A stretch of DNA of 63,724 nt, the filler included, from Choristocarpus tenellus KU-1152 (lineage: Eukaryota > Protista > Phaeophyceae): the NCBI GenBank assembly GCA_964200185.2. It is 11 parts of 11 records of this genome, joined end to end, with 100 filler letters (N's around TTAATTAATTAA, not from the genome) between each part and the next. Parts side by side here need not be neighbours in the genome. Positions count along the whole stretch, not along the records: positions 1 to 5,206 come from CAXNAD020011510.1; positions 5,307 to 9,739 come from CAXNAD020014576.1; positions 9,840 to 18,452 come from CAXNAD020004529.1; positions 18,553 to 22,495 come from CAXNAD020017012.1; positions 22,596 to 25,442 come from CAXNAD020024233.1; positions 25,543 to 42,273 come from CAXNAD020000782.1; positions 42,374 to 45,225 come from CAXNAD020024189.1; positions 45,326 to 48,500 come from CAXNAD020021771.1; 3 more parts are not named here. The stretch is one strand, 5' to 3'. The position numbers and the translations under genes were made by a program. The notes under the pieces were generated by a model. It was not told the origin of the DNA. It made no database searches and worked only from the letters and a program-made list of their open reading frames with translations. This document shows, in pieces, positions 1-63,724 of the stretch. The first letter of the stretch is position 1, and each line of letters starts with the position of its first letter.

Positions 1-2063
1 GGCCCTCTCGCAGGCACTGATAACCATCTCAGATGCCACCAGGACATGATTTTTCTCACGCACGACGATGGGACAGAGTTCACGTGCAACAAGCGAGTCA
101 CCGTCGACGACATCTTTGGCCATGGGAGTGATCCATCTCCTCCGGTGCTCCAAACCATGTGTGACGTCGAGCACCAAGGTGCTGCGATGGACATCCCCAT
201 GAGGTCCCTCCACTTCCTCGTTAACAGGTTTGTTAATTACGTCACACACGCCCTTCTTCATGGGAGCAACGACATTTTTTGTATAGGTGTAGATCATCGT
301 TAAACAGTAACGCAACAAGCTGGGTGACGGTTCAGGGGCGTCAAACCATACCATGAGTGTGTTTCCCTGAATCAGTATGTTAAGCGTCCAACTGCACCAA
401 GAGTGTGTTGCCCTGTATCAGTACGTTACTCGTACATTGCCATATGATGAATCTGTGCACAATACAATGTACTCCTTGGGATAATTTACGACCTTCCCTC
501 CTATGATAGCTACACGAATCCTGGGGACACCGCCGTCTCCTTCAGCGCAGAGAGGCACAACGTGACGGAGGCAGCCCTTGAACGGAGCAGGAGGGTGGAG
601 GTGTTCGTGTTCAACGTGGCGTCAAAGGACGATGTGAAAGAGAAGATGGAGACCTCCTTCGGCCGAGCCTACAAGAACGGCAAGTGGAAGGTAACAAGGG
701 TGTGCTGACTTCCTTCCATTTCTTTCCAACTTGTTGTCTGTCTTGGTTCGCTATTGATAGTGTCGGGCGTGCGGTTGTGGTAGTGATGCTTCCTTGTCCA
801 TGTTTACACATTGCTAACACGGTGCACGCGGTGACCCACATCACAAACGGAAATCGTGAGACCTCAAGACTTTGTGTGTGAGTGTCGGTACGTCGTAATG
901 TCCTCCTTCCCCACACGAAAAAACAAACGTGCTGCGGTACACCTCAAGATCTTGAACCAATGCTGGAATAACCCCTACGTACATGACGTAACCTTATCGC
1001 ATGGCAAACACTTCAATGCCACATGATTGGGCTGTCACATGTACGCACATGATGTTGCAGGTATCCACGTCTCTCGTTCAAGAACGCGTGATAGGCCCTT
1101 CCTGCCTGCCGGAAGCCTTGGGGCAGACCCTCGTCCCAATTGAGATGCAGCGATGTTTTGCTGATGCCGTCAATCCTAAGGGAAAGGCAATGGGACGCGA
1201 TGAGGCGACCGTTTTCGTTGCGAAGACGGTGGCGACGGACTTCGACTACCAGATCGAGGTGAATCTGGCATAGAATGCACTTCGTAACATATTTGTCAAG
1301 AACAAGTGGCAGAGTCGCGCTCTTGGCACGCAGTAGACACGTTTTTTTTCTCCCCGAGTCCTAATCTATCTAATGTGGCACCCAAATACGTCGCGTAGAA
1401 GACTATGGGCCTTGCGGATAAGTATTGGATCCGTTGTGTTTTCAACACTTGCCACAATAATGTTGCCGTTTTTGCACCACCTTCGGTAGCGCACCTCCAA
1501 ATCACGTCCATTCATGAATGACCGAACTCTGGCCCCCCCTCCAACACCCCTCCACCCCCCCCAACCCCACCACCGTCTTTGTCTTCCGCAATGCTCAGTC
1601 GATGCAAGCTCATCCTCGAATCCCACCGAAATGGCCTTATTCCCGCTTGACAGGAAAGACTACAAAGTCGGCAGAAATGACCTCCCTGCATGGGGTGATC
1701 TCCAAGTGTGCAACTCTCGATCAGAGGTCTTCCGTTCGATCTCTCTTGACGACCAAGAAGAACTGCATTCGGCTGCTTCATGTGACCAACAACAACCAGC
1801 TCAAGTGCATGCTTTTGCCTGGAACGGAGGTGTGTGGACCGCGCGCAGAGCTCTACTTGCGCATGGCAGCCACTTGCCCTCTCTACTACATGTGTTGGAC
1901 CGAGAAGGCAGACAACGCCAACATTGAATTCTCAAAAGTTCCACAGAGCGGAAGCTGTGACGAGGTCCTCCTCCCCTTCTCCCAGGTTGGCCCCGGGCAG
2001 ATGTTCGTCACACCCGTAGTCGGGAGGGTGTGCAAACCCCGGGCAAATAATGACACGAGATGA
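1..2063 (+). CDS. Spliced gene, 5'-truncated by the window edge: degenerate beta-class amino-DNA-methyltransferase-like region followed by a SET-like region (copy 1). Exons 1-227, 510-690, 1061-1258, 1599-1985 (or read-through to stop at 2063)
   Basis: GT..AG introns with matching phases (228-509, 691-1060, 1259-1598) give an open frame GPLAGTDNHLRCHQDMIFLTH...MDIPMRSLHFLVNS|YTNPGDTAVSFSAERHNVTEAALERSRRVEVF...GKWK|VSTSL...DFDYQIE|...LYLRMAATCPLYYMCWTEKADNANIEF. The two splice junctions shared with copy 2 fall at the same positions. Domain calls come from motif resemblance only. Confidence 0.6.
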
Positions 2064-2574
2064 CCGTTTAATGTGCTCCCGGGTCTTACGGTAGTGTATT
2101 CTCGTGGGTCATCATATAATGTCAATACTCGTATGCACTCAGTGGTAGCTTCTTCTTCTACTTGGCGACGATAGCAATTTAACAAATTAATAATATGAGA
2201 AAATAACACTTCTTCTCAGTCAGTCAGCCATCCATAATGACAACGAAACACCGCCCCGAAAAAAAACTTCCAAGTACTATTATTTTCTACCACCTCCACC
2301 ATCGACAGTCAAACGACTCCACCAACCGCACTAATTTTCAAGCAAGCAAGCCAACACAGGGCATATATGTACACGACAATCAAACGAAATCATTGCCACC
2401 CCCCATATACTGTCCTACTACCACCTTCGGGATGGATTACCATTCGTAGCGGGACCCTTCAAAAGTGCTGCAACATGTACAGAAAAAACATATGGGCACT
2501 TTCCGCGCACCATTTTGGGTCAAACTCATCCTCCATAGTATGCTCCATCCTCAATTTTGGTGATCGGCTGTTAT

Positions 2575-2671
2575 CTCATAACAGAAATGATAGCCAAGAT
2601 TACATCAGAATTGCAGCATTGGATTTTGTCCCCCAAATGGACGCGGCTCTACCCCTAAGATACTTTGGCTC
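2575..2671 (+). mobile_element. MITE family A, right-hand fragment
   Basis: Ends ...CCCCAAATGGACGCGGCTCTACCCCTAAGATACTTTGGCTC, as in the full copies at 22144 and 44691. Confidence 0.8.
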
Positions 2672-3279
2672 TGTGTGTGGAGTAAATGGACGAGCAAGTT
2701 GAATTTCTGGGATCATCTATCTATAGGTTACTATTATTGTGAGGGAGCAAAAAATTGTTAGGGTGCATTTTGAACGTACGTTACTCAGTGTGAGAAACAT
2801 GTTTTGAGATATGTATGGTTGGTTGGTTATGCTGACGATAAGTTTATAGTGAGTGATGTTGAATGTTCGGTTAAGCAAGTTGAGATTGTGTGTTATGGTC
2901 AAACAAAGCGATCGTTTGATGGTGATTTGTTGTACAGTTGAATCTATGGATGAATCTAGTGGCCGTTCTTGTGTGAGTTGAAGCAATAGCAGTGTTGACA
3001 TGATGACCTAGGCATGAGTTGTTGTTGCCCAAGTTGCCTATTCGCATCTGACTGAATCACAATGGACAAGACAGGAACCGGTTTGGGATCCTTATCGAAT
3101 TTCTTCTGGTACTTTGTGCCCAGGTGGGAATGTTGCTTCTAAATCCACCTGTGGTTATCATGGTCGAATAAGGCAGGTAGTGTAACAGACTGAAGGTGGT
3201 TGATTGTACATCCAGGATGCTCTCAGTCAGTTAACCAGTTTATTAACCTCTTAATCGGAGATGAACTGCTGAAGCACAC

Positions 3280-3590
3280 AGGGGAACCACCTCAGCCTTG
3301 GGGAACTACCACTGTTACACCTTTTTCACTTTTTGTAACGAAGCTTAGGGATGTTGTTCGCACATAGGTCAGAATTAGAGGGTTAGAGATAGGTTTTAGA
3401 AAATGTATGTGAAACAGTGCAAGGTTGTGGATCTTTCGACGGTTGTGGTTCGCAAGTGTATATTGGACTAGTGCACCACTTCTAGAACGTTTCTGGTTAG
3501 GGATATCTTTCACATAAAGTTAGAGCTAGGGTTAGGCTTACGAAAGCTCCTGTGAAAAAGTGAAAAAATATTGCAGTGGTGGCTCCCCTT
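3280..3590. mobile_element. Short element with about 45-bp imperfect inverted repeats and telomere-like internal sequence
   Basis: GGGGAACTACCACTG...TTTTTCACTTTTT...AAGCTT (3300-3346) is inverted relative to AAGCTCC...AAAAAGTGAAAAAA...CAGTGGTGGCTCCCC (3544-3588). A related copy lies at 52040-52220. Confidence 0.5.
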
Positions 3591-5206
3591 TGCACTGCAC
3601 TACTGTTGCTCTGCTACTTACTGTTCAATTTCCTTTTGTGTCACAAGGTTTTGTGTGGTGACCCAACGTAAATACATTGCTACATGTGTTCCCAAGCAAA
3701 CATTTATTTGGGGAGAGTTGGGAGGAATCCAAGGGAAGGGAACGCTGATGGCATGTAGAAGTAGAGTAGTATCAGTGATAAGGTGAAGATGGTTGCAAAA
3801 GAAGAGGAATAGGAAAGCAGGAGGAGACAGAAGGATAGTCCGTGAAAGTATTGTCATCCTTCAATTCCATGTCACCTGGAATCACGTGCCTTCTTCGTGA
3901 GTAAAACAAGACAGCATGCCTGCATACATGACGTACGTTTCTCACAGCATCTTCTCATCGACTTTTTTTTACTGTACACGACACACTACATTGGGTTTCA
4001 TTGGTTGATTCACCAACCAGCACTCCAGAATGCTACCGAGCCATGAGTATTAGTACCATCACCTACACACACAAACATTATGTTCTAACTCAGCAATAAA
4101 TTGCTTTTACCATCCAAGCAATGCATGCAAGTGCGTCACTTGATGGACCAGATTAAAATATAAAAAAACTACTTCAAAGCCACCTTTCATTGTGCTCACT
4201 GCAGGCCTAATTGGTCGACACTCTACTCACTTGCAGCTGAATTGACCTGCCAGCAAATCTACTTGATTGGGCAGGACTGCATGAGATAATATAGATGCGT
4301 AAAGCAAGTATCAAACATGGGATGGGGAAACCAAAAATCCCTCAAAAGGTTTATGTAAACTGGAGAGAAGCATCAAAGACAACGAAAATGAGACATTGCT
4401 CTTGATAGTAAAATCACAGTAGGAGTGGCACACTCAGCCAGCACCAACCAAGAACAATCTGTTCTCGAGTAGGAAAAAATAAACGAATTTAGTGGCATCA
4501 ACAGTAGGTGCATCACAACCATCTCGGCACACCAGGATCACTGCACATACTTCGCTTACAAGATAACTCAGAACCACAGAAACTGTCTAGACTTGAGATT
4601 TCCAACCTCACTTGACAGGAGTGGTCTTGTTTTCCACTGCCCCCCTGCCCCCCTCAACCTTACCATTCTTCGAAACCTCCCATTTAGCAACAGGCATCAC
4701 AATTTACGCATCAGCGGAGGCCACATCCTTCTCCAAGTTCTATGGGATCCATACAACCTATTACTACCAATGTCACCCTCCCCTTCCCCTCATTCCAGAT
4801 TCAGGATGCCCTCTCAACTCTCGACATTTAAAAGAAGAATCCTCATCTGAATACTCAAAAATTATGCCACATGCCTTAAAAGCTATCCCAAAATGTTCCA
4901 ACTCATCCCAAAACAAAAAAACTATCCCATTGACTGGATATACTCAGTTGCCCTTTGCCCAAGAAGCATGCGGCAACATGCATTGGCACAGCCTGCAGAC
5001 CATCTAACCTACGCCCCGCCCCCCCACCCCCCAACAACCTCTCAACCTAATTTGCGCGAAATGTCATATCCCTGGTCTTCCTTTCAACCAGGTCTCAGAG
5101 CTCCCAGACTTATTTCCTCTCAGCCCCCCAATATAGGAAGACCCCTTCCCCCCCTGTCACTAAGAATATCCTATCAAAGGACATCCCAGATGGAGAACTG
5201 CCACAT

Positions 5207-5306
5207 NNNNNNNNNNNNNNNNNNNNNNNNNNNNNNNNNNNNNNNNNNNNTTAATTAATTAANNNNNNNNNNNNNNNNNNNNNNNNNNNNNNNNNNNNNN
5301 NNNNNN
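5207..5306. other. Artificial contig linker N44-TTAATTAATTAA-N44 (also 9740-9839, 18453-18552, 22496-22595, 25443-25542, 42274-42373, 45226-45325, 48501-48600, 51160-51259, 59071-59170)
   Basis: Ten identical 100-nt blocks whose 12-mer gives stops in all six frames. Confidence 0.97.
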
Positions 5307-5734
5307 AATAGTGATTGCGGTGCTGTGATGACCCCTTCCTGACACAGCCCCCCCTCCCCCCCCCCCCCCTTCGCCCCGCTCCACCCCCCCACCCCCAAAC
5401 TCACTTGCTCTCTCCTCCGTGAAATTTCTTTGATTCTTTTATGTAAGGTCTGGGCATGGGCATAGGCATGGGCATGGGCATGGACATGGACTCAGATTTG
5501 GATTCGGATTCGGATTCGGACCAGGAAGGGGGAGGGGGAGGGGAAGGGGAAGGAGGCGTTGCTGCAGGTAAGAGAGACGCCTTCGAGAGCATTACCAATA
5601 CCCATGTAGTCATCCCTATACAGTATTCCTGGTTGTTATAGTTTTGGCTTGTGAGTACCCCCAGAGACTCTCCGATGTGGAAGCTGTGTTAGTGTCTATG
5701 TCTTGTATTAGGAGTGTGGTAGTATTTATGTCTT

Positions 5735-5737
<3 letters not shown>

Positions 5738-5769
<32 letters not shown>
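5738..5769. repeat. (ATT)n microsatellite
   Basis: Direct reading. Confidence 0.9.
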
Positions 5770-5904
5770 GAGTTGTGTGTGTTGATGGTTGTATTTTATT
5801 GTGTCGTTGAGGTTATGGTACAATTGTTTTATTTTGTCTTGAAGATTGAATGTTGTCAGGTTTGTCAGGTTGGAAAGACAAATGGCATCGCCATCACACA
5901 GATA

Positions 5905-6000
5905 CATATGTATGTGTATATGTGTTGATGTAATAGATGTATGTACGTATGTATGTATGTATGTATGTATATATGTATGTATGTATAGATGTATAGATGT
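5905..6000. repeat. (ATGT)n-like degenerate microsatellite
   Basis: Direct reading. Confidence 0.8.
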
Positions 6001-6101
6001 CTCTGCAGTGGTGAATAATATGTGTGTATGTTGTTCAAATGCAGTGGTAGAAGGATAGGTGTTTTTTTTGTGATCTCATTGTACTGTTTGGTGTTGTTCA
6101 G

Positions 6102-6327
6102 CATGTACTATATATATACATGTACTATATATATACATGTACTGTATATATACATGTACTATATATATACATGTACTGTATATATACATGTACTATATAT
6201 ATACATGTACTGTATATATACATGTACTATATATATACATGTACTGTATATATACATGTACTATATATATACATGTACTGTATATATACATGTACTATAT
6301 ATATACATGTACTGTATATATACATGT
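6102..6327. repeat. 17-bp minisatellite CATGTACT(A/G)TATATATA, about 13 units, mostly alternating A/G variants
   Basis: Direct reading. It explains the repetitive ORFs at 6022-6464. Confidence 0.9.
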
Positions 6328-7576
6328 ATGCTGGAGTAATATTTAATGTGAGACTAGCATTGATCGTGTTTATTGATGTATTTATAAATGTATATATAAA
6401 TGAATACATGCCTATGTTTTGTCACTTGTTTATTATTATTATTAGTATCATGTCTGATTTTTAAATATTTGTAACGTAGAAGCGGCCAAACTGGCTCTGT
6501 TTATTGATATTTTAAGACGATGATTGTTGTGTATTTTGAAGGTTTGGTGATGGACCGCAGGAAATAGTGTGGAAATTTCCCAGAACTGCAGTTTGCTTAA
6601 AAAAAAACCCTATGCTTCTAATTGTCCAGTCTCAAGGACCGTCAATCTGTACTTTATGCAGAGTGTTAGAGTAGTTGGATTCTTCATGTGTGTCATCCTC
6701 CTCTGATAGAGGCGACTGTCTTGATTGCAGTAGTGGTTGGCTTGCCTATTGTGGTTAGGGTCATGGGAAGCATGTGGTACACTGTTATTAGTAATTGATG
6801 ATGGTACAATGTCCAACCAATTCCAACTAATGCTAGAGTACCCTTTTTCCATGTCCAACTAATTACTAATTACTAACTAACTAATTGCAGTTATACCTTT
6901 GGGTCACGTTGTTCTGATTCCACCAGACTTGTGCTGGTTCAGTGGAAACCAGGGATATATATATATATATAAATAGAGTTGGTGAAACAGTATGGCCAAC
7001 TGTGAATAAATCTGATGGTGGTATGATATATTGAATCTATACAGTCAGCAGTATCTGTGTATATTGGTGGTATACCGTATGATGTCATACCGTATGATGT
7101 CATACCGATCCTACAGTCCTCCCAGTTACATTGTTGGTGGGAAAAAACAAAAAAATGGTATAAATACACTGTTCTATTTGCTTTCCTGGTGGAGGCAGAC
7201 ATCCCAAAACCTATGCCCATGGGCTGAAAGTCAGTTAGATGGTGGTCGTAGAGCACGTAGATGAGGTGGTGAAGTGGGCATTTGCCCCCTCCCCCTCACC
7301 ATTCTTGCTTAGTGTGTGTGAGGTGTACTGTGGTGTAGCAGGCGAAGAGACACCTACATTCTATGTTGAACTATATTGCAATCACTTTTGGAACGTATTT
7401 TTGTGGGTAAAATGGTTGCTTGAGTGTGGTCCGTTATTATGGAGAGCTTTTGAAGGTTGTGTGCCTGGTGTGAGGTTGCATCAGTTCCTATCAACACACT
7501 CTCACTTCAAACAATATGCAATATGTATACTTGGGTTATGTATGTTGATAGGAGTTGATGTAACCGTTCACTAACC

Positions 7577-7751
7577 CAGCCTCTGTAGGGCTCTACCATG
7601 TTAATTGTCTTCAAGTTGGAGGGCATTTTACTGTCAGCCTCTGTAGAGCTCTACCATGTTAATTGTCTTCAAGTTGGAGAGCATTTTACTGTCAGCCTCT
7701 ATAGGTCTCTACCATGTTAATTGTCGTCAAGTTGGAGAGCATTTTACTGTC
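7577..7751. repeat. About 58-bp tandem repeat x3
   Basis: Unit CAGCCTCTGTAGGGCTCTACCATGTTAATTGTCTTCAAGTTGGAGGGCATTTTACTGT. Confidence 0.85.
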
Positions 7752-7757
7752 ATGGAC

Positions 7758-7836
7758 ATTGTATTGGAAATTGTATTGGAAATTGTATTGGAAATTGTAT
7801 TGGAAATTGTATTGGAAATTGTATTGGAAATTGTAC
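7758..7836. repeat. 12-bp minisatellite ATTGTATTGGAA, about 6 units
   Basis: Direct reading. It gives the IVLE repeat in ORF 7656. Confidence 0.9.
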
Positions 7837-7911
7837 TGTCCCAATCAAGAGAGTACGAGAGGGTTGAAGGTCCATTAACGGGTCAAACCAACTACAAAAG
7901 GTAGGCGGCAT

Positions 7912-8022
7912 TGCATTTTAAGAATGACATTTTAAGGATGGCATTTTAAGGATGACATTGTAAGGATGGCGTTTTAAGGATGACGTTTTAAGGATGGCAT
8001 TTTAAGGATGACATTGTAAGGT
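7912..8022. repeat. 13-bp minisatellite RCRTTKTAAGGATG-like, about 8 units
   Basis: Direct reading. Confidence 0.8.
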
Positions 8023-8235
8023 TAAGGAACTCTCTCAACAAAGGGCAAAAAAAAGTTATTTTGTCAAACATAAAAAAATCAGGAAGAGCCTTTGCTGAAT
8101 TGTTGTGTCACAGTGTGTGTGGGAAAGAGATGATATGATTATCGATTTTTCACTATCGTGCACTTAAAAGCAATGGAATAGGGTGTGCGTTGCACAGGGT
8201 AAGGAAGACGACTTGGAATGCAAAAAGGTTCCAAA

Positions 8236-8267
<32 letters not shown>

Positions 8268-8604
8268 TGTATGTTTTTTTGACTCACAGCATAGTCTCGT
8301 GGTGTTGCAGCCAAGTTGTAGGTCTGTTGCCATCCAGTTGATGCATGCCCTCGTTGCAATAGAGTAGTTAGTTACTAGTTAGTGTGAATTATTACCTATA
8401 TATCGGGTTATCGGGTATGATTTAAAGTCTGTGCGCTTGTCTTACGGTTATAGGGTTAGGGTTAAGGTTAAGGTTAGGGTAAGGGTTGGGGTTTGGCTTG
8501 TTTTGACCTTTTTTGGTCTCTACTGTGACAGTATAGAGGCTGTTCCCTCACTCTGAAGGAGTGGAAATCGGATAGGTTTATGATGTGTTGATAGGTACGA
8601 CTTG

Positions 8605-8958
8605 GGGTCAAGAGTATGCATGCTGTTTTGGTCAAGAGTATGATGTGTTGGTCAAGAGTATGATGTGTTGATCAAGAGTATGATGTGTCGATCAAGATTA
8701 TGATTTGTTGATCAAGATTATGATGTGTTGATCAAGAGTATGATGTGTTGGTCAAGAGTATGATGTGTTGATCAAGATTATGATGTGTTGATTAAGATTA
8801 TGATGTGTTGATCAAGAGTATGATATGTTGATCAAGATTATGATGTGTTGATCAAGAGTATGATGTGTTTTCAAGATTATGATTTGTTGATCAAGAGTAT
8901 GCTGTTTTGGTCAAGAGTGTGATGTGTTGATCAAGAATATGCTGTTTTGGTCAAGAGG
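8605..8958. repeat. 20-bp minisatellite GATCAAGAKTATGATGTGTT, about 17 units
   Basis: Direct reading. Head-to-tail units with no spacers. Confidence 0.9.
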
Positions 8959-9840
8959 GGGGAAGAGTGCTTTATTTGAGTGTTGTATGTTTATGGCATG
9001 TGTTTGTTATGTTTGCAACCACGACTGAGATGGAGGCAGTGGTCGATGCTTTTTTGGACTTTGTGTGCATTTTTAATTTTTTTTTGGTTGTACTCTTGAC
9101 TCTTGACTCTTTGCAGACATATTTTGTTAAGGGGGGNNNNNNNNNNTTTTTTTTTTGTTTTGGGTGGGGGTGTTGTTTTTTTTTTTTTTTTTGTGGGTTT
9201 TTTTTTGGTTGGGGGGGGGGGGGGGACAAGAAGAAGTGACATGGTAGGGAATGCAGCAAAAACCCTGAAAGAGCTGGTGTTTCTTAGAATAGGCCTTCCT
9301 GTAAGACAGTGCTTGCACTACACTCCTGGGTGTATGGAAACAAGAGATGTAGGAGGATATGTGCAGTCAGAGCTACCCCATAGACTTGCGATATGAAAGC
9401 GGATTATAAACAAGGGTATAGATTTCCCGGAGTTGGTCAGGTCCCACCTTGACAACTAGCCCAGTGTTTTCAGCTTTAATGCATGGGGGTACACTGTGAT
9501 AGTCCATTTGTGATCAGCCCACCGATTTGTATTTTCAAATTGGAGATCGCCGCTGAGGAGATATTGGGGTGTCAAGAGACAATGTAGTGGTGAAAATATG
9601 CTTCTGATTTATTGAAGAAGGTAAATTAGTGATATGCCGTTGTCGGTTTCTTTCTACATTAGTACTTAGACCACCGTTATTTTTTTTAATTAACTTGGTT
9701 CCTGCTCATGTCCATTGTGTTCTTCCCCCCAGATCGGCANNNNNNNNNNNNNNNNNNNNNNNNNNNNNNNNNNNNNNNNNNNNTTAATTAATTAANNNNN
9801 NNNNNNNNNNNNNNNNNNNNNNNNNNNNNNNNNNNNNNNA

Positions 9841-9909
9841 CACCAAAAAAGTGAAAATCGAAAAAAGGGTGAAAAACGGACGCTGACACCCCCCCAGATA
9901 CTTTGACCC
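9841..9909 (+). mobile_element. MITE family C, right end
   Basis: AAAAAAGTGAAAATCGAAAAAAGGGTGAAAAACGGACGC...CCCCAGATACTTTGACCC, closely matching 57539-57605. Confidence 0.75.
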
Positions 9910-12396
9910 AAGTCAGACGTCGTACATGATTTGTTCTTTCATTATTCGTGGCGAATCGCTCCTTGAGGAAGTTTCCAATCTCGTCCCTCCGACTTTGAGC
10001 AGGGACTGCAAGTCGATTGGCCAAAACCAATGCCTCAGTAGTCATGTTTCCGAACGGGATGACATGAAATGCAGGGAGGTTCTGCACAGAGGAGAAGAAG
10101 GATCAGGAAAGGGCAAGGTTTGTTGACAGGAAATCAAAAAGGTCTACAGTAGAGCTGTGAGCATGATATATGTACTCCGGAGTATACGTTGTATCACTTG
10201 TCCTCAAGGTTGAAGAAACGCTGCAATGATATATTTGAGGGTGGAGGGGTAGCATTAATGTGAGCAACCAAGGAGAGGAAGCTTCTGTATGTTTCAAAAA
10301 CAACTTGATGGAATTTGAAACTGCTGGGGAAACCTTCATTATCGACTATATACAAAACGATTGTGGGCATCGTCGTATTTAGTAATCCCTGTCTTAAAAA
10401 AGCTTGCAAATTGTATGATCAGTGGCATGTGCTTGAACGTTGAGAAGAGACAAGGGTTGCAAAAAACGTTTGCCGAAAAAACATTGAAGAACCTAAATTG
10501 CAGGCCGCAGATTATTTTCCAATGACAGATAACTATCTATACATATAATTCTAAGCGTTTTACTTTTAGATCACTAGATGCCGCTTTTTATTAAGTATGT
10601 AACTCTCAGTGACACCAGCAACATTGAAAAATCACAATCGTGGCTCAGCAAGAAACATCATGTAGCGGGACGCAAAGACATATTACCTTGCTTAACAACT
10701 CGTAAGATACGTGTTTTCCGCACGATGCAAAAGAAGTATTCCCGAGTACTTCATAACCTATTCTTGGAGTACGATGGAGATGAGGCCAATCAAAGTTTTG
10801 AACTGATTATATTACCAAATAACCTCACATGCATAATCCGTCAAAGCCTCGAAGATAGGGGAAGTGAGAGGGTGAGAGGGAATTGTCGTACCTGTTTCAA
10901 GTCGCAGAAACAATGTTGTGGTCGAAAATGAGTGTTGATCTGCTGGAAAATGATAAATGCAGGACAGGGTGAGATATTATTATAGTGGTAATAAGGGGAC
11001 AGTCTAGGGCGAGATAGATTGCAATGAGAGAAATCATCGATCCACCTAAAATGAGGCCATAATCAGCATTGTGCCTTGCGAAATAAGGATCAGCGTTAAC
11101 ACTAGATATTTTATGGCAGTAGACTCACGTAAGATCATTAACTTTGTATGAACCACCCTAATCAAGATTCTACCTCATGTAACGCTTATCCCCCTCTTAC
11201 TTCATACTCAAAAAAGATCCCATCAGATTGACGAGCTACAGTTACCTTGCCTTCTTGCTTGGAACCACGATACACAGTCTGGGCCATGCTCTATGCTGAA
11301 TGCAGTACACGTTCTATCTCGGAATTACAGGTTGAACGTTGAACAAGAAAGGTCTCCGCACAACTCGATAAAGCGTACACCATTTCAATGTACGCCAAAC
11401 TATTGCAACTTAAAACAATTAAATACTTTAGCTAGCTCTATAGCATGAGATATGTGGTTGTGGTAAAAAAAAGTTATTCAGCATTGTCACATCCAATCAA
11501 AACTCAACTCAAAATATTGCAGCAGTGTAACTCAGGAAATGCAGTGAAAATGCCTGCATGAAGGAAGTACGGGCAAGTAAAACAATGCAGGCAAAAGTGG
11601 ACATACACATAATGTCCTAGGCATAATGACGACTGGTCAGGACACGTTTCTGGATAAATTAAACAGGAGTCGAATATTTATCATGTCATGGCCACCTGTT
11701 TTAGTGCACGTTCTCACCCACCTTGCATGGCCCATACTTTTCCACACTCCTCTCGATTCCGGCAACAAGAGCAGCAAACATTTGTTGCGGCACTGTCTCC
11801 ATCAGGACTTGCCATGTTGTGTCAGAGTAAGAGAACATTAAATGAATTGAAGTTTACACTGACAATGTCTGACGAAGTAGCAATGGAATCTTTCACCTTA
11901 TACACCCATACATCTCTGTAACAAACAACCGGCATCTAGCTCGATTAGCGACCCCCAATCTCCTATGAGAAATGTTCCAAGTACGCAGGAACTAAAAATT
12001 GCAATCCTCAAGTTGTGAACGAGAATGTCTTACTATGCTGGGTTTCAAAGAGGATACGGTTTGCTTGTAAATGGTTGCGCCTGCTTATAAGTGAATACAT
12101 CAATCCAGTATTTATAGCATTATTGATATCATCACATTTGGTCCATCTTTCAGACACACTCACAACACCATCTACCACAGTGGATATGCAGTAACATGAA
12201 TAAATTACTGCACTGAACAAAACAGAATCCACAGCATGCAAGAAAAAGAACCAACATAGTTGAGGGAAGGATGCATTGCATGCCTACACATAGCACTGGT
12301 GAGGTGCGTGCATTTCACCTCAAACAAGGACCCAATATCATGTGGCAGGAATGGTCTTGTTGAACCAGAGGTAGTATAAGGTAAGAACATTCTACT

Positions 12397-12919
12397 GAGT
12401 CAGTATCTTAGAAGGTAGGGCCGCATCCATTTTGGGACCAAAATCCAATGTTGCGATTTTGACGTAGTTTTAGCTGTTGTGTTGAGTGAAAGTATCTTAA
12501 GAGGGTACGAGTTTTGCCCTGTTTGTCCACTTGGGGCTTGACTTCCCACGGGTTTTTAATGACATTTCACCTAACCCGATATGGTTTGGACTAGGCAATA
12601 TATATACATTACGAAAAGGTGTATCCGGAACAAGGATATTGACACCTCCTAACAAACACAAAAGCCAAAATTACATCAAAATATCAACATTTGACTTTGG
12701 TCCCCAAATGGACGCGGTTCTACCCTCAAAGATACTTTGACCTTGGCTTTGTTAAGAAGTCTCAACATCCTTGTTCCAGACACACCTTTTCATAAAGTGT
12801 ACAATTTACCTACCCCAAAATGTTTCGGATTAGGTAAAATGTCATTAAAAAAACGTGGAAGCCAAGCCCCAAACGGACAAACAGGGCAAAAATCGTACCC
12901 TCTTAAGATACTTTCACTC
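12397..12919 (-). mobile_element. MITE family A (reverse orientation) interrupted by a second family A copy
   Basis: Termini GAGTCAGTATCTTAGAAGGTA ... TACCCTCTTAAGATACTTTCACTC. Flanks are TACT/TATT (4-bp TSD, one mismatch). Confidence 0.85.
12484..12743 (+). mobile_element. MITE family A nested inside the above
   Basis: GAGTGAAAGTATCTTAAGAGGGTAC ... TACCCTCAAAGATACTTTGACCT, about 260 bp, colinear with 22144-22399. Confidence 0.85.
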
Positions 12920-15900
12920 TATTGAAAACCCTTTTTCCCTAAAAAAGGAATATCCATTGTAATCAAAACTTAAACTTCAATGGTAGTAGTCAGTGATAGT
13001 GTGAATGAAGTACATTTGCAGAACACAGTTTGATCCGCTAAAGCCACCACTACATTGATGACAAAGAAGGCACGAACGATCTGAGGCTATAATATAAATG
13101 AAGACAAAAGTTACTCTTCCTCATTGACATTCTTCTTTCAGTGAAGGGCAAGTTAGTGATCGACAACATAAATGTAATGAAGTGCAACGAAGAAGTCACA
13201 CATTGAGCTGAAGTCACTGTAGTACTGAAACAATGAACGCCATTGAGAACAACTTCGAAAGAGCGATTTCAATCTCCTCGAACACCAGAAATAGGAGATT
13301 TGGCCGCTCATCTCTAGAAAAATGATGGGAAGCCATTTCCCCTCCCCCTGTTCCTCCCTTATCCATGCACGTTGTAAGAGTTTATGAGACTCTTCTCCTC
13401 TATCCCAATTTTGACAATGACCCACCGTTCATCTTGGATATTGTAGTGTTAGTTGATGATGTCTCCCCATCAAACATCTCAGGCATCCATGTCAAGAATG
13501 GACAAGACTTGAAGCCGCATGGTGCCAAATGTTGGAAGAAATTATGTCTCCCCTCCTTATCACTGAGGTACCCATAAAGTCAAACGGGAAAGTTACAAGA
13601 AAAGCAATCAGCAGCAATTCCTTGTGTTTTTGCAATATTGTGAGTGTGGTGGCGGGTTAATACCAATCAATGCATGGCATTTAAAACCTATAGTAACAAT
13701 GAATATCGCATATTTCTATGCTTGAGTTGGACAGTATATATGTAAGGACTGCCTTTTTGTTGAGTAATGTCGACACTCTGAATCATTAGTATAATTGGAC
13801 TTGGTCGTGACATCTATTGTGAAAAAGGAATCGCCTCAAACAGCTGCCAGTTTGCATCCAATTTTTTTGATGTCTCTCTAATGACATATTTGCAGTCATG
13901 TTCACTTCACACAGTAGTAGCTTTACTTAAGCATTTCACCAGTACCATCCACCTATTTGAGTGCCTGATCATTAGAAATCAATGATGATCATCATGGACA
14001 AAGCCCTTCTTAGATAGCCTCAATGTATGGTGAGGCAAATGTCACACTCCGTAAGTAGGTGTTGTCTTCAAGAACATAACTCTCATGAGTCACTGAATGC
14101 CTCAATTTGACCAAACACTAGATGTATGCAGATCATAAAATAGTCCAAAGGGTTCACATGCCGAACAGAGTAGAATCATGTTTCTCGTCTTCTGCCCCTA
14201 TGGTTGTAGACACATTGAAGGGCCATATTGTAATGACATAGTGTGGCTATACTCGACATTGTTTTGTGTAGTCTTAAGCTCCTTACTAAAAGATCCAAAA
14301 ACATACCAAAAAAAAGTAGCAAGTAAATCAGAACATTTTGTTTCGATGGTTTTCCAAGATATGTACGTTTTGTCAAAATTTCTTGTTCTCGAACTTTTGA
14401 GAAAATATGTAAGAACTGCATAATACCAAGTATTGGTAGAGGTTCAAGTTTAATATCCTTCCTTCACGAAAGGGCACAGCAGCATCCCATTAGAATACCC
14501 ATTCACGCTTGTAAATTACACTTTCTATAAACGAATCACCTACAACATGCAACACACAAAGACCAGGCTTCACATACAGCAGCTCCAAAATGTGGGTATC
14601 CTGAAACCTGAAACCGCTGTTTCACATCACACCCACCATTGTAGAAAGATCGCGATGAGATTTCCAAGTTACACTGAAGAAAGTATCCATTTACACGTCA
14701 CCTGAAATGAGAATACTGTCCAACACACACCCTAGAACTGTATGTGGTGCGCCTATCAAGATATTTAACTTCATACCTAATATAGAGGATGTAAATGTGT
14801 GCGTAGTGAAATGGTCTACCTCCCATGCTCACGATTATCCTTAACGTCTAACACTAGAACAACACTCACCCACATTTGTCCAGAAATGCCGATATCATAC
14901 GCTCGATCGGGTCACGGATCACCACAAACCTTGAATTCAGGACAACAAGTTGATTTATGTATGAAACAGTGAATTCCAGAAAGGACGAGAGGATCGAGAA
15001 AGTTTAGAATTACATTTATTGAGGTGGTTAGGGCAGAACTGGAGGACTCCTCCGTCGTTGCACCGTGTATTGGGTTACTATCTCATAGCAGTAGCATCAT
15101 TGTAGCAACGAAGAAATTAGAGCCAGTTGTGTAAATGAACCTAATCATTATTCGTTGAGCAGACATTTCAGGACCTTGACTCGATGTGTCGACGAAGACG
15201 AAGGTTGCGCGCAGCTAACTAACGCATTGTCGAGTCATCTTATGTTAGCATCCAAGTTTCCTACGGTAGAGCTTCACCTACATCAAGTATCACATGTACT
15301 CGCACAAGGGAATACTCTGATTGTTCGTGAAAGGTAGGAAGAGTGATCGCTAGGCCAAATGATTCTACATCCAACACACAGAAACACATAATCCATAAAA
15401 GTCCAATGGTGTGCTGGCTGTTCAAATACGAAGACATCCCTCCTTACCTGAAGCATTTGTCATTACTCATTTCCTCCCGTTTTGTCTTTTCTGGCACATG
15501 CGATAGATGGGAGAGACCGTTTCCCTTGCCATGAACATCAGTAGTCTCCCAGTCTTCGACTCCCACCATCCAGGTCAGTACTCTTCGCCATTCTGTGCAA
15601 GCATTCTTTGGGGGATGTAAGCTCTTGGTTGTGTAGAGATGTTGAACAGTAGGGTAGGCAGTATGACATCGATTCGCACAACCCAATTGCGTTCGTTTCT
15701 ACTACAGGATTACGAAGATTGACATCTTTCATCAGAGGATATAGTTTCCCCCCAGGATTGAACATATTTCTGCTTTTGTTGCAGCATACCTTGGGAATAG
15801 CGCAGTACAGGAGCCCCTCGCTTGCAAGGTAGACGGCTGTACGAAAAGGTACAACTTTACCAGGTTTCTCGCTTGATCCTGACTCATAAATGCACGAATA

Positions 15901-17529
15901 ATCAGCTGCAAGTTGTCGTCAGCAGGGGCATCAGAAAAAGAGTATCAAGAACTTCATAGGGACAGTGAATTACTTTGTTTCCTCTCGTGGTGTGTGTGAG
16001 ATGCTTGCGAAGAGGGAGGAGGCTTCATGCATTCCCCGATCGTGTCTTCAAAAGGCCTTACCTGAAGAGTTCCGATACTGGGAGGATGAATGTGTCACTT
16101 CACCTACAACTCCTACGGCTGGTAAAGATAGGTCTTTGGCTGTGGCAATGGGAGAAGCAAAGGTGAACAACGTGGGATCAATGGTAGAACGCACCACTAC
16201 AGACACGAGTAGGAGAGACAAGAGCATTGTACAGTGTCAACTATACAAGTATTGTTGTTCACAACTGGTGTGCAGAGATAATTGGATATGAAAGAAGTTG
16301 TATTTGATTCATTTATCTCTTGATAGTATTGGTACACAAACATCCATTTCCCTCACACATACCATATTCTAACTTTAATATTTGAAAAGAGTGGTTGAAA
16401 CAAACGTGATAATAGTCTGCATACACTCTTTACAGTACCCTAATTTCACTTTGATCAATTTATTGTTTGAATGACTCGTTTGGTGTGACTGTTTATGAAC
16501 AATGCTTTGATACACTTTTGATCCTAGTACAAAAAAAAAGGTAATATGATAGAGAATTCAGTTAGTAACTGATATTCAAGCTATTGTACTCAGAACATTC
16601 TGTTTATATTTTTGATGTATTGACTAATTTGTTCAGTAATTACTGTTCTGTTAGTATTGTTCTTTTGTCTCTTGTAGTTTTTAACTCATCATCGCTACAA
16701 AGGAACGTTTTAGACCCCTCTAAAAGGAACCACAAAGTTTTCCGGATGAGTTGGAGATAGGGTAAGGAGGATATAGGATCGAAGGACCTGTGAAATCCTC
16801 TTTACCGCAGAGAATGTTGATCACAACAGAAGTGGTCGTATCAAGAAGAAGTGGTCTGGTGATGACAGGTATTGTAGAAGAAGATTCCCCATTTTTTTCT
16901 CCAAGTAGAGTTCCAAATCACTCTAAACATCCATCTGAAAATATTCACGATCGTTCCCCAAATGTTTGCCGAAACTTCTTCGAGGCCTAATGAGACATTA
17001 TATTCTGAAATAAGATCCGAACTGTGATTCATCCTCCTTTCGAAGTTGTAGGTGGTTCACTCCAATAAACACGATAGTGGAAGTGGTGAATAGTTCACGA
17101 TCACTTTGGACAGGCGTTCGTCTTGCCAATCAAGGATTGCACTGAAGGTTTATGACATTATTATCAAGTAATATTTCTCCGGACCAAGTTGGGGAATCGC
17201 ACCCCTTCTCTCTGGAGGCATTGGTTTTCTCGTTAGGATGGGACGAAGTCCAAACGAGAAAACAGCATGGGAGGGCGTGACCACGAAAATAAAAAAGCTT
17301 CTGGACATCTTTCTACAACGTTTGAGAGGTTATTGGAACATGGCTGTCAACAGATAACTGGAATCTGGGCGAACCACGAGCGAAACGTCATTCCATGGTT
17401 TACAGTATTCCCAACGTCTGTTGAATAGCCTCGCGCATGAACGGCCCATCACCAGAAGCTGCTGGTTGAGTTACATGGTGACCATACACTGAAAGATTAA
17501 TTACCAGGTGGGCCTTTGTCTTAGCTATT

Positions 17530-18185
17530 ATATTACTATGGTCACTGACATTTTGCAGATGCGCCAGGAGGAAACCAATGAAAACTATTCACTTGTCAGT
17601 ATAAACCCTAAAAAAGTAAAATATGTCACAAATGTGAGAAACACTAATCTATTTGTTTTTTCAATACTATCTATGTTGTACCACTGCCTTCCTGTGCCTC
17701 CAATCTACCTATTCCTGCACCCCCGAGTGAGGAGCTAGGGAGGCATCCCAAGAATCCTACAAACCCCTCCTTCCTTGCCCATCTCCCTGGTTACTCCAGC
17801 TTAATACGCATGAGACGTCTGGACAGTGCCACTTGCGTTGTTACTGAGACTATTTGTCATAGGCGGGATTTGACCACCCCTTTCCTACCATAGCCTCCAG
17901 TTCCTCTCCCCTCCACCATGTTTGTAGCCAGCTTATCCAGGAAACGTTCCGTTTGCTTGCCGAGGCGCCCAAACTTTTCACCGCGAAGTTGTTGAGGTTA
18001 TAACTACGAGGATCAAAAGAGCCCTTGTAGTGGGTACGCTTTCTCGCCTCAGTTGCAGAGCACCACCTACACCATTGCTGGTGGATGAGTGTGGAAGATG
18101 GGAGGTTTATGCGTTTGCCTCTTTCCCACACTGACTCTGGAGGTGTGCGAGGGCTAATGAGGACATTTCCTTCCCTTGTCTTAAC
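17530..18185 (-). mobile_element. 3' end of a CRE-like (restriction-endonuclease-like domain) non-LTR retrotransposon, degraded
   Basis: Minus strand, with one frameshift, reads EARKRTHYKGSFDPRSYNLNNFAVKS/GRLGKQTERFLDKLATNMVEGR...KGVVKSRL*QIVSVTTQVALSRRL. This resembles the REL C-terminal (L)AVE(S/T)FGRLG motif of CRE-clade elements. The 3' UTR is repeated at 18186 and 58392. Confidence 0.65.
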
Positions 18186-18452
18186 TATTTTTATTATTGT
18201 GCCCTCTGACATTTTGCAGATGTATCAGGGGGGAAACCAATGAAAACTATACATATGTCGTTATTAGCCCTAAAGAAATAAAATTTCCTAAACGTAAGAA
18301 CACTATAAAACATTGTAAGTGTGGAAACCACTAGTCTATCAGTTACTTCACCACTATCAAATATTGTACTACTGTCTTCCTTTGCTTCCTATCTACCTAC
18401 TCCTGTGCCCCGGGGGGGGGAGCTAGGGAGGCATCCCAAGAATCCAACAGAC
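18186..18452 (-). mobile_element. Second 3' UTR copy of the same CRE-like element, with AAT-rich tail
   Basis: Shares CTGACATTTTGCAGATG...AAACCAATGAAAACTAT...GAGCTAGGGAGGCATCCCAAGAATCC with 17545-17757. Confidence 0.7.
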
Positions 18453-19049
18453 NNNNNNNNNNNNNNNNNNNNNNNNNNNNNNNNNNNNNNNNNNNNTTAA
18501 TTAATTAANNNNNNNNNNNNNNNNNNNNNNNNNNNNNNNNNNNNNNNNNNNNGTTATGGTTGAGTATGTGAAAGAGATGATTGGGTTTGAATGTGGGTCG
18601 TGTGTGTGTGTGGGGGGGGGGGAGTGGTTTGTGTTGGGTACGTGGAGGGTAGGATGCGTGGAAGTGGTTTGGAGGGACTGTGGATATTTCAGCTGCAGGG
18701 AGCTGAGTGGGTGGTAGGTGTGGGAGATGGTTTATGTGTTTGAGTGAGGTTATTTGTAGGGAGTATGTATGGGTAAGTTGGAAGAAGGAGCTTCTGGGCG
18801 GGAGGGGTGGATGGAATGATGGTGTGTAGGTAGGTTGGCAAGGTAAGGGCAGTTGGTGTGGTGATCTTGATCGGATTTGATAGTGGGTAGGGTAGGTTGA
18901 TACTGGTTGGTGCGACAGTAGGGCTGAGTTTCTTGTGTTCAATGTTGTTAATGGTGTGTACAAAAGGGGGGGGAGGATGGGGGGCCTTGAGTAGAATTAG
19001 TGGTAGTGGGGGTCTGGAGCAGGATTAGTGGTGGGTAGTGACCTTGGGT

Positions 19050-19550
19050 TGGATTAGCATTGGGTAGTGAGAGTTGAGCAGGGAGGTTTGTGGTGGGGTG
19101 GAGGCAGTAGTGTGGTGGGGGCACTGGTGCAGGTGGTGACTAGGTTGCTGGCAGTGACGGTAAGTGCAGGCTCAAGCAGTGGGATGAAATTTGGCTGTGG
19201 AGAGCGCCGTCCGGAAAGGATGGGCGCCTGCAGGCAGGAGTTCATGGTGGTCCCGCCAAGTTCTTGGAAGTTCAGTCTTAGGCCAGTAGAGTAGAAGAAG
19301 GTACTGGTCAGAACTCTTGTCAGGTTCCATCGCTGACAGGCCCAATCGACTTGAACAGTGCACATCACTTGTTGATTGTCTACGCCATACTTAGCAGCCA
19401 GGGCATGCCAAGCATAGGGGCCATTGTTGATCTTGTCATCGCACTGTTGTTGTACATGTAGAGGGTCTGAGACCAGTCCTGGGAAAGGGGTGCGCCGAGC
19501 ATCTGGTGGCAGTGTTCCTCGATGGTAGGTGGGGCGGTGTTTTTAGTGTG
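19050..19550 (-). mobile_element. Probable Ty1/copia gag remnant
   Basis: Minus strand ...NGPYAWHALAAKYGVDN... resembles the copia gag W..L...Y motif. It is on the same contig and strand as the copia integrase at 21-22 kb. Confidence 0.4.
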
Positions 19551-21019
19551 CGTCAAGTACTGTTAGAACATCATGGTGCATATACGTTGACATTTGTTAA
19601 ACATACAAGCATAGTATGTATGCTTATTAATCTTCACATCACAACCATCAGTTGTGTCTCATATGTTTTTTTGTTCCATTTTCTCTGGTTGCCTTACCCC
19701 CACTTAAACCTCGAGTTCACTCTACACTATATGTACCTCCACACAACAGGATGTCATATATTCGGAGTTAAAACATCCTCAGAAACCCTTCTTCACAAGG
19801 TGCCAAGCCTCTACTCGGAGCATGTTCTTCCTTTGAGTGTCTCAAGGAATACCCACAACATACCAAATAACCTCTGACTACCACGCACATCTTGTCACTA
19901 GGTTCATTGGCATGAATTCACTGGTGCTTCATTGCATCATGACGCCCCTTCAACACAACCAACCTGCCACTGTACAAGAGCTCGATTAATTCAATCTCAG
20001 GACTTGATAGGTGGCATCAGTTATCACCTGTTGACCACCATCGAGAATGTCTTGTGTGTATTGTGCAACATACTAGGCACGACAAACTGTACAGGTTGGC
20101 ATACACGAGTTTTCTCCTAGTCGCAGCAGAGGTTGTAGATATCCTTTGGAGGCATGAATGTGATAGCTGGAGCTATCATTCCACTTTAGAGAAGGGTATA
20201 TAGAAGGGTTGAGTTGGCCTGTGTGTTGAGAAAAAGAGTTGGGATGTTATAGGATCATACCCTCATAAGGGATACCAAATCTAGAGGACCCTGTCGATCG
20301 AAACTCTGGCAAGAATGGTTGATGATATCCTTGGGTGTGTGAAGTATCTTCTTGTGCACTCCGTACAGATATTTCTCATTCCTATCGGGCATCTCTTCCT
20401 TAGGTCCACAATGCCAAAGCTCAGAAATCTGACAACAGAGTCCCTGCACGTATTGATGTACTCTCAAGGCTTCCTGTGTCCATGTGAAGAAACAGGGTTG
20501 GAACATTGGTTCATAGAGTCATTGGGGCGTCTAGCTATCGCATTAGTCATATAGACACAAAATAGGATAAGAGACGTCAGGCTTTTGCATGGCAACAATC
20601 GCGAAGTGGGTTTATTGCGATCTCTAGGGATAGAGAAATAGTAACAACATTAAGTTCAGAATATACACACTGGTGATGAACAAGAAGACAATATGCTTAC
20701 CTTTCTGTAGAAGTGGAGCACTTCGTGCCTTCTATCCCCTTGCGTGATGAAGCAGTCAAATCGTTGGATATCTTGAAAGTGGCAATGAACATCTCATAGC
20801 AAGCAAGTTCAGCCTTCATATTTTCATCTACAAGGGTGGCGAGCATTCCTTTGGGGCCTATTGGGTCGGGAAGTTGTCGTTGGAGCACCCTGTCCAACAC
20901 ACATCGTTTCCTATCATTTGGACTGGGTAGTGACCACGAAGTCTGGCACCTCACACAGTGTTAGGTGTTGAAACCTGAAAAGGGAGGTGGGGGAGTCTTG
21001 GGCCGGGTGGGTGGTGGGT

Positions 21020-21960
21020 AGGAGGGGTGGAAGTCCTTCAATGAAGGTGACTTGGCATGTGTTAAGGACCTGGTTGATGTGTGGTTTCCAGATACGGTAC
21101 CCAGTGCTGTGGGTGCTGTAACCAACCAGGTGCCCCTCCCATGCTTTAGGTGCTAGTTTACCCCCATGGGGGCGATGATGATGGACATAAGTCCAAGCAC
21201 CAAAGATATGGAGGCGGAACAGGTCCAGGTGGTGGGAGAGCGAGGCATGGTATAGGGTTTCGAAGTTGAGGGTGGCAATGGGGGAGAGGTTGATAAGGTG
21301 GGCGGCAGTGGCGACGGCTTCAGGTCACAGTTGTCTGGGAAGGTCCACTGACATTGAACCAAAGCATTTAAGAGGGTAGGAGGTTTCCCCTGTTTGTCCA
21401 TTCCGGGCTTGACTTCCCACGTTTTCTTTACCCTTTTTCGATTTTCTGAGTGAACACAGTTACCTAAAATGTCACGACTATGAAAGGTGTGTCCGGATCA
21501 AGGATATTGACACTTGCTGGCAAAGACGATAGCCGAAATTCATCAAAATCACAGCAATGGATTTATGACCCCAAATGGATGCGGCCCTACCCTCTTAAAT
21601 GCTTTGGGTTGTTCAGCCAGACCGTTTACTTGGGGAGTGTAGGGTTGGTAAATTCCTGGTGGATGTTGTGGTAGGCGCAGTAGGTGGCTAGGTTCTGGCC
21701 TGTGTACTCGCCACCGTTGTCGGAGCGTAGGGTCTTGGTGGACAGGCCAGAAGGGGTGACGATGTCCGCACAGTAACGCTTAAGGGTGTGGAACACGCCA
21801 CCTTGGATCGAGTGAAGTAGATATGGTGCACGTGGGTTGATGAGTTGGTGTAGATGACAAGCAGCTCCCAGAAAAGGAGGCAGGTGACACAGGTCCCGTA
21901 ACATCCGTGTGGAGAACGTCAAGGGGATGCCTGGTGGTGGTGGAGATCTTTGTGAGTGGT
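21020..21960 (-). mobile_element. Ty1/copia integrase plus SH3-like domain remnant, split by a MITE
   Basis: HPLDVLHTDVTGP, TLRSDNGGEYTG, QEFTNP..NGLAE and KAWEGHLVGYSTHSTGYRIW, with frameshifts. Confidence 0.85.
21356..21609 (+). mobile_element. MITE family A variant inserted in the copia integrase
   Basis: GAACCAAAGCATTTAAGAGGGTA...TACCCTCTTAAATGCTTTGGG. Flanks CATT/TGTT both derive from CGTT, and removing the insert restores GCT GAA CGT CAG TGG (AERQW). Confidence 0.8.
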
Positions 21961-22143
21961 TGGTGAGTGGACTTATTGAGGGAATATGGAGGGCAGGGCT
22001 GTAGGTGGGCGGTTGCAGGAAACTCCAGGACCACGGGATCGATCGTTTTGAGACGGTGCGTGTCCCAGTAAATAAGGTGGGCAAGGCGGTGATTCTAGGG
22101 GAGTATGGTGGCAAAGGCTGGGGCAGGTGTGGTGGGGGGTGCA

Positions 22144-22399
22144 GAGTGAACGTATCTTAGAGGGTACGAGCTTTGCCCTGTTTGTCTGTTTGGGATTTGG
22201 CTTCCCACGTTTTTTTTGTGCTATTTTCCTACTACGAAATGTTATGGAGTAGGTAAAAAATTACGTTTTGAATGGTGTGTTCAGAAGAAGGATATTGACA
22301 CTTACAAACAAGCACGATAGCCAGAATTACATCAAAATTGCAAAATTGGATTTTGGTCCCCAAACGGAAGCGGCTCTAGTCTCTAAGATATTTTGACTC
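22144..22399 (+). mobile_element. Complete 256-bp MITE family A, GAG...CTC termini, perfect TGCA TSD
   Basis: TGCA (22140-22143) GAGTGAACGTATCTTAGAGGGTA ... CTCTAAGATATTTTGACTC TGCA (22400-22403). Confidence 0.9.
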
Positions 22400-22595
22400 T
22401 GCAGAGAGGGCAAGGTGTGGAGTCGGAGGGTGTGTGGTGTTAAAGTATCCCCAAAATCATCAAAGAGGATAAAGGTGATAAACCCGACGAGATTGNNNNN
22501 NNNNNNNNNNNNNNNNNNNNNNNNNNNNNNNNNNNNNNNTTAATTAATTAANNNNNNNNNNNNNNNNNNNNNNNNNNNNNNNNNNNNNNNNNNNN

Positions 22596-22661
22596 TTCAA
22601 CACAAAAGCCCCCCCCCCCACACACCCCCCCCCCCCCCCCCCCCCCAGATACTTTGAACCT
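22596..22661 (+). mobile_element. Poly-C subterminal MITE end (family B/C) at a contig edge; another at 59171-59194
   Basis: C-run followed by AGATACTTTGAACC (or AGATACTTTGGGTC). Confidence 0.6.
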
Positions 22662-25600
22662 CCTTACAAACCACCACAAGGCATACATAATATATGTCTC
22701 ATGCTCACACATTGATTACATCCTGACACTCCACAATAGTAACATGCCTCAATCCAGGTGCAAAACTGGGCCACCAATCACCAATCTCCATTTCCAAACA
22801 AATAAACGCATTCCCCCCACATAAAAAAATATATATCTCCCACTGTACTGTACACATACCCCTCAGAGTTGATTCACATTGATATCAACCACTCAGGTAA
22901 CAGAATCGCCATCCATCAATTGCACCCCACACAAAGAGTAAAGGGCGGGTTTATATTAATACTCTAGGCAGTAGCAAGAGGAAGCATAGATGATATCACC
23001 AAGGTAACACATCACAAACACAAAAAAGCACACAAAAAACTATACAACTAATATGATACAGTCAACAATTGTTAACCTTCCAATATAAAATAGTCCACAA
23101 AAAGGCATCCAGTGTAGTACATCCAACTCTTGATCGTTGGCATAAGTCTAGTTTATCACCCCCCTCCCCACACATACACTGCTTTCCACTGCCCGAATGC
23201 TCTTGTCGATCCTCACAATCTATGTATCCATTCATGTATGGTAGAAACTACTAGATTATGACATCATCAACTAAACAAACACCTTCCTATCCATCTGTCC
23301 CTTACACTAAAAAAAGGGAGGTTACAAGTTGGAGAAACAAAGCCTACCGACCTAATGCCAATTCCTCAAAGTAATACAGTCGGACAAGATAAGACAGTAT
23401 CAATGGTAAATCTTCCACCAAACCTCCACCCAATACGGATCACGCCTTCGCAAGGTCAAACACTGACAGTAGTCTACTGGAGGCGTCTGAATGCCAATCA
23501 AACAATGGGACAGGTGAAGATGGACAGATACACACCACAAGGCAAAGAAAACATGTTATACACCATTCCTAAACATTGAGACATCGCTTGAACCAGAGCT
23601 GATTGATTCTTATCATTGCCATACACTCAACACCTACCTCCAAGCTCAGACCCAAGGACAATGTGGTCATACACCCCGCCTTTCTTCTCCCCCTCCCCCC
23701 CTTCTCCCACTCCATCATCATCATCACAAGTTGAGGCCACCTTCAAGGGAGAATAGTCATCCAAGAGTATGTCCTCCCCAATGTCCTCCGGGAGATCAAA
23801 CTTGGAGCAATACACAAACAGCACAAAACGGGGGAGAAGAATTGGCAAAGGGTGGTGGGAGGGCAAGGAGGGGGGGAGTTAAGTCAATACAACAAGTATC
23901 CAAAGTATGGGGTGTTCAGCACAGTGGTTCAGGGTAACAGAGCTGAGGGTTTGGAAGAGGGTAGGAAAGGGATTGAAAGGATTGAAGGTTTTCTGGTCCA
24001 AAGCAGGCACTCCTATGGCAAGAAGATTGCGATGTGTGGTATGATGACAGAGGTAGGTCATTTAAACAGACTCGCCATAAATAACCTACGTAAGTGGGGG
24101 AGGGGGGGAGGGGACATCTACCTTTTTTATTTACCAAGGATGTACCTTCTTGCCTAAAGATGAGGCACCTACTACTTCAAGGAGAGCATTGTTGTATGCA
24201 CAGAAGTTGAAAAATGTTCAATCAGCAAGAAAACACCAGCCAATAGCCCTGTACACAATTTTATGACCTTAAATGCACAGATAATGATGCGACTGCCTAA
24301 GGTGCTTGTCCTTACATACTTAGAGATAAACAGAACACACACACACATACATACATACCCCAAAAAAATACTTCAAAATACCACATTAATAGAACTAGGA
24401 TAACTGCTATATAAGGGTACATACATACATATGTGCAGAGACAAATTGCTGCCAATGACAGCTTCCTCAAACAAGTCAGACATGCATATGCTGAATACGT
24501 GCTGAAAACTAAACCCGCACTTGGGCAACAGAGACTTTTCATGACTAGTCTGATATCAGAGAGTCAGTTCACGAAATTTCAAGATCATCGGCAAGGGAAC
24601 ATGCTTGCTAGAGCAATGCCACAACAGATCAACAACACGAAGTTGAAGGATCACATCACTCAAGCACACCCATCATTTTATATGTAGATACATCAACGGA
24701 AGATGAAATTCTCTACACAAGCACTGCACAAAGCACTACAAAAAGCAATGCATAAGCCAAATGCCCTCTATTTCATCCTTACTACAATATTGTTTTATCT
24801 ACACTCCTCTCTTCTGCTAGTCTCATATACACCTCCTCACTAACACTGTACAACTCCCCCCCCATCCCCTCCCTTCCCAACAGTTTAGCAACTCCATTTC
24901 ATCCCTACTACCCTGTTATTTACCCCCCCCATCTCCCTCTCCACCAAGCCCATCCCTCCCTCCTGCCCTAACCAAGGACTGCCACAATACGTTCCCACTA
25001 GGAGTTTGACTACACTCCGAATGGCACCGTCCACAAACTACAATGAAAAACAGTCTTGGTCATTTCAATCAAACCAATCGCTCCTATTACTACCAATATC
25101 TTGGATGCAACTGTTCAGAACAACAGCAATCATACATTCTCCCAAACGTGCCTAGCGCCGTAATACCTTTCCTAAAAGTTTGAACAAAAGAGTTATCACT
25201 GGTATCTGTAGCACATAAAATAAAAAATATATATATACAAGCTTTTATATGCATATACACAGGAACATGGAAAGCGTGCAACCAGTACAATCTAGCCTTC
25301 ATGTCATCATGTCTGGGATAACCACCCAAAAGATCTACAAAAAAAATCTAGTATCATCCGAACCTCCCCCCCCCCCCCCCCCACCCCCCCCCCCCTTCGC
25401 CCCCTCCCCAACCCAACCCCCCCCCCAGAAACCCTTCCTCCTNNNNNNNNNNNNNNNNNNNNNNNNNNNNNNNNNNNNNNNNNNNNTTAATTAATTAANN
25501 NNNNNNNNNNNNNNNNNNNNNNNNNNNNNNNNNNNNNNNNNNGTGAAATAAAAGAACATTGTGATACACGAAAAACAGATCGGGAATGTGAGTGTACGAA

Positions 25601-26349
25601 TGGCGCGGAAAAACTACCTAGGCAACGTTTATACCATGGCGGTCAAGAACCACTCATTTACGACTATATGTGGACGATGTGGCGGTCAGAGACCACTCAT
25701 TGTACAACAATGAAGGATGATGGTTCCCTCGGAGCCACAGAGGCCTTCGCACCCACGGAGATGACGAGGCTAAGACGAAACCCACAGATGCCGCATGAAG
25801 ATCACTAACCCAAGTAGGAAAAGAAAAGAATCCAGGCGGGCGTAGGAAGCTACAAAGAATCCTAAGTGTTGAGGTGAAGACGGAGTATTCTCTCCAGTTT
25901 GGAGAGAGGCGGTAGGACCTCCATGCTACAGGCGCCCCTCAGAACTCACCTCCACAGGATGTTCAACTCAAATCCAATTCACAGATTAGCGAATGTCAGC
26001 TCAGCAGAAAAGGAGTACTCTCAGATGAATCAACTAGCACAAGGAAAATATGTGTATCGATATCAGTAAGAGAGAACTGAAAAAGGTGGGGTCTCTAGGT
26101 CGGAAGAACTGAGCTGTTTAGAGTCGTTTTTAGGATCTCTTATTTTCATTTATTGTTGGGGCTTCTTTGGTTTGCAGACATTGGAATATATCTGAGACCT
26201 TTGTAACCTTTCCATCTGGGAACCCTTGCGACTTCCCCGAGTTACAGATTTTATTCTGCAACTTATTAGCAAGTCAGAGTTCCCCCTTTTGGGGTTTCCC
26301 ACGCGCGTACACTGCTCGCGCCGGTTAAAGCGCAGGAAGAAATACTCAC

Positions 26350-26857
26350 ACTATTCGCCTGTAACCGCTGTAACCAAGACGGAGAGGATGAGGGGTTCAG
26401 GTTGGACATGGGGACAAGAACTGAGGCAGTGGGGAGGATTATACAGTTCGGATAGGGTTCAGAAGAGAAAGCCCCCAGAAATTGAAGATCGACCTTCAGA
26501 ATAAGTGCATGCCTGTTGCAATACAACTAATTCGCTACCCCATGCAAGGCTTGATTTTTCTTCCACGTTGGGTTCAGACATGCCATGGGTTGTCTGTCCT
26601 GGGTCTTCCGTCCGCCTTGTCCCTTAAATTTGGCCCGCACTCCCTCTGTCGGTACTGAATCTTCCCACTGTGATCTAACGGGTCCCTTCTTTGTAGTTTA
26701 GAGGAAGTTAGTAACGTCCAGGTGTACCTTTTGAAGGGGCTTGTGTTGTGCTTGATCGAAATCGAATTTCTAGCGAAGAATATCTTCTCTGCAACTGGGG
26801 TTCGAACCTTGGCATTCATTCCCAGTTTATAATAAACAAACACTCACTCTCTACCAT
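26350..26857 (-). CDS. Possible first two exons (26857-26848, 26420-26350) of an unidentified gene divergent from NAA60
   Basis: ATG GTA GAG A|GTGAGT donor; pyrimidine-rich CCTCAG acceptor; the in-phase join MVEILVPMSNLNPSSSPSWLQRLQANS ends at a second GTGAGT donor. No homology recognised. Confidence 0.3.
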
Positions 26858-26946
26858 ATCGGATGTATTGATCGATAATGCTTGTACGATACGAGAGTAG
26901 TTAGAGTGGAAGGTCGTAGGTGGTGGACCACCCATAAAGGTGTCCA

Positions 26947-29900
26947 ATGACAGAGCCAAGGGTCAAGAAGCGGGAGTGTTTCAAGTTGAGATCCATGGAG
27001 CCCTTAGATCTGGAGGCGGTGAGACGGTTGCATGAACAATGCTTCCCAGTGCGTTATGACATGGTGAGTGACCGATGCCTTCAGATTGAGGTCCTGTCAG
27101 AACCACTCCACATTAAGGTATCACTAAATAATGTGCCGCCAAGTAAGGTGAACAGATGTCTGTTTACTTATGCTTCTGATTGCATTATCGAGTATTAGCT
27201 GCTGTGATTCACAGATTGATTTGTAGTCCATGATAGAGTTTTGCGGTTGGTCTGCTATTCCTTGCCAGCATTCTTCGATGCGGTAGGACAGATATATCTG
27301 GTAAACCTGGCTGGACTATGGTTTGAGCAATGTGGTGGTGTTGCCTTGAGTACTGTTGTGAGCGAATGGCGCCTTTTGCAACCAAAAGCAGTAAAATCTC
27401 TACCCTACAGTGGTGGAGGTGTTAGAGACAATTTGCCCTGGAGAAGGCTCGACGTCTTCTTTCTGTTGCCTGCGTCAAATTACCACACCCGTTCCCTCTC
27501 TTAAGATGTGTATGTCTTAGGGTTATTCGCAGGCTAAATTCCAGCGGAAGTGTTGCAAAAGTTTTTGTCGAGGTGTAGTAACTTTTTGAAAAATTCTGGG
27601 AATACGCATACCTTGTTTTCTTCTTGGATGTGACTTGGGTTTCGGTCGCTTGTGGAATCCCTTTGATGTTGTTGCTCCAACTTTAGGAATGGGGGGAGCC
27701 TCGTTTGCCATGCTGGCTGGCCTTACTCAGGTTTGAGAGTGAATTTCGACTCCAGCGAATTCTGAGACTAAACCTACTTCTGTCTCTACATGTTTTTGTG
27801 TGCATCCTCGGGGTCCTGCTTTAATACCGGTATCCTGAGGAGTTGGTATTCCTCAGTCTTGGGTGGTGATACGTTGCTCTGAAGTATTGCTGAATTTGAG
27901 TTTGTTACCTAACATCTGCTTGTGCCCCTGATTTCTCCTGACATTTTCTATCATGGTAATAGGCGATTGCCGCTTAGCCCACGCGCAGTGCATTCATTGT
28001 CTGCTCACAACCCAGTTTCTTCTTTACATCATGCCAAATATAGATCCTGTTCGGAAGAAATGCCCTGTTAAGTGCTTATTCATATGGCCGCTGTACATTT
28101 CACCCAATCTGTAGCTAAGGGGGCATAGGTTGACCTAATTTTGTTATTGGAAACTGGATCAGTTGAGGGACGTATGCTCACTGCATCATACTGCTGACCC
28201 TACCTGCTCAACCAAGAAAATAAGGCCTAGACCAGAGGCAGTGAATGTTGTTGTGAGAGGACCACAATCGGTATATTAGTGTGAAGTGTTGAATTAGTGC
28301 AATTTCTATATCTTTTTTGCAGGTGAATATTAAAGATTTGTCAATATATGTCGTAAGGATCCAGTATGGTTGGACATTGAGTGGAGTTTTGAATATACAC
28401 CATTTTTATTTTGTTGATTGATTTCTTGCATCTTTTCTTGGAAATTTGGGGAATTGTTTGTTCAAATCTTCTACACTAAGTGTAAAACTATGCATGAATC
28501 CCTTACAACATGCAATGGGCACTCATAGACTTTTGCTCAGTCAGGTGAAACCTGTGTACTACTGTGCACTTTAATCTGTCCAGGGATTGCCTGTAATTCG
28601 ACATGTTTTGTTTGCCATGTAAAGAAGGGCTGAAGAATCAACTGCCATAGTTCTTGTGCACTAGTGTTGGCCATTTTTACTGATGATTCCGAATGCCGCC
28701 AGTGTGTGATTTCAGAGCTGGTGCCTAGCATGATATTACTTATTCATTCTGACCTTGAACCCAAGTATGATCAAGAGATCGATCATGTTACGCTCTATTT
28801 CTGTTACTATTTCTGTTTTGTTTTTGTCATATTTTGTGAACCTGGACTATGTGCAGGCCTTCACACTTTGCACAAAGCCTCCGACATGTTGATGGACATA
28901 TTGAGTTGAAGAAATGAGCAGTTGAGTCAAGAGGATTAATGCTAAGGGCATACCACAGTGCTCTGTTCAATATCTTGGTCTCAGGGTTTGAAGAACAGTA
29001 AGGAAGGTGGTGTAATTGATACTGAATGAAGAATTACTTTGAAGTGCTGCATACAAGCAATATTTCAAATGAAGCCCTCAAGAAATACATAGATGTTCTG
29101 CCATCGTTCACTAACATTTGTCTGCATATGCAAGGAAAATGGTGGCAAGTTCACTCCTTGCCTGACCACTTCCCTAATACTAAGACTACTACCCCATTTC
29201 AGAGGTTTTATGAGAGCCTGGTAAGAGGTTTTATTTCCAAGGGTAGTGGTTTTCCTGAGGAACCTCTTCACACATTAGTTGCTGTGGGCACTGGACATTG
29301 GCAACAACATAGCAGGTATATTTGACTGACACAGTCATTTCAAAGCCATAAACTTGGGCACAATACCCTGCTCAGCACTTCACAATTTGTACTATATCCA
29401 CCCGTAAGTATGTGCAGTGTTTGGATATGATGGAGTGTGTTGCTCCAGTTGCTTTGATACTAGCAATTATGAATCAGTGGTAGTTTTTGTAACTAAGATA
29501 CATGCATTCAGTGTTATCTACAATGCAGGAGCTCAAATATATACCCACCGAACCTCTACAGTGTAGGGTTCAATCAAGACAGTTGCTCTTACCTCTCTCC
29601 ATTGCATCTAGAGCACATGGTTTGAAAGCTATCTATGTATGGCACCCCCTGAGGTATTGACATTTGGTTCTTTCAGTAGGACTTAGTTTTTGGGTGTTGG
29701 TTCCTATTTAGGGTTAGGAGCTTCTTTGCATTGATGTGATGTTCTCTAATAAAAAATGTGTAAGAGATGTGAACAGTTGTTGGATGTTTAGTATAGTTGT
29801 AAAGAGAGAGAAATGATCCTGGTGAGAGTATTTTTTGTTTGTTGCCATACTTTCACCCAGTGTCTTCTGAAATAATATATTTACCATCTAGTAGTAGAGG

Positions 29901-32900
29901 AATCACAACACAATAATATATGTTCTTACATGTTTTGGGTTGTCAATGTATATTGTTACTGAATATCAAGTTTGGGATTGGGAGGTCTAATAACTCATTT
30001 TTAAGGTGTTCCTATTTCATTGAGCCCTCTTAGTAAATGGATGTGGATGGTTTTATAATATATTTTGGAAGGAATAGGAAGGCACAACACTTTGATGGTC
30101 AGGGTTGGGTAAGGGATATGTATGGTAGTAAAAGGTGTTTAGACACTTGTTATTTCTAGAACGTGTTTTTTTTGCTTAGGATTACGTTAATGGTCAATGT
30201 CATACTTAGCTGAGATATAGTAGGAACTATTGAGGCATTTACAGTCTTCCGTTTTGTCATCTTCCTTTGTGCTACCTATTTGCCTCACAATTGTGCAAGG
30301 AGAGCAAATTGTGCTATGGGACCATCAGATTGGACTTGACTACTTGATTCTCCTGCTGTTTGCTTAAGGATCTTGGAACCACATTACCATCACTGTAGAT
30401 TCCCTAATGGTTTTGGAATGAATTTCCTCCAATTTTGTGCCTCTTGTTGTCTCAACTCAACACATTTTTTGTGGTATGTGCTCCCCCGTGGTCTGGTGCA
30501 AGATTGAGGGGTAGACCCGACACAGATATTGGAGAAAAGAGGGTGGCGGAGGCTAGGATAAACAGGGATGTGGAACTAGGGCAGAGTACTGGTGCTCGAC
30601 TCGTGAAAGAAGGCGAGATTGCTGGTCTCATCACCTTTCAGGTTAGCAAAGTGGGAATTATTTCTGATGGAGCATTGGGTCAGAAAAAAAGGTATGGGTT
30701 ATGGAGGAACTTGAGAAAAAAGCGTGGAAATAGTTTTGAGAACTTGTACAAAGGACCTTTAGAAATTAAGGCACTATTGTTCTTTTTGATGTGCAGAGTG
30801 CAGACGGGGTCAGTAACCTTGTAATTTTGCTAGGATAGCAGTGCAGGGCATGTGCAAAGTTTAGTCAAGGTATGTACCATGGCTACAATAGTTTGAGTTG
30901 AAAGGGTTGGTCAATTCTCAATACAGCAACTGCGAGGCAGTGTAATCTGGGAATAGTTAGAGAGTATGTTAAGTATTTGGACACAATGAGTTGTTTCATT
31001 GAACTCAAGGTCCAAAACACCTACCCCTTACCTTGATTTCATATCAAGATAAGAGTCAAGGATAGTGAACTGTAGCTTGACACAGCACATCTTCATTTTT
31101 GTTTTACTATCTATCACATGTCTGGTATGGCCACTTCTAGAGTATGTTGAGCACGAAGTTGAAATTCATTTGGTATATCGAACCTTGTGTGGAAAAAAAG
31201 TGTTACATTTTCTCTGACCAGACTTTCCCTATAATATGACACTTGTCAGTTGTCACCGGGAAAGTAAAGTTGAACTTTTAGATTTAGAGTAACTCGAAAC
31301 ACTGATCTTTCAGTGCCCTTGTTTTGGTCAGTAAGAGGCTGGGAGATTATCTCTTCCATTACTGCTCCTCAGAGCTATGGTGCAAATGCAAGGGGCAGAT
31401 GTTGGGAAGGGTGTATATTGTGAGAAAATAGAGCACAGTTGGAAGACAACAAGTCTCTGTAGGCTGAAGCATTGATTTGAGTGCTAGATGTCCTACAACA
31501 CGGAATTGTAGGTTTGTGAAGTGTCCCTGAGGTTGGCATGTGTGTGATGTAGTAAATTTAAAATGTTTGTGGCCATATCAACTATGTAGGCCAACATTGC
31601 CAAGGGTGATTTTCTCTAGCAATGTTGCCATTGCATGAATTGGAATAACCCTAACCCTAACCCTCCTGCCCGCGCTTCGTTGTCTGTTAATAAATGAAGG
31701 CACAACTAAGTATACATCACCAATTTCATTCAATGGGAAAGTCAATGTACCTAGGTCACTGTAGGTGTGACATGTCACATACTTAACTTTGGCATCAACA
31801 ACATTTGGCCCCCTGACTAAAGGCCCGTACCTTTCATCACATTTTTTTGTCGCTTTTCTCCTTGTCTATTTTGCATCATCTCTTGTCATTATTGTTGTCA
31901 CACCTCACATCTTTCCAGACATATCAAAATTACCAGCATGATCATTGTAATAAAGTGAGAAATATCCACAATGTTCACATGGACTCCTTCCTAGAAGAAA
32001 AGATCTTGATGAGTTGAAGGCAATAATGCAGGGGAAAATCAAAGTTTGTTTCAAATATATTATTTCGAAGAACAACTTGTAGATATGAAAAGAGGCGAAC
32101 CAGAAATCAGAAAACTATTGTCATTTTTAACAGTGTATCCTTTTGGCAATCCCCAGCTTTTTTTTCTCTTCCCATTCAAAACTTAGGGTTAGGGTTAGGT
32201 TTGTAGAATTTACTGTCACTAGGGACGTATCTAATGGTATAATCTAGCACTCTCTAGGAGTAGAGAGACAGCACAAATGAAGGAGTTTTACAACATCACA
32301 TGTTTCCATAGCTAGTGCCATCCCCATCCCTAACCCTATTTTTTTATTTATGTCTCTTCCTCACCTCTCTTTGGCCATGTCTGAACTTAAAGGCTTTGAC
32401 CAGTAGTATTTCGATGCAAAGATGCTAATGTCTAGGGTAATGACTCTAGTTTTGACTCTGGACCTACACCTCTAACGTATCATTAGATTCTGCAGGAGAA
32501 TGTGTTGACCCCAGTCCAATTTTGTCAGACCCAGACCCAGTATTCTTCTCTTGTTCAATAGTAGTTTAGTTGAGCAACATTTGTAGATAACCTAAATGCT
32601 GTGTCCATTCAACATTCCCCTTTTCAAAAGGTGTTGCCACTTAGCAAGTGCCAGGATGCAGACTGGTTGGATATTTGGCAACCAGATCTACATCCAGATG
32701 TGGTATACATACTAAACCTTGGAACAGAGGAGGTTCACAGGAGAAAGGTGGGCAGCTAGCCCCGGCTCAAACCTCTGTTGAACTCAACTGCCCCTCCCAA
32801 TCACTCTTGACCTTACTGATGATCGAAATGGAGCTAGGATATGTTTGTACAATATGCAGATTCTCCTTGGATATATAATGATTCAATGATTGCAATGGTG

Positions 32901-34926
32901 ACAAACCATTGTAGGAATAACAAGTTCTACCAGCACCATCTGGTAAAGTTTCAATTTTGTTGGTGCATATGGTTTCTTCTGTGGGCACTAACCTTGATGT
33001 TGGCCCAAGCCTGAAGCGCTAGCACTGTTGTGTCCAGTTTCATTTTGTGGAACCAAGTAGTCTGCTTCTGCTATGTAGCCCTTGATCCCAGTCTCAATTT
33101 TGCTCTGTGGCATACGATTGACCAAAGTCCGCTGGGATCATAAAGCTGGAAGAGGCAGTAGGATGTTGAAAAGGTACTTTCAGAATTGTTTTGTTGATTA
33201 CTTTTGTCCTTGATGTGGGAGGTCTGGATTAGCTACATATGTTGAAATTGGTTAAGAGGAAGTCTATTGTGAGTAGGGGAATTACTATCTTATCTAATGT
33301 TCATCGTATTTTCATATTCTCATGGAAACTGATTTTAACAAATGTTGCAGGATAGCCTTAGAGAAAATAAGGTAAATAATATGATAATACTGCTTTCGAA
33401 GGTATCATTCTACAAAGCATGAACAGTACCAAGTATAGCAAGGTAGCTGGCTATTTTCTGAGTAGTTGTAGTTCACCAATCAACCTGGTCATTCTCAACT
33501 GTGTGCCAAACTGCTGAAATCAATTATGCTCTTATCATATTTGAATAACAGAGCATTGCAAGCTATTCAACCCTTGTAGCCCCAACCTTTTCTACTGTGG
33601 AGTTTTATTATCCCAATTTTTGGGGGGAATATAATGCTGTGGTGAGATTAGTGCAATTTTTCTGTTCTGGATACTAATGATTTTTGCTTTAAATCCTCAT
33701 GTCAGCAGATACGAATCTAGTTTTAGTTTCGTAGTCAAGGTTCTTGCGACACCCTTTTTGACATTATTGGAGAATATGCTAAAATAGCGTTACATGTCAG
33801 GGACCATTTTTGTGGGCGGTAAAATGTAATCCTTTGTTCTAGCGTCAGAGCAGTCGCTGACCATACAAAGTAGATACCACTATCCTGATGCCACAATGAG
33901 CTAAATGCTACATGTTGTAACTGATGCTATCCTACACTTACTGAAACATTGTGCCCTTAAAATACATTTCATTGACCAGTGCAGTACTATAGATGTATCG
34001 GGGGTGGCATGGGAGTGAAGATGTTTTGTGCAGGTGCTGAAACAGTTGAAGATGCTCTCCTTCTCACGATACTATGTGCATAAGTACGACTAAGGTTCTG
34101 TGTTTCCTATGTCAGGGAATAGGAAGGGTGCTGCTGGGTCGATGCCTGGATCATGCAAGAAGAAGTCCATCGGTGGGTGCAGAGGTCATTGTTCTGAAGT
34201 GACTATTTTAGGTTTATGGACAATATTCACTTCTTGCTGTGCATTTTATCATCGTAGATCCATTTCTTTTACTGTGTTGTACATATCTGTCCCTATAGGT
34301 GGGGCACCAGCTGCAAAATGATTGAATTAATCATTAGCACCAGACTTACACATTTGTGCATTTTACCCTATTCCTAGGTGGGTGCAGTGTACCTACACGT
34401 AATTACAGAGAACCACCAAGCGATGAGCTTCTACCAGTCAGAAGGGTTTGAGAGAGTTGGGGAGATCCCAGGTAACAGCCCAGTTGCACTTGCCGTGAAA
34501 CCCTCACTATCATCAATAAGCAATCATGACACACGCAACCATCCCTCAGCAATGGTGAATAATCCTACCATACAACAACTCCACAATATTTACATGTGGT
34601 TCTGCTGAAAGCTGGAAAATGTCTTGCTACTTGCTGGGGCTTCTACCGTAAGCACATGCTAGAAAGGTGCATTGCTGGTTAGCTATGCTGAATGAGTCAT
34701 TGTTTTGTCATGAAATGCTGGACTACAAAGTTTCTGGCAAGCAGTAGCTTGAAATTACAAGAGAAAGGTTTGACCTAATGCTAATCCTTGCTTTTTCCCC
34801 TTTAATCTCTTGTATAGAATACTACTACATTAATGAGAAGCTGTATGATGGCTACATCTATGCCAAGTACTTCAATCGCGCAAGGGCATCATACGCAACC
34901 AGATTGGGACTGGGGATAATATTCAG
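26947..34926 (+). CDS. NAA60: N-alpha-acetyltransferase 60-like GNAT (NatF). Exons 26947-27063, 29203-29315, about 30503-30641, 32631-32747, 34116-34172, 34378-34471, 34818-34926; last exon not resolved
   Basis: Phase-compatible GT-AG exons give ...DLEAVRRLHEQCFPVRYDM|RFYESLV...EIAGLITFQ|...VYILNLGTEEVHRRK|GIGRVLLGRCLDHA...|VGAVYLHVITENHQAMSFYQSEGF...|EYYYINEKLYDGYIYAKYFN. These are the FPxxY, YILxLG, RxxGIG, YLHV and YYxI...Y motifs of the NAA50/NAA60 family, with the NAA60-type C-terminal extension. Confidence 0.85.
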
Positions 34927-36199
34927 GTCTGGTTGTGAGGTGTGGTACTATGTTATGGAGTCTTTGATGCTTGACTCGTGCAAGAAGTGTTCAGACAGTG
35001 GGGGGAAAATAACTGTTTATTGTCTATGCTTAATTCCATTTTTTTTGGTTGAAGATACTGGACTTTTAAAGCAAGACAACGTATATTTGAATGAAATTTT
35101 CTCAGTCGCCAAGAGAGCAACATCCAGCACTGTGACGTTTTTATTCTATGCTGGTTCACTAAATAGAATATCACCCCCTTGAGATAATTTTTTTAATTTG
35201 GACTACATTACGAAAGGTTCTGTTCAGGTATTATACAGGTATGTATGCTGTGTGACTGAGCCATTCCAAACTTGTTTCACTCAATCGGAATTATTTCCCT
35301 GACTGTTCTAACAAGTTGCCAGACACGTGAAACTATGGTGTGAATTTGAACTATTAATATTCCTTTACATCGTAGGTATATTTTATGTGGATTTGAAAGG
35401 TACATTAATGAATTGCTGGGGTCATTCTTTCCTCCTTTGTTTTGATTTCTCTTTCCTTCGCCAATGGACAGTCTTAAGTCTAGGGCTTTAGTTAGGACAT
35501 TGCATTGAGATTGAAGGGGGAGCTGGGGGGCTGGAGTTGGCAAAGTCTTAGTGAGGGTGATAAGGTTGGTGTAATGTACTGGCCATTGCTGAGTGTCCTG
35601 ATTCTTTGGGACAGGGGAGAAAAGCTTCTTTGTATTGATGTGTATGCAGATGGTGACAATGAGGATACAGAATCTGGTGATGGTGAATCAGTGGATCCTT
35701 AGTGTTTGATTGTTTACATCAGCCTTCGAACACAGCAATGGAAGTGGGAGAACTCATGCCTCATTGCTGTGACCGCAAAGGTTGATATCTACATTCCAAT
35801 TCTTCTAATCATTGGAGTCCTCATCTTTATTTTCACAATTTGCATATGGAGTCCCTTTATGCAGGTCAATATTTAATCCTACAACCTCATATTGATCATA
35901 GTTGGACATCGTTAAGGCATCGGGGAACTCAAGAAGCATCACTGCTTTCACTCTAAACTCACAATCCCTGCTTCTTAGGCTTTCCTGGCATAGCCCCCAA
36001 TTCCTGTCTTGACCTAACAACCACCATCCACCCCCACCAAAGCCCAATAACACAGCCCAAATTCCCCCATTATCATTCTCTACAGTAGCACATGCCGAAA
36101 GTCACATCATTGGTAGTTGAATCATCATCCATCCCTAGAACTCGGATTCCCTTGAAGCTCCATTGTTGACCCTTAAAGAGATGGCACTCTTTCCAGTAT

Positions 36200-36720
36200 A
36201 GTCAGGGAGACCAAGCACATTGGCCCTCATCAGTATGTTTCCATCAGCCCCCCTATTTGTAGGCTATTCCAGCTCGCACAAACAAGTACTTTGCTGCTGG
36301 CAGTTCCAGGTGGTACATCTCGACCTGCTCCAGTACTTGTGCTTTATTGATGCTACAACCTGCATGCGCACTCCCAGGACAAGCAACCCTTAGGATTCAC
36401 TGAATGCAGGGAACACCAACCCCTGCTTAAGGCTGGCACCTCCAAGGAACAAGGAACAAAAAAAAAAACTTACTTGTTCTGTCCTGTGCAGGTGACTGTT
36501 GCCCAGCTCAGGCACAGACTACCTCATTGAGGACAAGTAAATCTATTTCCCCCAGTCTCTGACACAAGGACATGCCATAGATGTGACACTCATGCACTCT
36601 CCCATCCAGAGTTCACTCCATCACCACCTTCCCCTTCACAACCATTAACATCTCACTACGACCTCCCGTCTTTGTTCCCACATATGGCACCAAGTGTGTT
36701 GTATCCCTCACGTTTGAAGT
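36200..36720 (+). mobile_element. Heavily decayed copia pol fragment (SH3-like to RT N-terminus)
   Basis: FVGYSSSHK at about 36256, upstream of and co-oriented with the YVDD fragment. Confidence 0.35.
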
Positions 36721-37164
36721 ACAGTTGCCAATACCACCCCTGTTAAGAACCATGATTCAATTAGACTTGGACCTCGATCATTGGCATTATCATTTCACTT
36801 CATTTATCTTTGGTTAGATATATGCAAGGTCTTGCACATTACAGAGGTATGCTCTTTTCATTCGAAGAGTTTATCGACTGTATTGACTAAGTCAGAGCAC
36901 TTCCCATCGAAATATCGAGGGAATTGCTCGGTTAAGGGTGGGTTGGTTACAGTTGGTGTCACCCACGTTCCCACCACTAAAATTTGCCTGTAGTCTTCAG
37001 TTATTGAAACTCTAGTAATCCTCTGACCTACTGAAAAAGTAGTTAGTGCCAACTACTTTGCACAAAGAATTGTGTAAGGTTCACAACTTGTTGAAACCTT
37101 GAATTGGACGAAGTTGTGCTCTGAAATACAGATTGGCAATGATGTGGTGACTCAGGCACCAGAG

Positions 37165-37705
37165 TCCTTGTCTATGTGGATGATCTGCACATCACTGGCA
37201 CCAACCTTGCCCTCATTGAGTCTACCAAGCAGAAACTCCAGCACTGTTTCAACTTGCAAGACCTGGAGAATGCTCACTGGATTCTGTGGATTCAAGTCCT
37301 ACGTGATCTAACTTGGCATGAGATTCTTGTTCCCAAGAGCTCTTTGTCACCATTCTGGAGCGGTTCATGTCTGAGTGCTCTGCCTTGGCCACACCTGCTG
37401 ACCCTCACAAATATTCTTCCACCCCAACACTCTCCACCCTACACAAGAGAACTACCTCTATCAGACCCTGATTGGCAGCCTACTCTATATCCCCATACGC
37501 ACCTGTCTGGACATAACCCATGTAGTCATTCAACTCACCAAAACCATGGCTGTCCGCTCATGTCCCCACCTTGTTGCAGCTTAGTTTGTTATGCTCTCCC
37601 TTCAGGGTGCACCCTGTTTTTCCGTTCAATATTGCGCCTGATCATTCCACATAACCCAGCAACCTCAGCTATGTTGATGCCATCAATGCTAGCGACCCTG
37701 GGTCA
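37165..37705 (+). mobile_element. Ty1/copia reverse transcriptase remnant
   Basis: LVYVDDLHITGTNLALIESTKQKLQHCFNLQDL..., YQTLIGSLLY and LSYVDA, with frameshifts. Confidence 0.85.
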
Positions 37706-38899
37706 TTGTAGGTCGAATTGCTGGTCATGTGATGGCTCCCTGGTGGCCCTCAAAGATGCTGATTGGGGTCTTGATTCCAAAGTCAATGGATGAGAGGTGA
37801 CTCCAAAGGTAGTGGCCTCTTGAACTGCATGGCTCGCAGTACGGGTCTTACTCTATGTGTTGGACAGGGTAAGAGTAGATAAGACTCTTTTTGCTGGGGG
37901 TTGGGAAAGGTAGACTGGTGAGCGCACTTTTGAAGGGCAGAGCGGGGGCCACCCCAAAGTCAGCTTAGGGGATTGCTAGAGTTTCAATCTCGGTCGTTTC
38001 TCCCTCCCCATTTTGCAACAGCTGTGCTCTGACTCCAATCTTTGGTGCTCGTGGTTCTTGTCCCCAAACTACCTGTTGCCATGCTTTATATCTAACACTT
38101 TGTGGAACCTCTGGAAGATTCATTTGCTCACCATGGAGCTATTCAAACTTGCCAACATTAGTGTGCATCTGTTTCACATCCTTCTCACCCTTCTGGTTTA
38201 CCTATTCCAACATCACCTCTTCTCCCACTCGTTTTGAACCGCTTTGATCTAACTTCTCAAGCACAGCAATGGACCTCACCATTGGTAGTTATGTGCAGTC
38301 ATTCTCTCACCATGGTTTTTAACACAACTAAACACAATACATTTGGAGAGTGTCAGCTACTTCCTGCAGGGGGAAGCAGTACTCAAGAATGTTTTTAATA
38401 TCTTGTGGAACATTTTGAGTTAGACAAATATATATATATATATAGTTGGAAACGTAGGGGCAAACAAGATGTCATGATGTGGAACTGAAGATACGTGCTG
38501 TTTTAGATCTTGAAGAAATACTTCAGAACCTTAAAGTAGACTGGAGGCATTCAAAGCATATATAATTTGCAACGGTTTAATTTATCAGATGGATTATATA
38601 TGGAATGAAAGCTAACATCCTAACATATTAATCAGGCGATAGTAGCACCTTTGACACACAACATAGCATGTAATAGGATGCATAACATGGAGTATTTCTC
38701 TTTTGGGAGAATGGTTTTGCTTATTCATGACACTAGAGGTAATTCATGGGAAACGCTGATATACACTGGACTCATAGGGTATGTTTTTATTTTGGTGGTT
38801 CAAGTCATTTTAATTGTAAGATGCTGAGCCTTGCACTTGATGGCAAATAGATTAATCTATGTAGACAATGACAGTCTCTTCAACATCCTTCTAAAGGAC

Positions 38900-39450
38900 T
38901 AGGTCACCGCATCCCAATGGAAGACCACATTTCCCAACAACCGCTGTGTGAGGATGAAGAGCTCCATCTTATTGGGCTGTGGTTTTAGGGGCTTGCTCCT
39001 CTCCCTGAAGTTCACTTGAGCAATCCCTCTTTCAGCCCAAGAGGGGCAAATATTCCGCTTTCTCATTCGAAGTTTCACGATGCTGAAATCCTTGTCGTAT
39101 CCCAATCCCGTTGTTTCACAGACAGTCTCCACCGCCTCAGTTTGGCCCTTCCGCTTGTATATAACAAACTCTTTGTACAGGACTAGGCTTGTACGTTCCC
39201 ACCCCCCAGAAAGCACCTCTCTGCTGACCAATCCAGAGTTTCTCCAGCTGGTCTTTGGCCTTGGCTTCCCTATCCTCTCCAGCAGTATGTCTGGCAGCAT
39301 TCAAGCCCCCATTCCTTCTCACTGCAGCTATGCAGGTCCTTGCCTCATCTTTGGTTGGCCTCCCCTACCCCATCTTTTCCAGCATCCCCTCACCTGCAAT
39401 CGCTTCTGCAGCCAGCCCACTTACCTTTTTTTTCCCATTCAAGGAATGCT
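38900..39450 (-). mobile_element. Possible LINE ORF2 C-terminal remnant
   Basis: RGIAQVNFRERSKPL...RL resembles the QxRxxSHxL region preceding the zinc knuckle. Weak. Confidence 0.3.
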
Positions 39451-42053
39451 AACATGGGGTGTCGATAACTCAAGATTGATTTTGGGTGTCGAAAATCACC
39501 CTGGACAGGTATCTGCATCTAGTCCTCTCTCTAAAGACCAAGTTCGGTATTCCTTACTTTCCTTGTGCAACCTCTAAGAATCGGAGAATCATTAAGACTT
39601 GCAAGGTTCCTAATTTTCATCTATTTTCATGTGGAAACCATCATTTGAATGTTTAGAGATAGGCATCAAGTGTTGTACTGACTTGCATCTCAAGTCATGA
39701 TCTTTCACCCGATTATGTTATCAGAAGTAAACATCATGTATGAAACGGAGTATTTGTATGTAGAGGTGACCAATTGGCCAGATTATCACTAAAAATGAAA
39801 ACAATAAGTACACAGAAAGTGATGCAAAATTCTGGATTACTATTTCCATCCAAAATAGTTATATTTCCTTCAATCTATTGATATCACTGTTCTTGAGTCT
39901 CAACACAGAAGAGCAAAATTTTCAGAGATGGGAGGAGGTGATGGCAGAGAGGTACCAAATACTGTTGACAAGCATCTAGCTGTCTATCACTGTGATTTTT
40001 CTATTTTCTTCAAATCTCGTGTAGAACACATGTGTTGATGTTCCACTACCCTTGGCAGCTTACTGTTTGCCTTACCCAATTTCTTGGTGCGGTTTTGTCG
40101 TGTGTGCACTACCATTGAAGTCTTCAAGCATCGTTCTTGAGTACCGTTACCACTCCCAGAGTATGCCCTCTCCCTTCCACTTTCCTGCCTGATGACAAGA
40201 ACTTTCAGCATGAAGAACCCTGGGGGGGTTTGACTCAGATCCTCAACAGGCTTGTAATTGTGTGTGATGTGAAGGAGTGGATAGTGTGAAACACAAAAGG
40301 GAGCTGAATTTTCTTTTTTCACCTAATCCGTGTGTAGTTCAATTCAATGACTCAGAGTGGAGTTTGATCTTCAGGGTATTGCTGAAATGTTGTACGGATA
40401 GCATACTTTTCAATATTTTTTCTATTTTTCAATTTTCAGTGCAGCAGCATAGCACAGTTATTTTTGGAGGAATAGACTTTTGATATCTCATTCTCCCTGT
40501 TCAGGACCGGTGGAAGGAATTCAAATTCATCTAGGTTCTTTTTGTTGATTTGTAAAGATACAAAAGCAGGTTACTCATTTTGTTCAAAGCCAACAGTAGA
40601 TATACCCACTCTTGTTTTTTACCAGTACAAAATAATCTGTTTCCTAACTGTTTCCATCTTGTGGATTGTTTGACTACCATGCAGGAAGATTGTGGACATT
40701 GCTGTCTTTCTAAGGGATGCATGGAATGGGAACAATGAACAAGGCTATGTGACGGCACAAGGCTATCGTGCATAGTAGTAACTGCGCAGTTGACTCTACT
40801 TTGCAGAGGACTTTTGAACAAATTGCCTTGCTGTGCACATCTATCACTCACCAAAATTTGTCTATTTTTTTGTTTTGTGCATTATGTTATTTGTCCTAGA
40901 GGTCGTGTACCCAAGTGACACCATCTAGTTTGTTTTTTCCTGTTCCATAATTGATGATATACCATTGGCTTTGCCTGAAAATCAACATTAATTAGAGGTA
41001 ATACTATCGCACAGAATTTCCCACAAATGTAAATATGATTTTTTGTCCACGTATGGGTAGCAACATTGTGAGGGTTATCGTAAGTGTTAGGAATCAGTAA
41101 TTTGTCAATGCCCATCTCGAACAGAGTTGAGCGCTCTAGCCATGTCCCATATATTTTTTACATGAATGGAGCCATCTTCAATAGTCATCCTGAATGTGGC
41201 TGTGTTGTGTGTCGCAGTGGTAGAGGGAGTGGGTTGTTGCAGCAGGCATCTCCAGCTGAGGAAACTATTAAATGATTACCCCCTGTATAAATCGATAGTC
41301 ATTGTTGCTGCTCATGTGTGGCACAGGCTGAGAGCAGTGCAATTGTGTCAGTATATTCCAATGGACAGCGAGGGACAGCTTTAATTCCTCCAATTTTGAT
41401 ATTATTCCTTCAGAGTAGTAAGTTTGTAGCATAGTTGATCTCTCATGGTCTACATACATACTGTGTTTCAAGAGTCAACAACTCCCAATTCTTCTACCTA
41501 TTGGATGCAAGAGTGAAGTCTTACCTACCCTAGCACATACTAAATGGAGCTTAGTGTAGAAGTAGTAAATGTTAATAGAGCTATCACCATCCTTTTATGT
41601 GGGGAAAGAGAACAATGTGATTCAACTGCTATCTTCACACCTGCTGATAGTTGATCGATAAATGTGCTGTACAGCTTTGGTTCCCCTCTGGAGCTCTACT
41701 TCTATTTGCTGCTTTCTATGGGTTTATTGATCCTGAGCCCTACCAGATGAACTAAGAAAACAAGTTTATTGTATTAGAATGAATGAGTTCTCAAGCAAAA
41801 ACTGGGTATGCACATTCCGGGCATATTGGGACAGGGCAAAGGTTTCCTATACAATATACGGATAGGGTTACAGAGGGTACATTACCATTGCGCTTGTTTC
41901 GTCCAACTTACATCAGCACCTACTGCTGTGGTCATACTAGTAGTAGGATCGTTCTCAGTAACCATTGTTTTAATTATTACAAAAGTGTACCATTATGCTA
42001 TAAAATAAATAGCAACAAAAAAATGAAATACTCTTAGTGTTACTAATACGAAA

Positions 42054-42245
42054 GGCTCAAAGTATCTGAGGGGGGGGAGCGGCTGTTCATTTGGGGTCAA
42101 TTTTTTCATGTCATGATTTTGGGGTGATTTGGTTGCATACTTCGGATGGATAATGTAAATACGCTTTTCCTGATTTTGGTCCTAATAGACACCCTGGTGT
42201 AGACCCCCCCCCCCCCCCCCCCCGCCCCCCCACGCCCCCGCATCC
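42054..42245 (+). mobile_element. MITE family B (poly-G/poly-C subtermini)
   Basis: GGCTCAAAGTATCTGAGGGGGGG...GACACCCTGGTGTAG-C-run, colinear with 45069, 51307 (reverse) and 55974. Confidence 0.8.
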
Positions 42246-42662
42246 CTCGTAACAAAAAACCACAAACTAACCANNNNNNNNNNNNNNNNNNNNNNNNNNN
42301 NNNNNNNNNNNNNNNNNTTAATTAATTAANNNNNNNNNNNNNNNNNNNNNNNNNNNNNNNNNNNNNNNNNNNNCTTGTCGATGATCCTTTTTTCCATTTT
42401 TTTAATCCTTTCTCGTCACGATACCTGCATTCCCCCCCCCCCTCTTTGCACAGTACAGTAGCACAATGTTTTGAAAGGCTTTGTCTATTATCACTATACT
42501 GGCGGGACTCTGGTAGAAGTAGTGGTGCCATTGACGATCTCTCCTGAAGGCACACATTTCTTCATCTTTCCTTTTCCTGCTGCATAGGTGGCGTGTACTT
42601 GTAGGAGTAGTGGTGGAGTTCTCAATCCAATACATACCGATTGGTTGATTGATTAGCATGTA

Positions 42663-42702
<40 letters not shown>
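42663..42702. repeat. (CA)n microsatellite
   Basis: Direct reading. Confidence 0.95.
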
Positions 42703-42703
<1 letters not shown>

Positions 42704-42827
42704 TTGTCTTTTGATACACTGCACTGCGCAGATCCAGTCATGGAAACATGAAGGAAAACATACAACATGCTCGAAACCCATGGTCAAAGACAAGACAAGA
42801 ATAAGATCGACTGGGTTCACAGCTTGA

Positions 42828-42992
42828 GTATAGTACCGCTAAAGTACCGCTATAGTACTGCTAAAGTACCACTAAAGTTCTGCTAAAGTACCGCTATAGT
42901 ACTGCTGAAGTACTGCTAAAGTACCGCTAAAGTACTGCTAAAGTACCACTACAGTACTGCTAAAGTACCGCTAAAGTACTGCTAAAGTACTA
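42828..42992. repeat. 11-bp minisatellite AAAGTACYGCT, about 14 units
   Basis: Direct reading. Confidence 0.85.
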
Positions 42993-43024
42993 AGTCCTTG
43001 CACCAGACCAGATAATTGCAATGC

Positions 43025-43260
43025 GGTCAGAATGGAATATCCTTCCATTGCCCTCCAATCAGGCTGGTCAAAGGCCTTCTTGAGGATTTTATAGAGTTCG
43101 GTCCACTGGTTGCCCTGGCAAAGGTGTATCTAGAGCAGTAACAGGCCAGGGCCTGTTCAATGTATGCCTTTTAATAAATTAATTGGATCTGGGCTACAGG
43201 TCAACCTGAGTAAAAGAAATACTTCGATAGGGTTGGGCTGGGCTGGGTGTTGCCTTGGCC
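43025..43260 (-). mobile_element. Non-LTR retrotransposon RT fragment
   Basis: PYRSISF followed by LYKILKKAFDQPDWRAM, matching the YRPISL and DLxKAFD RT motifs. Confidence 0.5.
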
Positions 43261-44690
43261 TGAATGAGTCAGGGGCGGCGAGCGTGTGATTGCTCTGTGT
43301 TTGTGAAAATCAAGAGTGGGTGATGAGTGGGTGAGGTGGGGGGGTGATGATAACAAAATTGGAGATGAGCCTCAAGAGGGAAGAGGAGTGAGAAGAGAGG
43401 GGATTGATTTTTGAGAGTGAGTGACTTGGTGGGAAGCATATGATGCCTTACGTCATCGATATGGCTTCATCCCTCCGTAATTATTTTATTTAACGAGTGT
43501 ATGCACCGATGATCGCTGTTGCTAAGAAAGCGTCCAAAATCGTGGGTTTTGAGATTTTGTCGTGAGTGTGAGGGGTAGTCACTCTCTCACTAAAAAGATG
43601 GTGTTGCAGAGTATATAATATTTTTTCACCCATTCTGGGATTGTATTTGGGCTATGTTCAGTATTCTTATTTTTGGTTCTGAATGGTGTTTGTACTTTTA
43701 CTTTGAAGAACTTGTTTTTTCTTTTTCATTGGTGATGTGTTGCTCTTCGGTAGTTCAACCACAAAAAAATAAAAAGATGTTAGGTAGTAGAGACTTCAGA
43801 CTAATGCAGCAGTAGTACCACTGAAGCATGACATCATCAGAGTGGCCACTTACTTCAACATTGAGTATTTGGGAGGCGTTGTTTGTAACTTACCATGGGG
43901 GTTGTCTTTTATGAAGGAATCAAGAATCTGGACGTTCTTGGTTTTATTATTGAAGAGGGTCACCTATGTCATTGGAAAATGAGCAATGAGTAGCAAAAAT
44001 CCTTCCTTGTATCTCAGTACATCTATTTGTTAAGAGAACCTAGTAAGATATTCACAAGATACAGCTCTAGACTGACAGAGCAGATATTAGATCATCGCAA
44101 GGGAATTAGATCCTTTTTGTTACTGCAAAAATAATAAATAAACAGCTGCTGGTGATATCTACTTGGAAGAAAATGTACTTACTGTTCCCAAACTGATAGA
44201 ATCCATAGGCGCTTCAGTAAAGAAATTAATTGACATAAATAAACAATTCAATTAATTAATTAAATTGAGGAAGTACCGGGCGTAGCGAGCGAAGAAGTTT
44301 CAAAAACGCGAATCGTGCGTTTCGTGCACGATAATCAATGATAGACTAATCAAAATTGGAAGTGAAAAAAGAGGGCTTAATGTGAGCGTATTATTATTAT
44401 TATTATTATGAGCAGTCAAGCAGGGCTCTCCCCCAACGTAGCCTGCTGAGTACCAAGAAACGCCTACCTTTGCATGAATAATTAAACAAAAACCGCAGGC
44501 CAGAACCAACATGAATAGTATGATTGTACTCTCTCTCTCACAAATAGCAGCAATGCTAGCAGCAACAACAACTTAACCAAATCTTAAGTAAAAAAGTTAC
44601 TAGGTTAAACTTAATTTTTCCCCTGTGATCTGGTGGGTGTAACACCAGTCCCCTCCAATTTGATATCTCATGGGCTCGCTCGAATCTCGG

Positions 44691-44964
44691 CAGCGGAAGT
44701 ATCTTAGAGGGTACACCTTTTACCCACCCAGTTTGTCCATTATTTGGTGCTTGTCTTCCCATTCATGTTTTTTTTAATGACATTTTCCTACTACAAATTG
44801 TTTCGGAGTAGGTAAAATGCTCATTTTATGAAAAGGTGTATCCAGAACAAGGATATTGACACTTCCTAACAAACACGATAGCCAAAATTACATCCAAATC
44901 GCAACATTGGGTTTTGCCCCCCAATTGGACGCAGCTCTACCCTAACCCTAAGATACTTTGACTC
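44691..44964 (+). mobile_element. Complete MITE family A
   Basis: CAGCGGAAGTATCTTAGAGGGTAC ... TAAGATACTTTGACTC. Flanks TCGG/TTGG (4-bp TSD with a CpG transition). Confidence 0.85.
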
Positions 44965-45068
44965 TTGGTCCCCACGGAATTCTGATAACGTTATCACCAG
45001 AAATCCCGCTTCCATGGTCACTTGGCTACTCCGTGGTGCTCATGAGTGCTGTGGACTACACCTCTTGA

Positions 45069-45225
45069 GGCTAGAAGTATCTGGGGGGGTTGCGACTGTC
45101 CATTTGGGGTAATTTTTTTCATGTCACATTTTTTGGGTGATTTGGTTCTGTAATATGGATGGGTAATGAAAGTGCAATTTTCCTCGTTTGGGTCCAGTCC
45201 AAATGGACACTTGGGTGTACACCCC
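45069..45225 (+). mobile_element. MITE family B, cut by contig end
   Basis: GGCTAGAAGTATCTGGGGGGGTTGCGACTGTCCATTTGGGG...AATGGACACTTGGGTGTAC. Confidence 0.8.
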
Positions 45226-45882
45226 NNNNNNNNNNNNNNNNNNNNNNNNNNNNNNNNNNNNNNNNNNNNTTAATTAATTAANNNNNNNNNNNNNNNNNNN
45301 NNNNNNNNNNNNNNNNNNNNNNNNNTCATATCTTTTTTCTCGAAGGTTATGACAAACAGCCATAGGCACAAGCAACAATTAGAAATTTTGGTCAGTGTGT
45401 GCGTGAGGCAATCAGCACAACTACCTTTCGATACTTGGTTTCTACCCAGGACACACCGGTTCACACTGAACACGCCTCCGTCAACTGCAGCGGAAAGTCA
45501 ACAAAACAAAAATTAGTAACAGTTTTCGGCATTAAGGGCAAAACATACACCGGGACAAGCGCACATTACATAACAACGGTAAGGAAGTGCAAGGCATACT
45601 AACGCCATCAAAAGACACAAGGCCGAGAGGTGACATTCATTGAATATCGTAAGTCAATCAATCAATTGGTCTGTCAGGCAGACAGACAGTCAGTCAGTCA
45701 GTACCCCTTCTCCAGCCTCATCACACGCTCTACTGCACCCACTCCATCTCTTCCCTTGAAAACAGGCTCTATTCGGGGCTTCAAAGTGCCCCCTGCCCCC
45801 AGCCCACTCACACTCACACTCACACTCACACCAGCAAGCACCAAAGACGTTACTCGAACACGCACCGCCTCAGACCTGTCCC

Positions 45883-45920
45883 AACCCTAACCCTAACCCT
45901 AACCCTAACCCTAACCCTAA
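45883..45920. repeat. Interstitial telomere-type (CCCTAA)6 tract
   Basis: Direct reading. Confidence 0.9.
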
Positions 45921-47399
45921 AGCGGCGGCAAGTATAAACACCCAAGTAAAAAGAAAAAAAGAGTGTTTTTTTTTCTAGTCTCAAGTAGTCGAAAATATCG
46001 CGTTCAAAGTGCATCCAGTACGGTCTGCATAAACTACAGAAAGTCTGCTTGCCGCCAGATACGCATCGACAGATAGTCTTATTCCACAGGGCAGTAGAAA
46101 CTACTATTATTGTGCCGACGTTATGGTTATGGTTAGGGCTAGGGTTGGGTTATGATTAGGGCTAGGGTTGGGTTAAGGTTAGGGTCACTCTATGGTTTAC
46201 ATGATAAACCACCAGTTTCTGTGTGTTACCTGAGACAGGGTCGAGGATCTTCATCCCAATACAATAGAGGTACTCCAAACAAGATTCTCTCCCTATATAT
46301 ATATAGATTCACTAGACTTGAGCTTACATTCAATGAGTCCTCCATAACACCATCGGTGCCAGTTCCCGCCTCCATGATCCACCTCTCTACGTCATCCTAT
46401 GATAGGAAGGAGGAAAGGAAAAAACAACTTCAGAAAGGAGTTCTGTGTTGGGATCATGCTTGAGAGGGTACGGTAGGCTAGGATACATGCTGGATGGGAA
46501 GACTGCAAAAGCGAGGACGTGCATACCCATTTCTTTAGCGCGGCGCCTATGGGATATTTTAACAACAAAAATATGTTGTACTGGATCCCACTTTCATGAA
46601 TGTGACATGTGGGGGATGTTTCAATGCCGCGAGTATCTTGAATTGGATACCATTTCCTCAACTACTGTAGCTCTTGTATTTGCCATGGTTGGTTGGCTTA
46701 AAACAGACAGCAGGTTTCACATCAATGCAGGGTATAGTGTGATAGGTATAAAGCGCAAGAAAAGGTCAAGGTATTGGGCACCAAAAGAGAGGCGGGTGCG
46801 TATCCACGAAAAAAAAAAAAAAGGTCGAGAGAATTACATCGCTCGTGCTTCCCTGCTCTCCATACCCCTTTCAGTTTTCTCCTCTCCTTTATTGCCCTTT
46901 GATTGCATTCCCCAATAATCAAGGGGGAAAAAGGCATCGAGCTTGAATTGCGTTGAAGAAAATCGATGGACTTCTTCTCTTTTTCATGCAGTGGATTTCT
47001 TATTGGAAGGATCAAAATATGCGATATTGGGGGGCGACAAAGGAATAGATGTATGGTGGCTTGAATGCATTGATCTAACCATATCAAACAAGCAAACAAA
47101 CAAAAACTGATGCAGCTATTGCAACTTTTCATAACCTAGAAATAGTATCTGCTTTCGAGCAAGCGAACTATTTTATGGTAACCTACAAAAATAAGGAGCA
47201 GGAAGGGTGGACCAAGTGCTTTGCCAATCCTCACATTAAAACAGTGGGTAGCGTACTGATAGTGCTGCTCCATTGAGAGGTTTGCAGTCCTCGAGGAAAT
47301 TGAGCATTGCATTTCTACCGCAGCCTTTTGTTCTACGTGCGAGAAAATACAAGTGGCAAAGCCCTCCAATGTTTGCCGAATATCTGGAAGCACAACACT

Positions 47400-48230
47400 G
47401 CATTACCTGTCCACTTGGCGTCGCTGTACCCCGAATATCAACCTTGAGGTCACTTCCTGGGATTCCTTCACTTCCATTGTTAGCGATTGCATCCCGGGCT
47501 AAGCGGTCCCTTTCTTCCTTCTCCTTCTTCAGCTGATTCGACAGCCGTTTCAACATGTGTCTCTAGCTTTACCAACTGCCTGAGTGGTCCATGGGTGGAA
47601 TACATGTAGTAAAGTCTCAAGGCCGGAAAAAAATTGCCTCTTAATTGCACCAGGTGGTCATTTCGGAAGCTACGAGGTAATGCCTAAAAAATACATGTGC
47701 TTTAGTCCATTGATCGCGACTCTGAAGTCTTCCACTTGTTAGAATACAACCAGATCGAGTAACATGTAGACTCTTTCTGTCCATCCTTGTGCAACTTGAC
47801 ACTCAGCCGCATTTTTGATCGCAGCACTCTCGGATAAGGCATTCTATGCTGCGTGAAAGAGATTGGGCAATCCGTCAACTATAGTCGTCATGTGCCTCAG
47901 TCTCATTGGAACGAGAGGCAAAGACGTGATTTATATCATTCAGAGCGAAGGCGGAAAGAGTCTGGATATCTCCACCTTCAGGGATTCCCTTGCTTGATCA
48001 AAGTAACGATGGTTGAGACGTCCTGTCCCTCCTCCTTTCTACCTACGGGCGCCTGGATCCGGGTGAAGGAGGCAGGAGGCAGGAGTTCGTTCCTAGGAAG
48101 GGTATCAGAAGAAGTTGGCTTCTTCCAATAATTAAGTTGAAAGTTGCCGTTGGGCATATTCCAACCAACAGGATCCCTCACCCACCACCACAATCCATAT
48201 CTCCATCGCGCGAATAAATTTTCGGGTCAT
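47400..48230 (-). pseudogene. Unidentified spliced coding remnant
   Basis: CpG-containing exon-like blocks bounded by AG/GT (e.g. NALSESAAIKNAAECQVAQGWTERVYMLLDL; LKRLSNQLKKEKEERDRLARD...PSGQ|GT), with stops and frameshifts. Confidence 0.3.
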
Positions 48231-48600
48231 GCGACGTCACGGGAAGAATGTGATAGGAGTAAAACTATTTAGAACAACAATTTTATCTCAAAGAAATAGA
48301 GACAAAATATCCTCCAAAGAATGGAGATTTTGTTATCAAAAATGGAATCATTATTATATTTCAGCGTTAAGATATTCCTCCTGCGAAGGAATGCTGAAAT
48401 CAATTGAGGAAGGAACATATTACAATAGTAGTAGTTAAATCCAGAGTACGCCAAATTGTTTCGGTGACTACGCAAGTAGCATTATCTCGACGAGTCATGC
48501 NNNNNNNNNNNNNNNNNNNNNNNNNNNNNNNNNNNNNNNNNNNNTTAATTAATTAANNNNNNNNNNNNNNNNNNNNNNNNNNNNNNNNNNNNNNNNNNNN

Positions 48601-48706
48601 ATTGACACTTCCTCAAAAACATGATAGTCAAAATTACATCAAAATCGGAACATTCGAATTTGACCCCGAAATGGACGCGGCTCTACCCTCTAAGATACTT
48701 TGGCTC
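48601..48706 (+). mobile_element. MITE family A right end at contig start
   Basis: ...ATGGACGCGGCTCTACCCTCTAAGATACTTTGGCTC. Confidence 0.8.
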
Positions 48707-48754
48707 CCATGCGATAAGGTTTTGTCATATATGTATGGGTTAGGGTTAGTTGGT

Positions 48755-51159
48755 TAAAGATGTTGTGATGTACTGCAGCATGCTTTTATGTTTTTTGTTT
48801 GTGTGGGAATGGGGATGTTACGGCGTATGCATGTGATCACAGCAAAGACTTGGGGACTCGCGATTTCCAGTGGTGGTGTGGGTAACTGCGTGCACAAAGT
48901 TGGCTACTCGTAACCATCTACAAGGAAACATCAGCAGTACAATTGCAAGCTCGAGACCTATTATCTGTAGGGTTGGTAGTACAAACAACAAGTTGGAAAG
49001 CAATGTAAAAAAAAAGCCAGCACACCCTTCTTACCTTCCACTTGCCCTCCTCGTAGGCTTGGCCGAAGGATGTGTCCATCCTCTGCTTCACCTCGTCCTT
49101 TGACGCCGCGTTGGACACGAACACCTCCACCCTCCTGCTCCGTTCAAGGGTCGCCTCCACTACATTGTGCCTCTCTGCACTGTAGGAGACGACGGTGTCC
49201 CCAGCATTCGTCTACCTAGCGTGGGAGGGCAGTTCGTAAATTAGCCCTAACGTGGTATTGTATTGCGCACGGATTCATCATTTCGCAGTGTATGCAGTAC
49301 GTTCCGATACAGGGCAACACGATTTTTGTTGTTTCCACGCTTAACGTACCGATTCGGGAAATAAACTCGTGGTATGGAATGACGCCCCTGAACTGTCACC
49401 CAGCTCGTTCTGTTACTGTTTAACGATGTCCTATACCTTCTACAAAAATAAATAAAAATCGCTGCTTCTGTGAAGAAGGATATGTGTGACGTTATTGATG
49501 AACCTGTTAACTAGGAAGTTGAGGGCCGTCATGGGGATGTCCGAGGCAGCACCTTCGTATTCGACGTCCATCATGGAGTGGAACAGGAGACGTTTTACGT
49601 CCGTGGCCAAAGATGTCGTCGACGGTGACTCGCTTATTGCATGTGAACTGCAGCCCGTCGTTATGGGCAAAACAAATCATGTCCTGGTGGCTTTTGAGAT
49701 GGTTGTCTGTGCCTAATTGAGGGCGCCCCCCCCTCCTCGTCTTGTATACTGGCATTAGGGGATGATCCTCTAATGACAAGCCCACCTTCGATGCAGTAAG
49801 AGCCTCTGAATGAAGAGAATGCGGGAGGGAGCGAGTGGTTGGACATGTGTCAAACTTGACTGTGACATCACACAAGTAGTCATGGTAGGGATTCATGAAA
49901 TCTCGCACCACTAACGTTATACTAGTACAATGAGTGTGGAACGCAAGGCAAATAATCAATTTATAAATTGCAAACAATAGGATATAAAGTAATAATCGGA
50001 GAAAGTATGGCAAAAATAATGTAGTGAAGACGAGTAACACCAGAATTCGCGAAAATGGACAATGAAACAGATAAGTACGTAATTGCCGGGGGGAGAGAGC
50101 AAGCGACACAAAAGGAGGTGGAAAGCACGAAGGACATGAAACAATATGGGAAAAGTGAAGAATTTAGGAAAACACGGGGATTCATAGAATCTCGTGCCAC
50201 CAATATTATACTAATACAAAGAGTGTGGAACGCAAGGCAAATAATCAATTCATAAATTGCAAACAATAGGATATAAAATAACAATCGGAGAAAGTATGGC
50301 AAAAATAAGGTAGTGAAGACGAATAACACCAACATCCGCGAAAATGGACAATGAAACAGATAAGTACGTATTTGCCGGGGGGAGAGAGCAAGCGACACAA
50401 AAGGAAGTGGAAAGCACGAAGGACATGAAACAACATGGGAAAAGTGAAGAATATAGGAATAGAGCACGACAATCCCACCAATGTCGACAATCATCTCACC
50501 TGCTGGTACATTTTGTGGATATCTGCGATTGACACATCTTTCTTCTTCCTCTGTCGCTTGATAGCTTCTTGAAGCTTGTGCTGAAAATATATATTATCGT
50601 ATAACGTGCACTCAACCACACTCTCTGTCGCTTCGTTGAATGCTATAAGCATAGCGGTGCAGTGGGCGAACGGGACAAGTGTTAGGTGGGGGGCGATCGT
50701 GGGACACACGCGGCCTGCGACATCAAGAAACATGTTGCTGTGGACAGGAATACCACGATGGATAAAGATGATGAGCAAAGAAAAGGACCACAACGGACTT
50801 ACCGTCAATGCACATAGCAAGGCAAACTCAACAACAGCTTCATATATCATAATAGTCATCAGGCGATTATGGAACAACGAAAACAATCTGTCACCCACCG
50901 TTGGCAAGCAGCCTTTCTTCAGTTTGGTCGAACTCGATGTAGATCCGCATGGTGAAAGCGCTCTCGGGATCAAACAATTTCTTCAGCACCGTTACTCTAT
51001 GGTTTCCGTCCAATACTCGCCCTTCAATGGCAAGCGCTGCTTCGGGGCTTAGCTCATCCGTATTACCTAGACTTTCTCGCTGGATGACAACACTTGGAGC
51101 AAACTGATTCAGCCACCCTTTCTCCTCTATAGACTTCCTCACGCGCTGAAGGCCACGCC
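48755..51159 (-). pseudogene. Copy 2 of the ParB/Srx plus degenerate DNA-methyltransferase-like gene. Exons 51159-50899, 50642-50500, 49805-49504, 49215-49035
   Basis: RGLQRVRKSIEEKGWLNQFAPSVVI...GRVLDGNHRVTVLKKL...IYIEFDQTEERLLAN|AFNEATESVVECTLYDNI has the ParB/Srx DGxHR motif and a downstream Asn. Later exons match copy 1. There is a frameshift near 49590, an in-frame TAG at 49214-49212, and a phase mismatch implying lost exons between 50500 and 49805. Confidence 0.7.
49889..50460. repeat. About 289-bp tandem duplication inside copy 2
   Basis: GGATTCAT..AATCTCG...GAGTGTGGAACGCAAGGCAAATAATCAATT...GAAAAGTGAAGAAT occurs at 49889 and again at 50178. Confidence 0.9.
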
Positions 51160-51306
51160 NNNNNNNNNNNNNNNNNNNNNNNNNNNNNNNNNNNNNNNNN
51201 NNNTTAATTAATTAANNNNNNNNNNNNNNNNNNNNNNNNNNNNNNNNNNNNNNNNNNNNCAAATATTTTGCAAATTTGTGTAAGCAAGACATTCGAAAGA
51301 GTGCAG

Positions 51307-51493
51307 GTCTCAAAGCATCTGTGGGGGGGGGGGGTCCTACACCAGGGTGTTCCTTTGGGCCCTCACAATGAAAAAGTGCACTTACATTACATTACTCATC
51401 CGACGCATGCAACCAAATCACCCAAAAACCATTACATACAAAAAATGGGCCCCGAATGGACATCCACCACCCCCCCCCCATATACCTTGAGCC
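51307..51493 (-). mobile_element. Near-complete MITE family B, reverse orientation
   Basis: GTCTCAAAGCATCTG-G-run ... C-run-ATATACCTTGAGCC. The interior is the reverse complement of 42054 and 55974. Confidence 0.75.
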
Positions 51494-54400
51494 ATAAACG
51501 AGAACTTGTTACTGCAAATTGAATTGTACTTCCACAAACAGCCAAAACACACCCCACAGCCTTAGACCACTACATTAAGCTCCAAAACACCCACCACCAG
51601 AAGTCAAGAGAGGGTTAAAGTCAGGGTTAGGTTTGAGGTTAGGGTCAGGGTTGCCCTTGGAGTGTCAGTGCCACCTTTCCCTCTAGGCTACTCAAGTTAT
51701 TTCACCTACTCTAGCTCTTCACACCATTTTCTCACCTGCTGCCGTATTGGCACTCGTTCCCAGCCACCAGGTGACGGCAAAGACTGTCTTCACAAGATGG
51801 TCGGGAGTCATTGGGCCGTTTTTGATTCTTACCCCTCTTGCCTGCGTAGAAATGCCAACAAACAAAAACACAAGAAGATGGGCAAGGGTGAAATACATTT
51901 TTTTTTTATAACAAAAAAACGTCTGTTGCAGTCAACAACGAATCATGCGGGAAATATAGGAGTAATATTACCGTTCTGTCAAACATCAACTAACGCTATT
52001 TTTAAGCCTGATGAGTTTTTGTAAATATTGTAGTGCGTTGGGGAACCACCGCCTCCTAAGGAGCCACCACGTGGAACTCTTTCACTGGCATTTTCAAAAA
52101 AAAACTGACCCTGAATAAGAACCTGAGCCTCAACATGAACCTAACATCAACCTGAACCTAACAAAAAGTGCCAAAAAGACATTTTAAATAAACAACAAAA
52201 CAGTAGTGGTGGTTCCCATAGAAAGGTGCAGTTCCTTCAAGATAGAGGTGGTGGTATCCTAAAGCAATACAGATGTACACTGTCCAAGGGGGAAAAGCAA
52301 TTAACACTAGAGGGAATCTGTTTGCAAACCAGCAGTTTTGCACTGCTTCACTATTAACACTGCCGTTGTGCTGTATACATAACCCTAACACTAAAACTAA
52401 CCCTAACCCTAACTGTTGGCCTTACTGCAATGGCAAAGGTTACAGTACCACTTAGGATTGACAAGAATCAGATTACACAAGGTCTTCCATTCTACAGCAT
52501 GCTACTAATAACTAATGAAGAGTATGGCATAGGGGCGAGGGTGGGGGGGAGAAAAAAGAAATTGGAAAATTGTAGGCCTGTCCGAAGGTAATATTCCTGA
52601 CCAATGATAAGACCAGTATCAGTGTCGATGATCTTTTTGTTATTTCTGGGCCAGAGAGGATGGTTTTTAATTGAAGTTCCTATGGCAATCATTATGGAAA
52701 CTGATCATCGGCGTTGCTTCCAAGGCCCTGTTTAACCGATTGTTACGTGTACTAGAAGGAAACCTTCTGCCTACAGCTTGTGTGGAATTCCCCCCTCCCC
52801 CCCTCTCTGCTGTTTTCTACTGCTGGCATCCGCAGTGGTGAGCTTCAACATGTACAACACTGATACATTCCCATGGCACCACCAACTAGACCAACAGGGT
52901 AACCAAGATACATCGAGTGTCAATTCCTAGTTGTGAACCAGACACTCCAGGACACCACTACAGATTGCATCTACCCCAACCGATAGAACAGATTTCAAAA
53001 TGATATGACTTTCCACTCCCTTTCAGTGAGACTATACTCCCTGGAAGTACCTCTTCATGTCAAGACACATGTTGCATCACCACGTCCAAATGCATCTCTC
53101 CACCAAAGCTCTTACGTCCCACCAAAAAAAGTGTTCCACATGATTACCTCGCTTGGTCCAACTTCTGTCCAGCATCCCCTTTGTGACTGAAAGCCTTTCA
53201 TATGCAAGAGTACCTCACTTAGTCTGATTTTTTCGTTCAGCACTCCCTTCATGATGCTCCTACATACCTCTAGTGTCAATTTCCATCACTACTATATGTA
53301 ACATATTTTGCGACACGTGCCCATGCTTCGCAGAAAAAGCATCTTTCATGACAATAAAACGCTTGAAGATTAACTCGAACGATTTCTAGCTTGTCACCTT
53401 TTCCCCTAGAGTTCTCCTTGTCCCCCTCGACATCTTTGCCAGATCTGGTGCTGGCGATAGGCAAGCGCTCCTCTCGTGGTATGACGAACCTTCCAGTGAA
53501 CATAGCACCAACGATGCAGATGTCAATATCAACGTTGCAAAGGACGAGAAGGGCGTCAACAGCGCTCGTCGAACTAGGCTGGTTGGGGCGAATGCATGTA
53601 CTCTACCACTAATCCGAGGTATAATTGTTTTCGCTACGCCATACTACATTGATTTTCAATATTAATTTCAATATACACCAGCGCAGAAAACGCAATGACA
53701 AAGAAGATAAACTTCAACTTCTCACTTGGCTTTAATCGGAGCCCACCCTTCTTGACCTAGAGCAGCATCCTTGGTTTCTGCAGGCTTTTTCTCCCCCACC
53801 AGATCCTCTGAAGGCTTGCTCACGATCTTAGCGCTTGTTGGGTCCACAGTTATTACAGAACCATTATTGGGTTGGTTTTGATCAACCTTTGACGCACCTA
53901 CTGCTGCCTGGAGAGGTTAGAAGTGGTGAGCGGCCAGCAACTGGTGCGCATAACAAAGGAGGTGACGATCTTGTGTTGTAATGCAGCTCTACCAAGGTTA
54001 CGATTTAGGTAGGTTTAGATAATTGAATAGCGTCACGAACTTTCTACCAACCTCATCAGAGTGTTCAGGCACGATTTCAGACTGTTTGTCCATCTCCACT
54101 TCTTCAAAGTTATGTCTGGATGTGAATGGGGTGTGTTGACCTCCATTTGAGACCATATACGTATCATATACGTATTGATCCTGTCTTACAATACGAAGTA
54201 CTATAACTATATATTGTATACACTATCGTAGTAGTAATAGTCAAAATACTAGTACGAATGTGGTTCTCACAAATAAATTTGGTGTATGAAACCAGTAATG
54301 ACACTGTTACAAAGTATTGCTCACAATTCTCTGTACATGCAAAGGGTATGCCACATCGGGGGGTCCTGGTCGGTCTTCAACGGGATGCTGCATGTCACTT

Positions 54401-55150
54401 GATTGTGGATGGGCACAATAATATTCTGAAGCCATTTCGCAATACATGGGAGATGGTATAACTGGGTTCAAGCACAGTATATTTTGGACAACTCTATTGC
54501 ATTGCCTGCCTCACAAAGGAAACAACGGGAAATCTAACGGTTCAGTGCTGACGATTGTTGATCACAACAGCAACAAAATAATCGCTAAAGAAAGCTCAAG
54601 GGCCAAGCAGAGGTAGCAGTAGAGAAGTTCGCCCTCTCTATTCTCATCACCTTGAGACTATATATGTATTGCACAATAGATATGGTGTGGTTTCCATTTA
54701 CACGCTTTCATATCTCCCAACTGTTTGGATGGTGCCCTACCAACACTTTCCCTTCCTCAGACAACTGTTGACCAGCCTCTAGTATATGAATCCTTTGCTA
54801 AATTCAATTCAGACCAGCACTACTGGGAATCAACACAACCAAGTGCAACAAACAAAACCCTTACGTTATGCAGCAACAAAATCCAAAACAGTAATACCTC
54901 CTGTGGTTGCAAGTGCTGTAAATCCAGCAACGAACTCTGCATTCTCTGAGTCAGATGAGGCATGTGCAATCTAATCTTTCCTCTGCCCTCTTTATTCGCC
55001 AAGAAGCAGATGTCAACAACAAAAAATCAAAGCAAAATCAGTACACACAATATTTGTTCTTGAGATTACGAACAGACAAAATTATTAATTATCATACTCA
55101 ACAATAATACAAATAGGATGGTCTTTATGAGGCAATGCCCCTACTGCGTA

Positions 55151-56150
55151 CTTCCTCCGTTCAGGATTAAATGCGACTTATTATTTTGCAAGCTCCATTC
55201 TTGGTCAGGAAAAACCCTCGGGATGAACTCTCAGGACGAGCATGGTTCTCATACAGATTGGGAGGCGTGCGAAGTTTGACGTGGTGGACTGTCATGACTG
55301 TGGAGGATCAACAGTACAAAGTCGACCAAGTCGCATTTGATGGGGTTCAAAAACCGCGTGAAACTGTCAAAGTGGGTGTTCTTTGGGATGCCTAGGACGA
55401 AGGCCCCCTGTTGTTCGAGTGGCTCACTCATCCCGTCATTGCCTGTTGGTCCCAGCTCTTCGGACCAGAAATCTATCCAGGGTTCAAACTCAAACACCCC
55501 GATGAAGAACAGTGTGGTGGCACAAAGCCTGGAGGCGAGAGGGCACGAGAAACAGATGCCTCAGGGGATGTTGGCGGCCATCGCAGAAGACTTTGGATTT
55601 TCACGAATCACTGTATTCCGTCATCTGAAGGAGTATGATAACCAGATCGCATATGGTGAATTCATTAATCTTGTACATTGCAAGGGGCGATGTGGCCACG
55701 ATACAAGTATCCCTTGATGTTTGGGATGTCCCACTGTTACACTAAACATCCTTCCGCAAATGAGCCACCAAAGCTGGGGTCTCCCTTTCCTTGTTGTGGG
55801 ATCTGTGCAAGCGCAAGAAGTTCAAGAAGGTCAAGCGGTAGATTAAGCCAGTTCTCTCAGACCAGCAGAAATTGAACAGGGTTTCGTCATCAGCCACACC
55901 CACAGGAGGAGAGGAAGTGGGGTATTAGTGAACCATCTATATGACTGGGTGCACATGGACGAGAAGTGGTTCTAGCTCAAAGTATCTGAGGGGGGGGGTA
56001 GTAGCTGTCCACTTGGGGACCATTTTTCCATGTTGCGAAATTAGTGATTTGTTTGCATACGTCGGATGGATAATGTAAGTGCACTTCTCCTGGTCAGGAC
56101 CCGAATGGACACCCTGGTGTAGGCCCCCTCCCCCCCGCTTCTATGCATGG
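55151..56150 (+). mobile_element. Decayed plant-type (DD39D, Osmar/Soymar-like) mariner transposon
   Basis: TA followed by CTTCCTCCGTTC (Stowaway/DD39D-type TIR); HTH-like MLAAIAEDFGFSRITVFRHLK; KGRCGH; YDWVHMDEKWF(Y) first catalytic-Asp motif at about 55940-55972. Confidence 0.8.
55974..56138 (+). mobile_element. MITE family B inserted in the mariner DEKWFY motif, TTCT TSD
   Basis: TTCT at 55970-55973 and 56139-56142. Removing the insert restores TGG TTC TAT (WFY). Confidence 0.8.
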
Positions 56151-56879
56151 TAAGTGCACAACAGTTAAGGCTCAGTCACGCAACACAAGTCTCGACAGTA
56201 TTCCCACAGCACACTCATCTCCTTGATATGAACATATAGTGTAATGTACACCCTTCCTACCACTGAGCAAAAGAAATGACATAAAACTCACGTAACTTCG
56301 GAAGTATGACAGCCCCCTGCGTAATTATGACCTTGTAGTGGGATCGGACGCAATTTGTACCAGGCCAAAGCAAAGATGGGTAAATCAAAAGAGAATGGGC
56401 ACAAGTGGCGACTCTTCTCTCCTTCAAAGAGCCTACAGGTGAATAAAAAAATAAAGTTGTAACAATATTTTATCACCTACTAGGATGAGAGTCTCAATGT
56501 TATTTTACGCCATCATTTTGTTATTGCTATCTGCAGCTACTTAAGTCTACGAGACTAGGAACCTACTACACTCTGTACTACTTCTCTTTCACTATCAACT
56601 AACTGTTGTACCCATGAATAATGTACAGTGCATCATGCCTTATGCGTGCCTGCACAAGTAGATAAAAGAAGTGAAAAGGAAGAATGGAACCCGCAGGAGA
56701 AGCACGCCACCACCCCACAATATAAGGGGAAGGGAAGCAAGAAAATGAATAAAGGATGCAAGAAGAGAATAAGTCCACAGGAAAAGCACCATTCAGCAGA
56801 AAGTGATGGCGATGGTATTGGTGGCTTGGGCGACCTTAGCTGCTGCTTTGGTGTGAGATATATTAGCCATCGCACCTTC

Positions 56880-57255
56880 CTTGGAATACTGTTTGGCCAT
56901 GAACCTCGTTGTGCCGTTCGCCACACACTCCTACCACTCCTCTTTCTGGTTAGTGTCGTTCGTGATACAACCCTCAGCTTCAATCCCAAACTTATCAAGG
57001 TCATCTTGGAGATACGTTCGACACTTCTTCTCCTCTCCGCCTTGCATCCGTTTCCGATTTGCAAGCTCCTCGAACTTTAGTATCTTGAGAAGTCTCACAT
57101 CCCCCATCTGAGTAACTAACACAGCAAATAGGAGTCTCCGCTTGCACACTACTGTTGCCTTGATACTCTCGTATCCAGTTTTCATAAGAGCAAATTTGTA
57201 GGTGAGGACATGTTTGGTGCATTTCCGAGTACTTGTCTGACCGTAATGAGGCCAC
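56880..57255 (-). mobile_element. RTE-clade LINE 3' remnant
   Basis: KTGYESIKATVVCKRRLLFAVLVTQMGDVRLLKILKFEELANRKRMQGGEEKKCRTYLQDDLDKFGIEAEG...QKEEW matches the RTE C-terminal RRLxxxGHxxRM..RLPK.L.FGEL...R..GG..K pattern. Confidence 0.75.
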
Positions 57256-57426
57256 GTTTACTTTTTTGTTTTCCTCTTTCGTGATTCAATGATGGACTAG
57301 AGGGTAAGGTGTCAGGTGTTCCGTTCAGTTTGGCTCGTAACACACATGACCCGTCAAAATCAAAATTTCCCCGAAAAGAAAATCTATCTCGACTCGGTTT
57401 GAGCCTATGCATTTCTTGGACAGAAT

Positions 57427-57605
57427 TACACCCGTTATCTGGGGGGGGGGAGGTGGTTTGTGATGGGGCGTCCGTTTCGGCCAAACAACTTTTTTTTTCC
57501 CTGACATTTCAATCCGACACGTGCGACCAAATCACAGCAAAAAAGTGAAAATCGAAAAAAGGGTGAAAAACAGACGCCGACCCACCCCCCCAGATATTTT
57601 GACCC
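57427..57605 (+). mobile_element. MITE family C (about 180 bp)
   Basis: TATCT-G-run ... C-run-AGATATTTTGACCC. The right part matches 9841-9909. Confidence 0.7.
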
Positions 57606-58391
57606 GATTATTTTTGTTTTTGTCTTCCGACGATACACTGACAGTATTCTTCAAGAACATGCATGGGCGTACCAGAAATGTGCCGATAAACGAGTGTACA
57701 ATCAATTTGAATGTTTCTACTTTTAAATCAATACATATTTTCTATCAAACATGAGATGGTGGGTTTAGACACCCATTCGAGGGCACCCCCCAAAGCACTA
57801 CTAGCGTCAGGTTCATCACCGTATATTCGCTTCTTCTGGGGTGAAATTTATCCATGCGACAAGAGAAATCTTCTCACAAACTCAAATGACTATCCCTGGG
57901 AGAGGAAACAGGATTGGCGAAGAAAGGTGTTTATGCAACAGATACTACGAAGAACAGGTTGAATACATCCCTCTATGATGAAGCTGCAATTGTTTACTTG
58001 GTCTCGAAGCAATGTGGGACAAGCGAGAGAACACTGGTAGACTGCTCCTGAGGTCAACGACATAATGGATATGTCCGTGTGTTTAGACTTGGGTGTCTGG
58101 TATATATCTAGGCCTGTCAATGGAAACGATAGAGCTAACTGTCTCACTGAATCTCTCCTTACAAAGTCTAGCAAGTGGAGAACTTATCGACCACATTTTT
58201 TTGTCGCGAAATTCCTGTCCGTGCCCTCTTTGTAGAGTGTCAAAGGTGTGCAAGGACTCTAGGCGAAGAAGGGGGGACTGGAGTTAAGCACTTGAGAGTA
58301 GGTTTTGTGGGCGATATGATAGAATACAACAGTAGCCATGGGTGAGGGCGAAGGTTGTGATATGGTGGAAGAATAAACGATTCCAATATAT

Positions 58392-58720
58392 TTTATTATT
58401 ATTATCCCCTCTGGCATTTTACAGATGTGTGAGGGGAAGAACTAACAAAACTATTCACATATCAGAAAAATCCCTAAGGAAGTAAAGATTGTTGTCAGAA
58501 ATGTTAAAAACATTGACCTGTTATTTAGCTGCTATCTTGTACCACTGTCTTTCTGCTGTGTATCCAACCTACCCATTCTTGCACCCCAGGGTGAAGAGCT
58601 AGGGAACCATCCCAAGAACCTAACAAGCCAGTCCTTGCCCATCTCCCTGGTGACTTCAGGTTGAAACGCATGACACGTCTAGACAGGGCCACCTGCGTTG
58701 TTACAAAGACTTTTATAAGT
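58392..58720 (-). mobile_element. Third CRE-like 3' end with (AAT)n tail
   Basis: KVFVTTQVALSRRVMRFNL plus the same 3' UTR as at 17545. The plus strand begins with a (TTA)n run. Confidence 0.7.
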
Positions 58721-59588
58721 AACATTTCGTACCTTTCCTGTCATACTCTAACGTTACGCCAAACACAATTAGTTAATATGAATATACCTACTGTGGAAAG
58801 CATGTTTGTCTGTTATTATACCGTTATTGCCGTATGTCATATACCGTGGTACCGAGTGAGGTTCCCAGTCAAGAATCCATGATTCCAAGGACAGACTTTC
58901 TGTCCGAATGTCACACATGGAAGATCCACTTTGTTCTCACGTCTTGACTCGTGGTGATGAAGCCCCACCTTTGATGGTGCTCCTCACTCCTAAGTTTACG
59001 CTTGGCCAACCTTAACCTCGTACCCTCGGTCACGGTTCGTCCCTGTTTGTGTGGTCCGTCTTGCCCGGTGNNNNNNNNNNNNNNNNNNNNNNNNNNNNNN
59101 NNNNNNNNNNNNNNTTAATTAATTAANNNNNNNNNNNNNNNNNNNNNNNNNNNNNNNNNNNNNNNNNNNNCCCCCCTCCCAGATACTTTGGGTCATCAAC
59201 AAACATTTGTGCACAACCTAGTCCTCACATACTTGAGAACATTGTTGACCCTGCTCCAAAAAGAATAAAAAAATGTTCTTGATTATTTCTAAAACCTAAG
59301 TTAGACCCTACTGTATCTCCAGAGCTGGCTGCTGGACTGACCCTCTCGATCTTTCACCTCTTGGTCCTACTCTTCTAATTTTTGTTGGAGCACATTATAG
59401 AATGTTCAGTAGCATGGGGGGCCCCGCCCACCGTTCTGTGAAGGGTTAAGGCACTTTCTGGGCTTTCTGTCAATTACCTGAATTTACGATTCTTGTGTGA
59501 AGCATTGGATGGTTGCCTGAGTGGTGATTGCATCCCTGTTACTATTGTTTGCATGATGCAACCAACTCCCCCAATGATGCTATTTTAG

Positions 59589-61870
59589 GTGGCCACCACA
59601 GAGAATGGGTTCGAAGTTCATGAGCACATGTGGTCATGTGATACCTTTGTGGACTATCTTAGTGATGTAGTGGGGAGAAACATTTGGAAGGAAAAGATGC
59701 AGCCATGGATGAAGCAAATAGCTATGTGGAGCCTCATGTGCGCACAGGTAAATCTCTCCTGGTGGTATATTGTAGTAACCTCTCCTCCAAGTACTGCCCA
59801 TAGCGGGTACTCAAGTTAGCATACTGGGTTACCGTACACCTTGAGTACAGCCGCATTGAGTGATGGGGGTCTGTGCATGTGCTACCGTTACAGTAAAATT
59901 ATTAATGGATCTACACTAGGTAGATCCCTAGACAAAGTGTATTGCTCTTCAGTGTACACATGCCAACACAAAGGGGTTGCAGAGGGAGTACAGCTGGTCG
60001 ATTATGAGTTCTACACCATGTGTCTCTTGCTAGCGAAAGGTTGCAAATTGAAGGTATTGTTTGGGGGGATGTAGAGCATTGCCATACCAAGGAACAGGGC
60101 TCATAATATTTCAATACTGCAATTTCCTGAAATACTGTACAACGTGCCAAGCACAAATTGGGTGAGCTCTAATTCTGTTCCAAGTTTGGGTTGAGGCTTT
60201 GATCTAAGGTAGGATCTAGAAAGCAAGCATGAAGAAATACCGAAATTTGAGCCAGGAATGGTCCTCGAAGTTCACCAGGTAGATGTATGTTGTCCATGTC
60301 GAACATGCTTTCACTCTTGCACCGCAATTTTGAGAAAGCAATTTCAACATCATCTTATTCATCCTGGCCACAAGAGAGGTGAGATGAATAGGTCTCTGGA
60401 GTGCTAATATTTGAGGCACTTTAGAAAAAGACTCTCTCAGAGTATACATAAGAGTTCCTGACCAAGAAAGGTCTCAGGTTTTGTCAATACTACAGTAAGA
60501 GAAGGAATATTAAGGGAGCGTAAGTTGGTGTTGGGAAGCATGCTTCAGGCGGAGTTTTCAAGGTTGTTTCCTGTTGAGGAATGACAAGAGTTCTTGCCAG
60601 GGTGCATGTACTTTGAAGGATTCACCTGCACTATACCTAAGTGCATAATCTAAGAAGAAATTGTATTTCAGCCTGTGGATTGGGTGGCAACATTGCTGCG
60701 TACTCGATACTTCAAAGAATGTGTTTCGATTGAGACCGATACACTCAAGGGGATGGGAAATGATGAATAGTCAATGAGGAAATCTAGCCGCTAAATGACC
60801 GCAGATACTTGTCTCAGGGGTCGCTCTGATCAATCGCACTTCTTTGAGAGGAGTCAAAGGCTCCTTCCTAACCTGAAAAGTGGCCTCAAGCACTCTCTGC
60901 AAGGGCTTCCACGATGATGCTCTTGACATAGTTCTTTATGTGAACATCAGATACCCTCCTGCATCCTAATTGCGTATGATAAGTGGATCCATTTTCCAGA
61001 AAGAAACCAAAACGTTACCTACTCGAGAGTGCTCAATGCTTCAAAGCAAGATTGGAGATGTTCATAGTTGGAGAGCCTAACATACATGATTGGGCGACTA
61101 ATTGTAGGTTGAAAAGTTGTGTATTGTTCGAGCAATGGCCAGCCACAAGAACTCCACTTGTTTTTTGATTTGTCCTCTCTTCATAGGATGTTGTGGAGCA
61201 CCGCAAGAACTCATGGGAGTTGTATGGATATGACTTCATGGTTGATGATCTCTACAAACCCTGGCTTATCGAGATCAACTCCAGCCCTGCTTGTGACTAC
61301 AGCACTAAGGTGAGATTCCTTCTCTTCATCAAAAGCTCGAAGTACAGAAGCTGTGGTATATTTTTTGTAGGGGGGAGGTGACTGGGTGATGTTTGACATC
61401 ATTTCACTCTTGTCTTTCATAATGAAGTTGCCCTTTATTTTTCATTACCAGCTGCACACACCTGCCCAGATAGTGCTTGTTGTCTCTGGCAACAGACGAT
61501 CTCAAAAGTGAATCCATAGAACTACTAACTTGTCATGGCCCAACAGGTCACGGAGAACTATGTTCAACGTGCACTCACGGATCTCCTCAAGGTGACCATT
61601 GACCTTCCGGCCTGGGAGGCCAACAAAAAGCACCAGCGATTTCCTTCCTTGAGTGAGGGGGAAAAGGAAGATGATGAGAAGACGCTAGTACAGTCCCCTT
61701 CTGCACCCTCGACTGGGCTGTGGACTCTATTGCACCGTGGGGTGTACCTTCCTACCCCAGTGGCCTCGTTTGGAGCAGACATGGTGCTCAAGGGTACAAA
61801 AGTCAAGAAGCCACCGAGAAGTACACAAGGGACATTGAATAAGCACACCACCAACGGTGGTCCTAAATAG
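59589..61870 (+). CDS. Tubulin-tyrosine-ligase-like protein, TTLL3/TTLL8 glycylase type; 3' exons 59589-59747, 61187-61309, 61547-(61856/61870)
   Basis: [11 protein letters not shown]...W...[12 protein letters not shown]|[41 protein letters not shown]|[19 protein letters not shown]. This is the TTL ATP-grasp FELxGxDF and PWLIEIN motif set with TTLL3/8-like context, in phase-0 GT-AG junctions. Confidence 0.85.
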
Positions 61871-63724
61871 TGCATAGTAGGCGGCTCACCTTTCAACCCT
61901 GGTCTGTTTTGGGGATTTTGTGTTCAGTCTGAGTTTATTTTTACCAAGTCAGTATTCTCACCAAGTACGGAAACGCGGGCATGTCACTTGTGTCACTGTG
62001 GCTGGAGTTTCAGCAAATCAATACAGCAATGCAGCAGTGTCCCCCAACCTCTGGGGTTGAGGTTTCCGTTCCTGTCATATTTATTACTTGTAGATAATAC
62101 ACACAAACAAGTTCTTGGCTGCATCATGCAGCTGGTAATATTGAAATCAGGTCAACATGCAATAGCACCTTACAACTGCGTGAAGAAGGTTCTGTACTTC
62201 CAGACAACTGTTTCTTTAATACATCGAGAAGAGAAGGGTGTGCTTCGATTTCGGTTTGATGGTAAGAAGCTGTTATCCCAATAGTAGTGTTAACCGCGAA
62301 AATAGCAACAATATGCCCTACGGGCTCGACGACGAGGGTCATTTGGCCATGACCGGTACACGTTTATGCAAAGGGCGTCATTGTAACTATTATACTCCTA
62401 TCAAGGGGCACTCCACCTTTGTTAGCAGGATATGCATCAGGTGTAATGAAAGACAGTTGTGTTGTCAAACCTTGCCACTCCTTCCTCCATCTTGCTCAGC
62501 TAGTCCTGTATGTACCCTTCTCATTGTTCCTTATATTTTGACACCCCCTACAGTTATGTCCAGCTTAGTCACCCCCAATGTTTCATCGAATGGTGAAACA
62601 AGATATTGCACACTTCCCAATCCTCTATCAGGATAAGCACTGGCCCAGCTTAGAGCTCGTAGATCATATTATTACAGGTTACTACATTGTTGTTGATTTT
62701 GTAGTTGAGGGAGAGGTGGTTGAAAAGTAACTCTGATTAGTTTATCTTACAGTAGTCGCCATTGGATGCATTGTCAACCCGAGCATCTAGCCTATGATAG
62801 GTTTTCTGTCATCTACTTAACCTGCTCATCTGCCCTATAGTATAACAACATTATACCGAAAGTGGTTATGACAGTGTCGAAGACACTGGAGACACTATTA
62901 CCCACAGAGATTATAACACATATAGTACTCCCACCAGCTTTAAAGCAACCCCAAAATTAATGGCCCAATATGGTGCTTCAAGCACTGGAAGGCGCTATGT
63001 AGTATGGTATATATAATAGTGACTTGTTGCTTTGGTGTTCAGAGTACTACAGGGCGCCGTAAGACTTGCTCCTGGCACTTTGAGGCCCTCGAACAAGGGC
63101 CTTGTCGTGAATAAGGGGAAAATTGACGCTGTGCCCAATTTTTCTAGTGGATTGGAAGCAAGAGTGAGGTCAAAGTGGCAGGGAGAAAATGGGGGTTTCT
63201 GAAAAGGTGACATGACGAACGATATGGTACACTATGTGTGTTTCTTATGTTGGAATCCACAGTATCACACTAGAAAAAAGGTAGTAGTTGAGTATTAGTT
63301 GTGTCCACAACGCTCTTTGTGGTAGACCTTGCCAGTCTAGCACCTTCTGTAGGCAAACAAAGTGCACTATTATATGTAGTATATTATACATTGCGAAGTT
63401 CCAAGAATTATCCTGTAGGTCAGGCAAGCAGACACGTCTACATATTATATGTGTATATCTCACATCGAGCATGTACCTTCAAAGTTATGTAATATGTACG
63501 AGATGTACTCAGGTTTTGTCCGATCTGCGCTTGTTTCTGCGTTTCAATCTTTCCCAATTCGCCCAGATTTCTATGGATGGGATTTTAAGTTTGACTTGAG
63601 AGCGATTACTTCTTTATTATTTGAGAATTTTCCGACTAAATTAATAAAATATCCTCTATGTGAAACAGGTGGAAACAGCCGACAGGTTCTTCATAATGAA
63701 GGGGAGTGGGAAGACCCACAGGAG

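What the first reader, a model, noticed from the sequence alone, without database searches (positions are those of the whole stretch)
1..51159. Multi-copy spliced gene family with an apparent ParB/Srx + pseudo-DNA-methyltransferase + SET-like architecture
Seen: two diverged copies on different contigs (1-2063 +; 48755-51159 -) overlap over about 950 bp with identical splice sites. Copy 2 adds upstream exons with RKSIEEKGW...VLDGNHR...ANAFN on the same contig, and copy 1 adds downstream exons. Established: DGxHR after SIxxxG...P is the ParB/sulfiredoxin signature. Beta-class amino-MTases (Pfam N6_N4_Mtase) end with KPxxLxxxLIxxYSxPGDxVLDPFxGxGTTxxAAxxxGR, and ParB-MTase fusions are known from prophages. 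Inference: DIPMRSLHFLVNS|YTNPGDTAVSFSAERHNVTEAALERSRRVEVF aligns position by position to that tail, and ALTASKVGLSLEDHPLMPVYK...NHLKSHQDMICF fits the upstream segment. This would be a prokaryote/phage-derived ParB-MTase module that gained introns, fused to a SET-like domain and amplified in a eukaryote. It is a candidate chromatin reader or mobile-element anti-silencing factor. I do not recognise this combination as described.
Basis: partly seen in the sequence, partly recalled or inferred. Interest (0 to 1): 0.85.

Follow-up and report, generated by a model that had tools for sequence, protein, structure and literature searches.

The report
Seaweed transposon's ParB pseudo-methylase cargo gene
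Two broken copies of a highly repeated, intron-containing gene, likely from a brown seaweed and likely carried by a cut-and-paste transposon, belong to a family whose protein joins a ParB-like domain to a DNA-methylase-shaped domain lacking the usual catalytic motifs, so it likely binds the element's DNA rather than methylating it; a ParB-plus-methylase cargo gene is already described in another brown alga, and the proposed histone-methylase (SET) part found no support.

Summary
Two spliced copies (77% identical over 1022 bp) lie on separate contigs, and one Ectocarpus gene model (888 aa) matches the coding exons of both in order. The first domain has a ParB-type fold. The middle has a beta-class N4/N6 DNA methyltransferase fold (Foldseek E 4e-7; Z 11.7), but the relatives that span it have neither the DPPY-type nor the FxGxG motif, so it is likely a pseudo-enzyme. 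The SET claim is unsupported: no Pfam, PDB-sequence or profile match and no NHS motif. The last domain stays unassigned. Summed contig depth is over 200-fold above unique flank and ends sharply at about 2671, in a terminus shared with a MITE that has a 4-bp target duplication. So this is likely DNA-transposon cargo (Sola-like; transposase not seen), not a host chromatin gene. Both window copies are broken. A ParB + N4/N6-methyltransferase gene on a Sola element in Ectocarpus, and methylase + SET genes on red-algal Plavaka elements, are published. What I did not find in print is the loss of the catalytic motifs, the unassigned C-terminal domain and the low CpG depletion of the element. Moderate-to-low interest.

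The parts
50899..51159 (-). Copy 2, ParB-type exon (cut by contig start); DGNHR at 51010-50996
50500..50642 (-). Copy 2, second exon (end of ParB region, start of helical region); ends in phase 0
49806..50499 (-). Copy 2, 694-bp interval with a ~290-bp tandem duplication (49888-50170 / 50177-50459); the exons for the helical region, the linker and the first half of the MTase fold are absent
49504..49805 (-). Copy 2, MTase-fold exon A; frameshift near 49575
49035..49215 (-). Copy 2, MTase-fold exon B with decayed SAM-binding motif (SYSAE); in-frame stop at 49214-49212
48601..48706 (-). Terminus of the MITE family abutting copy 2's intron, likely an insertion (cut by contig end)
1..227 (+). Copy 1, MTase-fold exon A (cut by contig start)
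510..690 (+). Copy 1, MTase-fold exon B; SFSAE at 538 where active enzymes have DPFxGxG
1061..1258 (+). Copy 1, exon C (linker after the MTase fold)
1599..2108 (+).
2575..2671 (+). Likely right end of the element; ends in ...CTAAGATACTTTGGCTC, shared with the MITE family; depth falls to single-copy level beyond it
22144..22399 (.). 256-bp MITE with the same terminal motif, GAG...CTC ends and a 4-bp TGCA duplication on both sides

Best explanation
The two stretches are broken copies of a spliced, highly repeated gene that likely rides as cargo on a Sola-like cut-and-paste DNA transposon of a brown alga, and the intact protein would be a likely non-catalytic DNA-binding helper built from a ParB-type domain, a methyltransferase-fold domain without its catalytic motifs and an unassigned C-terminal domain. 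Shown: the exon order in one gene model of a relative, both folds (by predicted models), absence of the DPPY-type and FxGxG motifs, high repetition, a sharp end shared with a MITE, and lesions in both window copies. Inferred: the ParB and helical part binds sites in the element, perhaps as a nucleotide-gated clamp. The pseudo-methylase likely keeps DNA or partner binding without methyl transfer. The complex likely favours the element's activity or shields it from host silencing, made in trans by a few intact copies. The basic-plus-acidic tail seen in relatives likely serves nuclear targeting and chromatin contact.
For: P0172 (Ectocarpus sp., 888 aa) matches the coding exons of both copies in order, 40-69% identity. 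The Cladosiphon model P0036 also joins the ParB and MTase parts. Relatives' models end exactly at the window's donor after exon A (P0043, P0049, P0149) or read through the donor after exon B (P0151). ParB: Atlas structure rows TM 0.63-0.69, all 8 rows from clusters carrying ParB_N; DGxHR in 95 of 111 aligned stretches. MTase fold: Atlas features 0.92 to N6_N4_Mtase clusters; Foldseek best E 4e-7 to TTHA0409, CcrM, M1.HpyAVI; VIA Z 11.7, rmsd 4.4, 177 aligned to M.RsrI, with the top 11 rows all beta-class amino-methyltransferases. No [DNS]PP[YFW] in any of 181 stored proteins and no [FY]xGxG in 8 of 8 relatives checked. Summed contig depth over 1-2088 is 4,679-61,197 against 20.8 in unique flank (run X1) and 742-20,335 against about 4 (run X2). 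Diverse flanks join at 2654-2671 and at 48706 (914 and 651 contigs, agreement 0.33-0.35). The terminal motif occurs 10 times in the window against 0.23 expected. dN/dS between the copies is 0.49 over 127 codons, p 0.011. Precedent: Sola1-1_Ec32 with a 1104-aa ParB + N4/N6-methyltransferase gene and 4-bp TSD (PMC12477816).
Against: No transposase, left end or target duplication of the gene-bearing element is in the window. That 2671 is its end rests on continuous depth and short contigs, none spanning gene to terminus. Depth is summed over contigs and is not a copy number. The termini (GAG...CTC) differ from Sola1-1_Ec32's AACCG-CGGTT. Only 1 of 7 coordinate pairs examined for MITE copies showed a clean 4-bp duplication. 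The folded model is a relative's, with mean pLDDT 41.7 (mostly 55-77 over the first half of the MTase part, lower elsewhere). Pfam finds neither ParB_N nor N6_N4_Mtase. The direct comparison with E. coli YhdJ is weak alone (E 0.019). The motif-IV region is not in the window, so its loss is known from only three distinct relatives. No palindrome array that could be a binding site was found in the pieces at hand. No function was tested.
Confidence: 0.6

Rival explanations
1. The intact protein is an active, divergent N4C/N6A methyltransferase that marks its own transposon, as proposed for the Ectocarpus gene.
For: The full beta-class fold is kept. PMC12477816 predicts 4mC or 6mA production for the Ectocarpus protein. 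Only three distinct relatives covering the first half of the domain were seen.
Against: Neither catalytic nor SAM-binding motif is present in P0172, P0151 or P0036; the window copies show SFSAE/SYSAE opposite YhdJ's DPFAG.
Confidence: 0.12
2. The gene is a passive passenger: once useful, it is now carried along by non-autonomous elements with no current role, and its abundance reflects only the element's spread.
For: Both window copies are broken, and copy 2 lacks internal exons. Depth stays high on both sides of that gap.
Against: The stop and the frameshift are private: 86,540 of 86,555 depth units read a sense codon at 49212 in run X1. dN/dS is 0.49. Exon D is 57-67% identical to named Ectocarpus models.
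Confidence: 0.18
3. One reading: a three-part ParB, pseudo-methylase and SET-like chromatin protein, related to the red-algal PAG2 (methylase + SET).
For: Methylase + SET fusions exist on algal transposons. By eye, exon D has strings that can be laid on a minimal SET domain (recalled motif, not from a call). A low-diversity profile can miss a remote fold.
Against: No Pfam SET hit at E up to 10 in 7 of 7 proteins. No SET among PDB sequence hits. HHalign against 51 viral SET-motif sequences scored 12.0, and 35 of 100 column shuffles scored as high. No NH[SA] motif.
Confidence: 0.12
4. The family is a host gene family or part of an endogenous virus, and the shared terminus at 2671 is an unrelated insertion.
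For: No transposase or left end was seen. MITE termini also abut other places inside gene copies (joints from 48706).
Against: Introns and the 3' flank are as repeated as the exons, up to one sharp boundary. 2415-2574 does not match the MITE interior. No viral relative was found.
Confidence: 0.08

Closest known systems
Accessory gene of Sola1-1_Ec32, Ectocarpus (PMC12477816; passages; supplement rows; figures and the FASTA supplements not seen)
   Same: Brown alga; DNA transposon cargo; ParB-like plus N4/N6-methyltransferase domains; 4-bp target duplication; size (1104 aa) of the order expected for this family. It may be the same protein family.
   Different: That paper predicts an active methylase and calls the gene Ectocarpus-specific. 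Here the motifs are absent in the relatives checked, relatives come from six brown-algal genera, an extra conserved C-terminal domain is present, and the termini differ. Sequence identity with that gene could not be tested.
Plavaka accessory genes PAG2 and PAG3, Bostrychia (10.1101/2025.02.11.637652; passages, section 8; supplements not seen)
   Same: Algal transposon cargo with N6_N4_Mtase-type and ParB-type domains, proposed to bind and modify the element's own DNA.
   Different: There the methylase is fused to SET (both found by Pfam) and ParB to a 2OG oxygenase in a separate gene beside inverted-repeat arrays. Here ParB and the methylase fold are in one chain, SET is not detected and no array was seen.
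Beta-class DNA amino-methyltransferases (M.RsrI, CcrM, M.PvuII, M.MboIIA, rotifer N4CMT) and the phage ParB-terminase locus methylases (PMC4738411; passages)
   Same: Same permuted fold; ParB-linked versions occur among the viral fold hits (rank 11).
   Different: Catalytic and SAM-binding motifs are missing, identity is only 9-18%, and the gene has spliceosomal introns.
VANDAL anti-silencing accessory proteins (as described in the Bostrychia paper) and inactive methylase-fold proteins such as METTL14 or DIRS1 MTase domains
   Same: Functional analogues: element-encoded self-recognition, and a methylase fold reused without catalysis.
   Different: No sequence relation shown; the analogy is inferred.

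Membership tests
Beta-class N4C/N6A DNA methyltransferase (PF01555) | Permuted Rossmann methyltransferase fold | tested here: met
   Model of relative P0172: Foldseek E 4e-7, VIA Z 11.7 / rmsd 4.4 / 177 aligned; Atlas features 0.92 for P0036
Beta-class N4C/N6A DNA methyltransferase (PF01555) | Catalytic (D/N/S)PP(Y/F/W) motif | tested here: not met
   Absent from 181 of 181 stored proteins, among them the three distinct relatives that span the region; that region is missing from the window copies
Beta-class N4C/N6A DNA methyltransferase (PF01555) | SAM-binding DPFxGxG motif | tested here: not met
   SFSAE / SYSAE / SLSAE / LFGAE / TFTAE at the aligned place; no [FY]xGxG in 8 of 8 relatives
Beta-class N4C/N6A DNA methyltransferase (PF01555) | Methyl transfer to DNA | not testable with these tools
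   Needs an assay
ParB/Sulfiredoxin N-terminal domain | ParB_N fold | tested here: met
   Atlas structure search of P0001: TM 0.63-0.69, 120-129 residues aligned, two rows meet the naming bar; Pfam ParB_N itself not hit
ParB/Sulfiredoxin N-terminal domain | Conserved GxxR-type nucleotide-binding motif | tested here: met
   DGxHR in 95 of 111 aligned stretches, DGNHR in 82
ParB/Sulfiredoxin N-terminal domain | CTP/ATP turnover or site-specific DNA loading | not testable with these tools
   Needs an assay
SET domain (PF00856) | NHS-type motif and profile match | tested here: not met
   No NH[SA] in P0172; no Pfam hit; profile score within shuffles, 35 of 100 as high
SET domain (PF00856) | SET fold | tested here: inconclusive
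   Model pLDDT under 50 over the whole domain; that part was barely tested in the fold searches
RAMA domain (PF18755) | Profile match of domain D | tested here: inconclusive
   HHalign against 20 motif-selected sequences (8 of 8 checked hit PF18755) scored 12.4; 17 of 100 shuffles as high
Cut-and-paste DNA transposon, Sola-like | High copy number with a sharp terminus joined to many different flanks | tested here: met
Cut-and-paste DNA transposon, Sola-like | Terminal inverted repeats and 4-bp target duplication | tested here: inconclusive
   Seen for the MITE at 22144-22399 that shares the terminus (1 of 7 coordinate pairs); the gene-bearing element's other end is not in the window
Cut-and-paste DNA transposon, Sola-like | Linked Sola DDE transposase | not testable with these tools
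   No genome held; no locus found in three contig collections
Sola1-1_Ec32 accessory protein family | Sequence homology to the 1104-aa protein | not testable with these tools
   The paper's FASTA supplements cannot be read here

The most novel reading that the evidence does not exclude
A brown-alga-wide transposon anti-silencing factor in which a bacterial-type methylase has become a catalytically dead DNA reader or base-flipper, loaded by a ParB-type clamp and carrying a C-terminal domain of a new kind. It keeps its element free of host cytosine methylation, which would explain why the element, introns included, keeps CpG at 0.8-1.0 of expectation in a genome otherwise depleted to 0.3-0.7, and why it has multiplied so much.
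Probability: 0.15. Interest if true: 0.65.

Novelty: new variant of a known kind. Interest (0 to 1): 0.32.

Why it matters
Transposon-borne ParB-methylase genes have been proposed to methylate their own element. If the brown-algal family is catalytically dead yet conserved across six genera, the benefit to the element must come from binding or recruitment and not from writing a mark. That changes which experiment to do on this cargo class. It also gives a testable entry into how transposons evade silencing in brown algae, which PMC12477816 calls largely unknown. If the Ectocarpus Sola1-1 gene proves to be the same family, the finding drops to a new member with a corrected annotation.

Tried and rejected
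Pfam scans of window exons and relatives gave no ParB, methylase or SET hit; PHROGs gave nothing meaningful. Profile searches of PDB sequences with the MTase-like and domain-D alignments gave only chance hits, best E 0.12 and 0.039. A single-sequence fold of the Cladosiphon protein was unusable, pLDDT 36, and was not searched. No SET protein appeared among the listed fold-search rows, but the model was poor there. SET and RAMA profile tests for domain D were within shuffles. No related locus was found in metagenome, viral or prokaryotic contigs, or in phage records; these searches find close relatives only. No RNA holder was listed, so the junctions are not confirmed by transcripts. No repeated palindrome was found in the element pieces. 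Alignments A3 and A7 had misplaced rows and were not used; A8 (13 rows) left out exon C and the short piece 49507-49575. Paper searches for ParB + adenine methyltransferase + Selaginella and for Sola terminal motifs gave nothing usable, so the rule that Sola2 ends are GRG...CYC with a 4-bp duplication is recalled, not checked. My first acceptor guess for exon D at 1652-1653 gave a stop and was dropped. No complex prediction was run.
Full report
Setting. The window is a concatenation of 11 small contigs separated by N-padded spacers; no whole genome is held. The ParB exons match a Choristocarpus tenellus protein at 92% identity. Of 22 relatives looked up, 16 carry a source name and all 16 are brown algae: Choristocarpus, Sphacelaria, Ectocarpus, Pylaiella, Cladosiphon, Scytosiphon. 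The host is therefore likely Choristocarpus or a close relative.

Observation. The two copies align at 77% over 1022 columns with equivalent GT..AG sites. Exons A and B are 80% and 87% identical, the introns 76% and 73%. Over 127 codons dN is 0.155 and dS 0.318 (ratio 0.49, Fisher p 0.011), which points to past selection diluted by decay. Both copies are broken. Copy 2 has a stop at 49214-49212 and a frameshift near 49575, and it lacks the exons between its ParB part and the second half of the methylase fold; the flanking exons are out of phase. A MITE terminus abuts its intron at 48706. Copy 1 has a frameshift near 1763 and a premature TGA at 2061-2063. Contigs from two runs of one study show that other copies read through the stop at 49212 and carry extra bases at 49573 and 1763, so these lesions are not family-wide.

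One gene. P0172 (Ectocarpus sp. CCAP 1310/34, 888 aa) hits, in order, 51154-50897, 50670-50512, 49824-49585, 4-252, 511-696, 1055-1258, 1616-1762 and 1713-2108. P0036 (Cladosiphon, 843 aa) independently joins the ParB and methylase-like parts. These are automatic gene models; no transcript was available. Comparing P0003, P0036 and P0172 gives the order ParB, helical region, a Cys-containing and acidic linker, methylase fold, linker, domain D, and a basic-plus-acidic tail.

ParB part. Pfam does not detect it. The Atlas structure search of P0001 returns ParB_N clusters in all 8 rows, TM 0.63-0.69. DGxHR is kept in 95 of 111 aligned stretches from the family.

Methylase part. Atlas features of P0036 555-843 point to N6_N4_Mtase clusters at 0.92 with 160 shared features; the tool treats this as a lead. 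A model of the C-terminal 497 residues of P0172 from a 13-row alignment has mean pLDDT 41.7, best over the first half of the methylase part. Foldseek ranks beta-class amino-methyltransferases first (E 4e-7; viral library E 5e-7). The Foldseek-independent search gives Z 11.7, rmsd 4.4 over 177 residues to M.RsrI, then M.BceJIV, CcrM, M.PvuII, TTHA0409 and rotifer N4CMT, against Z 6 or less for unrelated rows. Three methods thus agree, two of them on the same model. The motifs are gone: no (D/N/S)PP(Y/F/W) in any of 181 stored proteins and no FxGxG in 8 of 8 relatives. The first strand, where DPPY is expected by inference from the fold, reads VIVSIGAE, VLLNVGAF or FICLNRAP. I take it to be a pseudo-enzyme; this rests on three distinct relatives for the catalytic motif.

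Domain D. It is real and conserved (7 hits at 57-70% identity) but unassigned. SET was tested by Pfam, by PDB profile search, by motif and by HHalign against 51 viral SET-motif sequences, of which 3 of 3 checked hit PF00856. The HHalign score was 12.0, with 35 of 100 shuffles as high. RAMA, a recalled look-alike, did no better (17 of 100). The model is too poor there to judge the fold, so SET is unsupported but not excluded.

Mobile element. On 1-5206, 6122 and 4481 contigs were laid. Summed depth is 4,679-61,197 over the gene bins in run X1 against 20.8 for a 2395-bp contig identical to the unique flank. The tool warns that this is no copy number, but introns and the 3' flank are as repeated as the exons. 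The drop comes at about 2671, where many different flanks join. The last ~100 bp match the ends of a MITE family. Its terminal motif occurs 10 times in the window against 0.23 expected, and one copy, 22144-22399, has GAG...CTC ends with TGCA on both sides (1 of 7 coordinate pairs tried, several of them overlapping guesses at one nested locus). A 4-bp duplication fits both Sola families listed for Ectocarpus but also its Gypsy elements and unclassified DNA4 families. With terminal inverted repeats, Sola is the likely but unproven class. No transposase or left end is in the window.

CpG. Observed/expected CpG is 0.86 and 0.91 over the two element pieces (0.8-1.0 in introns), against 0.39 in copy 1's unique flank, 0.28-0.68 in the nine other contigs and 0.21-0.66 in three Copia fragments. 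This fits youth or protection from methylation. Against full protection, 19 of the 40 listed A>G/T>C differences I scored lie in CpG context against about 30% background; those rows are only the best-supported ones shown, so this is a hint. [quoted passage not shown]

What is known. PMC12477816 (passages and supplement rows) describes a 1104-aa ParB + N4/N6-methyltransferase gene on the 21.5-kb Sola1-1_Ec32 and suggests a class of accessory proteins that bind and modify their own element. It cites Iyer et al. 2011, which I saw only as a reference entry. The Bostrychia preprint describes methylase + SET (PAG2) and ParB + 2OG oxygenase (PAG3) on Plavaka elements. PMC4738411 covers ParB-linked phage methylases and inactive methylase domains in DIRS elements. 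Five searches found no paper stating that the brown-algal proteins lack catalytic motifs or describing domain D; subscription papers and the unread supplements could hold this. Earlier unreviewed notes of this scan report similar cargo, some with lost motifs, on plant Sola elements; I did not test them and they are not counted as support.

Verdict. A real, repeated, spliced gene with ParB and methylase folds, likely transposon cargo and likely catalytically dead, present here as two pseudogene fragments. The design is published. The motif loss, domain D and the CpG pattern are the additions. New variant of a known kind; interest 0.32.

Noticed in passing
window 12397-12919, 21357-21608, 22144-22399, 44689-44964, 48601-48706: Very abundant ~255-bp MITE family, partly nested, sharing the terminus at 2671; summed depth near 1e6 at 48601-48686 in run X1.
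   Followed up: partly
window 1-2671 and 48707-51159: CpG observed/expected 0.8-1.0 in the element against 0.28-0.68 in the other contigs.
   Followed up: partly
window 20914-22156 (-) and 37143-37793 (+): Decayed Copia-type retrotransposon fragments: integrase, SH3-like and RVT_2 hits.
   Followed up: partly
window 42053-42216, 45068-45225, 51323-51493, 55975-56136: A second dispersed ~160-bp repeat family, in both orientations; an ORF at 55298-55717 next to one copy had no Pfam hit.
   Followed up: no
window 17513-17854, 18173-18452, 58393-58714: A third dispersed repeat, 64-75% alike.
   Followed up: no
P0148 (Ectocarpus model): Looks chimeric: it joins a piece of the helical region directly to domain D, which suggests internally deleted copies in Ectocarpus too.
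   Followed up: no
window 6102-6328 and 8578-8957: Tandem arrays with short units.
   Followed up: no
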